DNA of 53,524 nucleotides from NCBI GenBank assembly GCA_963588415.1, contig CAVAHB010000061.1, positions 1 through 53,524 of the forward strand, written 5' to 3'. The DNA is from Faecalibacterium sp. CAG:74. Lineage in GTDB: Bacteria; Verrucomicrobiota; Kiritimatiellia; RFP12; UBA1067. Numbering within the stretch: the first letter of the stretch is position 1; each line of letters begins with the position of its first letter. Below the pieces are notes generated by a model. It was not told the origin of the DNA and made no database searches. It was given only the letters and a program-made list of their open reading frames with translations. Positions 1-53,524 of the stretch are shown here, in pieces. The position numbers and the translations under genes are program-made.

Positions 1-36
1 CCGCGTGACCGAATAAATAGGTTTTGCAATTGCCTA

Positions 37-126
37 AGCCGTGTAGATTTGTAGAAATGTAGAGTTGGGGGGGGGAGAGGGGGCGGGGGTTTGACCACAG
101 AACACACAGAAGCCGCCTTCGGCGGC
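37..126 (+). repeat. Direct repeat copy 1. It has 3x GTAGA at 8-bp spacing, a variable G-tract, the CACAGAACACACAGAA word and a GC hairpin. It lies upstream of the AAA ATPase gene.
   Basis: Positions 37-66 (agccgtgtagatttgtagaaatgtagagtt) are identical to 1740-1769. Positions 90-116 (tttgaccacagaacacacagaagccgc) are identical to 1785-1811. Both copies end in a GCCGC(C)-TTC-(G)GCGGC hairpin (112-126 here). The G-tracts between the blocks differ in length. Confidence 0.9.
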
Positions 127-330
127 ATACAGAAGACACTGAAAGCCGGGGTGGGTTTCCGTCGGCGGGCAAGTTCAGTGTGTTCAGTGACCCGCGAAGC
201 GGGTTTCAGTGTGTTCAGTGGTAAAACACCCCGCCCGCGCCGTGCTGTCGGAAAAAGTGGCAAAAACGCCGTCGCGCAATTCGGAAAAGTGGCAAAAACG
301 GCCTTTCGCGACTTGAAAAAGTGGCGGAAC
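96..330. promoter_or_regulatory. Array of paired or tripled 16-19 nt words recurring about every 31-33 bp, interleaved with GC-rich hairpins. Candidate iteron or operator array.
   Basis: CACAGAACACACAGAA at 96-111 and the related ACAGAAGACACTGAAAG at 129-145. TTCAGTGTGTTCAGTG at 174-189 and 205-220; its reverse complement CACTGAACACACTGAA differs from the first word at only 2 positions. GAAAAAGTGGCAAAAACG at 251-268, GGAAAAGTGGCAAAAACG at 283-300, GAAAAAGTGGCGGAAC at 315-330. Hairpins at 112-126 and 190-204 (ACCCGC-GAA-GCGGGT). Confidence 0.6.
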
Positions 331-342
331 TTATGGTAGAAT
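313..342 (+). promoter_or_regulatory. Putative sigma70-type promoter of the ATPase gene (TTGAAA, 18-bp spacer, TGgTAGAAT).
   Basis: TTGAAA at 313-318, 18-bp spacer, extended -10 TGGTAGAAT at 334-342. An SD-like GGAG sits at 355-358 before the ATG at 366. The -35 element overlaps the third GAAAAAGTGGC word. Confidence 0.5.
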
Positions 343-365
343 ATCCGCGTATCTGGAGATAAAGG

Positions 366-1709
366 ATGATTCGTCGCAAAATAGAAGCGGAATTGGACGC
401 CTTTCTTTCCCGCAACGGGAAAGAAGCCCTTCTCATATCCGGTGCGCGGCAGGTCGGGAAGACGTTCAGCATCCGCGAGTTCGCCCGGCGGCACTATTCC
501 AACTTCGTTGAAATCAACTTCATCAAGAACCCGAAGGCGAAGGCCCTTTTCGCCGCGACGACAAGCGAACGCGAATTCTTCACCATCCTTTCAACCCTTA
601 CGGACGTGCCGCTCGTTCCGCACGAGACGCTCGTCTTCCTTGACGAAGTTCAGGTCTGCCCCGAAGCCGTCACGTTCATCAAGTTTCTCGTCGATGACGG
701 ACAGTTCCATTACATTTTGAGCGGTTCGTTGCTCGGCATCGAACTCAAGGGCGTCCGATCCGTTCCCGTCGGCTATTTGCGCGAAGTGACCATGTATCCG
801 CTCGACCTCGAGGAATTTTTCCGTGCGAACGGCATTGGGGACGACGTCATCGGGGTCGTGCGTGACCGATGCCAAAGCGGCGGGACGATTCCGTCCCCCG
901 TCCATGACAGGCTGATGAAACTCTTTCGCCTTTATCTCGTCGTCGGCGGGATGCCGGCCGTCGTTCAGTCCTATCTCGATACGAACGACCTCCGTGAAGT
1001 CATGCGCATCCAGCAGGCCATCGTCACGGAATACAAGAAGGATGCGTCCCGATACGACGAGACGGAGCGCATGAAGATCGTCCGGACGCTGGAACTGATT
1101 CCAGCCGAACTCAACCGACCGAACAAGCGGTTCTTTCTGAACGACATCAGGGAAAACGTCAAGTTCAGCCGTCTTGAGGACAATTTCATCTGGCTCGACA
1201 AGGCGGGAATCGCAATACCCGTTTTCAACGTCGATGCGCCGACGCTGCCGCTCGAACTGGCAAAGAAGGCGAATCTTTTCAAACTCTTTCTCTGCGACGT
1301 TGGGCTTCTCGCCGGCCTCTATGCCGAGGGAATTCAGCTTCGCATACTCACGAAGGCCGAATCCGTCAACTTCGGCGCCATTTACGAGAACTTCGTCGCG
1401 CAGGAATTGCGCGCGCACGGCTATCGCTCGATTTACTATTTCAATTCGAAAAGGCACGGCGAAGTCGATTTCCTGATTGAGAACGGGGGGCGCGTTCTGC
1501 CGATTGAAGTCAAGTCGGGGAAGGACTACAGGCGGCATGCCGCGCTGGACAACGTGCTTTCCGTCGGGGACTACGGGTTGACGAACGCCCGCGTTCTGTG
1601 CGACGATTCGTATGTTGAAAGGGGGACCGTTTCCTATTTCCCCATCTATGCGACCCTTTTCATCCAGCACAACCCGCTGCCCGACCGCCTGATCTACAAG
1701 GTCGGGTAA
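366..1709 (+). CDS. AAA+ ATPase with a C-terminal DUF4143/PD-(D/E)xK-like domain (AAA_14 + DUF4143, COG1373-type).
   Basis: 447-aa ORF. Walker A is GARQVGKT. Walker B-like motif is LVFLDEVQ. The C-terminal GEVDFLI...LPIEVKSG matches a D...E-x-K nuclease-fold signature. Confidence 0.88.
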   Translation: MIRRKIEAELDAFLSRNGKEALLISGARQVGKTFSIREFARRHYSNFVEINFIKNPKAKALFAATTSEREFFTILSTLTDVPLVPHETLVFLDEVQVCPEAVTFIKFLVDDGQFHYILSGSLLGIELKGVRSVPVGYLREVTMYPLDLEEFFRANGIGDDVIGVVRDRCQSGGTIPSPVHDRLMKLFRLYLVVGGMPAVVQSYLDTNDLREVMRIQQAIVTEYKKDASRYDETERMKIVRTLELIPAELNRPNKRFFLNDIRENVKFSRLEDNFIWLDKAGIAIPVFNVDAPTLPLELAKKANLFKLFLCDVGLLAGLYAEGIQLRILTKAESVNFGAIYENFVAQELRAHGYRSIYYFNSKRHGEVDFLIENGGRVLPIEVKSGKDYRRHAALDNVLSVGDYGLTNARVLCDDSYVERGTVSYFPIYATLFIQHNPLPDRLIYKVG

Positions 1710-1739
1710 GTGCCGCGCCGGTGACTTGGTTTTTGTTTT

Positions 1740-1819
1740 AGCCGTGTAGATTTGTAGAAATGTAGAGTTGGGGGGCGGGGGAGTTTTGACCACAGAACAC
1801 ACAGAAGCCGCTTCGCGGC
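1740..1819 (+). repeat. Direct repeat copy 2, downstream of the ATPase gene and immediately upstream of the pseudopilin promoter.
   Basis: Same 30-nt and 27-nt blocks as 37-126. The G-tract is shorter (G6-C-G5 versus G9-AGA-G5-C-G5). Hairpin GCCGC-TTC-GCGGC at 1807-1819. Confidence 0.9.
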
Positions 1820-1832
1820 GCACGGAAGGTGC

Positions 1833-1862
1833 TTGCAAGGTACGGGCGGGTTGTGCTATAAT
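1833..1862 (+). promoter_or_regulatory. Putative sigma70-type promoter (TTGCAA, 18-bp spacer, TGcTATAAT).
   Basis: TTGCAA at 1833-1838 and extended -10 TGCTATAAT at 1854-1862. The -10 ends 5 nt before GTG 1868 and 11 nt before ATG 1874. Confidence 0.6.
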
Positions 1863-1867
1863 TCAAG

Positions 1868-2872
1868 GTGATAATGAAAATAAGGATGACTATGCCCTTG
1901 AATGATTTCGTCCGGGCGGCGGCGTTTTGCCGTCGGGCGCACGCGGCGTTCACGCTGATTGAACTGCTGGTGGTGATCGGCATCATCGGGATTCTCGCCG
2001 GCGTGATGGCCGTCGCGTTCGGTGGCGCGACGGAATCGGCGCACGCCGCGCAATGTCTCTCGAACATGAAGAGCCTCGCGCAGGCCGCGAACGCCACGGC
2101 CATGCGGGGCAACTGGTATCCGTCGGCCGGCGCCTTCGAATACGTTGAAATCGTCGGCAGGAAGACCGGCTACTTCGAAAGCAAGGGCTGGATCAACTGG
2201 CTTTCGAATCGCGGCGACCCCTATCGGAAGCAGTCCGGCGAAGGCTATGCCACGAGCCACCAGTCCGTCGAGATCTGCCCGTTCTACGGCACGGGGACGG
2301 AGGACGACGCGACGTTCGCGATTACGAACGGTGCGATTTGGACGGCGACGGGCAAGAACCGTTCGATCTACACGTGTCCGACGCACGTGCGCTACCGTCA
2401 GGATCAGAAGATGACGGCGCCCAACTGGAGCTACGTGATGAACGCGAAGTTCGGCTATGACTATTCGCAGGGAGCGCGTGCGGTGGGCGGCGGCATCCGC
2501 TACGGCAGCCTTTCGCGCGCCGACCGTACGCTGATGTTCGCTGAACTGCCGATGTGGACGATCGAGGGCAATGTGACGAGTCCCGTGGCGGACGGCGACG
2601 GCTACGCGGCGGACTGCACCCTGCAATACAAGGCCACGGTGAGCAGCGGAACCTACGGTTCGAGCTGGGGAGGGACGCCCGAGGCGATCGGGTTCAACCA
2701 CCGGGTCGGCAAGCGCAACTTCGTCGGGCACGTCGCCTACGCCGACGGGCATGTGGCGAAAATCACCTACGTGGAAAACGGCGGACTCGACGCCAAACAG
2801 CTGACGGCGCTCCTGTGCGAGGGCAAGGACGTTGCCTTTGACGGACAGACCTACAAGGAGTTAAAAGATTAA
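1868..2872 (+). CDS. Prepilin-type N-terminal cleavage/methylation domain protein, DUF1559-like pseudopilin.
   Basis: The N-terminal AFTLIELLVVIGIIGILAGV is the class III signal/methylation motif. The C-terminal H-x9-DG-like HVAYADGHV is typical of the PVC DUF1559 family. The true start is ambiguous (GTG 1868, ATG 1874, 1886 or 1892). Confidence 0.9.
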   Translation: MIMKIRMTMPLNDFVRAAAFCRRAHAAFTLIELLVVIGIIGILAGVMAVAFGGATESAHAAQCLSNMKSLAQAANATAMRGNWYPSAGAFEYVEIVGRKTGYFESKGWINWLSNRGDPYRKQSGEGYATSHQSVEICPFYGTGTEDDATFAITNGAIWTATGKNRSIYTCPTHVRYRQDQKMTAPNWSYVMNAKFGYDYSQGARAVGGGIRYGSLSRADRTLMFAELPMWTIEGNVTSPVADGDGYAADCTLQYKATVSSGTYGSSWGGTPEAIGFNHRVGKRNFVGHVAYADGHVAKITYVENGGLDAKQLTALLCEGKDVAFDGQTYKELKD

Positions 2873-2912
2873 CAATTTTCCGAGACTTTTCGCCCCGTCG
2901 AAGACCCTGCAG

Positions 2913-11834
<8,922 letters not shown>

Positions 11835-11884
11835 CACTTGCGCAAGGACGACGGATTATGATACAATTCAAGGGAGTAAGAACG

Positions 11885-12289
11885 ATGAAAAGGGCATTTC
11901 AGAGAAAATGGGTGCTTGCGGCGGCGATTTCGATTGCCGCCGCCGGGTGCGATTGTAAGCGGGTTGAAAGCCAGACCGCCGCGCCGACGAACGCGCCGGC
12001 GGTCTCGCAATCCGATTCGGCCTACCGTGCGCGGCTCGACGCGCAGGTCGCGGAACGCACCCGGCTGACCGCCGTCCGCGGCCGCCTCGTCGTGCAGATG
12101 GAGGCGATGATTGAGGCCGAGCGCCGGGCGCGGCCCGGTGCGGACGACGCGGCAATCAAGGCCGCGTTGGAGGAAAAGCCCGAATGGAAGTCGCTCTACG
12201 GCAGGGTCGTGGACGTCAACGCGGCGCTTGAGGACAATCGCCAGCAGTCGATGGCCGTCGTCAGAAAACAACTGACGGGGAAACGGTAA
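11885..12289 (+). CDS. Small predicted lipoprotein (134 aa), helical/coiled-coil-like, function unknown.
   Basis: MKRAFQRKWVLAAAISIAAAGC has a lipobox-like AAAG|C. SD-like GGGAG lies 8-12 nt upstream of ATG 11885. The longer tracked ORF (from 11270) overlaps the giant gene in another frame and is not credible. Confidence 0.7.
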   Translation: MKRAFQRKWVLAAAISIAAAGCDCKRVESQTAAPTNAPAVSQSDSAYRARLDAQVAERTRLTAVRGRLVVQMEAMIEAERRARPGADDAAIKAALEEKPEWKSLYGRVVDVNAALEDNRQQSMAVVRKQLTGKR

Positions 12290-12316
12290 GGCAGCAGGAG
12301 TAAGGAAGATTTCAAG

Positions 12317-15300
12317 ATGAGGAAGTTGATCATGATGAAAAGGTTCATTCTTTCGTGTGCGGTGGCGGCATTCGCCGGCATTTCGGTTCTGGCGGAAGAC
12401 GCCGACCTCCGCTCCATCGACGCGGTGGGCGACTCGACTGTCTCCTACCCGAACGGTACGAGTCCCCTGAACGCGGGGCAGACGTTCTACATTCTCGTGC
12501 GTCTGCTGAACCAGGACTATGGCGAAACGATTGCTGGTGGAACGCCCCATCCGTGGTATTTCAAGTCGCTTACGGCCGGTTCGACGAATCTCGTCGAATA
12601 CATCGACAGGCCGATGCTCGCCCTTTCCATCGGCGGCAAGCGCGCCTACGCCGAATATACCTCGACAGGGCCGAAGGGCGAACTGAGCGGCCTCAACCGG
12701 GAGAAGGATGCCAACGGAAAGTTTGGCTACTACACCGACTTCTACTTCAAGCACACCGTGGAGGCGGGCGAACTCGGTCTTCCCGTGAAGCTGCTCGGCA
12801 AGAATGACGACCGCAAGGTCGGCGACGGTTCGTCCGAGGTGTTGATGGTCAACGTCAACACGGGGACGGACACCTACAACACATGGGATTTGACGAACGG
12901 CAGCACGAGCCCGCGCAATGCGGTGCTGAAGTTCGTGAACAACGGTGATATTAAACGCAACGTCATGTATCCCTCGACCCCCCACACCGCGCCGCGCACG
13001 GATGCGTCGCTTGCGGCGGAGGGCATCTACGTGCAAACGGTCGATTTCGATTCCGTCTACGACGACGAGGAGGCGGGCGTGTGGCGCGACGTCTACCCCG
13101 GGCTTTCGTCCGCCGTGCTCAATGCGCCTCGCCTGACGGGTTCGGGTCCGGCCACGGTCTACGTCTGGTCCGAGAATGAAGACGTGTTCGTCCCGGCCGG
13201 CAACAACGTGACGAACGTCAACGGAACGACGGTTCTTCCCGTCACGATCGGCAGCGGCGAGTCGTCCGCGTCGTTCAAGTTGCGCGGCGGTTCGGCGGAG
13301 GAAGGCACGACCTGCAAGATCTACATGAGTTCCACAACGTCGGCGGGTTATACCGACGTTGGCGATGAGATGGCGAACTCGACGGTTTCGCGCACGATTC
13401 GGATGCACGCCGCCCCTTCGCCGACCGTCACCTTCCGCCTGAACGGCGAAGACGACCGCGCCACCGTGACCTGTCCGACGACCAACTACTACGACCACGT
13501 GGCCCAGCTGACCGTGCGCCTTACGCCGGCCGTCGAGCACGATGTGTGGGTTGAACTCACGGCGAATCTGAACGGCACGGGCTATTTGTCGGACATCTAC
13601 GACGCGACGCTCCTCGGCATCAGCGAAAACGACGGCGGAACCGCCTATGAGAACCGGACGACGAAGGTCAGGATCCCGGCGGGTGAAAGCGTCGTCCAAC
13701 TCTATCTCTATTCGCTCGGTTGGACGAGCAAGACCGGCAGTTCGCAGCGCGGCATCGTCTTTGCGCCCGGCAAGATCTGCACCGACGAGGGAATGACGAT
13801 AGAAGACGGTGAAGTCTCGGCGAATTCGTCGGGCTGCACCCTGTTCGTGAACAGCGTCAGGCCGACGATTCTCAGCGTCGAGCCGGGCTACCCGACCGGC
13901 ACGGCGACGGCGGTCGGCGGCGTTCCGGCCGAGTTCCGCGTCACGCTCGCCGACTGCTACCGGAACAAGATGGACGAGGATACGGGCTATACGTTCAAGT
14001 GGACGTCGAGCGACAGTGAGGAACTGGAAGATTCCCCTGAAAAGGTGGAGGAGGACGGCGTTTTCACGCTCGACCAGACGTTCGTCCAGGCCGGGACGAA
14101 GACGATTAAACTTCGCGCGGTCGCCCCGTTCAACAATTCTTCGTCGGACACCGTCGAGTTCGAGCTCGTGGTCGGCAAGGCGAAACAGGTCACGGCGACC
14201 CTTCCGGGCGAGCAGCCGTGGCGCGTGGCCGAAGGCACGAGCCTGCCCGTGACGTTCGCCCTGGAGGGCGGCACGTCGAGTTCGACGACATACGCCTTCC
14301 TCGAACCGATCGACGAGGCGAGTTCGAATGCGGTCGACCTGTCGGTCGCGCCGTTTAAGACGGGCGTCGCGATTCCGAAGGGAACGTCGGCGGCCAGCTT
14401 CCAGCCCGACGTCTCGTTCCTCGATGGTACGCGCTCGTGTGAGTTCACGGTGAAACTTTCGTCCAGGCAGGAGGAGTACAAGAAGGTTGCGGGCTTTGAA
14501 AACGGCACGCTCTACGTCGTCGTGACGAACGTGCAGCCCGTCGTGACGGCGGTGACGGCGGGCGGTCTGCCCGTCGACAACGGCGGCACGGCGCGGAGCG
14601 TCCCGAAGGGCGTCAACACCTCGTTCCAGCTGTCGGCGACGGATGTCGTGGCGGACCTGGACGCGACGGGGAACGATGCGTTCATGACGAAGTGGGTGAT
14701 TTACGACGGCACGGCGACGAACATCGAGACGAACGGGAATCCGAACGGCATGACCGTCACGCACATGTTCAAGAACGACACGGTCGGTAGCGAGGGTGCG
14801 CTCGTGCAGGTCTTCCTGAAGGACAAGGATATGGCGGATTATCCCACGACGCCCGACTGGTCGTTCCGCGTGCCGGTCGCCAGGACGCCGCGCGTGACGC
14901 TCGCCTACGAGAGCGAGGCCGATACGGGCATCTGGTACGAGAACGAGAAGAACGCCCATGGCCTCAAGGTCGGGCTTTCGCAGGCGGCGACGGCCGAGGT
15001 TCAGGTCCGCGTCAGGGTGCCGAAGGCCGAAGACGGCGGCTACGTCAAGTTGAAGACGCGCACGAACGTCGTCTGGGAAGACCCCGTCAACGAGGACTGC
15101 TACATCGTCAAGTTCCCGATCGGCACGACTTCGCAGACGCTGACGGTGACGGAACTGGACGGCACCTCCGATACGTCGGCGGGCATCGACGTCGAGGCGT
15201 TCGTCATCACGACGGACGATTCCGGCTACGGGAAGCCGTGGAACGAATACTACGAGGCGGCGTCGCCGATTGCGCCGACGCTGAAAGTCCTGAACGTCGC

Positions 15301-18300
15301 CCCCGAAGGCGCGACCGTGCCGGCGGACGGTTCGACGAACACGAGCGCCAAGGTCTATACCAACTACACCGTGAAATACAAGGTGAACAGCGACGTGGCG
15401 GCCGACCTCGCCGGCGGCATCACGGTCGTTCTTTCGGTGGATGGCGATGAAGTCGAGACGACGAACGTGACGGATACGGTTCGGCGCGAGTTCGCGACGC
15501 CCGTCACGTTCACCTCGCCCGGCCTGAAGACGGTCACGGTGACTTTCACCGACAAGGACGAGAACTCCTCGACCTGCACGTTTTACTACAACGTCATGGA
15601 GACGAAGACGGTCGTCGTCTCGGCACACGATCCGGCGGCGAAGCGCAGTTCCTCGAACGGACACTCCAATCGCTACGGCAGCAACGCCAAGGGCCTTGGC
15701 GCAGGTCGCGTGGACGGTGAATCGGTCGAGCCGCAGAAAGTCGAAGGCTGGGTCTCGACCTTCTCCCTTGCCGTCACGGAATCCACTTTCCCCGTCGTTG
15801 CGACGGGCTATCAGGTGTCCGATCCGGTGAACAACAAGATTAATACGAGCGGTCGAGGACCGCTTGCGACGGGCGATACGCCCTACACCTATCTCTCCGA
15901 TTCGCGCGGCAAGGCGGGCTACGACAGTTTCTTCTACGCCTGGGTCTGCAACAACACGAAGACTTCCGACGGTCTTGAACTCGACACGGACATCATGTTC
16001 GGTCCCGGAAAGTCGAATACGCTCCCGATTCCCCTGCAGGACTACGATCCTGAGAAGAGCGCCTACGACACGCAATACTGGGAAGCCGTCTTCTCGAGGG
16101 AATGGCTCGCGAGCGACAACTGCGGCGACATCAACGCCGACGGCATTCCTGACGTCGTCGTGACGAAATACACCGGTTTCGGCATTTTCGACGAGAGCCT
16201 GACGAAGTCCGGCAACGACCTTGAGGATCTTTCGACCTGGAACGATGACGCGGACTTCTTCCCCAACACGGATACTTCGTCGTCCGCCTCGTTCATTCCC
16301 GGTCTCTCCAACACGTGGGTGACGGCGGGGACGCCGTTCGAGGCGCGCTTCGAGATCCGCGGCTGGTATGATAAGGGCGGCGAAGCGTCGAAGGCTCTCA
16401 ATGACGCGCTGCAGCAACTCGGATTTCTGGATGTCACCGCCGACGTCAATTTCACCGACCCGGCGACGGATGCAACGTCAACCCTTTCGCCCCTCGAATG
16501 GTGGGCGTTCACAAACTACTGCGCGAAAGTCGGGCGCGAGCCGACCGACACCACGATTTGGGCGGGCGGTTCGGACGCCCTCGCCTGGTCGCCCGAACGA
16601 CCGACCGACCCGACGATGACCGATACTGACGGCGATACGTTGCCGGACGGCTACGAATACTACGTCTGGTATCGTGCGCACGTCGGCTACAGCGCGAACG
16701 GCGGCTATACGAAACTGACGGGGCGGCGGTATAATCCGAAAGACCCGATGCACCCCGAAATCATCACGTCGGAGGAAATCGCCGCGCTCTACGACCCGCG
16801 TCACGACCTTTCGGGCACGGGCAGCGTCGGTATCTATACCGATACGGATAACGACGGCCTCACGGATCTCGAAGAGTTCGCGCTCGGAACGAATCCCTTT
16901 GACTTCGACACGGATGGCGACGGTCTGCCGGACGGCTACGAACTCGCGATTTCAGAAACGGATCCCCTGAAGTCCGCTTCGCAGGAATCGACGGCCGAGT
17001 CGGACGGTCTTGCGAACCCGGACGGCGACGCGATGGCGTTCTACACGGTCAAGTTGCCGATGCTCGGTTTTGCCGAGGAGGGTTCGGACGAAGTTTCGGA
17101 ATGCTGGTTCGGTGACAATGCGTGGACGCTCTTCTCCGCCGACGCGAGCGGAGCCAATCCGAAGGTCTGCTATTTCGTGAACGGCGCGGACGGAACGCGG
17201 TATCTCGTCACCGACGCCATCGTCTCCTACAAGAGGGACACGGAGGCACAGACGGCGACCGTGACCGCTTCGCTGAATGCGTATTCGGCGTGGGCGACGG
17301 GGAAGGTCGATAACGTGACGTTCTACTATCCGGGCGATGCGGCGGCGACGGTCGATCTGAACGGACTAGCCCTTAACTACGCCAAGCCGACGGAACTCGA
17401 CGCGGGCAACATCTACAAGTCGTGGGACTACGACGAGGGGACGCGAGTCGCCGGGGTCACGTGCGGCGCGGACGACCTCAAGAACCTCCTCAATCGGACG
17501 GTCGCGCTCAGCGTGACGACGAATCTCACGTTCATGCACTTCCAGGTCTACCAGAAGCTGGGCTACAACCCGCTGACGGCGACCTACTGGGAGTTGCCGG
17601 CTCCGTGGGCGGCCGTGAACACGAAGCGGTTCACCAACTACGACGAATACATGCTGATGACCTTCCTCTACCGTCAGGGATTGATTGCGGATGCGGATCT
17701 CGTGCAGACGTCGAACAGGAAGATGATGGCGATTTGGGAGAAGTTCACCACAGATCCCCTCAAGGCGGACTCCTTCGGACACGACATACCCGACGGCTGG
17801 GAACTCTACACGCTCTATGCGCCGGGCACGGCCCCTGCGGGATTGAACTCCGAAGGTCTGGGCATCTCGTCGCTGGCGGGCATCTGCCCGGTCTTGGCCG
17901 ATCCCGATCCCGACAAGGACCAGCTTTCGTTCGCCGAGGAGTTTGCGGGCATCCTTTCGACCAGTTTCTACCCGGCGAGCGACTACTGCACGATTGCCGA
18001 ACTCAATGAAAAGCAGCTGAAGTGGCGCAACAAACTGTGGGCGACCGACCCCTGGAACGAGGATAGCGACGGCGACGGCATCACCGACGGCAACGAATAC
18101 GCGGAAGCCTTCGTCTACGGGACGGAGGGTGTCGCGGGCGGCGGCCTGAACCCGCTCTCGTGGGATACCGACGGCGACGGCCTGCCCGATCCGTGGGAAC
18201 TCGAGTTCGCGGGCACGCACTCGGAGAACGCATCGTCGTCGAGTTCGACGAATGAAACGGCCAGCACCGGATGGAACAACGACGGCATGGACGGCACGGT

Positions 18301-21300
18301 GAACGACGCGATGCTCGACTATGACGGCGACGGCCTCCTCAACTGGCAGGAATACATGGTCGGTGCGATGCGGTGCTGGCGCTACGACGACACGGTTTCG
18401 CGCTGGTCGAGCCATGCGTTCAACGCCAAAACAATTCCGACGGACGAAACGTCGGAGGAATGGGGCAAGTTCTGGTATGGCGTTCTCGTGGACGAGCAGA
18501 ACACGGCGGACGATGAGAACGCGGAAGGCCAGTTCAACCCGCATCTCGTCGCGGGAACGTTCGATGCCGGCTCCTATTTCTCCCTCTGCACGAACGCCTG
18601 GGATCAGCAGGCCTACGGAAAATACTACATGTTCAAGGACGGGGTCTACCATGATCTGGCGAAGCCGCCGGCTGGCAAGTATATGGTGGGCGACAAGCAG
18701 TTCAACCGCTTCACCTACAAGGCGGCGACGGCGGACGACTGGTCTTCACCCCATGTCTTCGCAAGTCTCACCGGCCATTATCCGGCGAAATACATCACCT
18801 GTGATCCGCGCATGCCCGATACGGACGGGGACGGCATGGACGACTACTACGAACTCTTCCACGGTATGAACCCCCTGCTCGGTCTTGAGGGTGCGCGCGG
18901 AAGGGGCAAGATCCGCGACGTCGTCCACGAAGCGTATGACGCCTCGCAGACGATACGCGGGGTGGCGTGGAGCGCCTGCGAAAACTACTGGTATCCGAGC
19001 GACGATGCCTCCGAGTGCCATCGTCCGGTGCGGGCTAAGGCGAGCGGTGATACATCGGTCGGCGGCGGTGCGCTCTGGGACTTTGAGGCGTTCCCGTGGC
19101 TGACGGGTCTTGCGGCGGCCGACCCCGACGGCGACAACATCCGCAACGCCGAGGAGGCAATCATGCCCCAGCTTCAGGCCTCCTCGAACTATCTCCACAC
19201 CGACCCGACGCCGCTGTGGATGACGGATACGAGTTATACGAACAGTTTCACGGCGCGCTTCTATATGCCGCCGTCCGGTGCCGCGGCGTTCCCCAGCACG
19301 ACGGGATCGTTCACGTATGGCGGCAAGGTCTATCGCTTCGATTCCATTCCCGGCTTCAGGTGGGACGAGAAGAATGCGATGGTCTACTTCGACCGCAACT
19401 TCAACGTCTATACGATCAACAACTGGAATGTGAAGGGCGACTACTTCTTCAGTTTCGAGGAGAACGAGGGCTTCGATTCCGATCACGACTTCCTGAACGA
19501 CTACGAGGAAGGCCGAGGGCGGACGAAGACGGCCTCCGACCCACAGGATTCCGACGACCCCCTGCGCCGACAGGCCATGTGGTTCGGCGGTGACGAAAAC
19601 AAGTCCTTCCTCCAGTCGCACGTCTCCACGGAAGAGGAAGTGCCGGTCACGGAGGCAAGCGCCGAATTCCGCGAGAACTTCCTCTACTACACCGTCGAGT
19701 GCTGGGCGAAACCCGACCAGACGATTCTCGATTCGACCGAGTTGCGTACGCTGGTGGAACGCGCCATCTGGACTTCGCCTTCGGGCCCCGCCGACCTCAA
19801 GTATCTCCGCAAGAACTTCCTGATTGGCATCAGGAACGGCAAGTGGTACACGAAATACGATTCGGCCGGCACCGACAAGCTCCAGCCCGTCGAAATTACG
19901 GAAGGGCCGGTGGCCACGACGAACTGGACGCACGTGGCGGCCACCTACGACGGCAAGACGCTCGTGTTGTATGTGAACGGCGATTCGTCCGCTGGAATGT
20001 CGAAGGCTTCGAGCATCCAGCCCGAACATGGCGTCGCGGCGCGCAGTGCGATTGACGTCGGCGGCTGGACGAGATACCCGGCCATCTCCTATCTGGTCGG
20101 TGCATCGGCGCTCGACATGTCCGCCGTCTACTTCGACCTCGCCCAGCGCAGCGGCGGAGTGCTCAAGAACCCGACGTTCGAGGACTACGGGAACTATTAC
20201 AAGGGCTACATCGACGAAGTCCGCATCTGGGACGGCGCGCGGAGCGCGGCGGACATCGCGGCGGACGTCCAGAACCGCACGCGCTACACGCCCGCACTGG
20301 CAAGCGCGAATCGGCAGGCGGTTTATGCGGCCTGGTGTGAAGGCGCCACCCGCATGGACGGCAGCGTCGACAAACTCCCGGCCGAACTGAAATACCACTG
20401 GTCGTTCGACCATCTGTCGGGCGCGGTCGAAACGACCGACGTGATGACGACGCCGACCGGGTTCTCGACGAAGGGATCCATCACCGACGCGAAAGCCGTC
20501 TGGGTGCGACCCGAAGGCTGGAAATGCCCGTGGTGGGATGACATTACGGTGCGTTCCACGGTCTACACCGACACCGCGTGGGTGCCGTGGGTCAACAACA
20601 CCGTCTCGCATCTGCCGCTCCTTGACGGAACGACGCTCGACTCGGTCTACTGGAGCACGAACTTCGTCGGATTGGCCTCAGCGGTTGACAGCGGCTATCC
20701 CTACTTCACGTTCCCCCGGTCGGCGGAAGTCTACAGCCGCTGGACGCAGGTGATTTACGACGATGAAGCCACGGGAATCAAGACGACGCCGACGCGCTGG
20801 AACGTCGTCTCGACGAACGGCGAGCTGAAAGCGGCCTTCCGCTTCGCGCATCGCGACCACAACGTGCTCGGCGACGACCTCCTGCCGATGGGCGGCGCGT
20901 ATCCGAAGCGGATTTCCTCCACCGAGGGCGGAATGTGGGATGACCAGGGTGCGGCGGATGCGTGGGCGCAGACGGGAACGGACAGGAACAACCGCGGTCT
21001 GCCCGACTGGTGGACGGCACTCGCCAGGGGCGAGTACGTCTCCGACTCCTCGGCCACGATCAACTGGGATACGATGGTCGATTACGACGGAATCCGCATG
21101 ACGGCATGGGAGGCGTATCGCCGCGACTTGGCGCGCGGTATGCTCCCCGACGGCACATATCATCCCGAATTCGTCGATACGCGCGACCTTGACGGCGACC
21201 GCATCCCCGACTGGTGGGAAGACGCCTACGGCATCGATACCGGAAGCGCGGAAGACCAGTTTGCCGATGCGGATGGCGACGGACTTTCGAATTACGCGGA

Positions 21301-24292
21301 GTATCTCATCAGCGAGGTCTTCAAGTTCGCCCGTCTGGATCCGACGCTTCCGAAGACGGACGGAACGTGTCCCGACTATTTCCGCCGCGTTGGCGATCTC
21401 TATTTGGGCGAAATCTTCACCGACTTCGATCAGGTCGATGACCAGTGGGAGCGTCAATATGCGCAACCCGACGCGAATGGCATCATCTACGCGAACCAGT
21501 ATGTTCACGATCCGCAGAAGGATCTTGATAACGACGGCTGGTCGAACTTCGCCGAGGCGAAGGCGGGTACGAATCCGAGCAAGACAATCTCCTCGGCCAC
21601 GGGCGACGGGTATTTCATTCGCGAATATCCGATTCCCACGATTGATGCGACCGTTGTCTACAACGAGGCGGAGGCCATTTCGGCGCCAATCGTATTCAAG
21701 GCGTGGAGCAAGAAGACTGATCCCGGCATGACCAGCATTCCGGATGCCATCTGGTCGGTTGCGAACGTCAGTTCGAATGTTGAGGCATCAAGCCATACGA
21801 GATATTTTGGCATGAATCCGGCGGAAAAGAAAACCTACGTGCTTGGCGCGGGCATAGTGACGCCCGGGTCGGTGCGAATCTATTTCCGCGATCTGGCCTA
21901 TCGCCTCGTGTCGACGCTGAACGGCTACGATTATTTGAGTTATCACGGCGAAAGCACAAATGCCACATGGCATGCCGTCGTTGCGGATCGGTGGACCAGA
22001 AGCGGTGGCGAACTGTATGCGACGGTCGTTACGTCAACAGGTGCGACGAAGGAGGCTTTGGTCGGCTCGATTGATTACACGACGGGCGAGATGACCGTTG
22101 ATTTCTCGAACGGGATGTTGACGGGACATGCCTATTTCGGGACGACGGAGATTCCCTCCGGAGCCGAGAGCTTGTCTGCGGTTTGGTACGACAAGTCCAA
22201 CTTGGGCGGCAGCTACGTCCGCATTTCGTGGTCGGCGCAGATGGCGGGGCCCGATGCAACGGGCACCTACCACCTGTCGGAGGCCAACGGCTCCGGCGAT
22301 CAGCGCGGCTACATCCGCGAGGGATTGAATAAGTTCATCGCGTTCGTGGATAACGACGGCGACGGCGAGTATACGCCCGGCGAACCGTTCGGCTTTGTCG
22401 ATAACGTGGATGTCGGCTGGGACGGTGCGCGGTTCACCGTCGAACTGACCAAGACCCATCCGACGTTTGCCCGTATCGACCTTCGCACGGGCGATTCGGA
22501 TCGGATGCATTACTACCAGACCAACAGCGGCCTGACGACGAACGACACGGGAATCGTGCTCGACTCCTCGCCGAAGGAACGCATTCGCGTCATCCGCACA
22601 GCCGTGAACGGCTATGGAATCAACAAGAACGACTCCAACTTCCTGGACATCGAGGATCGCGTGGTGCTGGATAAGACCTTTGACCTCAACGTGCGGCACT
22701 ATCTGCACGAGGGCGACTTCCTGACGGACGGTGAACTCGATCTCGACTGGTCGAAGTTTGAAGGGGAGGTCTACAACAATTCCGCCCTCAATCTCTACGA
22801 CAACGCCGGAAACTGGCTGTTGGATCCGACGAACGTGATGTATCGAATCGTCCTTGGCGACGGCACGATTTCGCCGTCGGAGACGAACCGTCTCTTCCTC
22901 CTGAACGTCTCCCGTGCCTTTGATGCGACCAAGTTGCGCACGGTGCCGGAAATCACGGGGTGTGCTGTCGAGGGAATCTACTACAACGCCCGCCCGACGT
23001 TCTCGTGGACAATGCAGGGATTCAGTTCCTACACGGCCTTCCAGTTGCAGATTCTGGCGGAAGACGGAAAGAGCGTCATTTACGATTCGGGCGTTCGCCG
23101 CGCACCGAAGACGGATAAGGAAGGGAACTACCAGTGGACGGCCGACTGCTCGTTCGGCGACCAAACGCCGCAGGGCAAGATTCTGTCGCGTCGGGGCAAT
23201 TACAAGTGCCGCGTGACGATGTATAATTCGAAGTTCCGCCGTGCGAGCTGGTCGAAGACGGTCAATTTCTCGGCTGCGGTCAATTCCACCCGCGAAATGA
23301 ACGATCACGGCTATTCATCCATTGACGTGGTCGTGAAGTATGCCGGGCCTTCGAATGTGCTTGACCGCGTGGACAAGCTGAACCAGACGAATGGCATCAT
23401 TCGCGTTCAGGCGTTCCCGACGGCGGACTTCTCGGGCGAGCCGCTCGCCCAGACGTTCGTGACGAACGTGCTTGGTTCGTCGATTACGGATATGGCCCTG
23501 ACGCAACCCAATGCGCGTCTGACAGGCCTCCCGGCGAACGGAACCTACTACATCCGCGCCTACATTGATTCGGATGGCGACTTCCAGCACAGCGCGTGGG
23601 AATCGTGGGGCTGCGCGGCAAAGGCCGTTGTGATTACGGATTCGGATAAGTCCGCCCCGGTCGTCAACGTCTACATCGAGGATGCCGATACCGACGGCGA
23701 CTGGATCCCGGATGCGTATGAGTACGCCAAGGCCGGATGGAAAGGCGCGTGGGAATCCGTGAAGGACAAGATCCAGGCGGACGTCACGGGCGACGAGAAG
23801 GTTCTCTTCGACATCGAGACGTTCATCACCAGTCGCGGCGGTCTTTCCGCCGGCCTGTCGGGCATTCCTGCGACGATTTTCCAGAACGGGTCGTATGCGA
23901 AGATCCTCCTCGGCCTGTCGGGCGGCAACCTGTCGGCGGAAACGCTGTGCGCGGCGGTTCGCAGTCAGGCGACGGTCGATTCGAGTTCGGTGAAGATTAC
24001 GTCCCTGACGCTCGACCCCGAGGCCAGCCGCGTCGTGCTGACGGTCTCGGCCGACGTCCAGCCCTCTGTCGCCGGCCAGATCGTGAGTCAGGTCTACGGC
24101 ATTTCGGTCGCGTCCAAGAGCGTTTCCGTGAGGGTTTATGAAAAGAAGACCCTTGCCGAGGCCGACTGGACGCTGAAGACGACGGTGAGCGGCGTGGAAA
24201 TCGGCAACGGGCAGTCCGTCGTCGAAGCCCCGCTTGATTCGGGTCTGGACTTCTCCAGTGGATTCTACAAGATTGAGGTTGTGGAAGAATAA
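12317..24292 (+). CDS. Giant secreted protein (3991 aa). It has a signal peptide, PKD/Ig-like repeats, many TSP3-like calcium-binding repeats and a LamG (concanavalin-like) domain.
   Basis: Uninterrupted 12-kb ORF. Signal peptide is MRKLIMMKRFILSCAVAAFAGISVLA. At least 15 D-x-D-G-D-G/L-x-D-x-(W/Y)-E motifs are present, for example DTDGDGLPDGYE, WDTDGDGLPDPWELEF and MPDTDGDGMDDYYELFHGMNPL. LamG signature: WTHVAATYDGKTLVLYVNGDS ... GYIDEVRIWDGARSAADI. Confidence 0.88.
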   Translation: MRKLIMMKRFILSCAVAAFAGISVLAEDADLRSIDAVGDSTVSYPNGTSPLNAGQTFYILVRLLNQDYGETIAGGTPHPWYFKSLTAGSTNLVEYIDRPMLALSIGGKRAYAEYTSTGPKGELSGLNREKDANGKFGYYTDFYFKHTVEAGELGLPVKLLGKNDDRKVGDGSSEVLMVNVNTGTDTYNTWDLTNGSTSPRNAVLKFVNNGDIKRNVMYPSTPHTAPRTDASLAAEGIYVQTVDFDSVYDDEEAGVWRDVYPGLSSAVLNAPRLTGSGPATVYVWSENEDVFVPAGNNVTNVNGTTVLPVTIGSGESSASFKLRGGSAEEGTTCKIYMSSTTSAGYTDVGDEMANSTVSRTIRMHAAPSPTVTFRLNGEDDRATVTCPTTNYYDHVAQLTVRLTPAVEHDVWVELTANLNGTGYLSDIYDATLLGISENDGGTAYENRTTKVRIPAGESVVQLYLYSLGWTSKTGSSQRGIVFAPGKICTDEGMTIEDGEVSANSSGCTLFVNSVRPTILSVEPGYPTGTATAVGGVPAEFRVTLADCYRNKMDEDTGYTFKWTSSDSEELEDSPEKVEEDGVFTLDQTFVQAGTKTIKLRAVAPFNNSSSDTVEFELVVGKAKQVTATLPGEQPWRVAEGTSLPVTFALEGGTSSSTTYAFLEPIDEASSNAVDLSVAPFKTGVAIPKGTSAASFQPDVSFLDGTRSCEFTVKLSSRQEEYKKVAGFENGTLYVVVTNVQPVVTAVTAGGLPVDNGGTARSVPKGVNTSFQLSATDVVADLDATGNDAFMTKWVIYDGTATNIETNGNPNGMTVTHMFKNDTVGSEGALVQVFLKDKDMADYPTTPDWSFRVPVARTPRVTLAYESEADTGIWYENEKNAHGLKVGLSQAATAEVQVRVRVPKAEDGGYVKLKTRTNVVWEDPVNEDCYIVKFPIGTTSQTLTVTELDGTSDTSAGIDVEAFVITTDDSGYGKPWNEYYEAASPIAPTLKVLNVAPEGATVPADGSTNTSAKVYTNYTVKYKVNSDVAADLAGGITVVLSVDGDEVETTNVTDTVRREFATPVTFTSPGLKTVTVTFTDKDENSSTCTFYYNVMETKTVVVSAHDPAAKRSSSNGHSNRYGSNAKGLGAGRVDGESVEPQKVEGWVSTFSLAVTESTFPVVATGYQVSDPVNNKINTSGRGPLATGDTPYTYLSDSRGKAGYDSFFYAWVCNNTKTSDGLELDTDIMFGPGKSNTLPIPLQDYDPEKSAYDTQYWEAVFSREWLASDNCGDINADGIPDVVVTKYTGFGIFDESLTKSGNDLEDLSTWNDDADFFPNTDTSSSASFIPGLSNTWVTAGTPFEARFEIRGWYDKGGEASKALNDALQQLGFLDVTADVNFTDPATDATSTLSPLEWWAFTNYCAKVGREPTDTTIWAGGSDALAWSPERPTDPTMTDTDGDTLPDGYEYYVWYRAHVGYSANGGYTKLTGRRYNPKDPMHPEIITSEEIAALYDPRHDLSGTGSVGIYTDTDNDGLTDLEEFALGTNPFDFDTDGDGLPDGYELAISETDPLKSASQESTAESDGLANPDGDAMAFYTVKLPMLGFAEEGSDEVSECWFGDNAWTLFSADASGANPKVCYFVNGADGTRYLVTDAIVSYKRDTEAQTATVTASLNAYSAWATGKVDNVTFYYPGDAAATVDLNGLALNYAKPTELDAGNIYKSWDYDEGTRVAGVTCGADDLKNLLNRTVALSVTTNLTFMHFQVYQKLGYNPLTATYWELPAPWAAVNTKRFTNYDEYMLMTFLYRQGLIADADLVQTSNRKMMAIWEKFTTDPLKADSFGHDIPDGWELYTLYAPGTAPAGLNSEGLGISSLAGICPVLADPDPDKDQLSFAEEFAGILSTSFYPASDYCTIAELNEKQLKWRNKLWATDPWNEDSDGDGITDGNEYAEAFVYGTEGVAGGGLNPLSWDTDGDGLPDPWELEFAGTHSENASSSSSTNETASTGWNNDGMDGTVNDAMLDYDGDGLLNWQEYMVGAMRCWRYDDTVSRWSSHAFNAKTIPTDETSEEWGKFWYGVLVDEQNTADDENAEGQFNPHLVAGTFDAGSYFSLCTNAWDQQAYGKYYMFKDGVYHDLAKPPAGKYMVGDKQFNRFTYKAATADDWSSPHVFASLTGHYPAKYITCDPRMPDTDGDGMDDYYELFHGMNPLLGLEGARGRGKIRDVVHEAYDASQTIRGVAWSACENYWYPSDDASECHRPVRAKASGDTSVGGGALWDFEAFPWLTGLAAADPDGDNIRNAEEAIMPQLQASSNYLHTDPTPLWMTDTSYTNSFTARFYMPPSGAAAFPSTTGSFTYGGKVYRFDSIPGFRWDEKNAMVYFDRNFNVYTINNWNVKGDYFFSFEENEGFDSDHDFLNDYEEGRGRTKTASDPQDSDDPLRRQAMWFGGDENKSFLQSHVSTEEEVPVTEASAEFRENFLYYTVECWAKPDQTILDSTELRTLVERAIWTSPSGPADLKYLRKNFLIGIRNGKWYTKYDSAGTDKLQPVEITEGPVATTNWTHVAATYDGKTLVLYVNGDSSAGMSKASSIQPEHGVAARSAIDVGGWTRYPAISYLVGASALDMSAVYFDLAQRSGGVLKNPTFEDYGNYYKGYIDEVRIWDGARSAADIAADVQNRTRYTPALASANRQAVYAAWCEGATRMDGSVDKLPAELKYHWSFDHLSGAVETTDVMTTPTGFSTKGSITDAKAVWVRPEGWKCPWWDDITVRSTVYTDTAWVPWVNNTVSHLPLLDGTTLDSVYWSTNFVGLASAVDSGYPYFTFPRSAEVYSRWTQVIYDDEATGIKTTPTRWNVVSTNGELKAAFRFAHRDHNVLGDDLLPMGGAYPKRISSTEGGMWDDQGAADAWAQTGTDRNNRGLPDWWTALARGEYVSDSSATINWDTMVDYDGIRMTAWEAYRRDLARGMLPDGTYHPEFVDTRDLDGDRIPDWWEDAYGIDTGSAEDQFADADGDGLSNYAEYLISEVFKFARLDPTLPKTDGTCPDYFRRVGDLYLGEIFTDFDQVDDQWERQYAQPDANGIIYANQYVHDPQKDLDNDGWSNFAEAKAGTNPSKTISSATGDGYFIREYPIPTIDATVVYNEAEAISAPIVFKAWSKKTDPGMTSIPDAIWSVANVSSNVEASSHTRYFGMNPAEKKTYVLGAGIVTPGSVRIYFRDLAYRLVSTLNGYDYLSYHGESTNATWHAVVADRWTRSGGELYATVVTSTGATKEALVGSIDYTTGEMTVDFSNGMLTGHAYFGTTEIPSGAESLSAVWYDKSNLGGSYVRISWSAQMAGPDATGTYHLSEANGSGDQRGYIREGLNKFIAFVDNDGDGEYTPGEPFGFVDNVDVGWDGARFTVELTKTHPTFARIDLRTGDSDRMHYYQTNSGLTTNDTGIVLDSSPKERIRVIRTAVNGYGINKNDSNFLDIEDRVVLDKTFDLNVRHYLHEGDFLTDGELDLDWSKFEGEVYNNSALNLYDNAGNWLLDPTNVMYRIVLGDGTISPSETNRLFLLNVSRAFDATKLRTVPEITGCAVEGIYYNARPTFSWTMQGFSSYTAFQLQILAEDGKSVIYDSGVRRAPKTDKEGNYQWTADCSFGDQTPQGKILSRRGNYKCRVTMYNSKFRRASWSKTVNFSAAVNSTREMNDHGYSSIDVVVKYAGPSNVLDRVDKLNQTNGIIRVQAFPTADFSGEPLAQTFVTNVLGSSITDMALTQPNARLTGLPANGTYYIRAYIDSDGDFQHSAWESWGCAAKAVVITDSDKSAPVVNVYIEDADTDGDWIPDAYEYAKAGWKGAWESVKDKIQADVTGDEKVLFDIETFITSRGGLSAGLSGIPATIFQNGSYAKILLGLSGGNLSAETLCAAVRSQATVDSSSVKITSLTLDPEASRVVLTVSADVQPSVAGQIVSQVYGISVASKSVSVRVYEKKTLAEADWTLKTTVSGVEIGNGQSVVEAPLDSGLDFSSGFYKIEVVEE
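16611..19540 (+). other. Region dense in TSP3-like calcium-binding repeats within the 3991-aa protein.
   Basis: Repeated Asp-rich DxDxDG loops followed by aromatic-Glu. Further copies lie at ~21181-21570, ~22350-22390 and ~23683-23725. Confidence 0.7.
19570..20290 (+). other. LamG / Laminin_G_3-like jelly-roll domain within the 3991-aa protein.
   Basis: WTHVAATYDGKTLVLYVNG (nt 19924-19980) and IDEVRIWDGARS (nt ~20209-20245) are hallmark strands of LamG-like domains. Confidence 0.75.
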
Positions 24293-24337
24293 TCGCGGCC
24301 CGTTTCGCGAATCGTGCAAGTGATGGATGGTGACAAG

Positions 24338-25477
24338 ATGAAGAAGGAAATCAGAAAAGTTTTGGTTGTCAACTCGGGTTCGAGTTCGCTCAAATACCAG
24401 CTCTTTGACATGAAGACTGAAACGCGGCTTGCCAAGGGTCTCGTGGAGCGAATTGGCGCGGGCGGACCCGCCAATCATGCCGAGGCACTGGCAAAGGTTG
24501 TCGCCGACCTCGGCAATCCGACCGACATTGACGCAATTGGCCATCGGATTCTGCACGGGGCCGAGGTCTTCAAGGATTCCGTCCTGCTGAACAAGGCGAA
24601 TCTGGCGAAGGTTCGGAAACTCGTCAAGTTCGGGCCGCTCCACATGCCGGCGAACCTTGGGGGCGTCGAGGCCTGCGAAAAGATCTTCAGGGGCGTTCCG
24701 AACGTCGGGGTTTTTGATACGGCCTTTCACCAAACGATGCCCGACTGCGCGGCACTTTATGCGATTGACCCGAAATACTACAAGAAGTATGGCATTCGCA
24801 AATACGGTTTTCACGGCACGTCGCATAAGTTCGTTACCCGGGCGGCGGCGGAATACCTCGGCAAGCCGCTTTCGAAGGTGAATCTTGTCACGTGTCATCT
24901 TGGCAACGGTTCATCGCTGGCGGCCGTTAGGAATGGCGAGGTCGTCGATACGACGATGGGGCTTACGCCGCTTGCGGGGCTTGTGATGGGCACGCGCTGC
25001 GGTGACATTGACGCGGCGGCGGTTCTGGCCATCATGGCAGCGGAGAAGCTTTCGCCTGCCGAGATGGATACGATTCTCAACAAGAAGTCCGGACTTCAGG
25101 CCGTTTCGGGTGTCGCGGGCGGCGATTGCCGCGACATCTGTGCACGGGCCGAGAAGGGCGACCGTGCGGCGGAACTCGCGCTTGAGATGCTGGCCTACCG
25201 CACGGCCCTTTACATCGGGGCCTACAATACGGTTGTAGGCGGTGCGGACGCGATTGTCATGACGGGCGGCATCGGCGAGAATTCATCCGAGGCGCGTGCG
25301 CGGATTATCGGACGGCTTGGGGCTTTGGGCGTCAAGTTGGATCGTCGGGCGAACGCCAAGGCGCATGGCGTGACGGCCGTTCTTTCGACGAAAGACTCGA
25401 AGATTCCCGTCGTCGTGTTGCCGACGAACGAGGAACTGATGATTGCGCGCGATACGGTGCGCGTTCTCTCGAAGTAA
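24338..25477 (+). CDS. ackA: Acetate kinase.
   Basis: MKKEIRKVLVVNSGSSSLKYQLFDM at the N-terminus, plus FHGTSH and the MTGGIGENS motif. I prefer the ATG at 24338 over the tracked GTG at 24314. Confidence 0.95.
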   Translation: MKKEIRKVLVVNSGSSSLKYQLFDMKTETRLAKGLVERIGAGGPANHAEALAKVVADLGNPTDIDAIGHRILHGAEVFKDSVLLNKANLAKVRKLVKFGPLHMPANLGGVEACEKIFRGVPNVGVFDTAFHQTMPDCAALYAIDPKYYKKYGIRKYGFHGTSHKFVTRAAAEYLGKPLSKVNLVTCHLGNGSSLAAVRNGEVVDTTMGLTPLAGLVMGTRCGDIDAAAVLAIMAAEKLSPAEMDTILNKKSGLQAVSGVAGGDCRDICARAEKGDRAAELALEMLAYRTALYIGAYNTVVGGADAIVMTGGIGENSSEARARIIGRLGALGVKLDRRANAKAHGVTAVLSTKDSKIPVVVLPTNEELMIARDTVRVLSK

Positions 25478-25490
25478 AGGAGATTGCGAA

Positions 25491-26528
25491 GTGAGTGCGA
25501 TAGCGGATATTATCAAGCGGGCATCGAAGTTGAACGGGACGATTGTCCTGCCGGAGGGGATGGATCCCCGCGTCATTACGGCGGCCTGTGCCTGTGTGGA
25601 TCGCCACATCTGTACACCCGTCGTTCTCGGTACGGCGGAGGAGATTGCCGTTGCGGAGGAGAAGGCCGGCTTGCACCTCACCGACCGTGCCATTCAGACG
25701 ATTGACTACACGAAGGGCGATGCGGAACTTGAGGCGGCCTATCTTGAGGCCTGGAATGCGAAGGAATCGCGCAAGCCCGCCGAGAAGCAGAAAATCATCG
25801 ACCTCGCGGGTGCGCAGAAGACGCTTCGTACGAAGCGCATTTACTTCGGCGGCATGATGGTGAAGTTGGGGCGGGTCAATGGACTTGTCGCGGGTTCGAT
25901 TGCCTCGACGGGCGACATGCTGCGGGCGGCCTTCCACACGCTGGGAACGCAAAAGGGCGTGAAGACGGCGAGTTCGTGCTTCCTGCTCGACCTGAAGAAC
26001 CCCACCCCGTCGGGCGATTCCGTCCTGGCGTTCGGCGACTGCGCCGTCATTCCCAATCCGACGGCCGAACAACTCGTGGATATCGGCCTTGCCACGGCGC
26101 AGACCTATCGCGACCTGACGGGTTGCGCCCCGCGTGTCGCCTACCTGAGTTTCTCGACGAAGGGGAGCGCGGCGGGCGAACTCGTTGAGAAGGTTCAGAA
26201 AGCCGTTGAACTTGCAAAACCACGCTTTGCCGAGAAGGGCATTCCCATGGATGGCGAACTTCAGTTCGACGCGGCGATTGCTCCCGCCGTCGGCCGCCTG
26301 AAAAATCCTGACGGAACGATTCAGGGAAATGCAAACGTCTTCATCTTCCCCGACCTTCAGGCGGGCAACATCGGCTACAAGATCGCTCAGCGCCTCGGCG
26401 GCGCGACGGCAATCGGCCCGAATCTCCAGGGCCTTGCCAAGGCGATGAACGACCTTTCACGCGGATGCTATGCCGAGGACATTGTCGGCACAATCTGCGT
26501 CACCCTCCTCCAGAGTACAACGAAATAG
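25491..26528 (+). CDS. pta: Phosphate acetyltransferase (short form).
   Basis: GTIVLPEGMDPRVITAA and ANVFIFPDLQAGNIGYKIAQRLGGA are typical PTA_PTB motifs. A GTG start at 25491 lies 8 nt after AAGGAG (25477-25482). The tracked start at 25443 overlaps ackA. Confidence 0.92.
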   Translation: MSAIADIIKRASKLNGTIVLPEGMDPRVITAACACVDRHICTPVVLGTAEEIAVAEEKAGLHLTDRAIQTIDYTKGDAELEAAYLEAWNAKESRKPAEKQKIIDLAGAQKTLRTKRIYFGGMMVKLGRVNGLVAGSIASTGDMLRAAFHTLGTQKGVKTASSCFLLDLKNPTPSGDSVLAFGDCAVIPNPTAEQLVDIGLATAQTYRDLTGCAPRVAYLSFSTKGSAAGELVEKVQKAVELAKPRFAEKGIPMDGELQFDAAIAPAVGRLKNPDGTIQGNANVFIFPDLQAGNIGYKIAQRLGGATAIGPNLQGLAKAMNDLSRGCYAEDIVGTICVTLLQSTTK

Positions 26529-26535
26529 GAAACGA

Positions 26536-27525
26536 ATGACGGCAAACGACCAGATTCAGCGGGCGCGGCAAGTCTTCGACATTGAAATCGAAGGGCTTCG
26601 GCGGACGCGAGACTCCATCGGGAAAAGTTTCACCGATGCGGTCGAACTGATGCTGAATGTCGTTTCAAATGACGGTATCGTCGTCGTTTCTGGCGTTGGC
26701 AAGAATCTTCACGTCGCCGAAAAGATGAGCGCGATTTTCGCCTCGACGGGTACGCGCTCGATTGTCCTGAATCCCGTGCAGGCGATGCATGGCGATCTCG
26801 GCATGGTTTCGGCGCGTGACGTGCTGCTGGCCCTTTCGTTCAGCGGCGAATCGGACGAAGTCATTCGCCTGATTCCAGCGATTCGACGGCACGGTCTGAA
26901 GGTCGTTTCCATGACGGGCAATTCCAACTCGACGCTGGCGCAGATGAGCGATGTGCACATTGAGATTCCGTGCGGACGCGAGGCTTGTCCGTTCGGCATG
27001 GCCCCAACGAATTCGACGACGGCGACGATGGCGATGGGCGACGCTTTGGCGATGGTGATGATTGATGCGCAGAAGTTCCCGATTGAGAATTATGCGATGA
27101 ATCATCCGGCAGGCGCGATTGGTCGTGCGCTCGTCATGAAGGTGACGGACGTGATGCGCACGGGCGAACGGTTGGCGCGTGTTGCGCCGACGGCGACGGT
27201 GATGGAGACCCTGCTGGCCATGACGAAGGCCCAGTCCGGTTCGGCCGTCGTTTCGGATGCGGATGGCCTTCTGCTCGGTATCTTTACGGACGGTGACTTC
27301 CGGCGGATTATGGCGCAGGCGGCGGATCGTTCGGGTGTTCTCGGCGACCGAATTGAGACGCACATGACGCACGAGCCGCTGTTCGTCCGCGACGATGTCT
27401 ACGCGGCTGAGTTACTGAAGGTCTTCGAGCGGAAACGGATTGACGACCTTCCCGTGTGCGATTCGCTCGGCCATGTCGTCGGTCTTGTCGATATTCAGGA
27501 TTTGCCCAAAATGAAGGTTCTCTAA
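26536..27525 (+). CDS. kpsF: KpsF/GutQ-family arabinose-5-phosphate isomerase (SIS domain plus tandem CBS domains).
   Basis: SIS motif VVVSGVGKNLHVAEKMSAIFASTG. The C-terminal CBS pair includes DLPVCDSLGHVVGLVDIQDL. ATG at 26536. Confidence 0.88.
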   Translation: MTANDQIQRARQVFDIEIEGLRRTRDSIGKSFTDAVELMLNVVSNDGIVVVSGVGKNLHVAEKMSAIFASTGTRSIVLNPVQAMHGDLGMVSARDVLLALSFSGESDEVIRLIPAIRRHGLKVVSMTGNSNSTLAQMSDVHIEIPCGREACPFGMAPTNSTTATMAMGDALAMVMIDAQKFPIENYAMNHPAGAIGRALVMKVTDVMRTGERLARVAPTATVMETLLAMTKAQSGSAVVSDADGLLLGIFTDGDFRRIMAQAADRSGVLGDRIETHMTHEPLFVRDDVYAAELLKVFERKRIDDLPVCDSLGHVVGLVDIQDLPKMKVL

Positions 27526-27544
27526 TAAAGAAAGGAACGAAAGC

Positions 27545-28270
27545 ATGAACGCGAAACAGATGATTCTCCTGACAACAGTTCTCTCGGTTGCCGCCGTGGT
27601 GGTTGCCGCGCCGACGCGGAAGTCTGCGCGTAATGCGAAGGCGGACGCTTCGGAAGAGGCGGCACCCGTTTCGGGCGTCGATGCGAAGATTACGATCGAC
27701 CAGTTCCCGAAGACGGGACGGGCCTCAACGCTGATGGCTCCGTCCCTGTCGGGAGCTTCCATCATCGGCCAGTGCTATACGAAGCCGCGCAAGTGGATTG
27801 TGCTCGAGTCGAAGTACACGACGTATGCCCGCTGGCAGGATCAACTGACCTTTACCTGGCATGTGCTGCTTGAGACGAAGAGCGCGACGGAGAAGGACAA
27901 GACGGATAAACTCCCCCCCTACTCCTATTTTTCCACGTCCGTCACCTACGCGAACATTCCGAAGGGGTCGCATGCGGCGAGCGTCTGTCTGCATCCCTCC
28001 TACCTTGAGCGGTATGGCGAGCCGAAGGCAATCGGTCTTGTGATTGCGAACAAGGAAGGCACGGTTCTGGCCGGCGACTGCGAGAGTGAAATCAAGGGCA
28101 TCCCGACCCACCCGAAGACGCTTGAGCAGGCCTTCTGGAACAACAACGACATTATGAACGCCACGCAGAACGGCGAGCCGATGATCGAGCGCCGTCAGGG
28201 TCTGCAGGATCGCGCGAAGACGATTTGGTCGATGGTGAATCCGAATGACTACGAAATGGTGGTGCAGTAA
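27545..28270 (+). CDS. Secreted protein (241 aa). This is the first gene of the pilus-like module and is Amuc_1102-like by position and size.
   Basis: Signal peptide MNAKQMILLTTVLSVAAVVVAAP. Its stop overlaps the next start (TAATG at 28268-28272). I could not verify sequence-level homology by eye. Confidence 0.6.
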   Translation: MNAKQMILLTTVLSVAAVVVAAPTRKSARNAKADASEEAAPVSGVDAKITIDQFPKTGRASTLMAPSLSGASIIGQCYTKPRKWIVLESKYTTYARWQDQLTFTWHVLLETKSATEKDKTDKLPPYSYFSTSVTYANIPKGSHAASVCLHPSYLERYGEPKAIGLVIANKEGTVLAGDCESEIKGIPTHPKTLEQAFWNNNDIMNATQNGEPMIERRQGLQDRAKTIWSMVNPNDYEMVVQ

Positions 28271-29880
28271 TGGCTAAGAAGTTTCTGGCACTTGACATCG
28301 GGGCGGCGAACGTCGCCCTCGCCGAGTATGAGGCGGGGTCCGGAGGGGGCTCGACGCTTGTCCGCTACGGCCTTGCGCCGCTGGCGGCCTCGCTTGATTC
28401 GGGTGATGCGCAGACGATTCTCGTTCCGGCCCTGATGGAATGTGTGCGTACGTCTGGCATCCGGCCAGGCCCCGTGGCGATTTCCGTCTCGGGGCAGATG
28501 GCGTTTTACCGTTTTGCCGCGATTCCGCGCGGCGGCAGCGAGGAGAAGTTCGAGCAACTGGTTCGCTACGAAATTGAGCAGAACGTCCCGTTCCCAATCG
28601 ATGAGATGGTGAGCGACCGTCAGGTGCTCGGCGAGACGGAAAGCGGCGACAAGTCCGTGATGATTGTCTCGGCCAAGATTGACCAGATTGAGGCGATTAC
28701 GACGGCTGTTGCGTCCGCCGGCTTCCGTCCCGAACTTGTGGACGTTGCACCGATTGCCCTCACGAATGCGCTGAAGTTCGTCAAGCCGAACGATTCCTCC
28801 TGCGTCGTTTTGCTGGATATTGGGGCGAAGACGACGTCGCTTGTCATCGTCGAGGGCGACAAGGTCTACAATCGGTCGATTCCGATTGCGGGCAACAACA
28901 TCACGCGTGAAATTGCGCAGACCCTTGGCTGTTCCCACGAGGAGGCCGAAGCCATCAAGCGCGAACGGGCGTATGTGGCCGCCGGCGGAGTGGCGGAGGA
29001 CGAGGACCCGACGCTCGACCGCGTGTCGAAAGTTTGCCGCGCCGTTATGACGCGCCTTCAGGCCGAGATCTCACGCAGCATCAACTTCTACCGCTCGCAG
29101 CAGGGCGGTTCCGCCCCAGTTCGCCTCTACCTGACGGGCGGCACGGCGCTTCTGCCGCGCCTTGACGAGTTCTTTGCGGAGAATCTGCGCCTTGAGGTTG
29201 AGTTCTTCAATCCGTTTGAGGCGATGGGTGTGGCCGCTTCGATTGATGCCGATGCATTTGGTTCTGATGGTGCGCTTCTCGCCGCGACGGCTGGCGTTGC
29301 GCTTCACCTTTCTGGCGCGGCGCATTTCGCCATCAACCTCCTTCCGCCGTCGATTGTCGCCGAACGGGCCGAGAAGGCGAAGATTCCCGTTGTTGCCGGC
29401 GCGGGTGTCGTGCTGCTCATTGCCCTGATCCTGGGTTACTTGGGCGTAAGCCACGCATTGGTCGTGTCGGCGGAGGTCGTCGACCGGGTCAATGCGAAGG
29501 CAGAGTCGCTCAGCTCGTATGACAAGAAGGTCAAGGCCGTCACGGCGGAAATCGAGAAGTCGTCCGCAGAGGCGGAGAACTTCCGGAAACTGTTGGCGGC
29601 CCGTTCGTCCGTTGCGCTTCGTCTGAACGCGGTTGGCGCGGCGCTTGCGCAGGGAATGTGGATTGAGAAGTGGGAGCCTGGACGCATCACCATCCGCGGT
29701 TGGAAGGATTGTCTGCAGAGGTTCGAGAAACAGGGCGGCGATCAGGCCATCGCCTCCGAACTCGTCGCCAACCGCCTGAAAAACTCCGCAATTGTCGATC
29801 CGCAGAGCGTCAAGATCTCGGGCATGAAGACGATTGGCGAAAGTATTGAACAATTCACAGTGGAGTTGAAGTTCAAATGA
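28270..29880 (+). CDS. PilM-like actin-fold ATPase fused to a transmembrane, PilN/PilO-like C-terminal region (Amuc_1101-like).
   Basis: LALDIGAANVALAEY and VLLDIGAKTTSLVIVEGDKVYNRSIPIAGNNITREIA match PilM/FtsA-type phosphate motifs. A TM helix (IPVVAGAGVVLLIALILGYLGV) is followed by a coiled-coil tail. Confidence 0.85.
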   Translation: MAKKFLALDIGAANVALAEYEAGSGGGSTLVRYGLAPLAASLDSGDAQTILVPALMECVRTSGIRPGPVAISVSGQMAFYRFAAIPRGGSEEKFEQLVRYEIEQNVPFPIDEMVSDRQVLGETESGDKSVMIVSAKIDQIEAITTAVASAGFRPELVDVAPIALTNALKFVKPNDSSCVVLLDIGAKTTSLVIVEGDKVYNRSIPIAGNNITREIAQTLGCSHEEAEAIKRERAYVAAGGVAEDEDPTLDRVSKVCRAVMTRLQAEISRSINFYRSQQGGSAPVRLYLTGGTALLPRLDEFFAENLRLEVEFFNPFEAMGVAASIDADAFGSDGALLAATAGVALHLSGAAHFAINLLPPSIVAERAEKAKIPVVAGAGVVLLIALILGYLGVSHALVVSAEVVDRVNAKAESLSSYDKKVKAVTAEIEKSSAEAENFRKLLAARSSVALRLNAVGAALAQGMWIEKWEPGRITIRGWKDCLQRFEKQGGDQAIASELVANRLKNSAIVDPQSVKISGMKTIGESIEQFTVELKFK

Positions 29881-30884
29881 GCAAACCGAAGATTGTCCTG
29901 GCCGCCGTCGGCGGAGCGATTGTGCTGGTATCACTGGTGCTCGGCGTCTTGATTTGGAGAGTGGTGTCGGCACGGTCGGAGAATGTCGCTGACCTGAATG
30001 CGAAGACTTCCTCCGCCAACACCCTTATGGCGAAGTCGGTCTATCCCGGGCCAAAGGGTGTGAAGGCTCTGGAGTCGAATCGTGCGGAATATACGTCGTG
30101 GAATGCTTCCGCACGCGAACTCGCCGCGCAGGGCGATTGCTCGTTTGAAAAGACGACCGCGCCCGCGTTCAAGGCCTTCCTCGTCGAGGAAGCCCATCGT
30201 CTGGCCGAATTGCCGGGCGGTGTCGAAGGCCGGCTCGTCAAGCCGGGTTTCGCCTTCGGCTTCAGTTCGTACATCACCGAGGATAAGATTCCTGAAGAGG
30301 CCGACCTTGCGAACCTCCAGCGCGAATGGTTCGACATCTCAACGGTAATCAAGGCCCTCGCCGTGACGGGTGTCGTTGAAATTGCGGAAGTTACACGACA
30401 GACGAAGGTCGCCGCCCCGGCGGAGCCGGATGCGAATGCTTCGCGCAAGGCGAAGAAACGGCGGAATGCGAAAGCCGAGGCGGAGGCCGCCGCGAAGGCC
30501 CCGCTCGTTTCGGCCTTCACCGTCGTCTTCCGTGCGAAACCGCAGGGGCTCGTCAACGCCGTCAACGCCATCGTTTCCTCGCGCCGCTTCATCGTGGTGG
30601 ACGAGATGAGTTTCACCCGCGAAGAGGATTCGCTTGCGGATTTGCTGAGCGGGGATACGAAGAAGGAAAATGCGCCTTCGCGCCGCTCGTCGCGCCGCAG
30701 AAACAGGGGCGGCGAAGCGGCGGATGAAGAAGCCACGCAGCCGAAGGGGCTCGTTCCGGGCGGCCTTGTGACGGATCCGGCGTACGCCCCGCTCCTGAAG
30801 GTGTCGATGACATTCTCCGTCTACGATTTCCGTACGCGGCAAAACGAGAATCCGAATGAGAATGAGCAGGGGGAGGGAAAATGA
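29877..30884 (+). CDS. Amuc_1100-family pilus-like membrane protein.
   Basis: N-terminal TM helix (IVLAAVGGAIVLVSLVLGVLIW). Collinear similarity to remembered A. muciniphila Amuc_1100 segments: TAPAFKAFLVEE versus TPTAFQNELKTF, LVNAVNAIVSSRRFIVVDEMSFTRE versus LKAMNAITGMQDYLFTVNSIRIRNE, and LLKVSMTFSVYDF versus VFVQVSLNLVHF. ATGA overlaps are present at both ends. Confidence 0.75.
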   Translation: MSKPKIVLAAVGGAIVLVSLVLGVLIWRVVSARSENVADLNAKTSSANTLMAKSVYPGPKGVKALESNRAEYTSWNASARELAAQGDCSFEKTTAPAFKAFLVEEAHRLAELPGGVEGRLVKPGFAFGFSSYITEDKIPEEADLANLQREWFDISTVIKALAVTGVVEIAEVTRQTKVAAPAEPDANASRKAKKRRNAKAEAEAAAKAPLVSAFTVVFRAKPQGLVNAVNAIVSSRRFIVVDEMSFTREEDSLADLLSGDTKKENAPSRRSSRRRNRGGEAADEEATQPKGLVPGGLVTDPAYAPLLKVSMTFSVYDFRTRQNENPNENEQGEGK

Positions 30885-31978
30885 TGTCAAGGAATGGTAA
30901 TTTCTTCGCCGCTCACTATGAGTGGCTGGCCGTCGGCGTTGCGGTTCTTGCGCTCGTTGCGTCCGTCGTCTATTTCGCAAGCGAACTCGGTGTCGATCCG
31001 GATGCGGCGGCGGCGGATGCCGTCCGCCAACTGGATGCCAGGGATCGTGACGGAAAGGGCGTGACGCCCGTCGATCTGCGGGAGTATAACATCGCGGCGG
31101 GATTCGTCCGCTCCTCCAACAATGCACTGGTCAGAGAAATAAAGGGGGCGGAGGCAAGTTTTCTCGCGTCGGAAAAGCGCATTGCCTGCCGCTTCTGCAC
31201 CAAGCCGATCCCGTTCGGCTCGAAGACCTGTTGGGCGTGCGGGAAAGCCCAGCCCGTGGAGAAGGTCGTCGCACTGGATTCGGATGGCGACGGAATGCCG
31301 GACGAATGGGAAAAGCGCTACGGACTGAATCCCGACGATGCGGGCGATGCGAACCTCGACAAGGATGGCGACGGCTTCACCAACCTTGAGGAATATCTGG
31401 CGGGCACGGATCCGACGGATGCGAAGTCCCACCCCGACTATCTGGATTCGCTGAAGATTGACTTGCCGCTGAAGGAGACGTTCCTGCCGTTCTACTTCCG
31501 CAATGCGACGAAGACGCCGGCCGGCATGCGTCTCGAGTTCTTCGACCCGAAGCGGAAGAGCGATTATGGCACATCTGGCTACCGCTATTCGGTGCTGGAA
31601 GGCGCGGACATTGGTGATACTGGCTTCGTCGCGAAGAAATACGAGCACAAGACCGCGAAGCAGAAAATCAGCGGCGGCGGCGCCGGTATGGAAAAGTCCG
31701 TGGATATCTCGGTCGTTCGGATCGTGCGCAAGTCGGATAAGAAGGAGATCGTCCTTCAGAAGGACGTGATGCGCAAGCCGGTGGATGTTCAGGCGAAACT
31801 CGTCTTCACCCGCAACACGCGGGTTGAGGAGTTCATGGTCGTGCCCGGCGACACAATTTCCCTTTATGGCGAGAAATACGTCGTCAGGGCGATTGTTGGC
31901 AAGGGGAAGGGTGCGTCCGTCACGCTTGAACAGGTCGAGAGCGGCAAGACGCGCAAACTTGAAGCACTTGAACCGTAA
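30881..31978 (+). CDS. Membrane-anchored pilus-assembly-associated protein with a zinc ribbon and two TSP3-like repeats (Amuc_1099-like by position).
   Basis: TM helix WLAVGVAVLALVASVVYF. Zn-ribbon-like CRFCTKPIPFGSKTCWAC. DSDGDGMPDEWEKRYGLNPDDAGDANLDKDGDGFTNLEEYLAGTDPTD at nt 31277-31422. Confidence 0.65.
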   Translation: MMSRNGNFFAAHYEWLAVGVAVLALVASVVYFASELGVDPDAAAADAVRQLDARDRDGKGVTPVDLREYNIAAGFVRSSNNALVREIKGAEASFLASEKRIACRFCTKPIPFGSKTCWACGKAQPVEKVVALDSDGDGMPDEWEKRYGLNPDDAGDANLDKDGDGFTNLEEYLAGTDPTDAKSHPDYLDSLKIDLPLKETFLPFYFRNATKTPAGMRLEFFDPKRKSDYGTSGYRYSVLEGADIGDTGFVAKKYEHKTAKQKISGGGAGMEKSVDISVVRIVRKSDKKEIVLQKDVMRKPVDVQAKLVFTRNTRVEEFMVVPGDTISLYGEKYVVRAIVGKGKGASVTLEQVESGKTRKLEALEP

Positions 31979-31996
31979 GCGGAATTAGGTTATAAT
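31968..31996 (+). promoter_or_regulatory. Putative internal sigma70-type promoter for the secretin gene (TTGAAC, 17-bp spacer, TATAAT).
   Basis: TTGAAC at 31968-31973, exactly 17 bp of spacer, TATAAT at 31991-31996. SD-like GAAGGA lies about 12 nt before ATG 32030. Confidence 0.55.
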
Positions 31997-32029
31997 ACAC
32001 AACTGAAAACTGAAGGAATAGGTTTTGAT

Positions 32030-35000
32030 ATGACGAACTTGAAAACTTTGACAGCAATCGGTGCGACCGTGGCCCTCGTGGCCGTCGGTTCGTCTGCGTT
32101 CGCGCAAGATGATCTTGACGATCTTCTGAAGGATCTTGAAAGCGACGTGGCGGCCGAACAGGCCGAAGCCCCGAAGCCCGCAGTTGCGGCGCCCGCCGCG
32201 CCGGAAGCACCCGCGCCGGCGGTCGAACCCGCCGCGCCCGAACCTGCGGCGGAGCCGAAGGCCGAGGATCCGGCCGCTGCTCCGGCCGAAGAGCCGAAGG
32301 CTGAGGGTGCGTCTGCCGCCGAAGAGCCGGTGGCCGAGGAGACCGCCGCCGAAACGGAAGCACCAGCCGCCGAATCGGTTCAGGAGCAGCCGAAGCCCGA
32401 AGCCCCGAAGGCCGAGACGCCGGCCGAAGAGTCGAAGGATGCCGAACTGCTGGCGGATATCCGTGCGATGGAGCAGATTCGCCGCAAGGCATTCGATTCC
32501 CAGGCGCGCCGCGAAGTCGCTGAAGCGCGTCAGTGTATGGAAGCGAAGGAATATGTGGATGCCGAGAAGCACTACCGTCTGGCGTATCGCCTTTTGAACG
32601 ATCGTCCGAGTTCGGCGAAATTTCGCCGCGAATGCGAACAGGGAATGGCCGAGGCCCTCTACCGTGCGGCGCTTCTGGAGGAGCAGACGGGGCGCCGTAC
32701 CCGTGCGATTGAATTGATTGAACAGGCAATCGACATGCGCCACCCGAAGGCCCGTCGCCAGCTCGAGGCCTGGTTGAAGGAAGGCGACCCCTCGGCGCAG
32801 AAGACGGATGTTTCGGAAATCATGCACCGCCGCAACGAGGAGGAGTACAAGGCTGCCCGCGTTAAGATTCGCAATCACCTGCGCCGTGCGAAACAGTTGC
32901 TGTCCACCCGCGAGATTGATCGGGCTCTTGACGAGTGCGAGCTCGTCCTCGTGAGCGACCCGTACAATCAGGAGGCGATTCGTCTACGCAATGCGATTCA
33001 GAAGAAGCGCCAGACGATTCTGAAGCAGGAGTTCGACTCGACTCGCGACGGTTACATCGCAGATGTCACGAAGGCCTGGCGACCCGTCTACGCTCCCAAT
33101 GCGCGGCAGATTGAGAATGCGGCCGGAACGACCGTCAAGAAGAGTCTTGGCGACGACCCCGAACGTTCGCTTGAGCAGAGCATCATCCAGCGGATGCGCG
33201 AAATGCGTCTGCCGACGATTTCCTTCAAGCCGCCGGCGACGATCATTGACGCGGTCGAATACTTCCGCGGCGCGTCGAAGGACTTCGACCGTCCCGACCT
33301 CCCCCTTGACCAGCGCGGCTTCAACTTCGTTCTGAAAACTCCAGAAACGCTGCGCACGAAAGCCGCCGAAACCACGACGGACGATTCGGGCTTCGGCTCC
33401 GACGCCGAGGAAGATTCTCAGTCCGGCCAGTCGGGCATCCCCGTGATCCCGATGATTACCGCGAGCAACATCACCTTCTACGATGCGTTGAAACTCGTTT
33501 GCGAATCGGTGGACTACAAGTTCAAGGTGCAGGGACCGATCGTTATGGTCATGCAGAAGAACATGTCCACGGACGAGATGGTCACGCGCAGTTATCCCGT
33601 CGTCGCGGCCTTCCTTGAGCGTATCGGCAGCGCGACTTCCGACATCAAGGAACTGAAGACGACGAGCAGTTTCGGCAGCAACAACTCCTCTCGTCGCGAC
33701 GAGGGCGAGGAGAATCAGGAACGCGACTGGAAGGAGTTCTTCTCCTTGATGGGCGTTCAGTGGCCGGAGGGCAGTTCGATTCTCTACATCAAGACCTTGG
33801 GCAAACTCCGCGTCAAGAACACCTACGAGAACCTTGCCGAACTCGAGAAGGCCCTGACCGAACTCAACGTTGACCAGAAGCTCATTGAGATTGAGGCCCG
33901 CTTCGTCGAGGTCTGTCAGGAGGATTTGAACTCTCTTGGTTTCGAGTGGATTCTCAACAGCGACTACAGCCTCAACACCGGCAGTCTCGGCAAATGGCTC
34001 GGCGTAAAGGACGGCGCGTGGGGAACGAGCAGCGGCTCGACCACCTATTCGTCCGAGACGGCCCCGGTGACGGGGACGACGGGCGGCACGACGACGAAGA
34101 CACTTGATTCGATTGTCTCGAAGAGCGAATCGACCTACTATTCGCGCAGCCAGAATGCAGATTGGACGCGCGGACGGGGCTCGACGAAGAGCAACATCGG
34201 CATCAACGCCTTTGGCGGCACTTCGTCGGATTACGGCAACGGCAACCGCTATCTCTCGACGGTCGGCAACCACATTTCGGGAAGCGAGAACTCCACGAAC
34301 GATCAGTTCATGCGGATGAACGCCTTCCTCGGCAGCGCGGATCTTTCGATGATTCTCCACATGCTCTCCCAGCGGAGCGATACCGACCTTCTCTCCGCGC
34401 CGAAGGTGCTCACGCGCCCGGGCGAAGAGGCCGTCATCAAGGTCGTCACCGAATACATCTACCCGACTGACTACGACGTGCAGTTGCAGTCCAGTTCCTC
34501 TTCGAGTTCGGGCAACAGCAGCGGCGGGCAGAGCGCGATTCTCGCCGTCGTCGAGCCGCAAAGTTTCGTCACTCGTGAAGTCGGTGTCATTCTTGACGTC
34601 ACCCCGACGCTGACGGACGACGGCAACCTGATCGACCTCAAGCTCAACACGCAGGTTGTCGATGAGCCGACGTGGAAGAACTACGGTATGCGCATCCCGT
34701 TCACAGGCAACAGTTCGATGCAGAGTTTCGAGGGCATTGGCGACATCTTCACGGGTCTGAGTGCGGCACTGACGACGATTGGTGCGACACTGACCGATAC
34801 CGCGAAGGCGGCCTTCACGGAACAGTTGATGGATTCTGCGACCTCGGCCATGAGCAACCTGACTGGCAAGGAAAACATCACCTACTACGACGCGCCGATG
34901 GAACAGCCGTTCTTCCATGTACGGTCGGTCGATTCGTCGGTTTCGATCTATCCGGGTGCGACGATTGTGATGGGCGGTCTCATCACCGAGGCGCGCAAGG

Positions 35001-35203
35001 CGATGGACGACAAGATTCCGTTCCTCGGCGACCTTCCCTTCATCGGGCGTCTCTTCCGCAGCCATGCCGAACAGACGACGAAGCGCAATCTGCTGATTTT
35101 CGTCACCACGCGTTTGGTCGATGTCCGCGGGCGTGAAGTCTCGATGGGCGCGAGCGGCGACGAGGCCGCCGCCGAGGTGAAGGAAGCCCCGAAGGCCAAG
35201 TAA
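32030..35203 (+). CDS. Secretin-family outer-membrane channel (PilQ/GspD-like, Amuc_1098-like) with a Pro/Ala/Glu-rich linker and Ser/Thr/Gly-rich inserts.
   Basis: Signal peptide ...VAVGSSAFA. A PAE-rich low-complexity stretch of about 100 aa lies at nt ~32150-32440. The C-terminal secretin signature is IPFLGDLPFIGRLFRS...KRNLLIFVTTRLV. Confidence 0.88.
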   Translation: MTNLKTLTAIGATVALVAVGSSAFAQDDLDDLLKDLESDVAAEQAEAPKPAVAAPAAPEAPAPAVEPAAPEPAAEPKAEDPAAAPAEEPKAEGASAAEEPVAEETAAETEAPAAESVQEQPKPEAPKAETPAEESKDAELLADIRAMEQIRRKAFDSQARREVAEARQCMEAKEYVDAEKHYRLAYRLLNDRPSSAKFRRECEQGMAEALYRAALLEEQTGRRTRAIELIEQAIDMRHPKARRQLEAWLKEGDPSAQKTDVSEIMHRRNEEEYKAARVKIRNHLRRAKQLLSTREIDRALDECELVLVSDPYNQEAIRLRNAIQKKRQTILKQEFDSTRDGYIADVTKAWRPVYAPNARQIENAAGTTVKKSLGDDPERSLEQSIIQRMREMRLPTISFKPPATIIDAVEYFRGASKDFDRPDLPLDQRGFNFVLKTPETLRTKAAETTTDDSGFGSDAEEDSQSGQSGIPVIPMITASNITFYDALKLVCESVDYKFKVQGPIVMVMQKNMSTDEMVTRSYPVVAAFLERIGSATSDIKELKTTSSFGSNNSSRRDEGEENQERDWKEFFSLMGVQWPEGSSILYIKTLGKLRVKNTYENLAELEKALTELNVDQKLIEIEARFVEVCQEDLNSLGFEWILNSDYSLNTGSLGKWLGVKDGAWGTSSGSTTYSSETAPVTGTTGGTTTKTLDSIVSKSESTYYSRSQNADWTRGRGSTKSNIGINAFGGTSSDYGNGNRYLSTVGNHISGSENSTNDQFMRMNAFLGSADLSMILHMLSQRSDTDLLSAPKVLTRPGEEAVIKVVTEYIYPTDYDVQLQSSSSSSSGNSSGGQSAILAVVEPQSFVTREVGVILDVTPTLTDDGNLIDLKLNTQVVDEPTWKNYGMRIPFTGNSSMQSFEGIGDIFTGLSAALTTIGATLTDTAKAAFTEQLMDSATSAMSNLTGKENITYYDAPMEQPFFHVRSVDSSVSIYPGATIVMGGLITEARKAMDDKIPFLGDLPFIGRLFRSHAEQTTKRNLLIFVTTRLVDVRGREVSMGASGDEAAAEVKEAPKAK

Positions 35204-35242
35204 TCCCCTGATATGGCGTCAATTTGAATTATTCTCTCCCCC

Positions 35243-35298
35243 GGGGACTGGCTCTTGCTTTTATGAGCTTTTTGCAAGGGCAGTCCCCTTTTTCTTTC
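35243..35298 (+). terminator. Rho-independent terminator after the secretin gene.
   Basis: GGGGACTGGCTCTTGC (35243-35258) pairs with GCAAGGGCAGTCCCC (35274-35288), with one internal mismatch/bulge. It is followed by TTTTTCTTT. Confidence 0.75.
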
Positions 35299-35386
35299 CA
35301 CAACGCAATTTTGCCGCATTCGTTTATCGCGTACATCCTCGCAGTCCGCGAGTGGCGAATTTCGCGGTGACGGTTTGGGCGGGCTA

Positions 35387-35395
35387 TGGTATAAT
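35387..35395 (+). promoter_or_regulatory. Extended -10 element TGGTATAAT upstream of the EF-G gene.
   Basis: TGGTATAAT at 35387-35395 ends 9 nt before ATG 35405. No SD is present in between. Confidence 0.55.
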
Positions 35396-35404
35396 ATTTG
35401 CCAA

Positions 35405-37477
35405 ATGAGCACAGACCTAAAGAACGTACGCAACATCGGCATCGTCGCGCACATTGACGCTGGCAAGACGACGACGACCGAACGCATCCTTTTCTACACG
35501 GGCAAGATTCACCGGCACGGCGACGTGCACGACGGCAACACGACGACCGACTTCATGGTGCAGGAGCGCGAACGCGGCATCACGATTCAGTCCGCGGCGA
35601 TTTCCTGCGAATGGAAGGGGCATTCGATCAACATCATTGATACGCCCGGACACGTGGACTTCACGATGGAGGTTGAGCGGTCGCTCCGGGTGCTTGACGG
35701 GGCGGTGTGCGTGTTCTGCGCGGTGGGCGGCGTCCAGCCCCAGTCCGAGACGGTGTGGCGGCAGGCCGACCGCTACAACGTGCCGCGTCTCGCATTCATC
35801 AACAAGATGGATCGCATGGGGGCCGACTTCGGGCGCGTCGTGGAGGAACTCAGGACGAAACTCCGCGCGACCGCGTGTCCGGTGGAACTGCCAATCGGGC
35901 GCGAGGAGGCGTTCAAGGGCGTGGTTGACCTTCTTGAGATGAAGGGAATCGTCTATGACGAGGCTTCGGAAGGCAAGACATTCACGGTCGGGGACATCCC
36001 GGCGGAACTGAAGGAAGAGGCGGAACTCGCCCGCGTCGAACTCGTCGAGAAGGTTGCGGATCTCGACGAGGGCGTGATGGAAGCCTACCTTGAGAAAGGC
36101 GACCTCACGAAGGATGAACTGATACCGGCAATCCGCCGGCTCGTCGTGGCGGGCAAGTTCGTGCCGGTTCTGTGCGGAACTTCGCTGCGCGACAAGGGCG
36201 TCCAACCGCTGCTGGATGCGATTTGCCGCTACCTGCCCTCCCCGGAGGATCGTCCGCCCGTGACGGCGACGGATCTCAAGAGCGGCGAAAAGGTGACGCG
36301 GCGGCAGGACGACGGCGAACTGCTGACGGCGCTCGTTTTCAAGATTGCGACAGACCCGTATGTTGGGAGGCTCTTCTTCGTGCGCGTCTACGGCGGCATT
36401 CTCAAGAAGGGTGCGAACGCCTACAATCCGCGCACGAAGAAACGTGAGCGCATCATGAAGATCGTGCGGCTTTTCGCCGACCACCAGATTGAGGTCGATG
36501 AACTCCATGCGGGCGACATCGGCGCGGTCGTCGGGCTGAAGGAGTGCACGACGGGCGACACGCTTTGCGCGGAGATGAAGCCGTGCTACCTTGAGCGCAT
36601 TGTCGCGCCGCAGCCCGTGATGTTCCTTGCGATTGAGCCGAAGAGTTCCGCCGACAAGGATAAACTTGTCGAATCGATGAAGGCCCTCGCGGCGGAAGAC
36701 CCGACCTGCCAGTTCAGGGAGGACGACGAAACGGGGCAGACGATTCTTTCGGGCATGGGCGAACTTCACCTGGAGATTCTCGTGGACCGCCTGAAGCGCG
36801 AGTTCAAATGCGCGGCGAACGTAGGCAAGCCGATGGTGAGTTATCTCGAGACAATCACCGCGCCCGTGACGAAGGAGTTCTTGTTCGACCGCGAACTCGG
36901 CGGCAAGCGCCATGCCGTGAGCCTGACGATTGCGCTTTCACCGCTTGAACGCGGCAAGGGGCGCGAAATCGAACTCTCGCGTGACTTTAAGAACCTCGTC
37001 CCCGACCGCCATCTGCAGGAATGTGTGGAGCAGGGGTTGCTTGACGGCGTGATGACGGGCGTTCTCGCCCGCTACCCGATGACGGACTTGAGGGTCGAAG
37101 GCACGTCGGCGACGATCGTCGATCCCGAGGTGTCGGACGAAGTGGCGTTCAGGAGTGCCGCGATGATGGGCTTTCGCGAGGCGGCGGAAGGGGCGAAGGC
37201 CGAGTTCCTTGAGCCGATCATGCGACTTGAGATCACGACACCGCCCGAATCCGTGGGCGAAGTGCTCGGCGACCTCAGTGCACGGCGCGGCAACGTGCTC
37301 GACATGGATATGCGCGGCGATTTGCAGATTATCCACGCCCACGTGCCGATGGCGCAGATGTTCGGCTATTCGACGGCAATCCGTTCGCTTACGCGGGGAC
37401 GTGCTTCCTATTCGATGGAGCCGGACAAGTTCGAGATCGCGCCGAAGAACGTGCGCGAGGAGATTCTCAGCCGGTAG
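35405..37477 (+). CDS. fusA: Elongation factor G family GTPase. It is stand-alone and has a divergent domain IV.
   Basis: [25 protein letters not shown] and NKMD G-motifs, plus full five-domain length (690 aa). It is not adjacent to rpsL/rpsG/tuf. The domain IV loop motifs are altered (see findings). Confidence 0.9.
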
Positions 37478-37489
37478 TCGGGACGGACG

Positions 37490-38551
37490 ATGGTGGCGAG
37501 TGCGCTGAGTTTTGCAAGTCCGTGGATGCTCCTTCTGGGGCTTCCGCTCGGTTTTGCCGCATGGCGGCTTTTGCGGCGGGGTTGCCGTTCGGGCATCCGC
37601 TTTTCCGCGATTGCGCGACTGCCGGCGAAGGCGGCAGGGTGGCGGGCGAAAGTCGCCGCGCTTATGCCATATGTCCTCATTGCGGGGCTTGCGCTGCTCG
37701 TGGTGGCGGCGGCGCGGCCGCGTTCGCCACTCGCCCGTGAGAAGCGTTCGGTCGATGCCATTGCCATTGTGATGACGGTTGACGTCTCCGGCACGATGGA
37801 AGCCCTCGACCTCACGCCGCTTGGCGAACGGTTCACGCGCTCGACGACGCGCCTCGCCATCGTGAAACGGCTCTTCGCCGAGTTCGTGGAGAAGCGTCCG
37901 GACGACCTGATCGGGCTCGTCACCTTCGGCGGATATGCCGCGACGCGCTCGCCACTGACGGCGGACCATCAGGCCTTGCTGAACGTGTTGAAGGGCGTGG
38001 AAGTCCCCTCCCTCGCCTTCGACGACCAGGGCCGCCCGATTTCAAAGGAAGAGCAGATGACGGCCATCGGGGACGGGCTTGCGACGGCTCTCGCCCGGCT
38101 GAAGGATGCGAAGCCGAAGTCGAAGGTCGTGATTCTCCTTTCGGACGGGATGTCCAACACGGGTGCGGTGTCGCCCGACGAGGCGGCGCAGGCGGCGAAG
38201 AAACTGGGCGTGAAGGTCTACGCCATCGGCGTTGGCACGAAGTCGCGGCGGACGCCGTTCTTCACCCGCGACATCTTCGGGCGCGAGAGGATCGGATATT
38301 CGGATACGGAGTTTGACGAAGGGCAGTTGAAGTCCATTGCGTCCGTGACCGGCGGAACTTACTTCCCCGTGAACGACCGCGACTCGTTGGAGAAGGCCCT
38401 TGAGGAAATCGACCAACTGGAGACGACGACGCTGGAGGCGGATGCCTACGACCGCTGGGCGGAGCATTTCGTACCGTTCCTTCTGGGCGGCGCGGCGCTC
38501 GTCTTTCTCGCCGTTTCGCTCTCAATGGCGGTCACGCGCCGCATGGCATAG
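37490..38551 (+). CDS. VWA domain-containing membrane protein (BatA-like).
   Basis: N-terminal TM pair (SPWMLLLGLPLGFAAW, ALMPYVLIAGLALLVVAA). MIDAS-like VDVSGTM. A C-terminal TM helix is present. Confidence 0.85.
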   Translation: MVASALSFASPWMLLLGLPLGFAAWRLLRRGCRSGIRFSAIARLPAKAAGWRAKVAALMPYVLIAGLALLVVAAARPRSPLAREKRSVDAIAIVMTVDVSGTMEALDLTPLGERFTRSTTRLAIVKRLFAEFVEKRPDDLIGLVTFGGYAATRSPLTADHQALLNVLKGVEVPSLAFDDQGRPISKEEQMTAIGDGLATALARLKDAKPKSKVVILLSDGMSNTGAVSPDEAAQAAKKLGVKVYAIGVGTKSRRTPFFTRDIFGRERIGYSDTEFDEGQLKSIASVTGGTYFPVNDRDSLEKALEEIDQLETTTLEADAYDRWAEHFVPFLLGGAALVFLAVSLSMAVTRRMA

Positions 38552-38566
38552 GAAGGGAAACGAAGA

Positions 38567-40159
38567 ATGAAGACAATCGACTGCGACTATTTCATCGTCG
38601 GCTCCGGCATGGCCGGTCTCATGAGTGCGCTTCACCTTTCCGCCTACGGGCGAACGGTCGTGGCGACGAAGGGCAAACTCGCCGACTGCAACACCAACTT
38701 CGCCCAGGGCGGCATCTGCTGCGTGATGGATCCCGAGGATACGTTCGACCATCACGCCCGCGATACGATGATTGCCGGCGCATGGCTTGGCAAGCGCGAG
38801 GTCGTGCACGAGATTTGCGAACACGCGCCGGAGGGCATCCGCGACCTGATCGACTGCGGCGTGAAGTTCGCGAAGAAGAAGGACGGCTCATGGGACTTGA
38901 CGCGCGAAGGCGGCCACAGTGCGCGGCGAATTTTCCATGCGGGTGACATTACGGGCGAAAAGTGCGAGAAGGCCATGATTCGCACGGTGCGCAAGCATCC
39001 CGAAATCGACATTCACGAGGAGACGATTGTCATCGACCTCATCATGACGAAGCGGCTCGGACTCAAGGGCGAGAACCGGTGCGTCGGCGCGTACGTGCTG
39101 AACAAGCCGACGGGCGAAATCTACGCAATCCGTTCGCCGAACACGATTCTCGCGACGGGCGGTTGCGGCAAGGTCTACCTCTACACCTGCAATCCCGACA
39201 CGGCAACGGGCGACGGCATTGCGCTCGCGTGGCGGGCCGGGGCGCGGATTGAGAACATGGAGTTCATCCAGTTCCACCCGACGTGCCTCTACCATCCGCA
39301 GGCGAAGCGCTTTCTCATCTCCGAGGCGGTGCGCGGCGAAGGGGCGGTACTCGTGGATCGGCACGGGCGCGAGTTCATGCAGAAATACGATCCACGCGGG
39401 TCGCTTGCGCCACGCGACATCGTGGCGCGGTCGATTGACAGCGAGATGAAGCGCACGGGCGACGACTGCATGTTCCTCGACATTCGCCGCAAGGGCCGCA
39501 AGTATCTGCAGACGCGCTTCCCCAACATCTACATGAAGTGCATGGAGTTCGGCATTGACATGGCGAAGGACTTGATTCCCATCGTGCCGGCGGCGCACTA
39601 CACATGCGGCGGCATTCAGGCGACGACGGACGGGCGCACCTCGATTGCGGGGCTTTCGGCCGTCGGCGAATGCGCCTCGACGGGGTTGCACGGTGCGAAC
39701 CGCCTCGCTTCCAACTCGCTGATGGAGGCTCTCGTTTGCGCACGGCTCACGGCGGCGCGGCTCGGCCCGCATCCCGAGAAGTTCGCCCGCCGGCCGCCGA
39801 CAATCCCCGCGTGGAAAATCGGCAACGCCGTGCCGCCCGACGAAGCGGTGCTCGTCGCCCACATGTGGGACGAGATTCGCCGCCTGATGTGGGACTACGT
39901 CGGCATCGTCCGGACGAACAAGCGCCTCGCCCGTGCCGCGCATCGCATCCGTATGATTCGCCGCGAAATCCACGACTACTACTTCCGCTATCTCGTCACG
40001 CCCGATACGCTCGAACTGCGCAATCTGGCGGTCTGCGCCGAACTGATTATCAAGAGCGCCCAGTTGCGCCACGAGTCGCGCGGGCTTCACTTTACGCTCG
40101 ACTACCCGAAGATGTCGAAGAAAATCAGGCAGACGGTACTCGATGGTTTCAAGGGCTGA
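38567..40159 (+). CDS. nadB: L-aspartate oxidase.
   Basis: FAD-binding DYFIVGSGMAGL, HYTCGGI, GLHGANRLASNSL and RHESRGLHF motifs. 530 aa. Confidence 0.93.
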   Translation: MKTIDCDYFIVGSGMAGLMSALHLSAYGRTVVATKGKLADCNTNFAQGGICCVMDPEDTFDHHARDTMIAGAWLGKREVVHEICEHAPEGIRDLIDCGVKFAKKKDGSWDLTREGGHSARRIFHAGDITGEKCEKAMIRTVRKHPEIDIHEETIVIDLIMTKRLGLKGENRCVGAYVLNKPTGEIYAIRSPNTILATGGCGKVYLYTCNPDTATGDGIALAWRAGARIENMEFIQFHPTCLYHPQAKRFLISEAVRGEGAVLVDRHGREFMQKYDPRGSLAPRDIVARSIDSEMKRTGDDCMFLDIRRKGRKYLQTRFPNIYMKCMEFGIDMAKDLIPIVPAAHYTCGGIQATTDGRTSIAGLSAVGECASTGLHGANRLASNSLMEALVCARLTAARLGPHPEKFARRPPTIPAWKIGNAVPPDEAVLVAHMWDEIRRLMWDYVGIVRTNKRLARAAHRIRMIRREIHDYYFRYLVTPDTLELRNLAVCAELIIKSAQLRHESRGLHFTLDYPKMSKKIRQTVLDGFKG

Positions 40160-40898
40160 CATACTTGAAGTCGAACGCCTGAAGGTCTGGTTTCCAATCC
40201 GAAGGGGAATCTTCTCGCGGATTTCGGGATACGTGAAGGCCGTCGATGACGTGAGTTTCGTTCTGCGGCGCGGCGAAACGCTGGGCGTCGTGGGCGAATC
40301 GGGAAGCGGGAAGTCGACGATCGCTCGGGCGATTGCGGGTCTAACCAGGCCGACGGGCGGGGTCATCCGCTGCGGCGGGCGGCGAATTGGGATGGTCTTT
40401 CAGGATCCGCTTGGCAGCCTCAATCCACGGCAGACCGTGCGCGAGGCGATTGAAACCGTGCCGTATGGTGCGCCCAAGCCGGATGCCGCAGCACTTCTGC
40501 ACGAAGTCGGAATGGACGAATCTGCCCTCAACCGCTATCCGCACGAGTTCTCCGGGGGCCAACGTCAGCGCGTCTGCATCGCCCGTGCAATAGCCCTTCG
40601 CCCGGAGATCCTGATTTGCGACGAGGCCGTTTCGGCCCTCGACCTTTCCGTGCGGGCGCAGGTTCTGGACTTGCTGGCGGACTTGAAGCGCAAGTTCTCG
40701 CTCTCGCTTCTCTTCATCACGCACGACATCGGGGTCGTTCAGCACATCGCCGACCGCGTTATCGTGATGAATCGCGGGCGGTGCGTGGAGAGCGGAACGT
40801 GTGAGGCCGTGCTGAAGAATCCGCAGGACGAATACACGCGCTACCTGATCGAGTCCGTGCCACGGATCGGCAAGCCGATGGACGATGCGGGCCTGTGA
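40143..40898 (+). CDS. ABC transporter ATP-binding protein (DppF/OppF-like) with no adjacent permease or binding protein.
   Basis: Walker A GESGSGKST, signature FSGGQRQR, Walker B ILICDEAVSALD. Its start overlaps the nadB 3' end by 17 nt. Confidence 0.88.
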   Translation: MVSRADILEVERLKVWFPIRRGIFSRISGYVKAVDDVSFVLRRGETLGVVGESGSGKSTIARAIAGLTRPTGGVIRCGGRRIGMVFQDPLGSLNPRQTVREAIETVPYGAPKPDAAALLHEVGMDESALNRYPHEFSGGQRQRVCIARAIALRPEILICDEAVSALDLSVRAQVLDLLADLKRKFSLSLLFITHDIGVVQHIADRVIVMNRGRCVESGTCEAVLKNPQDEYTRYLIESVPRIGKPMDDAGL

Positions 40899-40911
40899 AG
40901 CCCCGCATTCG

Positions 40912-41541
40912 TCACTGCATAAACCCGGCGGCGACGAGTTTCGCCTCGGTTAGACCCTTCGGTGTCGCACGTTTCGCGAGATACTTGCCGATGACATCGC
41001 CCTCAAGGTTCACCCTGTCGCCGGGCTTGCGCGTGCCAAGCGTCGTTTCCGCTGCCGTTGTCGGAATCACGTCCACGCCCAGCCAGTCATCGCCAATCGC
41101 CGAGATCGTCAGCGACACGCCGTCCACGGCAACCGAACCTTTCAGAACCGACTGTGCTGCGAGGACGCGCCCGCACCTGATGCGCAACTGGAAGTCGCGC
41201 CCCTTGCGAATGCGTTCGAGGATTGTGCCGCGCCCGTCCACGTGTCCCTGCACGATGTGTCCGCCCATCGGTTCGCCCGCGCGAAGGGCGCGTTCGAGGT
41301 TGACCCTTGTCCCCGGCGCGATTTCGCCAAGTCCCGTGCGGGCTTCAGTTTCGCGCAGGACGTTCGCCGTAAAGCGGGAACTGTCGCACCGTGCAACCGT
41401 CAGGCAGACCCCGTTCACGGCGACGGACTCGCCCTCTTCGAGCGGTCGCGCCCACGGCTCGAAGGCAATCTCGACGACAAGCCCCGTGCCACGGCTCACG
41501 CGGCGAACCGTGCCCGTCTTCTGGATCAATCCCGTAAACAT
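40912..41541 (-). CDS. ribE: Riboflavin synthase (alpha chain).
   Basis: MFTGLIQKTGTV N-terminus and a duplicated lumazine-binding repeat (GESVAVNGVCLTV / GSVAVDGVSLTI). Confidence 0.93.
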   Translation of the reverse strand: MFTGLIQKTGTVRRVSRGTGLVVEIAFEPWARPLEEGESVAVNGVCLTVARCDSSRFTANVLRETEARTGLGEIAPGTRVNLERALRAGEPMGGHIVQGHVDGRGTILERIRKGRDFQLRIRCGRVLAAQSVLKGSVAVDGVSLTISAIGDDWLGVDVIPTTAAETTLGTRKPGDRVNLEGDVIGKYLAKRATPKGLTEAKLVAAGFMQ

Positions 41542-42560
41542 ACGCTCCTCCCGATGAAGTCAACGCCGCTTTTCACCCCGACGCATTCAACGCACCCGAA
41601 GTGCGCGGCACTTTTCAGCGGCTTTTCGCCGATGACCAGCGGGGAAAGAACCGTTATCCACTCGTCCACCAGCCCTTCCGCCGCGAGCGACCGGGCGAGG
41701 TTGAGGCCGCCCTCGCAGAAGACGTGCAGGAATCCCCGCGCACCGAGATCCGCCATGACGTCCGTCAGGTCGCGGAACTTTCCGCCGCCGACGCGGTAGA
41801 CGAGCGTACGGTCCTTCGCGTCATCCGTGAATATCTGCGCCGACTTCGGCAGCCGTCCAGTCCGTGTGACGACGGCGCGGAAGAGGTCGTCGTTTCGCCG
41901 CACATGGCAGAGGAGGCTCGGATTGTCGCGGCGGATTGTCTCGGCCCCGACCAGCATGCAATCGACGCGTCCGCGCCACGTCCCTGTCCAGGCGCGGGCT
42001 TCCGGGCCGGAAATCCACCGCGAACGGCCCTCGTTGTCGCAAATCTTGCCGTCAAGGGACATTGCAAGTTTCACCGTCACAAACGGAAGCCCCGTGCGAA
42101 CGTGCTTCGCGAACGGTGCGACCAGCCGTTGCGCCCGTTCGACGACGTCCGCCGCGTCCTTGCGACAATCCGTCTGCCAGCAGGCCGTCGCGATGCCGGC
42201 CCGGCGCAAGATCCGTGCCGCCTTGCCGCGATTCTTCGGATTCGGGTCGGGGACGGCCCATTCAACGCGCTTCACGCCCGCCGCGACAAGCGCCGCCGTG
42301 CACGCGCCCACCCGTCCGGGCTTCGAGCAGGGTTCGAGCGTCACAAAGACCGTCCCCCCCGCCGGCGATTCGCGGCAGTCTTTCAGCGCGGCAACTTCGG
42401 CATGGTCGCCGCCACATTTGCGGTGGTGGCCCTTGCCGATGATTCGATCGCCCTTCAGGACGACCGACCCGACGGGCGGATTCGGGCGCGTATGCCCGCA
42501 CCCCCTCTCCGCTTCGCGAAGGGCGGCTTCCATGCACCGAATCTCCAGCGGCGAAAGCAC
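41526..42560 (-). CDS. ribD: Bifunctional diaminohydroxyphosphoribosylaminopyrimidine deaminase / 5-amino-6-(5-phosphoribosylamino)uracil reductase.
   Basis: Deaminase zinc motifs HAEVAAL and TLEPCS...AC. The C-terminal reductase domain is present. A GTG start at 42560 abuts the nusB stop. Confidence 0.9.
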   Translation of the reverse strand: MLSPLEIRCMEAALREAERGCGHTRPNPPVGSVVLKGDRIIGKGHHRKCGGDHAEVAALKDCRESPAGGTVFVTLEPCSKPGRVGACTAALVAAGVKRVEWAVPDPNPKNRGKAARILRRAGIATACWQTDCRKDAADVVERAQRLVAPFAKHVRTGLPFVTVKLAMSLDGKICDNEGRSRWISGPEARAWTGTWRGRVDCMLVGAETIRRDNPSLLCHVRRNDDLFRAVVTRTGRLPKSAQIFTDDAKDRTLVYRVGGGKFRDLTDVMADLGARGFLHVFCEGGLNLARSLAAEGLVDEWITVLSPLVIGEKPLKSAAHFGCVECVGVKSGVDFIGRSVCLRD

Positions 42561-43052
42561 TTACGACCTCGGTTCGTCCGTACTTGCCGCATCCAGCGAC
42601 TTTGCGTATTTATCCAGAACGCCGTTGACTATCTTTCGGGCAACCGGCGCGGAAAACCAGTTCACGATGTCGATTGCCTCGTTGATGACGACGGCTCGCG
42701 GCACATCCGTATACTTCATCTCCCAAATGCCCATACGCAACACAGCCCGTTCAACGGTTCCGAGGCGGTAGAGGTCCCAGTTGTCGAGAATCTTTGCAAG
42801 AATGCTGTCAATCTCATCGAGATTGTGCAAAACCCCGGTGACACGCTCTTCGGCAAAGACCTTGTACTTGGTGGGAATCTTCTTGACCGAATCATCCGCC
42901 AAGTCAAGCGAAGCCACTTGATCCCAGAACTCGGACATGAAGGCCGTCAAGTCCTCCAGAATCTTGCCCTCCGCCGAAAGAGGAGGGTTCAAGTCCGCTG
43001 AAGTCAACATCTGAATCGCCCATTCACGGGCCTGTCTGCGTGTCACCGTCAT
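42561..43052 (-). CDS. nusB: Transcription antitermination factor NusB.
   Basis: RRQAREWAIQMLTS N-terminus and VPRAVVINEAIDI are typical of NusB. SD AAGGTAAGGA lies upstream. Confidence 0.88.
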   Translation of the reverse strand: MTVTRRQAREWAIQMLTSADLNPPLSAEGKILEDLTAFMSEFWDQVASLDLADDSVKKIPTKYKVFAEERVTGVLHNLDEIDSILAKILDNWDLYRLGTVERAVLRMGIWEMKYTDVPRAVVINEAIDIVNWFSAPVARKIVNGVLDKYAKSLDAASTDEPRS

Positions 43053-43082
43053 TTCAAAGATCCTTACCTTTCAATGGCGCAC

Positions 43083-43091
43083 ATTATACCA
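43083..43091 (-). promoter_or_regulatory. Extended -10 element TGGTATAAT (minus strand) for nusB-ribD-ribE.
   Basis: The reverse complement of 43081-43094 reads ATATGGTATAATGT. It lies 30 nt upstream of the nusB ATG (43052). Confidence 0.5.
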
Positions 43092-43155
43092 TATTTTGAA
43101 TGCCGAAGTTTCTTGAGTTTGCCCATTTTCAATCGCCTTACATTCCCTTGCGAAC

Positions 43156-43308
43156 TGCACCCGGGTGCAAAGGGTATCTGCACCCGGGTGCAGAGGGTGT
43201 CTACACCCGGGTGCAGAAGGGGTCTACACCCGGGTGCAGAGGGTGTCTACACCCGGGTGCAAAGGGTGTCTGCACCCGGGTGCAGAAGGGGTCTACACCC
43301 GGGTGCAG
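43156..43308. repeat. Tandem array of seven 23-bp units, each carrying the perfect palindrome CACCCGGGTG.
   Basis: The palindrome core starts at 43158, 43181, 43204, 43227, 43250, 43273 and 43296. Units are CACCCGGGTGCA(A/G)A(G/A)GG(G/T)(T/G)(A/G)TCT(G/A). The palindrome extends to the 14-bp TGCACCCGGGTGCA in copies 1, 2 and 6. Confidence 0.97.
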
Positions 43309-43395
43309 TCCGCCGCGCTTCGGAAGGGGCGGAAGCGGCACTCCTCGGCGGGCGAAGTTTTCACGGCAGAAGGATGCCACGCATTCGCCGTTTTG

Positions 43396-43404
43396 TGGTA
43401 TAAT
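43396..43404 (+). promoter_or_regulatory. Extended -10 element TGGTATAAT upstream of queD.
   Basis: TGGTATAAT at 43396-43404 ends 7 nt before ATG 43412. No SD is present. Confidence 0.55.
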
Positions 43405-43411
43405 AACTCGC

Positions 43412-44302
43412 ATGATTACCGTCACAAAGACCGTGAAGTTCGACGCTGCGCACATCCTCACCAATCATCGGGGGCTGTGCAAGAACCTACACGGGCATAC
43501 TTACCGCGTCGCCGTCTCAGTCACCCAGTCCGAAGGGCGCAAAGGGGACATGGTCATTGACTTCAAAGATCTCAAAACCATCGCCGAAGAGTTGATTTGC
43601 GCACGTTTTGACCACGCCTTCATCTTCAATGCGACATCCGAGGGCGAACGCGAGATTGCTGCGGTCGTTGAGAAGCACGGCATGCGCACGGTGTCCCTGC
43701 CGTTTCGGTCGACGGCGGAGAACCTCGCGGCGTATTTCTACGGCGAACTCCGCAAGCGGATTCCCGAAGTCTCGGCCGTGAAGGTCTGGGAGACCGAGGC
43801 GAGTTGCGCCGAATATCACGAGACGCGGTGTGTTCTGCCGTCATCGCCGTTTCTGAAGGGGCGGATAGCCGATTCGGCTCTCCGGGAGGGGTTGCATCCT
43901 CACTTTGCGAAGGCGTTCGCGTTTCTGCGCCGGCCGGATCTCGCGGCGCTTCCCGTCGGACGACACGAAATTGACGGGGACGACTGCTGGGCGACCGTGA
44001 GCGAAGTTGACCTGATGCCGTTCGGCGCGAGCCAGAGGACGGAGGTCCACAAGGCCTTCATCGACATCCAGTCTCCGCTCGACGGGCCGGAGACATACGG
44101 ACTGCTCGACCTCGCGGGGCGTGAACTCGGCCCGTTTGACACGGAGAAGGATGTCGCCCTTGGCCAGGAATCGACGCGGCCGCTGACGCTCGTGCCGGGC
44201 GAGTATGCGATTTTCATGCCGGGGAGCGGTGCGCATGCGCCCTGCCTGACGCTGGGCGAACCGACGCGGCGAAAGAAACTCGTCATCAAGATTCGTGCGT
44301 AA
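43412..44302 (+). CDS. queD: Fusion protein: 6-carboxy-5,6,7,8-tetrahydropterin synthase (QueD/PTPS) N-terminal domain plus a YhcH/YjgK/YiaL (DUF386) C-terminal domain.
   Basis: N-terminal domain: FDAAHIL...LCKNLHGHTYRV (C-x3-HGH) and VWETEASCAEY. C-terminal domain: GRHEIDGDDCWATVSE...EVHKAFIDIQSPLDGPE...GEYAIFMPGSGAHAPC...KLVIKI, as in YhcH-family cupins. The tracked ORF start (43100) runs through the tandem repeat and is rejected. Confidence 0.8.
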   Translation: MITVTKTVKFDAAHILTNHRGLCKNLHGHTYRVAVSVTQSEGRKGDMVIDFKDLKTIAEELICARFDHAFIFNATSEGEREIAAVVEKHGMRTVSLPFRSTAENLAAYFYGELRKRIPEVSAVKVWETEASCAEYHETRCVLPSSPFLKGRIADSALREGLHPHFAKAFAFLRRPDLAALPVGRHEIDGDDCWATVSEVDLMPFGASQRTEVHKAFIDIQSPLDGPETYGLLDLAGRELGPFDTEKDVALGQESTRPLTLVPGEYAIFMPGSGAHAPCLTLGEPTRRKKLVIKIRA

Positions 44303-44320
44303 GCGGACGGGAAGCGAAAA

Positions 44321-45100
44321 TTGAAGATAATCTCCCTTGCAAGCGGCTCGAAGGGCAATGCCTACTGCGTCTGCAGCGGCGATTCCATCCTGCTGATTGA
44401 CTGCGGGCTGTGCCTGAAGAACCTGAGGCTGAGGTGCGCCGAGGCAGGACTTTCGCCCGACCGAATCTGCGCCATCGTCGTCACTCACAGCCACGACGAC
44501 CACGTGAAGGGCCTGCCGTTCTTCCACAAGAACTTCCCGGACGTGCCGCTTTTCGCGAACCTGATGACGGCGGAATCCATCGCGTGGCGGTGCAAAATGG
44601 CGGAGGAGGCCTTCACTCCATTTGAGAACGGGCAGTCCTTTGCCGTCGGCCCGTTCGAGATTTCGCCGTTCTCAATTCCGCACGACACCTCCGATCCGGT
44701 CGGCTATCTCGTGCGGGCGGACGGCAGGACGTATTTTCACGGAACGGACATCGGGACGCCGCTCGATTCCGTGGGCATCCATCTCGCCGAGGCGGACGTG
44801 GCGACGCTCGAATCGAACCACGACCCCGTTATGCTCAGGGCGAGCAGCCGTCCGGAGGAACTGAAGCGGCGCATTTGGGGGCCACGCGGACACCTTTCGA
44901 ACGACCAGGCGTGTGAACTCGTACGGAAGTTCGCTTCACCGCGCCTGAAGAAGTTGAGTCTGGCGCACCTGTCGGAGGAGTGCAATGCGCCGCATCTTGC
45001 CGAAGCCGCCATGCGGGAGACGCTTGCCGCCATTCACCGCGAGGATATCGAGCTTGAGATTCTCGCGCAGAACCTCGTCGGCGGCTGCTGGGAATGCTGA
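44321..45100 (+). CDS. MBL-fold metallo-hydrolase (YycJ-like).
   Basis: HSHDDH (HxHxDH) motif and LLIDCG. TTG start at 44321. Confidence 0.85.
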   Translation: MKIISLASGSKGNAYCVCSGDSILLIDCGLCLKNLRLRCAEAGLSPDRICAIVVTHSHDDHVKGLPFFHKNFPDVPLFANLMTAESIAWRCKMAEEAFTPFENGQSFAVGPFEISPFSIPHDTSDPVGYLVRADGRTYFHGTDIGTPLDSVGIHLAEADVATLESNHDPVMLRASSRPEELKRRIWGPRGHLSNDQACELVRKFASPRLKKLSLAHLSEECNAPHLAEAAMRETLAAIHREDIELEILAQNLVGGCWEC

Positions 45101-45106
45101 GGGATA

Positions 45107-45115
45107 TGGTATACT
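45107..45115 (+). promoter_or_regulatory. Extended -10 element TGGTATACT upstream of the SNF2 helicase gene.
   Basis: TGGTATACT at 45107-45115 ends 10 nt before ATG 45126. No SD is present. Confidence 0.45.
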
Positions 45116-45125
45116 ATTCACCGCG

Positions 45126-47612
45126 ATGGTCAAAAGTGGCATAACGAAGGAAGAACTCGTCCAGTGGGGCGGCGTTGAGGTATTCAACCAGGCGCTCGCA
45201 CTCGTCAATTCCGGCGACGTGGCGAAGGCCGAGTATGACGACGACAAACTTGAAATCCGCGGCAGAATCGAACAGCCCGACGGATGGGAAATGCCCGTCA
45301 CCCTCCACCTCGAACCCGGCGGACGAATCAAGTCCGCCTGCCCGTGCGCGGCGAACCAGCGCTACGGGCAGATCTGCCCCCACGTCGTCGCGCTCGGCAT
45401 TGCCGTGATGGTGCAGGAGATGGACGACATGGAGGAGGAAACGCCCGATTCGGCGGAAAAAGGCGAAAGCGCCGCGCCGGACGAGGAGTTCATTCCCGTG
45501 CCGATGGTGCCGAAGTTCTCCGCGCTCGTCTCGGGATCGCGAGCAAGCCTTTCCATTGAACTTGACGCGCATTACGGTGAAGTCGAGTTCCCCGCCTGTT
45601 CGATGCAGGGCGAACGGATCGTGTGGCTTCCCGACGCGGACGACCCGCTCGTTCGGCGCACCCGTTCGCTTCCCGACGAGAAGGCGGCGGCCAAACTCGT
45701 GGAGACGTTCGGCTTCGAGCCGGGCTACCGCGAGGGCGACGTGAAATACTACCTCACCGACCCGCAGAAGGTGCTGAACTTCCTTGGTGCGGGTTTGCCG
45801 CGCCTGCGGCGCAAGGGGTGGCGCGTGGAACTCTCGGACAGGCTGATGAACCTGACGGACACGATGCCGTCCGTCGTGCCAGTGGTGAAGATACGCGATG
45901 CACCGGGCGGCGCGTTCGACGTCGCCTACGAATTCGACGCGATGGGTGCGGACATTTCGCCCGTGGAGATTCAGGCCGCCCTCAACCGGGGCGATGGCTA
46001 CATTCTCAAAAACGGACACGTCACGTTGCTCGACAACTCCGCCATCGAGGAGATGCACGGCATCTTCCGCGACTGTGCGGCACGTGGAAGCGGCGCGGCG
46101 GACGGGTGGTTTCGCGTGAGCGGCGTCCACGCCCCCTACGTGAAGGCCTCGCTTGATCTCCTCGACAGCATTGACCTTGATGATTCCGCCGCGAAAAACT
46201 GGCGCGAGGTCGCCGCCGAACGCAACCGCGAGGGCAACGCCAGGTTCGAGCCGGTGGCGCTCGGCCCACTCGACCGCGTATTGCGCCCCTACCAGAAGCA
46301 GGGCGTGTACTGGATGCGCTTCCTTGAGAACGCGGGGCTGTGCGGGCTTCTGGCGGACGAGATGGGGCTCGGCAAGACGCTGCAGACTCTCGCGTGGCTT
46401 TCGCTTCCGCGTGCGCGAAAGGCCTCGGCGAACAAACCCTCCCTCATCGTCTGCCCGACATCGCTCGTGCGGAACTGGGAGGCGGAGGCGGCGAAGTTCA
46501 CGCCCTGGATTAAAACGCTCGTCATTTCCGGCGCCGACCGCGCCGACAATTTCCGTCGCATCGGCGCGGCGGATCTCGTCATCACGTCATACGCGCTCCT
46601 TCAGCGCGACTTCGAGGCGGCGTATCTTGAACAGGACTTCGCCGTCGTCGTGCTGGACGAAGCCCAGCACATCAAGAACCGACGGACGCGCAACGCCCGT
46701 GCGGCGAAGAACCTCCACGCCGACCAGCGGCTCGTCCTCACGGGTACGCCGATTGAGAACTCCGTCACGGACGTCTGGTCAATCTTCGACTTCCTCATGC
46801 CGAACTACCTCGGCGACTACGAGACGTTCAAGGTCGGCTACGAGATTCCGATTGCCGACGGCGGCGACGGCGGTGGCGCGGCACAGGCGCGGCTCAAGCG
46901 CAAACTGCACCCGTTCATCCTGCGTCGCCTGAAGAAGACGGTCGCGAAAGACCTGCCCGACAAACTCCTGAAGGTTTCGTATTGTCCGATGCCCGAGGAG
47001 ACCCAGCGCGAATACAACGCCGTCCTGCAGAAGGGCCGGCGCGGCGCGAAGACGAAGTTCGAGATGCTCGCCCTGCTCATGAAGTTGCGGCGAATCGCCT
47101 CGCGTGGCAAGGTGGAGGCGTTTCTGGAGCAACTCGACGAAGCCATCGACGGCGGCCACCGCGTGCTCGTCTTCTCGCAGTTCGTTTCGCAACTCGATGT
47201 TCTACGAAAGGAACTCGAAAAGGAAGGCATATCCTACTGCTATCTCGACGGTTCCACGAAAGACCGCATCGGCGAATGCAACCGCTTCAACCGAACGCCC
47301 GCGATTCCCGTATTCCTCATCTCGCTCATGGCGGGCGGCACGGGCTTGAACCTGACGGGTGCAGACATGGTGATGCACTACGACCCGTGGTGGAATCCTG
47401 CCGTCGAAGATCAGGCGACGGACCGCGCACACCGAATCGGGCAAAAGAAGAAGGTCTACGTTGTCAAACTCATCGCGGCGGGTTCAATCGAGGAAAAGGT
47501 TCTCGCCCTGCAACGGCGCAAGCAGGCGCTCATCGCGGCGACCGTCACGACGACCGACGCGGCAATCGTTGAAAAACTCACGACCGACGACCTCGCCGAA
47601 CTCCTCTCGTAG
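45126..47612 (+). CDS. SWIM zinc-finger / SNF2-family helicase.
   Basis: SWIM CxC...CxH is CPCAANQRYGQICPH. Helicase motifs are LADEMGLGKT (I), LDEAQHIKN (II) and QATDRAHRIGQ (VI). Start reassigned to ATG 45126 (MVKSGITKEE). The tracked start at 44985 overlaps the MBL gene. Confidence 0.9.
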   Translation: MVKSGITKEELVQWGGVEVFNQALALVNSGDVAKAEYDDDKLEIRGRIEQPDGWEMPVTLHLEPGGRIKSACPCAANQRYGQICPHVVALGIAVMVQEMDDMEEETPDSAEKGESAAPDEEFIPVPMVPKFSALVSGSRASLSIELDAHYGEVEFPACSMQGERIVWLPDADDPLVRRTRSLPDEKAAAKLVETFGFEPGYREGDVKYYLTDPQKVLNFLGAGLPRLRRKGWRVELSDRLMNLTDTMPSVVPVVKIRDAPGGAFDVAYEFDAMGADISPVEIQAALNRGDGYILKNGHVTLLDNSAIEEMHGIFRDCAARGSGAADGWFRVSGVHAPYVKASLDLLDSIDLDDSAAKNWREVAAERNREGNARFEPVALGPLDRVLRPYQKQGVYWMRFLENAGLCGLLADEMGLGKTLQTLAWLSLPRARKASANKPSLIVCPTSLVRNWEAEAAKFTPWIKTLVISGADRADNFRRIGAADLVITSYALLQRDFEAAYLEQDFAVVVLDEAQHIKNRRTRNARAAKNLHADQRLVLTGTPIENSVTDVWSIFDFLMPNYLGDYETFKVGYEIPIADGGDGGGAAQARLKRKLHPFILRRLKKTVAKDLPDKLLKVSYCPMPEETQREYNAVLQKGRRGAKTKFEMLALLMKLRRIASRGKVEAFLEQLDEAIDGGHRVLVFSQFVSQLDVLRKELEKEGISYCYLDGSTKDRIGECNRFNRTPAIPVFLISLMAGGTGLNLTGADMVMHYDPWWNPAVEDQATDRAHRIGQKKKVYVVKLIAAGSIEEKVLALQRRKQALIAATVTTTDAAIVEKLTTDDLAELLS

Positions 47613-47628
47613 GCTTGCGGCAACCGAC

Positions 47629-47669
47629 GCGAAAAGAAACGCGGACGGGGGATAAGCCCCGTCCGCGTT
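47629..47669 (-). terminator. Rho-independent terminator of rpoC (minus strand).
   Basis: A 13-bp stem, AACGCGGACGGGG (47638-47650) with CCCCGTCCGCGTT (47657-47669), and loop GATAAG. On the minus strand it is followed by TTTCTTTTC (47629-47637). Confidence 0.8.
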
Positions 47670-47696
47670 CGGTGGTGTTGCAACTGCCCGTTCGGG

Positions 47697-52067
<4,371 letters not shown>

Positions 52068-52094
52068 TGATTGTGTCTCCTGAAAGTTTCCCGA

Positions 52095-53524
<1,430 letters not shown>

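Follow-up and report, generated by a model that had tools for sequence, protein, structure and literature searches.

An Amuc_1102-1098 (MUL2) locus in a clade-specific gene neighbourhood of gut and rumen Kiritimatiellae

Overview

The 33-kb array at 1868-35203 of the window (the whole 53,524-nt stretch of DNA that was analysed) probably represents three functionally separate units which adjoin along the leading strand in a gut/rumen Kiritimatiellae genome, and in which the clade-specific linkage of giant2 to the module is no better evidence for physical coupling than the older linkage of the module to coaE and rho; we put the probability of this reading at about 0.68. Unit A would comprise a prepilin-like protein, giant1, a lipoprotein and giant2; Unit B, the housekeeping genes ackA-pta plus a KpsF-type isomerase; and Unit C (27545-35203), a self-contained Amuc_1102-1098/MUL2 locus. 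The locus itself is a further member of a type that has already been described, set in a clade-specific neighbourhood. Gene identities, the family membership of the module, the synteny patterns and the terminator are observed directly; the topology and roles of the module proteins, the surface location of the giants and the transcription units are inferred.

ORF listing, together with Pfam and NCBIfam scans, reproduces the gene content and order claimed in an earlier note on this DNA: 13 closely spaced genes, all on the + strand, which run from the prepilin-like gene through giant1, the lipoprotein, giant2 and ackA-pta-kpsF to the Amuc_1102/1101/1100/1099/1098-like genes (Table 1). The short or overlapping junctions described there are also seen, from 4-nt overlaps to gaps of ~50 nt, and giant1-lipoprotein-giant2 is spanned by an independent assembly. 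The shared strand is borne out too, but reaches well beyond the cluster: the + strand run begins at 366 and extends to ~40.9 kb while cumulative GC skew rises, so co-directionality looks like a leading-strand property. The FAD-dependent oxidoreductase within this run is of the L-aspartate oxidase/fumarate reductase type (nadB-like).

Table 1. Features of the array and of the surrounding + strand run
Feature	Position	Strand	Basis and remarks
Sigma-70-like promoter match	1833..1862	+	TTGCAA-18-TATAAT, TG extended; consensus match only; just 5' of prepilin gene
Type IV prepilin-like protein	1868..2872	+	Likely start ATG 1874, 332 aa; N_methyl E=1.2e-6
giant1, 2973 aa	2913..11834	+	N-terminal hydrophobic signal-like segment; Gly_rich_2 residues 42-301
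Small lipoprotein, 134 aa, helical, charged	11885..12289	+	Alternative start 11858; lipobox AAAGC; MKRAFQRKWVLAAAISIAAAGC..
giant2, 3991 aa	12317..24292	+	Sec signal peptide; TSP3_bac, Laminin_G_3, C-terminal FnIII/Ig-like beta-sandwiches
Acetate kinase, ackA	24314..25477	+	Acetate_kinase E=2.6e-131; probable start ~24338
Phosphotransacetylase, pta	25443..26528	+	PTA_PTB E=7e-96; probable start ~25488
KpsF/GutQ-type sugar-phosphate isomerase	26470..27525	+	SIS + 2 CBS; probable start ~26536
Amuc_1102 (MUL2A)-like secreted beta-sandwich protein, 241 aa	27545..28270	+	Precomputed PF28178
Amuc_1101 (MUL2B)-like protein, 536 aa	28270..29880	+	PilM domain 8-346, TM helix ~368-386, periplasmic tail ~150 aa
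Amuc_1100-like bitopic membrane protein, 335 aa	29877..30884	+	Amuc_1100_fam E=2e-16; PF28028
Amuc_1099-like bitopic protein, 365 aa	30881..31978	+	Amuc_1099_fam 70.8 bits (cut-off 50); N-terminal TM segment
Amuc_1098-family secretin, 1057 aa	32030..35203	+	Secretin E=2e-31; Amuc_1098_fam E=9e-124
Intrinsic terminator	35243..35297	+	15-bp hairpin then UUUUUCUUU; folding vs shuffles
EF-G, VWA protein, FAD-dependent oxidoreductase and ABC ATPase genes		+	Also in the + strand run

The Amuc_1102-1098 module

NCBIfam models, an Amuc_1100 profile and the structure match to 7DSZ all identify the module as a genuine Amuc_1102-1101-1100-1099-1098 (MUL2) locus, as had been proposed from its order and architectures. 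The Amuc_1102-like protein belongs to a family (PF28178) of 229 50%-identity clusters, and its AF2 model (pLDDT 86.7) matches 7DSZ, the crystal structure of Amuc_1102 (E=2.6e-10, TM 0.69). The Amuc_1101-like protein, which matches PilM_2 (E=3e-42), Amuc_1101_fam (E=1e-115) and TIGR01175 pilM (167 bits, above cut-off), has a PilM-PilN-fusion or GspL-like architecture. A profile of 28 Amuc_1100-like orthologues matches solved Amuc_1100 (6LAD, 6KNY) over its full length (E=3e-7); the Amuc_1099-like protein carries a CxxC..CxxC motif and TSP3 repeats (TSP3_bac), and the secretin a long Ala/Pro/Glu-rich linker at its N-terminus.

The module shares with MUL2 of Akkermansia muciniphila (the 'type IV pili-like' cluster) all five genes and their order, each product being recognised by a family model or a solved structure. 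It differs in its host, a gut Kiritimatiellae rather than a member of the Verrucomicrobiales; in the scores of its 1101, 1100 and 1098 proteins, which fall under the NCBIfam equivalog cut-offs; in the ~18% identity of its proteins to the Akkermansia structures; in the giant2-ackA-pta-kpsF genes that precede it in the gut clade; and in the EF-G gene, which replaces the coaE-rho link in the window genome. The view that this apparatus is uncharacterised needs partial revision, as the Akkermansia locus, named MUL2, has been tied by genetic evidence to mucin uptake and attachment, with Amuc_1102 described as pilin-like (PMC13174399, PMC12418764), and has also been linked to pili-like structures (PMC5332112, PMC12418764, PMC13174399).

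Unit C is predicted to encode a pilin-like beta-sandwich protein that is secreted, a fusion of the PilM-PilN type, a pair of bitopic proteins of the inner membrane and a secretin of the PilQ type. By analogy with PilMNOPQ, these products may supply a type IV filament machine with its alignment complex across the envelope and its gate in the outer membrane; the ATPase, the platform protein and the prepilin peptidase of such a machine would have to be encoded elsewhere. No GspE/PilB Walker motif was found near the module in the window, nor in 134 of 135 loci. The module resembles both the PilMNOPQ alignment subcomplex of type IVa pili and the GspC/L/M/D set of type II secretion in combining a PilM actin-like domain with bitopic inner-membrane partners and a secretin, all encoded in one five-gene unit; the fusion of its PilM domain to a TM helix and periplasmic tail recalls GspL. 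Unlike PilMNOPQ, the module lacks PilN, PilO or PilP Pfam matches and opens with a secreted beta-sandwich protein, Amuc_1102, which has no counterpart there; unlike either system, it has no linked ATPase, platform protein or peptidase. Amuc_1100 and Amuc_1099 may be the equivalents of PilO and PilP.

Giant proteins, prepilin-like protein and housekeeping genes

Beyond Gly_rich_2, giant1 has no domain recognised by Pfam and no NCBIfam or PDB match; its phrog_2295 match is limited to the N-terminus, BLASTP detects neither internal repeats nor similarity to giant2, and a search for relatives found only those sharing Gly_rich_2. The small lipoprotein matched no Pfam or NCBIfam family. In giant2, TSP3_bac calcium-binding repeats lie at residues ~1420-1990 and 3070, and Laminin_G_3 at ~2458-2568; the AF2 model (pLDDT 66) gives FnIII/Ig-type fold matches, its C-terminus being a string of such beads, and the sequence ends in ..SGF[FY]K[VI]x[VIL], a motif kept in 62 of 62. 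The two orthologues that are readable at full length have 4033 and 4285 aa.

Both giants have signal peptides, their recognised domains are TSP3, Laminin_G_3 and Gly_rich_2 only, and domain and motif scans found no C-terminal barrel or anchor. The products of Unit A would be Sec-exported, beta-sandwich-rich, calcium-binding, lectin-domain proteins of the cell surface or extracellular space, most plausibly serving adhesion or glycan capture. They resemble the giant adhesins of type I (LapA, SiiE, MpIBP) and type V (TpsA, autotransporter) systems in being huge, beta-sandwich-rich, calcium-binding and extracellular, but differ in their N-terminal Sec-type signals, in having neither BLASTP-detectable internal repeats nor RTX, Big or cadherin arrays, and in the lack of an adjoining ABC/MFP/TolC set or TpsB and of a C-terminal barrel.

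The prepilin-like protein carries the only prepilin motif in the window, comprising a class III signal (..RRAHAA|FTLIELLVVIGIIGILAG) and the sequence ..AAFTLIELLVV.., and has a C-terminal ..YADGHV motif; its N-terminal GspH/GspG matches are weak, and far under curated cut-offs. Its previous DUF1559 label finds no support, as a Pfam scan detected no PF07596 at any reported threshold. DUF1559 prepilins of Planctomycetes, Verrucomicrobia and Lentisphaerae share with it a prepilin N-terminus and C-terminal ..DGHV, and the DUF1559 prepilin adjoining the module in one distant locus (L094) is 28% identical to it (E=2e-6). The canonical motif form of these proteins is H-X9-DG, from which the H..DG spacing read from the window sequence departs. 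A prepilin gene lies directly 5' of Amuc_1102 in five distant loci (L088, L090, L093, L094 and L096), among which the L094 product, the only one scanned with Pfam, is DUF1559 plus N_methyl; prepilin-like proteins of this kind may therefore truly be part of the module. A role for the window protein as a pseudopilin piston drew no support from any test here.

Within Unit B, the orthologues of pta and of the KpsF/GutQ-type isomerase are 346 and 329 aa long, respectively.

Synteny in relatives

Co-localisation of giant2 with the module, which had been suggested as a test, is strict within the clade but does not carry over to the distant loci of the wider lineage. At species level, a giant2 orthologue directly precedes ackA-pta-kpsF-module in 61 of 61 gut/rumen Kiritimatiellae genomes, with median stop-to-next-gene gaps of 38, 36 and 14 nt at the giant2-ackA-pta-kpsF junctions. 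This order was probably fixed in the ancestor of the gut clade, and stays closely packed and possibly co-transcribed. For the distant comparison, 55 metagenome loci were fetched, and upstream content was judged in the 11 that extend 5 kb or more on that side. All distant loci long enough to show the module keep the order 1102-1101-1100-1099-1098; giant2, ackA, pta and kpsF are found in none of those 11, and an ORF of >1000 aa is absent upstream in 10, the single exception being on the opposite strand.

The other flank tells of an older association. The next gene after the secretin is coaE in 11 of the 12 distant loci that reach at least 1 kb beyond it, and rho is also present in nine distant loci, both identities being confirmed by Pfam. 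In having coaE and rho after the locus, most relatives, gut-clade and distant, resemble the Akkermansiaceae (PMC13174399), for which the published drawings show no other genes around MUL2 than coaE, rho, aroQ and that of a secretion-system channel protein (PMC13174399). Since coaE and rho are deeply conserved beside the module, synteny here includes functionally unrelated genes; and since the synteny of ackA, pta and kpsF exactly equals that of giant2, synteny is not proof of function. The giant2-module linkage is clade-specific, and provides no greater evidence for physical coupling than the older module-coaE-rho linkage.

One pattern runs against the three-unit reading: the giant2-to-module block is unbroken in 61 species while the flank 3' of the secretin has been rearranged several times (EF-G in the window, hisH/hisF in the nearest relatives, NUDIX/QueH in others). 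The block is steadier than expected of a neutral neighbourhood. The lone terminator of the array, the lack of another outer-membrane export route encoded near the giants, and the prepilin and giant1-like genes beside some distant modules also count against that reading.

Transcription and alternative explanations

The terminator at 35243-35297 (-27 kcal/mol, z=-4.17, 0/200 shuffles), a hairpin with a U-tract, is the only convincing intrinsic terminator of the array, in keeping with the claim that no strong one precedes it; the four internal junctions tested fold no better than shuffles and have no significant hairpin. With one strong terminator for the whole array, co-transcription of giant2 with the module, and hence co-regulation, is plausible. 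The site at 31968-31996 is not the sole internal promoter-like signal, as had been supposed, for further matches occur at 11831-11859 and 24264-24293, besides that at the 5' end (1833-1862), although such sites are not clearly more numerous in the window than in shuffles.

These features bear on a tentative but possible alternative, that the whole array is expressed together as a single long unit (an 'uber-operon') in which highly expressed envelope and fermentation genes are linked for dosage or regulation, while the giants and the secretin complex do not interact physically. The short or overlapping junctions of the window, the single terminator after internal junctions with no significant hairpin and the leading-strand position all favour it, as do median gaps of -3 to 38 nt at six of eight junctions among 61-79 relatives; the two remaining medians (112 nt between the kpsF stop and Amuc_1102, 446 nt ahead of the secretin) also take in unaligned N-termini, because each was counted up to the first residue that aligns. 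High expression would accord with Akkermansia, where the Amuc_1098-1102 products rank with the most abundant proteins of the envelope (PMC5332112). Against it, the promoter-like matches at 11831, 24264 and 31968 make internal transcription starts possible, and a 33-kb primary transcript would be unusually long.

Secretin-dependent export of the giants is possible and unproven, and we consider it unlikely that giant2, perhaps with giant1, is the cargo or surface fibre of the Amuc_1098-type machine, passing by Sec to the periplasm and then leaving through the secretin by pushing or threading, while the prepilin-like protein would be part of a pseudopilus. The suggestion gains from the strict synteny and tight junctions in all 61 species, the lone terminator at the array end, the Sec signal peptides of the giants with no T1SS, TpsB or autotransporter domain nearby, and the GspL-like fusion in the Amuc_1101-like protein. 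The five distant prepilin-module pairs point the same way, as does a collinear, divergent giant1 homologue 2 kb from the prepilin-plus-module unit in one of them (L090). However, the module stands alone in distant relatives (10 of 11 without a large upstream ORF, the exception on the opposite strand), so export of the giants by the secretin stays a conjecture. Further, ackA, pta and kpsF intervene with the same 100% synteny, the even deeper synteny of coaE and rho makes neighbourhood no predictor of function at this module, and ATPase or platform genes are not linked to it. The size of the giants (300-420 kDa) also weighs against export, as to our knowledge such proteins far exceed known type II secretion substrates. 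Finally, the Akkermansiaceae drawings add only the four genes named above (PMC13174399), and genetic evidence ties the Akkermansia locus to mucin uptake and attachment rather than to the export of proteins (PMC12418764, PMC13174399).

It is very doubtful that the prepilin, giant1, lipoprotein and giant2 form a cassette of their own, with the giants serving a type IV filament as adhesins, either at its tip or as accessories (in parallel to PilY1/PilC-type or prepilin-containing 'Verru_Chthon' systems) and the Amuc machine as a generic pilus gate only: the prepilin gene does lie 40 nt upstream of giant1, after a promoter-like site, and in L090 a prepilin gene lies within 2 kb of the giant1 homologue, but the giants themselves lack a prepilin N-terminus, P0020, the nearest detectable giant1 relative, has no upstream prepilin, and the weak NCBIfam match to Verru_Chthon cassette protein D (E=4e-5) falls far under its cut-off.

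Organization of the locus

The ORF list and domain scans bear out an earlier note's description of a 33-kb co-directional array, running along the + strand from 1868 to 35203 with short or overlapping junctions, and place ackA, pta and kpsF, as that note also held, between the two giant secreted proteins (giant1 and giant2) and the module, the five Amuc_1102-1101-1100-1099-1098-like genes whose Akkermansia counterpart is named MUL2. Junctions within the array vary from 4-nt overlaps up to ~50 nt. The + strand run extends beyond the array, with the coding strand switching only past ~40.9 kb in a GC3 check, and cumulative GC skew climbs across the entire stretch, so that co-orientation is a property of the chromosomal arm and not of the proposed cluster. 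Three ORFs at 40.9-43.05 kb, which match no Pfam family, are suggested by codon-position GC to lie on the minus strand, and would close the long + strand run.

A strong terminator, predicted from 35243, is likewise apparent: the hairpin there makes a convincing intrinsic terminator (-27 kcal/mol, z=-4.2), and folding at four internal array junctions was no stronger than in shuffled sequence. The promoter-like site at 31968 is present but is not, as had been claimed, the sole internal one, given further matches at 11831 and 24264; with those at 1833 and 35367 included, there are not clearly more of them than chance would give. An independent Logan contig covers giant1, the lipoprotein gene and giant2, and this gene order is therefore not an assembly artefact; an exact look-up of the lipoprotein matched with a start at 11858. 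Rfam and tRNA scans of the window returned no RNA family and no tRNA. An exact 21-nt direct repeat, CACAGAACACACAGAAGCCGC, of which none is expected by chance, flanks the AAA_14/DUF4143 ATPase gene, and both copies lead into a short GC hairpin. It may represent a REP-like element or a footprint left by gene insertion, immediately 5' of the prepilin promoter-like site.

Features of the array, its flanks and related loci (positions in the window unless a locus is named; L-numbers denote fetched relative loci)
Feature	Position (nt)	Strand	Basis
Direct repeat, 21 nt	96-116; 1791-1811		
AAA_14/DUF4143 ATPase	366-1709	+	ORF list, domain scans
Prepilin-type protein	1868/1874-2872	+	ORF list, domain scans
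giant1, 2973 aa	2913-11834	+	ORF list, domain scans
Lipoprotein, 134 aa	11885-12289	+	ORF list, domain scans
giant2, 3991 aa	12317-24292	+	ORF list, domain scans
giant2 C-terminal motif	24230-24289	+	
ackA, pta, KpsF/GutQ-type SIS+CBS isomerase	24314-27525	+	ORF list, domain scans
Five module genes	27545-35203	+	ORF list, domain scans
Amuc_1101-like protein	28270-29880	+	
Amuc_1099-like protein	30881-31978	+	
Intrinsic terminator hairpin	35243-35297		
EF-G, BatA/VWA, FAD-dependent L-aspartate oxidase/fumarate reductase-type oxidoreductase (nadB-like), ABC ATPase	35375-~40.9 kb	+	
Three ORFs, no Pfam family	40912-41541; 41526-42560; 42561-43052	minus (putative)	codon-position GC
Prepilin genes 5' of Amuc_1102, distant loci	L088 ~199; L090 ~7758; L093 ~105; L094 ~8820; L096 ~4409		
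Remote giant1 homologue, distant locus	L090 1-5877	minus	
Secreted protein with Flg_new repeats	L027 17615-20707		
P0009, related to the giant2 C-terminus	L004 10001-12817		

A MUL2-type module in Kiritimatiellae

The module products are the Akkermansia Amuc_1102-1098 set, all five of them, as had been proposed from gene order and architecture; the module is a known, named locus type, here from Kiritimatiellae. In the literature the Akkermansia locus is called the type IV pili cluster (PMC5332112, PMC10688800) or, more recently, MUL2, and is implicated in mucin uptake and attachment, with Amuc_1102 described as pilin-like (PMC13174399, PMC12418764). Roles in a pilus-like structure, in attachment and in mucin uptake are known only for Akkermansia (PMC5332112, PMC12418764, PMC13174399).

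The gene order 1102-1101-1100-1099-1098 is co-directional in the window, is the same in 80 genome loci, and is kept in those distant metagenome loci that are long enough to show it. The best NCBIfam matches are to Amuc_1101_fam (E=1e-115) and Amuc_1098_fam (E=9e-124), both below the equivalog cut-offs; the fourth product scores 70.8 bits against Amuc_1099_fam, above the cut-off of 50, and the third matches Amuc_1100_fam (NF038287, E=2e-16), below its equivalog cut-off. The single Amuc_1100-like sequence of the window found no match in the PDB, and a profile of 28 orthologues matched the solved Amuc_1100 chains 6LAD and 6KNY over their full length (E=3e-7). Proteins identical to module products are already annotated with PF28178 (Amuc_1102) and PF28028 (Amuc_1100), and the AF2 model of the first product (pLDDT 86.7) had one strong Foldseek match, to the Amuc_1102 crystal structure 7DSZ (E=2.6e-10, TM 0.69). 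The same five-gene machine, with recognizable Amuc_1102 and Amuc_1100 folds, is present in gut Kiritimatiellae, which widens the range in which the system is known.

In Pfam, the second product carries a PilM_2 domain and the fifth a Secretin domain. The Amuc_1101-like protein combines its PilM domain with a transmembrane helix at ~368-386 and a 150-aa periplasmic tail, a PilM-PilN fusion built like the GspL protein of type II secretion systems, and the 1100-like and 1099-like proteins have N-terminal transmembrane helices. Compared with type IVa pili, the PilM domain scores above the TIGR01175 pilM cut-off (167 bits against 133), the secretin falls below that for PilQ (TIGR02515, 114 bits), and PilN, PilO and PilP have no Pfam or NCBIfam match in the module, with a transmembrane topology that is compatible. 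We infer equivalence to a PilM-N/PilO/PilP/PilQ-type alignment complex, which the topology of the module fits.

Neighborhoods in the gut clade and in distant relatives

The Amuc_1102-like family comprises 229 clusters at 50% identity, and the best 120 PilM-like matches are all from close relatives. Scanning one genome per GTDB species with a 12-sequence Amuc_1102 alignment (a 35-sequence alignment was too diverse) yielded 80 loci; most bear labels of gut or rumen Kiritimatiellae-type MAGs, and a few those of unrelated taxa. Wherever a locus reached >600 nt upstream of ackA (61/61), a + strand giant ORF collinear with giant2 residues ~1500 to 3991 ends just before ackA, and pta, kpsF and the five module genes follow. 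This ORF is open to the locus edge in most of the 61, and giant2 orthologues read full length from gene tables have 4033 and 4285 aa. Median gaps at the first three junctions, from giant2 through ackA and pta to kpsF, are 38, 36 and 14 nt, and between the kpsF stop and the first residue of Amuc_1102 that aligns the median is 112 nt; identities range from 74 to 97% for ackA, and from 26 to 81% for both giant2 and Amuc_1100. Giant2 is a core gene of the gut clade, and this universality, like the GC content (0.61-0.65, vs 0.59-0.63 elsewhere), speaks against horizontal transfer of the giant genes. The flank past the secretin is less stable: the window has EF-G there, its nearest relatives hisH/hisF and other loci NUDIX/QueH. 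It is fair to say that the block from giant2 to the secretin is steadier than the flank behind the terminator, and its co-transcription is plausible. A family of ~1000-aa secreted proteins with Listeria-Bacteroides repeats (Flg_new) turns up repeatedly within a few kb past the secretin, in L027 and some 40 further gut-clade loci.

With an alignment of distant Amuc_1102 relatives, 55 metagenome loci were recovered, whose proteins are 25-35% identical to that of the window. The co-localization of giants and module that the earlier note proposed to look for holds for giant2 throughout the gut clade but does not reach these loci: a giant2 homologue is absent, as are ackA, pta and kpsF, in all 11 with at least 5 kb upstream. 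Among these, only L090 has an upstream ORF of >1000 aa, on the opposite strand by GC3. It encodes a giant of at least 1959 aa with a signal peptide, is divergently transcribed ~2 kb from a prepilin-plus-module unit, and is a collinear, remote homologue of giant1 residues ~1185-2540 (23-26% identity, E=1e-12 and 1e-8); no such homologue was found in the other fetched loci. A prepilin gene lies directly 5' of Amuc_1102 in five distant loci, which may represent one lineage, and that of L094 matches PF07596/DUF1559 (E=1.4e-6) and N_methyl. This hints that the MUL2-type machine may employ prepilin-like proteins of this class as a subunit.

The most far-reaching neighbors of the module are the unrelated housekeeping genes coaE and rho, to which it is linked across classes and which are its ancient companions. 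Scored by tblastn (a GC3 filter proved unreliable for downstream neighbors) and confirmed by Pfam, coaE follows the secretin in 11 of the 12 distant loci extending at least 1 kb past it, and rho in nine distant loci; downstream of the secretin in the gut clade, the counts are 43/80 and 38/80. Both genes are also drawn beside Akkermansiaceae MUL2 loci (PMC13174399). The link is lost in the window and its nearest relatives, where EF-G or hisH/hisF comes after the secretin. Since this link spans classes, and since synteny within the gut clade is exactly the same for ackA, pta and kpsF as for giant2, a conserved neighborhood here is no evidence of shared function; the original claim of a new export system for giant adhesins must be tempered accordingly.

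Do the secretin and the giant proteins belong together?

The GspE ATPase, GspF platform and GspG-K pseudopilin set of type II secretion are absent from the 53.5 kb of the window, which hold one prepilin-like gene only, and a GspE/PilB Walker motif near the module is absent in all but one of 135 loci. The giants differ from the giant RTX adhesins of type I systems in their N-terminal hydrophobic signal segments; no RTX or like domains were found in them, nor type I secretion genes in the window. No Pfam domains of an autotransporter barrel or of TpsB (POTRA + ShlB) were found in the giants or their neighbors, and the model of the giant2 C-terminus shows beta-sandwiches and helices, unlike a type V barrel. 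The absence of other exporters nearby, the strict clade-wide linkage of giant2 to the module, the single terminator serving the array, and the leads from the L090 giant1 homologue and the prepilins beside distant modules all speak for export or display of the giants by the secretin. We nevertheless regard this as unlikely, as the association is lacking in distant relatives and published Akkermansiaceae maps, housekeeping genes are equally syntenic, no ATPase or platform protein is linked, and the Akkermansia locus is reported in uptake and attachment.

More broadly, giant2 and the MUL2-type filament machine might form one functional unit in gut and rumen Kiritimatiellae, in which giant2 would be a secretin-dependent surface fibre or glycan-capture protein and the 33-kb array one regulon; we put the probability of this at roughly one in eight. 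Giant2 would then aid the pilus-like apparatus in attaching to, or taking up, host or dietary polysaccharide, and giant1 and the prepilin-like protein may also belong. If so, giant2 would be the first identified partner protein for the Amuc_1100-type apparatus, whose locus is medically prominent. Neighborhood at this locus is not readable as function. An orphan secreted protein of 4000 aa that invariably precedes the module block in one whole clade is a testable candidate partner.

The prepilin, the giant proteins and their relatives

The prepilin of the window has a clear N_methyl motif, the only match reported at max_evalue 5 (a setting at which HMMER filters still drop most matches above ~0.1). 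Its earlier designation as a DUF1559 protein is unconfirmed, as PF07596 was not matched.

Both giants open with hydrophobic signal-like segments, and no C-terminal barrel or membrane anchor was found in either. They are orphan, Sec-exported, beta-sandwich surface-type proteins, with no detectable similarity to each other and no internal repeats by BLASTP. Sequence searches of the PDB found no solved structure matching either, and those of PHROG nothing useful. The only Pfam domain in giant1 is an N-terminal Gly_rich_2, with a match to phrog_2295. Giant2 contains calcium-binding repeats of the TSP3 type and a single Laminin_G_3 domain, and its last 800 residues are modelled (pLDDT 66) as a string of FnIII/Ig-like sandwiches with generic matches to fibronectin-type arrays and phage tail proteins. 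Bacterial TSP3 repeats are common to giant2 and the Amuc_1099-like protein, and produce small, spurious giant2 matches on distant Amuc_1099 genes.

Relatives were searched with 800-aa pieces in a database that returned no protein above ~1400 aa. The nearest to the giant1 N-terminus are a free-standing Gly_rich_2 protein of 752 aa and a fragment truncated at a contig end (at least 791 aa), upstream of which lies a PDDEXK gene. Giant2 orthologues end in the motif ..L(S/T)SGF[FY][KR][VI]x[VIL]xx-stop in 62/62 cases (L007-L084), despite overall identity of only ~30-45%. In the model it forms the last strand of the terminal beta-sandwich, and it might serve in recognition or anchoring. The related proteins P0005-P0012 are stand-alone secreted proteins of ~940 aa, ~45% identical over ~520 aa to the giant2 C-terminal 800 residues, and are without the terminal motif (loci L004 and L005). 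P0009, in L004, stands in a phage-like gene row that comprises family-less small ORFs, a first ORF with tail-fibre PHROG matches and an LPD38 protein of 2681 aa. A host giant-protein module may have been copied onto a phage or mobile element.

Follow-up and report, generated by a model that had tools for sequence, protein, structure and literature searches.

The window, by which we mean the whole 53,524-nt stretch of DNA analysed, carries on its forward strand a single intact reading frame (12317-24292) for a protein of 3,991 aa, hereafter the giant. The product is large and acidic (436 kDa, pI 4.47, Asp 8.5%), and its gene takes up about 0.5% of the 2.3-Mb genome, a MAG from an uncultured Kiritimatiellae bacterium of the gut. 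A small lipoprotein gene lies immediately upstream, while three housekeeping genes and a set of pilus- and secretin-type genes follow downstream. The features discussed below, with the evidence on which each was delimited, are:

11885..12289 (+), small helical lipoprotein gene, 134 aa, lipobox AAAG/C (ORF reading, synteny)
12317..24292 (+), giant gene (homologues at full length, 3.9-6.5 kaa)
12317..12394 (+), Sec (SPI-type) signal peptide, aa 1-26 (sequence, hydropathy, family consensus)
12395..13900 (+), N-terminal region, aa 27-528, without Pfam or PDB match
13901..16102 (+), about six Ig-like beta-sandwich modules, aa 529-1262 (AlphaFold2 and Foldseek)
16124..16153 (+), FG-GAP-like Ca2+ loop GDINADGIPD, aa 1270-1279 (invariant columns)
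16613..19531 (+), conserved core with nine canonical and two degenerate TSP3-type loops (regex, self-HMM, Pfam TSP3_bac)
17117..17416 (+), variable insert in the core, aa ~1601-1700 (identity windows, pLDDT)
19634..20266 (+), LamG or concanavalin-like jelly roll, aa ~2440-2650 (PF13385)
20267..21166 (+), Trp-rich region, aa 2651-2950 (conservation)
21179..21577 (+), three canonical TSP3 loops after LamG, aa 2955, 2982 and 3067 (regex, self-HMM)
21638..23680 (+), C-terminal array of about six beta-sandwich modules, aa 3108-3788 (AlphaFold2 and Foldseek)
23678..23968 (+), last TSP3 loop, aa 3788-3808, and helical linker to ~aa 3884 (loop count; AlphaFold2)
23993..24289 (+), C-terminal domain (CTD), aa 3893-3991 (AlphaFold2, profile searches)
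24314..27525 (+), ackA, pta and kpsF-like (SIS+CBS) genes (Pfam)
27545..35203 (+), genes for Amuc_1102-like, PilM, Amuc_1100-like, a 365-aa TSP3 protein and a 1,057-aa secretin (Pfam PilM_2, TSP3_bac, Secretin)

Architecture of the giant protein

The N-terminus, MRKLIMMKRFILSCAVAAFAGISVLA/ED, is a Sec (SPI-type) signal peptide with cleavage before ED. It is the sole TM-like stretch of the protein and its only hydrophobic window with KD above 1.6, and the family consensus at this position combines a basic n-region with an Ala-rich h-region and has no conserved Cys. A lipoprotein (SPII) reading of the same residues, at ILS/C14, was rejected because the h-region would comprise just four residues and the Cys is not conserved. 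The open frame and the signal peptide thus bear out the sequence-only reading of a secreted protein of 3,991 aa, and the general architecture proposed there, of beta-sandwich modules, TSP3-type Ca2+ loops, one LamG domain and further beta modules, was upheld. The chain is non-repetitive, and is not built of tandem near-identical units.

The N-terminal third had been described throughout as beta-sandwich modules, a description that holds for aa 529-1262 and finds no counterpart among Pfam or PDB families for aa 27-528, where Pfam gave no match at E<=5 and the family profile retrieved nothing from PDB sequences. AlphaFold2, supplied with a 39-sequence alignment, modelled aa 529-1262 as a chain of about six beta-sandwich modules (pLDDT ~80-87), for which Foldseek returned mastigoneme Ig arrays (3e-16), MG domains of C3b and C-cadherin from the PDB; both motifs originally cited as examples (aa 558-602 and 1073-1093) fall within this chain. 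The label PKD did not survive, as PF00801 matched neither the whole protein at E<=0.01 nor 420-aa slices at E<=5, and the fold is generically Ig-like; precomputed PF00801 matches exist on a few relatives only. Ten overlapping slices of the giant searched at E<=5 added weak, non-significant Pfam matches to HYR, InlK_D3, FG-GAP and EF-hand. A second array occupies aa 3108-3788, within an AlphaFold2 model of aa 3100-3991 (mean pLDDT 80.9, pTM 0.68), and resembles MG and FN3 arrays (C3c at 5e-7). Its last module is similar to DUF2141, and PF09912 is precomputed on several relatives. This array, together with the canonical loops found beyond the LamG domain, agrees with the beta modules and TSP3-like loops anticipated there.

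Between the two arrays lies a region rich in predicted calcium loops. It includes the loop GDINADGIPD, in which G1270, D1271, I1272, N1273, D1275, P1278 and D1279 are invariant columns and to which FG-GAP matches weakly (E=0.04). TSP3_bac (PF18884) matches the giant with 51.3 bits, against a Pfam cut-off of 25, and regex and self-HMM counts gave 13 canonical TSP3-type loops (DxDxDxxxDxxE) and six degenerate ones, the Asp/Glu columns of the loops being invariant over 32 homologues. The figure of more than 15 loops put forward earlier is therefore reached only if the degenerate remnants are included. The canonical loops of the core start at aa 1433, 1507, 1529, 1913, 1948, 1998, 2165, 2267 and 2385; these nine strong loops occupy aa 1433-2405 at a mean spacing of about 100 aa, so that the central 3 kb is not "saturated" with them, as had been said, but has them dispersed through conserved non-repeat sequence. 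The trio after the LamG domain spans aa 2955-3087. Of the modelled segments, aa 1270-1567 are mostly coil and short helices (pLDDT 70-89), and the linker that precedes the CTD is of low confidence (pLDDT 37-44, residues 723-757 of the aa 3100-3991 model). The only named NCBIfam models to match the giant are CglD (NF033765; 42 bits against a cut-off of 400) and MtsD (NF047639; 30 against 800), both over TSP3 stretches only, and the giant is a member of neither family.

Conservation along the chain is uneven. Among 38 homologues the insert at aa ~1601-1700 has a mean identity of 12%, against 28-49% in the flanking windows, and pLDDT falls below 50 over aa 1568-1719. Compared with a 64%-identical orthologue, the most divergent window is aa 3201-3300, followed by this insert.

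The single LamG domain placed earlier at ~19.57-20.29 kb was confirmed by a Laminin_G_3 (PF13385) match well above threshold (57 bits against a cut-off of 27.6, 3e-15). Its best stretch, aa 2458-2568, and a DEVRIWDGARS motif at ~aa 2632 together delimit the domain to ~aa 2440-2650 (nt 19.63-20.27 kb). Laminin_G_1 and Laminin_G_2 match it weakly, and its family profile retrieved from the PDB the LamG-like domain of pappalysin-2 (3.6e-11), the S-layer-domain protein 4qvs (2e-8) and pentraxin PTX3. The Trp-rich region that follows (aa 2651-2950) is among the most conserved stretches of the family, with a mean identity of 38-42% and many invariant or near-invariant W, P and G columns. It has no PDB or Pfam family match, phmmer and profile searches against PDB sequences having matched the LamG part only.

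A conserved C-terminal domain shared with other proteins

The giant had been considered devoid of a recognisable C-terminal sorting signal. This is accurate for the known classes, but a family-wide conserved CTD, common also to other proteins, had been overlooked. With respect to RTX/T1SS export, the giant contains no GGxGxD and begins with a Sec-type signal. With respect to LPXTG and PEP-CTERM anchors, it has no LPxTG, no PEP in its last 60 aa and no hydrophobic window beyond the signal peptide. The AlphaFold2 model of aa 3100-3991 has no C-terminal beta-barrel of the autotransporter kind, its Foldseek matches being MG and FN3 arrays only, and no autotransporter Pfam family matched. Neither Pfam nor NCBIfam models of the T9SS CTD (Por_Secre_tail) matched the last 200 aa of the giant or four other tail-bearing proteins at E<=5, and SprA_N had no match in this genome, nor in any of 14 control genomes.

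The last ~100 aa, implicitly dismissed as uninformative, instead form a conserved beta domain in every complete family member, with the consensus end SGF[FY][KR][VI]x[VI]xx-COOH. In the giant it is modelled as six strands and one helix (pLDDT ~80), ending SGFYKIEVVEE-COOH, and the terminal strand is conserved in 61 relatives. No Pfam, NCBIfam or PDB family matches the domain, the nearest approach being a weak resemblance of its profile to Ig constant domains (E ~0.06). The profile found 335 clusters among 1.84e9 representatives; in the best 150 of these the match ended within about 10 residues of the protein end in all but one, P0203, where it ended ~41 residues short. Another protein, P0219, has tandem internal copies.

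Within the genome itself (2.3 Mb, 91% complete), an iterated tail HMM identified 11 ORFs, each with the domain no more than 6 aa from the stop. In the ten besides the giant it is a tail of ~70-90 aa, always terminal, on multi-domain proteins, and signal peptides are present on all six tail-bearing ORFs whose N-terminus is intact. The passengers include BspA-type LRR_5, Flg_new, Beta_helix, FGE-sulfatase and CHB_HEX_C domains. The same tail closes different passengers in other Kiritimatiellae proteins, and elsewhere in the order, in a sample of 20 non-giant matches from 15 further genomes, 19 ended 0-6 aa before the stop. Taken over these proteins the domain measures ~70-110 aa and ends either in [SG]GF[FY][KR][VI]x[VI]xx-COOH or in RFF[KR]VxV-COOH. 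This sharing emerged only with a 109-position profile and the iterated tail HMM: plain BLASTP within the genome matched the C-terminus to no other protein and aligned TSP3 stretches only, and a 143-position C-terminal HMM found nothing there. A loose regex for the end motif gave 8 matches against 1.75 expected, two of the eight being unrelated false matches. A profile built from the tails of this genome gave 12 matches here and at most two per genome elsewhere, in just 11 of 150 other genomes; with so narrow a reach it could not serve for tail counts outside this genome. No recurrent neighbour gene, as a possible piece of machinery, was found near tail-bearing genes. A similar terminal strand, [ST]GF[KR]IIIR, is seen in a second set of ORFs.

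Family distribution and gene neighbourhood

The giant belongs to a large unnamed LamG/TSP3 family, of which species-representative genomes contain at least 431 loci, all in Kiritimatiellia and mostly in gut and rumen MAGs. Homology extends from end to end (95-100% coverage with many homologues of 3.9-4.3 kaa) and is accompanied by the lipoprotein and the CTD. One clade from gut and rumen carries the family almost without exception. Its divergence is rapid, giants being only 30-38% identical between genomes whose Pta proteins are 82-88% identical. Such fast divergence relative to housekeeping neighbours, like the variable patches described above, is typical of exposed proteins and may indicate exposure here. 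A literature search found no paper on the giant family or the tail, and the papers it retrieved dealt with giants of Omnitrophota or PUNC01 and with the Akkermansia cluster.

The lipoprotein gene ends 27 nt before the giant start. A homologous lipoprotein of 148 aa occupies the same place in a relative with 30% identity, and a lipobox-bearing ORF of 110-190 aa abuts the giant start at about 45 of the 60 loci compared, those of a divergent 3.5-kaa subfamily among them. Downstream, ackA directly follows the giant in 51 of 60 related loci, and no plus-strand terminator-like site lies between the giant stop and ackA, such sites in the region being no more frequent than chance.

The genes at 27545-35203 constitute a cluster of the Akkermansia Amuc_1102-to-1098 type (PF28178 and PF28028 are precomputed on the syntenic genes of one related locus, L001). 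It lies within 10 kb downstream of the giant in 38 of the 42 loci with enough flank, where the order giant-ackA-pta-kpsF-Amuc_1102-PilM-Amuc_1100-TSP3 protein-secretin is kept, though the giants are only ~30% identical; this is the arrangement of the GTDB family to which the genome belongs. The TSP3 pair at aa 2955 and 2982 (aa 2946-3037) is 41% identical over 94 aa to the 365-aa cluster protein (30881-31978). In other GTDB families the adjacency is lost, as it is within the same family in genome G197, where the giant lies at 3.69 Mb and an Amuc_1102-like gene at 3.33 Mb. The cluster is absent around the giants of G191, G116 and the 3.5-kaa subfamily, and in the L089-type subfamily, where the synteny breaks too, the neighbours are a sigma-54 activator and an M6-peptidase/MAM/He_PIG protein. 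Synteny, strong in the close clade, was accordingly given less weight as evidence of a coupling to the secretin. In a 201-genome sample of the phylum, the giant and an Amuc_1102-like marker occurred together in 20 genomes, the giant alone in 10 and the marker alone in 29, so that the phylogenetic profiling suggested earlier against Amuc_1098-type clusters reveals no strict coupling. The genome under study has five secretin genes.

Proposed role of the giant and its tail

We regard the giant as a Sec-exported, adhesin-like surface fibre, an interpretation that we hold with about even confidence, in which a calcium-stiffened arm would bind glycans, the tail would act as a shared sorting or anchoring domain and the lipoprotein would serve as partner. 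The two Ig-like arrays (aa 529-1262 and 3108-3788) would be spacers, and between them the conserved core would present 13 TSP3 Ca2+ loops, threaded through non-repeat sequence around one lectin-type LamG jelly roll. The two patches that diverge fast (aa ~1601-1700 and ~3201-3300) may lie exposed or face a ligand. Calcium and glycan binding are predicted from family membership, and the types of domain present, with the company that the tail keeps, suggest the surface location. Since the same tail closes other Sec-dependent proteins with surface-type passengers, we propose that it targets its carriers to, or holds them at, the outer membrane or cell surface, and so may be functionally like the T9SS CTD; the small upstream lipoprotein would be the giant's dedicated tether, pilotin or chaperone. 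A bolder version, which we advance tentatively and consider possible but well short of probable, is that the ~70-110-aa tail is an undescribed C-terminal sorting or anchoring signal of Kiritimatiellia, read by an outer-membrane translocation or attachment pathway as a PVC-lineage counterpart of the T9SS CTD, with the giant as its largest cargo and the lipoprotein as a cargo-specific partner.

Several other explanations can accommodate part of these observations. The giant could be an ordinary secreted or surface multi-domain adhesin whose CTD is a structural end-cap inherited with the family and without a sorting role, the likeness of last strands being a common Ig-like F-strand or tyrosine-corner-type pattern. 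The weak resemblance of the CTD to Ig constant domains alone fits this proposal, as do the recovery by the full 109-aa profile of mostly the giant family and its fragments, the poor transfer of the own-genome tail profile to other genomes and the failure of any machinery gene to co-localise with tail-bearing genes. We nevertheless think it unlikely, because domain shuffling without positional constraint would not place the tail 0-6 aa from the stop in 11 of 11 cases here and 19 of 20 sampled elsewhere, on unrelated passengers; the excess of end-motif matches, two false ones included, points the same way. A distinctly unlikely account has the giant as cargo, or as a tip or associated adhesin, of the adjoining Amuc_1102-to-Amuc_1098-type pilus/secretin machine, passed through that secretin after Sec, with the shared TSP3 units as possible docking sites. 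The gene order conserved between such divergent giants, the short intergenic gaps without a convincing terminator after the giant and the TSP3 pair in common with the cluster protein are consistent with it, and there is published precedent in the giant genes of Omnitrophota, with TSP3 or dockerin repeats, that adjoin T2SS-like loci (bioRxiv 10.1101/2023.11.21.568195); the Akkermansia cluster proteins are abundant in the envelope (PMC5332112). However, three housekeeping genes separate giant and cluster, the adjacency occurs in one GTDB family only and is already broken within it, giants occur with no cluster around them or no detectable marker in their genomes and markers with no giant, the genome offers five secretins, and the TSP3 likeness involves just two generic repeats.

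Less probable still is an intra-envelope scaffold, periplasmic or tethered to the outer membrane, dependent on Ca2+ and held by the lipoprotein partner. Bacterial TSP3 repeats occur also in periplasmic linkers of OmpA-like proteins, and the conserved lipoprotein, the second ORF group with its similar terminal strand, and the signal peptide as the only recognised export feature, with no recognised signal for outer-membrane translocation, would suit such a location. Against this, a 436-kDa chain with some 12 or more beta-sandwich modules would, if extended, far exceed the width of the periplasm by our own estimate, the tail is common to proteins of the BspA-LRR, Listeria-Bacteroides-repeat and beta-helix kinds, as a rule extracellular, and the giant diverges very fast relative to its housekeeping neighbours.

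Kiritimatiellia are common in the gut communities of humans, ruminants and poultry but almost uncultured, and to our knowledge nothing has been reported on their attachment to mucus, fibre or other cells. Near-universal in its clade, taking up about 0.5% of the genome and evolving much faster than the adjoining genes, the giant family is for these reasons a leading candidate for the main structure with which the organism makes contact. Should the tail prove to be a sorting or anchoring tag, the surface proteins of these bacteria could be recognised from sequence alone, and a route of export or attachment new to the PVC superphylum would be implied; the long-standing question of how giants leave the cell would then become testable.

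Comparison with known systems

Giant Ca2+-dependent fibrillar adhesins of Gram-negative bacteria (the LapA, SiiE and MpIBP type) resemble the giant in being acidic proteins of several hundred kDa with long Ig-like spacer arrays, a lectin-type ligand-binding module and the calcium-dependent rigidity that is predicted here. Those proteins leave the cell by the T1SS, for which they carry RTX nonapeptides and a C-terminal signal, and they lack a Sec signal peptide, whereas the giant has a Sec signal, lacks GGxGxD and tandem near-identical repeats, and keeps a conserved core of ~1,850 aa with dispersed TSP3 loops. Myxococcus CglD and MtsD, which act in adhesion or cohesion, are likewise TSP3-bearing envelope proteins, but they align with the giant over TSP3 stretches only and their models score it far below cut-off.

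The cargo of the T9SS in Bacteroidota follows the same logic as the tail-bearing proteins, of which this genome has about a dozen: a Sec signal, diverse passengers of surface type (BspA LRR, beta-helix, Listeria-Bacteroides repeats) and, strictly at the C-terminus, a shared beta-sandwich domain of ~70-100 aa. The tail differs in having no match to CTD models (E<=5) and in ending right after its GFYxVxV strand, and the lineage of the giant lies outside the FCB group; we know of no cleavage or attachment of the tail. The dockerin-type giants of the PVC-related Omnitrophota are likewise rich in TSP3/EF-hand Ca2+ loops, proposed to mediate attachment and encoded near T2SS-like or pilus-like loci; they have at least 30,000 aa and are highly repetitive, with C-terminal TM anchors and SecA-like domains (West-Roberts et al., bioRxiv 10.1101/2023.11.21.568195). 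The protein described here, in contrast, is 3,991 aa long and non-repetitive; apart from the signal peptide it contains no TM segment, and it ends in a different, soluble CTD. The signature domain of thrombospondins, a TSP type-3 calcium 'wire' with an L-type lectin domain, also joins DxDxDGxxDxxD/E Ca2+ loops that have few regular secondary-structure elements to a concanavalin-like jelly roll. In eukaryotes the TSP3 repeats follow one another directly, are disulfide-bonded and wrap around the lectin domain, whereas the loops of the giant are Cys-poor, stand ~100 aa apart and are interleaved with conserved non-repeat sequence.

Architecture of the giant protein

Whole-chain Pfam searches of the giant matched two families only, Laminin_G_3 and TSP3_bac, in an acidic product of 436 kDa (pI 4.47, Asp 8.5%):

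12317-24292, + strand: giant gene, a single uninterrupted frame of 3,991 codons
aa 2458-2568 (best stretch): Laminin_G_3, 57 bits against a cut-off of 27.6
TSP3_bac: 51 bits against a cut-off of 25

The only hydrophobic stretch, MRKLIMMKRFILSCAVAAFAGISVLA/ED at the N-terminus, is a signal peptide of Sec/SPI type, and a motif scan detected no RTX nonapeptides, LPxTG or PEP motif. The sequence-only reading had placed one LamG domain at 19.57-20.29 kb, in agreement with the Laminin_G_3 match; a family profile of this region led to the LamG-like domain of pappalysin-2 (3.6e-11), the S-layer-domain protein 4qvs and the pentraxin PTX3. The same reading had counted more than 15 TSP3-like loops, a figure that holds only if degenerate units are included, since 13 sites fit the strict loop definition [DN]x[DN]x[DN]xxx[DN]xxE and the remainder are partial remnants. 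A small HMM built from the 13 loops recovers them all (each scoring above 20) and adds six such remnants (each below 0), those at aa ~1824 and ~2894 being full loops in the family consensus. The description of a central 3 kb "saturated" with these motifs was overstated: nine loops are spaced roughly 100 residues apart across aa 1433-2405, three more fall within aa 2955-3087, and the last is at aa 3788.

Two segments, aa 520-1719 and aa 3100-3991, were modelled with AlphaFold2 from 39-sequence alignments cut out of related loci. The first model (mean pLDDT 72.8) comprises about six predicted beta-sandwich modules at aa ~529-1262 (pLDDT ~80-87), a first TSP3 stretch of mainly coil and short helices at aa 1270-1567 (pLDDT 70-89), and a region at aa 1568-1719 with pLDDT below 50. 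Foldseek searches of the PDB related it to Ig-like, MG and cadherin arrays (mastigoneme, 3e-16; C3b; C-cadherin), which supports, within the modelled part, the succession of N-terminal beta-sandwich modules proposed earlier; the PKD label given to them found no backing, as PF00801 had no match even on slices at E<=5. For aa 1-528, neither Pfam at this threshold nor a family profile run against the PDB gave a match. The second model (mean pLDDT 80.9, pTM 0.68) contains about six more beta-sandwich modules, a low-confidence helical linker and a final domain of ~100 residues with six strands and one helix. Its best PDB matches were MG and FN3 arrays (C3c, 5e-7), and neither the model nor its Foldseek matches included a beta-barrel. 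The overall layout is a beta-sandwich array, a conserved TSP3/LamG core, a second beta-sandwich array and a terminal domain that is shared with other proteins.

A shared C-terminal domain

The shared terminal domain is the main new result of this analysis, and is possibly a new sorting domain. All complete family members fetched end in the same strand (SGFYKIEVVEE in the giant; GGFYKVEIEQ, KAFFKVRLVK and SGFFKVKLEK are examples from elsewhere), and the ~100 residues ahead of it align as one domain across the family. A profile of this domain, searched against 1.84 billion representative proteins, matched 335 clusters at E<=1e-3; among the best 150 of these, the best match lay within about 10 residues of the protein end in 149, the exception (P0203) stopping ~41 residues short. 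A further representative, P0219 (571 aa), has six tandem matches to the second half of the profile, and is the only case seen in which the unit is internal and repeated.

Over 61 genomes of the order, the profile also matched ORFs other than the giant. Within the giant's own genome, an iterated HMM of the tail converges at 11 ORFs, on contigs C41, C60, C61 (the giant), C80, C86, C124, C129, C139, C142 (two) and C153, and every one of these matches stops no more than 6 residues before the stop codon, with endings that include TSGFYMIKVEK, SGFFRVKVED and RFFKVTVEIK. Sec signal peptides are present in all six with an intact N-terminus. A loose regular expression for the end motif returned 8 ORFs in this genome against 1.75 expected, two of the 8 being unrelated false matches. 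The passengers comprise BspA-type LRR_5, Listeria-Bacteroides repeats, a right-handed beta-helix, and FGE-sulfatase-like and CHB_HEX_C domains, which are unrelated and of kinds typical for surface proteins. Non-giant matches from 15 other genomes behave alike (19 of 20 sampled end 0-6 residues before the stop), and more Kiritimatiellae proteins carry the tail behind LRR, BACON or Flg_new passengers. The tails match no Pfam or NCBIfam model at E<=5, and the profile shows only a non-significant resemblance to Ig constant domains in the PDB.

A second ending, the nearly identical strand [ST]GF[KR]IIIR-COOH, related to the GF[FY][KR][VI]x[VI] tail, closes five more ORFs of 471-1,146 aa in this genome, on contigs C19, C74, C108, C127 and C130, all outside the window.

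Genomic neighbourhood

The following genes precede the giant:

1868-2872: pseudopilin-type protein; methylation motif at the N-terminus (FTLIELLVVIGIIGILAG), H-x9-DG-like motif at the C-terminus
2913-11834: first giant, 2,973 aa, with a poly-Gly-rich N-terminus and the C-terminus ...FFKWTLDTDLVPLAIPVLKADDTYETK
11885-12289: helical lipoprotein, 134 aa, lipobox AAAG/C, ending 27 nt ahead of the giant

The small lipoprotein gene is the giant's most constant companion, a lipobox-bearing ORF of 110-190 aa abutting the giant's start in ~45 of 60 loci, divergent 3.5-kaa subfamily members included. The first giant lacks the shared C-terminal domain; a homologue of it lies upstream in 24 of 46 loci. 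A homologue of the pseudopilin-type protein is retained in just 3 related loci.

Downstream follow ackA, pta and a kpsF-like gene. Next comes a cluster of the type of the "pili-like" Amuc_1098-1102 genes of Akkermansia (PMC5332112), which encodes, in order, an Amuc_1102-like protein, PilM, an Amuc_1100-like protein, a TSP3-bearing protein of 365 aa and a secretin of 1,057 aa. No convincing terminator was found 3' of the giant. Directly 3' of it, ackA recurs in 51 of 60 loci, and 38 of 42 loci have the TSP3 protein or the secretin no more than 10 kb away. The two TSP3 units of the 365-aa protein (30881-31978) share 41% identity with the giant over its aa 2946-3037. This protein occupies the PilP position in the cluster and has an N-terminal TM segment and a CxxC...CxxC pair (CRFCTKPIPFGSKTCWAC).

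Linkage to the cluster is confined to a single clade of family rank. Even in a genome of the same family (G197), 360 kb separate the giant from the Amuc_1102-like gene, and other neighbours are found in two further sampled genomes (G191, G116) and in the divergent 3.5-kaa subfamily typified by locus L089, where the giant is flanked by:

L089:7835-9253, - strand: FHA/sigma-54 activator
L089:20445-24908, + strand: 1,487-aa M6-peptidase/MAM/He_PIG protein

When 201 genomes were sampled evenly across the phylum, the giant and the Amuc_1102-like marker occurred together in 20, the giant alone in 10 and the marker alone in 29.

Possible function and relation to known systems

Because its terminal position is strict, its passengers are diverse and Sec signals are present, the shared domain is best read as a candidate C-terminal sorting or anchoring domain. 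That it is a mere structural cap seems to us unlikely. A search for recurrent neighbours of the tail-bearing genes brought up no candidate machinery for it. The obvious analogue is the T9SS CTD of Bacteroidota, although the tail does not belong to that family.

The secretin next door would offer another route, by which the giant would be cargo of the adjacent Amuc_1098-type machine or an adhesin at its tip. Adjacency hints at export through this secretin but does not count as evidence of it, because the linkage is confined to one clade, co-occurrence of giant and marker is loose, and the 2.3-Mb genome has five secretin (PF00263) genes (on contigs C22, C138, C121 and C40, and at 34364-35119 in the window). 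These five point to several secretin-based systems, so that the neighbouring secretin is not the sole candidate channel, and we regard the cargo or tip-adhesin reading as distinctly improbable. Less probable still is that the Sec-signalled giant serves as a scaffold within the envelope.

On the reading that we prefer, and on which our judgement is evenly balanced, the giant is a glycan-binding surface protein. By family knowledge, its TSP3 and FG-GAP-like loops would bind Ca2+ and rigidify the core, and the LamG jelly roll would bind glycan; from context, the protein may be displayed on the cell surface or released from it, the terminal domain may direct it there or retain it, and the lipoprotein encoded 5' might tether, pilot or chaperone it.

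A giant Ca2+-binding surface protein is of a known kind. RTX-type giant adhesins are the closest functional analogues, but the giant does not belong among them, as it has a Sec signal and lacks RTX repeats. Closest in kind among published relatives are the TSP3-rich "Dockerin-type" giants of Omnitrophota, which adjoin T2SS-like loci; these have ten times the size, are repetitive and carry a TM anchor (bioRxiv 10.1101/2023.11.21.568195). The pairing of TSP3 with a lectin domain recalls the thrombospondin signature domain.

Distribution and divergence

More than 200 proteins with lengths of 3.9-6.5 kaa, found by a word-indexed search, carry Laminin_G_3 and TSP3_bac as the giant does; the few that are named are "Kiritimatiellae bacterium" MAG proteins. 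Scanning a single genome for each GTDB species yielded at least 431 related loci; the 75 that were retrieved are from gut MAGs of human (Hadza, Nepal), ruminant, yak, chicken and similar origin, under the labels Kiritimatiellae, Kiritimatiellia, Verrucomicrobia or "Lentisphaeraceae". In the 201-genome sample the family occurs in 30 genomes at E<=1e-20, all within the same class; of 8 further genomes sampled from the window's own family, 7 have it as a single copy. The window's genome is itself a MAG (91% complete, 62% GC).

The giant evolves quickly, its copies being 30-38% identical across genomes in which Pta is 82-88% and the secretin 45-52% identical. Conservation is highest at aa ~1200-1600 and 1900-3100 and moderate in both beta-sandwich arrays. 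It is lowest at aa 1601-1700 (12%), and is also low at aa 3201-3300 (21%), the most divergent window against a 64%-identical orthologue.

In two relatives, open frames (L042:9968-37924 and L097:9941-35635) run off the fetched DNA after no fewer than 9,319 and 8,565 aa, which indicates that the family reaches at least twice the giant's size. In three other loci the giant gene is disrupted by frameshifts or assembly errors: the longest frame is curtailed at 3,036 aa in L061, and ends in Arg-rich, out-of-frame-looking sequence in L038 and L076. Finally, eight loci of Kiritimatiellae type (L031, L032, L034, L045, L059, L061, L067 and L072) lie on contigs deposited under unrelated names, among them Barnesiella intestinihominis, Gemmiger sp., Alistipes onderdonkii, Limosilactobacillus gorillae and Methanomethylophilaceae archaeon, and are probably from mislabelled bins.

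What the first reader, a model, noticed from the sequence alone, without database searches (positions are those of the whole stretch)
43156..43308. Seven-copy 23-bp tandem array of perfect palindromes (CACCCGGGTG) between the divergent nusB and queD promoters
The 10-bp palindrome recurs at an exact 23-bp period. It extends to the 14-bp TGCACCCGGGTGCA in three copies. The 13-nt inter-palindrome segments fall into three variants arranged A-B-C-B-A-C.

The array sits about 45 bp upstream of the nusB -35 region and about 90 bp upstream of the queD -10. That is where a shared upstream regulatory element of two divergent operons would be. One operon covers antitermination and riboflavin; the other covers queuosine and related genes.

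Such regular arrays of dyad-symmetric sites suggest cooperative binding of a dimeric DNA-binding protein or a nucleoid-structuring/cruciform element. Alternatively it is a VNTR-type minisatellite whose copy number varies between strains. Each unit also contains a SmaI/XmaI-type CCCGGG site.
Basis: seen in the sequence. Interest (0 to 1): 0.62.

Follow-up and report, generated by a model that had tools for sequence, protein, structure and literature searches.

The report
Dispersed mobile-element relic with 23-bp minisatellite
The seven-copy palindrome array between nusB and queD is real, but it is one of at least 18 copies of a species-specific, transposon-derived intergenic repeat and not a dedicated control element; its palindrome and exact 23-bp spacing also occur in many gut Bacteroides genomes.

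Summary
Observation confirmed: seven CACCCGGGTG cores lie at an exact 23-bp period at 43158-43305.

Interpretation largely refuted. The array is not locus-specific. The same genome (a 2.3-Mb MAG) holds at least 18 such arrays of 2 to 12 units, all intergenic, and seven of them break contigs.

Each array sits between a conserved "leader" (…CCCTTCCGAAGCGCGGCGGACTG) and "tail" (CAGTTCGTAAGGGAAGGTGAGGCGATTGAAAATGGGCAAAC…). The outer ends of these arms carry the 20-bp terminal inverted repeat (CTGGAGTTTACCCATTTTTT) of a 1.5-1.7-kb DDE-transposase insertion sequence found in congeners.

Arms and array are absent from 60 same-genus genomes, from 400 genomes of the phylum and from the nusB promoters of the closest relatives.

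This is a MITE-like element with an internal minisatellite. It has the architecture of BrickBuilt of Porphyromonas gingivalis (23-nt repeats, leader, tail, IS-type ends, 19 copies) but is unrelated in sequence.

The element abuts the nusB promoter: its end lies 23 bp upstream of the -10 box, so side effects on expression are possible but untested.

Unexpectedly, 23-bp-phased A[C/G]ACCCGGGT[G/C]T arrays with unconserved spacers are abundant in Bacteroides and Parabacteroides. A shared protein or structural reader is therefore not excluded.

The parts
43158..43305 (.). Minisatellite: seven CACCCGGGTG cores at an exact 23-bp period. Family unit in the 'forward' orientation: CACCCGGGTG[T/C]AGACACCCTCTG. 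The window copy is in reverse orientation. With a C at unit position 11 the dyad extends to the 18-bp palindrome TCTGCACCCGGGTGCAGA.
43112..43157 (-). 'Tail' (B-arm) of the element. Read outward on the minus strand it is CAGTTCGCAAGGGAATGTAAGGCGATTGAAAATGGGCAAACTCAAG. It is conserved at 12 of the 14 arrays whose tail side is assembled.
   Evidence: C61:43112-43169 matches the consensus tail at 93%
43112..43131 (-). Terminal-inverted-repeat-like end, CTTGAGTTTGCCCATTTTCA. It is 16/20 identical to the TIR CTGGAGTTTACCCATTTTTT of the DDE-transposase IS of congeners, and it faces the nusB promoter.
43306..43362 (+). 'Leader' (A-arm): CAGTCCGCCGCGCTTCGGAAGGGGCGGAAGCGGCACTCCTCGGCGGGCGAAGTTTTC. It is truncated and lacks the terminal ~25 nt with the TIR that the C89, C71 and C131 copies keep.
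   Evidence: C61:43293-43362 matches at 96%
43083..43091 (-). nusB extended -10 box (TGGTATAAT). Homology with relatives ends at 43097/98. The element's end at 43112 lies 23 bp upstream of the hexamer.
43396..43404 (+). queD extended -10 box (TGGTATAAT). The ATG at 43412 follows the hexamer after 7 nt, so the mRNA is probably leaderless (inferred).
42561..43052 (-). nusB coding sequence (flanking gene, not part of the element).
43412..44302 (+). queD fused to a YhcH-like domain (flanking gene, not part of the element).

Best explanation
The array is the internal minisatellite of a non-autonomous, MITE-like interspersed element that expanded within this one species.

A full element reads: IS-type terminal inverted repeat, ~80-nt leader, (23-bp unit)n, ~45-nt tail, inverted copy of the same terminal repeat. 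The window copy keeps the tail end but has lost the leader end.

Shown here:
- There are at least 18 copies.
- All copies are intergenic.
- The arms are conserved.
- The terminal repeat is identical to the ends of a DDE-transposase insertion sequence in congeners.
- The element is absent from relatives, including at the nusB locus.

Inferred:
- The elements were spread in trans by that transposase, which is not in this assembly.
- Unit number changes by replication slippage or unequal recombination. The self-complementary 18-bp dyad would favour this, because neighbouring units can pair with one another.
- The position between nusB and queD reflects where such insertions land or are tolerated, namely just upstream of -10 boxes, and not a function specific to these genes.

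Because the element replaces everything upstream of about -37 of the nusB promoter, it may incidentally alter nusB or queD expression. This is untested.
For: Dispersal:
- 93 strand-wise matches to CACCCGGGTGCA on 20 contigs, against 0 for the control pattern.
- 18 arrays, always period 23, seven of them at contig ends.

Arms:
- Conserved leader and tail.
- C140 carries the leader without any array.

Terminal repeat:
- In congeners the arm-end motif flanks, in inverted orientation, 438-461-aa PF01609 transposase genes in 1.5-1.7-kb units. It also flanks shorter 392-bp and ~480-bp transposase-less units and piles up at contig ends.

Restriction to this species:
- The two-unit pattern is absent from 24 same-genus and 16 same-order genomes.
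- It is absent from all 185,579 species representatives and from JGI metagenome contigs.
- The relaxed pattern occurs in 1 of 400 other genomes of the phylum, as a single pair.
- Only the 20-25-nt terminal repeat matches in 60 congeners.

nusB locus:
- Relatives' homology stops at 43097/98.

Closest described analogue:
- BrickBuilt has the same build and the same 23-nt period.

Structure and RNA families:
- The single-stranded fold of the element is -79 kcal/mol, z = -8.2.
- No Rfam family matches.
Against: - No transposase of this or the Y1 type is present in the MAG. Current mobility is therefore unsupported, although a 91%-complete MAG in 210 contigs may simply have lost IS copies.
- No clear target-site duplication was found.
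- Many copies lack one arm, and the leader occurs in three classes that share only its last ~23 nt. The history is mosaic, and the array plus short junctions might move or arise independently of the IS-type ends.
- Plain minisatellite drift does not explain the cross-phylum recurrence of the same 12-bp palindrome at the same 23-bp phase with unconserved spacers.
Confidence: 0.72

Rival explanations
1. Phased docking platform. The dyad RCACCCGGGTGY (Bacteroidales consensus A[C/G]ACCCGGGT[G/C]T), repeated every 23 bp (about two helical turns), is bound cooperatively by an unidentified dimeric DNA-binding or nucleoid-associated protein. The MITE is only the vehicle that spreads the sites. This reading can coexist with the best explanation.
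For: - In 106 Bacteroidales arrays (379 units) the 12-mer is conserved, the remaining 11 positions carry less than 0.13 bit, and the length is invariant at 23 bp.
- With gaps of 5-35 allowed, every listed neighbouring pair in the four Bacteroidales-type genomes searched had N15.
- The position next to the core varies between C and G independently on the two sides (Watson-Crick 0.54 against 0.52 expected). This fits half-site degeneracy better than a hairpin stem.
- Within the phylum the motif occurs in this species only, which suggests acquisition together with a reader.
Against: - No candidate protein was identified.
- In this genome the spacers are as conserved as the dyad, as expected for a young minisatellite.
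- Arrays lie in every type of intergenic region in Bacteroidales, including 24 convergent ones.
- Positions -4 to -6 and +4 to +6 covary without sequence conservation, which points to nucleic-acid pairing.
Confidence: 0.17
2. Structured nucleic-acid element of the REP/BIME type. The tandem hairpins act in RNA or in single-stranded DNA, for example as transcript stabilisers, insulators or terminator-like blocks, or as recombination or transposition substrates.
For: - Strong predicted folding (z = -8.2 as DNA; -4.9 and -7.1 as RNA for three units).
- In Bacteroidales, dyad-flanking positions covary (Watson-Crick 0.60, 0.64 and 0.45 against 0.28 expected).
- G:T and A:C mismatches segregate by array (p = 0.002).
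- Bacteroides sp. 51 copies are closed by an outer stem that varies but stays complementary.
Against: - The G:T excess shows no relation to the direction of flanking genes (28 against 27 and 51 against 47 in tandem contexts).
- A single unit folds no better than shuffles.
- No Y1/RAYT transposase is present.
- Units are head-to-tail and not alternating as in BIMEs.
- No Rfam match.
- In this genome no array lies in a convergent gap, where 3'-end elements are expected.
Confidence: 0.08
3. Dedicated bidirectional regulatory element of nusB-ribD-ribE and queD.
For: It lies between two divergent extended -10 promoters.
Against: - 17 other arrays sit next to unrelated genes.
- The array is absent from the orthologous nusB promoters, and nusB-queD adjacency is not conserved.
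Confidence: 0.02
4. Assembly artefact.
For: Seven family members end contigs, so the repeat does confuse the assembler.
Against: The window copy is internal to a 53-kb contig and has unique, locus-specific flanks and unit variants.
Confidence: 0.01

Closest known systems
BrickBuilt MITE/minisatellite of Porphyromonas gingivalis (Klein et al. 2015, PMC4596501)
   Same: - Tandem 23-nt repeats without spacers.
- Distinct leader and tail.
- Short terminal inverted repeats matching a DDE IS family.
- About 19 copies, all intergenic, with many copies lacking one arm.
- Species-restricted, predicted long stem-loops, no Rfam match.
   Different: - No sequence similarity. BrickBuilt's unit AGACCATAGTATCCTCTCATATG is not a long dyad.
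- Different phylum.
- Its IS partner is present in the same genome, whereas here it was found only in congeners.
- BrickBuilt's promoter activity was measured; ours was not.
BOX elements of Streptococcus pneumoniae (boxA-(boxB)n-boxC); from my own knowledge
   Same: Modular interspersed element with a variable number of internal tandem units between two different end modules. It is intergenic and often near promoters.
   Different: The boxB unit is about 45 bp and is not a perfect palindrome. There is no link to an IS terminal repeat.
REP/BIME and REPIN elements with RAYT transposases; from my own knowledge
   Same: Dispersed intergenic palindromes. About half of the units have GTAG next to the dyad (GGGTGTAGA).
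   Different: - Units are head-to-tail at a fixed 23-bp period and not in alternating orientation.
- The palindrome is perfect and has no loop.
- No Y1/RAYT gene is present.
23-bp-phased A[C/G]ACCCGGGT[G/C]T arrays of Bacteroides and Parabacteroides (found here; I found no description in Rfam or in the paper library)
   Same: Same core palindrome and exactly the same 23-bp period. They are dispersed and intergenic. In Parabacteroides they are embedded in a conserved element of at least 140 bp.
   Different: - Only 3-6 units per array.
- Spacers are not conserved.
- Flanks are unrelated to ours.
Plasmid iterons and centromere arrays (R6K gamma ori 7 x 22 bp, F sopC); from my own knowledge
   Same: Several tandem units of about 22-23 bp.
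   Different: Those are single loci next to rep or par genes. Here there are 18 chromosomal loci with no such genes.

Membership tests
MITE with internal minisatellite (BrickBuilt type) | Head-to-tail repeats of about 23 nt without unique spacers | tested here: met
MITE with internal minisatellite (BrickBuilt type) | Distinct conserved leader and tail flanking the repeats | tested here: met
MITE with internal minisatellite (BrickBuilt type) | Terminal inverted repeats matching those of an autonomous IS | tested here: met
   The 20-bp TIR flanks PF01609 transposase genes in congeners. The window copy keeps one end, 16/20 identical.
MITE with internal minisatellite (BrickBuilt type) | Autonomous partner in the same genome | tested here: not met
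   No PF01609 hit and no tblastn hit in the MAG. The MAG is 91% complete, so absence is not proven.
MITE with internal minisatellite (BrickBuilt type) | Target-site duplications | tested here: inconclusive
   No consistent direct repeat at IS or MITE ends. The GCGCGGCGG duplication in C71, C131 and C15 can also be read as two abutting elements.
MITE with internal minisatellite (BrickBuilt type) | Multi-copy, strictly intergenic, restricted to one species | tested here: met
BrickBuilt proper (sequence family) | Sequence homology of the unit, leader or tail | tested here: not met
   BrickBuilt's unit is AGACCATAGTATCCTCTCATATG, unrelated to CACCCGGGTGTAGACACCCTCTG. Its leader and tail were not compared.
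REP/BIME (RAYT-associated) | Y1 (RAYT) transposase gene in the genome | tested here: not met
   PF01797 is absent, while the control genomes give hits.
REP/BIME (RAYT-associated) | Imperfect stem-loop units in alternating orientation | tested here: not met
   All units are direct repeats at 23 bp.
Iteron or centromere array | Single locus beside rep or par genes | tested here: not met
   18 loci next to housekeeping genes.
CRISPR array | Unique spacers of at least ~26 bp between repeats | tested here: not met
   The 13-nt inter-core segments are themselves conserved.
Conserved operator array of nusB/queD | Presence at orthologous promoters in relatives | tested here: not met
Any Rfam RNA family | Score at or above the gathering threshold | tested here: not met
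   The only hits are sub-threshold chance matches to mir-975 and SNORA77.

The most novel reading that the evidence does not exclude
The dyad A[C/G]ACCCGGGT[G/C]T, repeated at exactly 23 bp, is the recognition array of a still unidentified protein or hairpin-reading system that is widespread in gut Bacteroidales. One gut Kiritimatiellae species acquired the motif horizontally, and there it was captured by a local MITE and amplified. The nusB-queD array would then be a functional multi-site landing pad and not inert minisatellite DNA.
Probability: 0.15. Interest if true: 0.75.

Novelty: new variant of a known kind. Interest (0 to 1): 0.4.

Why it matters
For this locus the result is deflationary. 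The array says nothing specific about how antitermination, riboflavin or queuosine genes are controlled.

It adds a second clear case, in a different phylum, of the BrickBuilt design: an IS-ended element with a 23-nt minisatellite. Such composite elements are therefore not a Porphyromonas curiosity.

Two points deserve follow-up.

1. Relics of this IS/MITE family sit 8-45 nt upstream of extended -10 boxes in 23 of 40 cases. This suggests promoter-proximal targeting or co-option.
2. The same palindrome and the same exact 23-bp phase occur in hundreds of units across Bacteroides and Parabacteroides, where the spacers are free to vary. That pattern looks like selection on spacing, and it could be tested in genetically tractable Bacteroides strains.

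Tried and rejected
- **Rfam.** Scans of the window region, all 17 other loci and 12 Bacteroidales loci gave only sub-threshold chance hits.
- **Restriction-site avoidance.** CCCGGG is only mildly under-represented (0.56 of expectation). About a quarter of all sites lie in the arrays (83 of 368). This was not informative.
- **Sigma-54 enhancer idea.** One TGGCAC-N5-CTGCT lies downstream of the C10 array. By eye I saw no recurrent -24/-12 motif at the other loci I read, so I dropped the idea without a formal scan.
- **Read support and strain copy number.**
  - The four public runs found hold only 90-95% relatives, whose contigs diverge at 43097/98.
  - Both metagenome-contig scans were empty.
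- **Literature.** Searches for the palindrome and for CCCGGG arrays returned only primers and unrelated papers.
- **Homology of our arms to Bacteroidales array flanks.** None was found.
- **Transcribed-strand test for the G:T bias in Bacteroidales.** It was negative.
- **Relation between this family's leader and the junction of the second array family (TCCATATATGGA) in the same genome.** The similarity is weak (p = 0.009 and 0.15), and I make no claim from it.
- **Caveat on gene context.** It rests on my own crude ORF caller based on GC3 pattern, not on a curated annotation.

Full report
**1.

Window 43158-43305 contains seven exact CACCCGGGTG cores spaced exactly 23 bp apart.
- TRF reports period 23, 6.5 copies and score 233, plus a 69-bp higher-order period.
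- No dinucleotide-preserving shuffle of the window reached the observed count.
- Three units extend to TGCACCCGGGTGCA.
- The 13-nt inter-core segments follow A-B-C-B-A'-C, where A and A' differ by one base.

The array lies between two divergent extended -10 promoters.
- nusB: TGGTATAAT on the minus strand at 43083-43091.
- queD: hexamer at 43399-43404. The ATG at 43412 follows after 7 nt, so the mRNA is probably leaderless (inferred).

**2. The array is not unique to this locus**

The window is contig C61 of a 2.30-Mb MAG (210 contigs, 62% G+C, 91% complete).
- CACCCGGGTGCA matches 93 times on 20 contigs; the reversed control pattern matches 0 times.
- The cores cluster into 18 arrays of 2 to 12 units, always at period 23.
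- Seven arrays lie at contig ends, so the repeat breaks the assembly and the true number is probably higher.
- The family unit is CACCCGGGTG[T/C]AGACACCCTCTG.
- With C at position 11 the dyad becomes the 18-bp perfect palindrome TCTGCACCCGGGTGCAGA, joined to the next by CACCC.
- As single strands, neighbouring units pair with one another. The whole window element folds at -79 kcal/mol, z = -8.2. A single unit is no better than shuffles.
- By my own crude ORF calls, all arrays are intergenic. Of the ten loci with both neighbours resolved, four are divergent, six tandem and none convergent.

**3. The arrays have conserved arms**

On one side lies a 'leader' that ends …CCCTTCCGAAGCGCGGCGGACTG.
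- This last ~23 nt is present at 13 of the 15 arrays whose leader side is assembled.
- Further out, three leader classes exist.

On the other side lies a 'tail', CAGTTCGTAAGGGAAGGTGAGGCGATTGAAAATGGGCAAAC…, present at 12 of the 14 arrays whose tail side is assembled.

The window copy is in reverse orientation.
- Tail, 43112-43157, towards nusB.
- Leader, 43306-43362, towards queD. It is truncated before its outer end.

One locus (C140) has the leader with no array, continuing into a different repeat.

**4. The arm ends are the ends of an insertion sequence**

The outward-facing motif GAAAAATGGGTAAACTCCAG closes both arms in complete copies (C89, C71, C131). It is genus-wide.
- It is found in most of the 24 same-genus genomes searched, 25-26 times in G007 and G015, and often 35-70 bp from contig ends.
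- In G015, G013 and G009 two copies in inverted orientation bracket 1.5-1.7-kb units that encode a 438-461-aa protein with a PF01609 DDE transposase domain.
- Shorter transposase-less units exist with the same perfect 20-bp ends: 392 bp in G016 and ~480 bp in G018.
- The window's tail end CTTGAGTTTGCCCATTTTCA matches the TIR at 16 of 20 positions.
- The MAG itself has no PF01609 or Y1 transposase.
- I found no clear target-site duplication.

**5. Arms and array are specific to this species**

- The two-unit pattern is absent from 24 same-genus and 16 same-order genomes.
- It is absent from 185,579 species representatives and from JGI metagenome contigs.
- A consensus leader-one unit-tail query matches 60 congeners only over the 20-25-nt terminal repeat.
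- At nusB, the closest relatives (82% and 79% NusB identity) share the promoter only up to about 10 bp upstream of the -10 box, then diverge. They have no array and a different neighbour.
- Contigs of 90-95% relatives in public runs break off at the same point, 43097/98.

The element therefore arrived, or arose, after the split from these relatives. It is not a conserved control region.

**6. Relation to promoters**

- Of 40 TIR-like motifs (up to 4 mismatches) in the MAG, 23 have TGnTAnnnT 8-45 nt outside the end.
- The same test gives 2 of 41 reading inward and 3% in random intergenic 60-mers.
- The intervening sequence is neither conserved nor of fixed length.
- I read this as insertion or retention just upstream of -10 boxes. 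Extended -10 promoters tolerate loss of the -35 region.
- At nusB the element's end lies 23 bp upstream of the -10 hexamer. The A-rich GATTGAAAATGGGC of the tail then occupies the position of an UP element. Any effect on expression is inference only.

**7. Comparison with what is known**

Earlier notes of this scan pointed to BrickBuilt of Porphyromonas gingivalis. The paper (PMC4596501) describes the following:
- a 23-nt tandem repeat without spacers;
- a distinct leader and tail;
- IS5-type terminal repeats;
- 19 copies, strictly intergenic, many with only one arm or none;
- restriction to one species, predicted long stem-loops and no Rfam match.

That is the architecture found here. BrickBuilt's unit is unrelated in sequence, so this is an analogue and not a member of that sequence family.

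Other families were tested and not met:
- REP/BIME fails on the RAYT gene and on unit orientation.
- Iterons and centromere arrays fail on locus number and neighbouring genes.
- CRISPR fails on spacers.

**8. An unexpected sister phenomenon**

- Nearly all are in Bacteroides and Parabacteroides, including B. xylanisolvens XB1A, B. finegoldii, B. ovatus and B. thetaiotaomicron MAGs, and Bacteroides sp. 51.
- With gaps of 5-35 allowed, every listed neighbouring pair in the four Bacteroidales-type genomes searched had N15. There were 117 pairs in Bacteroides sp. 51, 60 in a Parabacteroides MAG and 18 in XB1A.

Across 379 units in 106 arrays:
- the 12-mer A[C/G]ACCCGGGT[G/C]T is conserved;
- the other 11 positions carry less than 0.13 bit;
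- the length never changes.

Further details:
- Positions -4 to -6 and +4 to +6 covary (Watson-Crick 0.60, 0.64 and 0.45 against 0.28 expected). The C/G position next to the core does not.
- G:T and A:C mismatches segregate by array (p = 0.002), but without relation to gene direction.
- Parabacteroides copies lie inside a conserved element of at least 140 bp.
- Bacteroides sp. 51 copies are closed by a variable but complementary outer stem.
- No Rfam family covers them, and their flanks are unrelated to ours.
- Among 400 other genomes of the window's phylum, only one shows the motif, as a single pair that is probably chance.

The shared palindrome and phase may be coincidence among many two-turn repeat families, horizontal acquisition, or a common reader. 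I cannot decide between these.

**9. Verdict**

- Observation: confirmed.
- Interpretation: the 'dispersed REP-like / VNTR' alternative is right, and the 'shared regulatory element of nusB and queD' reading is not.
- Most likely mechanism: an IS-ended non-autonomous element whose internal palindromic 23-mer expands by slippage (confidence about 0.7).
- The taxonomic label 'gut Kiritimatiellae' comes from earlier unchecked notes of this scan. I did not verify it.

Noticed in passing
Genome-contig loci L053-L166 (for example L061 5446-5540, B. xylanisolvens XB1A; L079, Bacteroides sp. 51; L062, Parabacteroides MAG): Hundreds of 23-bp-phased A[C/G]ACCCGGGT[G/C]T units lie in dispersed arrays of 3-6 units across Bacteroides and Parabacteroides. 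Their spacers are unconserved but of invariant length, and the dyad flanks covary. No Rfam family covers them. One copy lies on a 42-kb viral contig (L190).
   Followed up: partly
relatives: L167 473-2198 (G015:C45), L168 (G013:C132), L169 404-1980 (G009:C79); shorter transposase-less units L170, L171: A genus-wide 1.5-1.7-kb insertion sequence has perfect 20-bp ends CTGGAGTTTACCCATTTTTT and a 438-461-aa PF01609 transposase. It was not found in the window's own MAG.
   Followed up: yes
own genome, 40 sites (for example C13:12924, C36:231, C16, C172); window 43112-43131: Relics of that IS/MITE end sit 8-45 nt upstream of extended -10 boxes (TGnTAnnnT) in 23 of 40 cases, against 3% background. 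Many of these promoters share the form TGGTATAAT-AYGCGC.
   Followed up: partly
own genome, 24 sites (for example C150:18516, C44, C109, C127:~28190-28209); many at contig ends: A second minisatellite family has a TCCATATATGGA core and a 22-23-bp period. It always ends in the invariant junction ATATGGGCTCGGCGGTCGGACAGGAAGGGTTCGCCGCGCCGAAAGG. That junction resembles this family's leader only weakly.
   Followed up: partly
own genome C140:1800-2000, C71:~360-440, C131:~6800-6900, C15, C65, C127, C150, C33, C58: Another dispersed module reads GCGCGGCGGTTTTCAGG…GATTGACAGG…TATAAT-like…TAGTACTAAGGAGTACGGGAAAGCCCC. It contains a promoter-like pair of boxes followed by a conserved small hairpin. It often abuts the tail of the array element.
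   Followed up: no
window 43396-43414 and 43412-44302: The queD ATG lies 7 nt after the -10 hexamer, so the mRNA is probably leaderless. QueD is fused in frame to a YhcH/DUF386-like domain.
   Followed up: no
L025 (G042:C4), ~150-270 bp upstream of nusB: The closest relative has a different repeat at the same place: three copies of GCGCAAAATCTGC about 36-38 bp apart.
   Followed up: no
own genome, whole: The palindromes ACGCGT (0.13 of expectation), GGTACC (0.17), CCGCGG (0.20), GGCGCC (0.26) and CTAG-containing hexamers are strongly under-represented. This may be the footprint of restriction systems.
   Followed up: no
own genome C22:21543-21575: A two-unit copy of the family lies 194 bp upstream of the putative dnaA start, between mnmG and dnaA. 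This is in the likely origin region.
   Followed up: no
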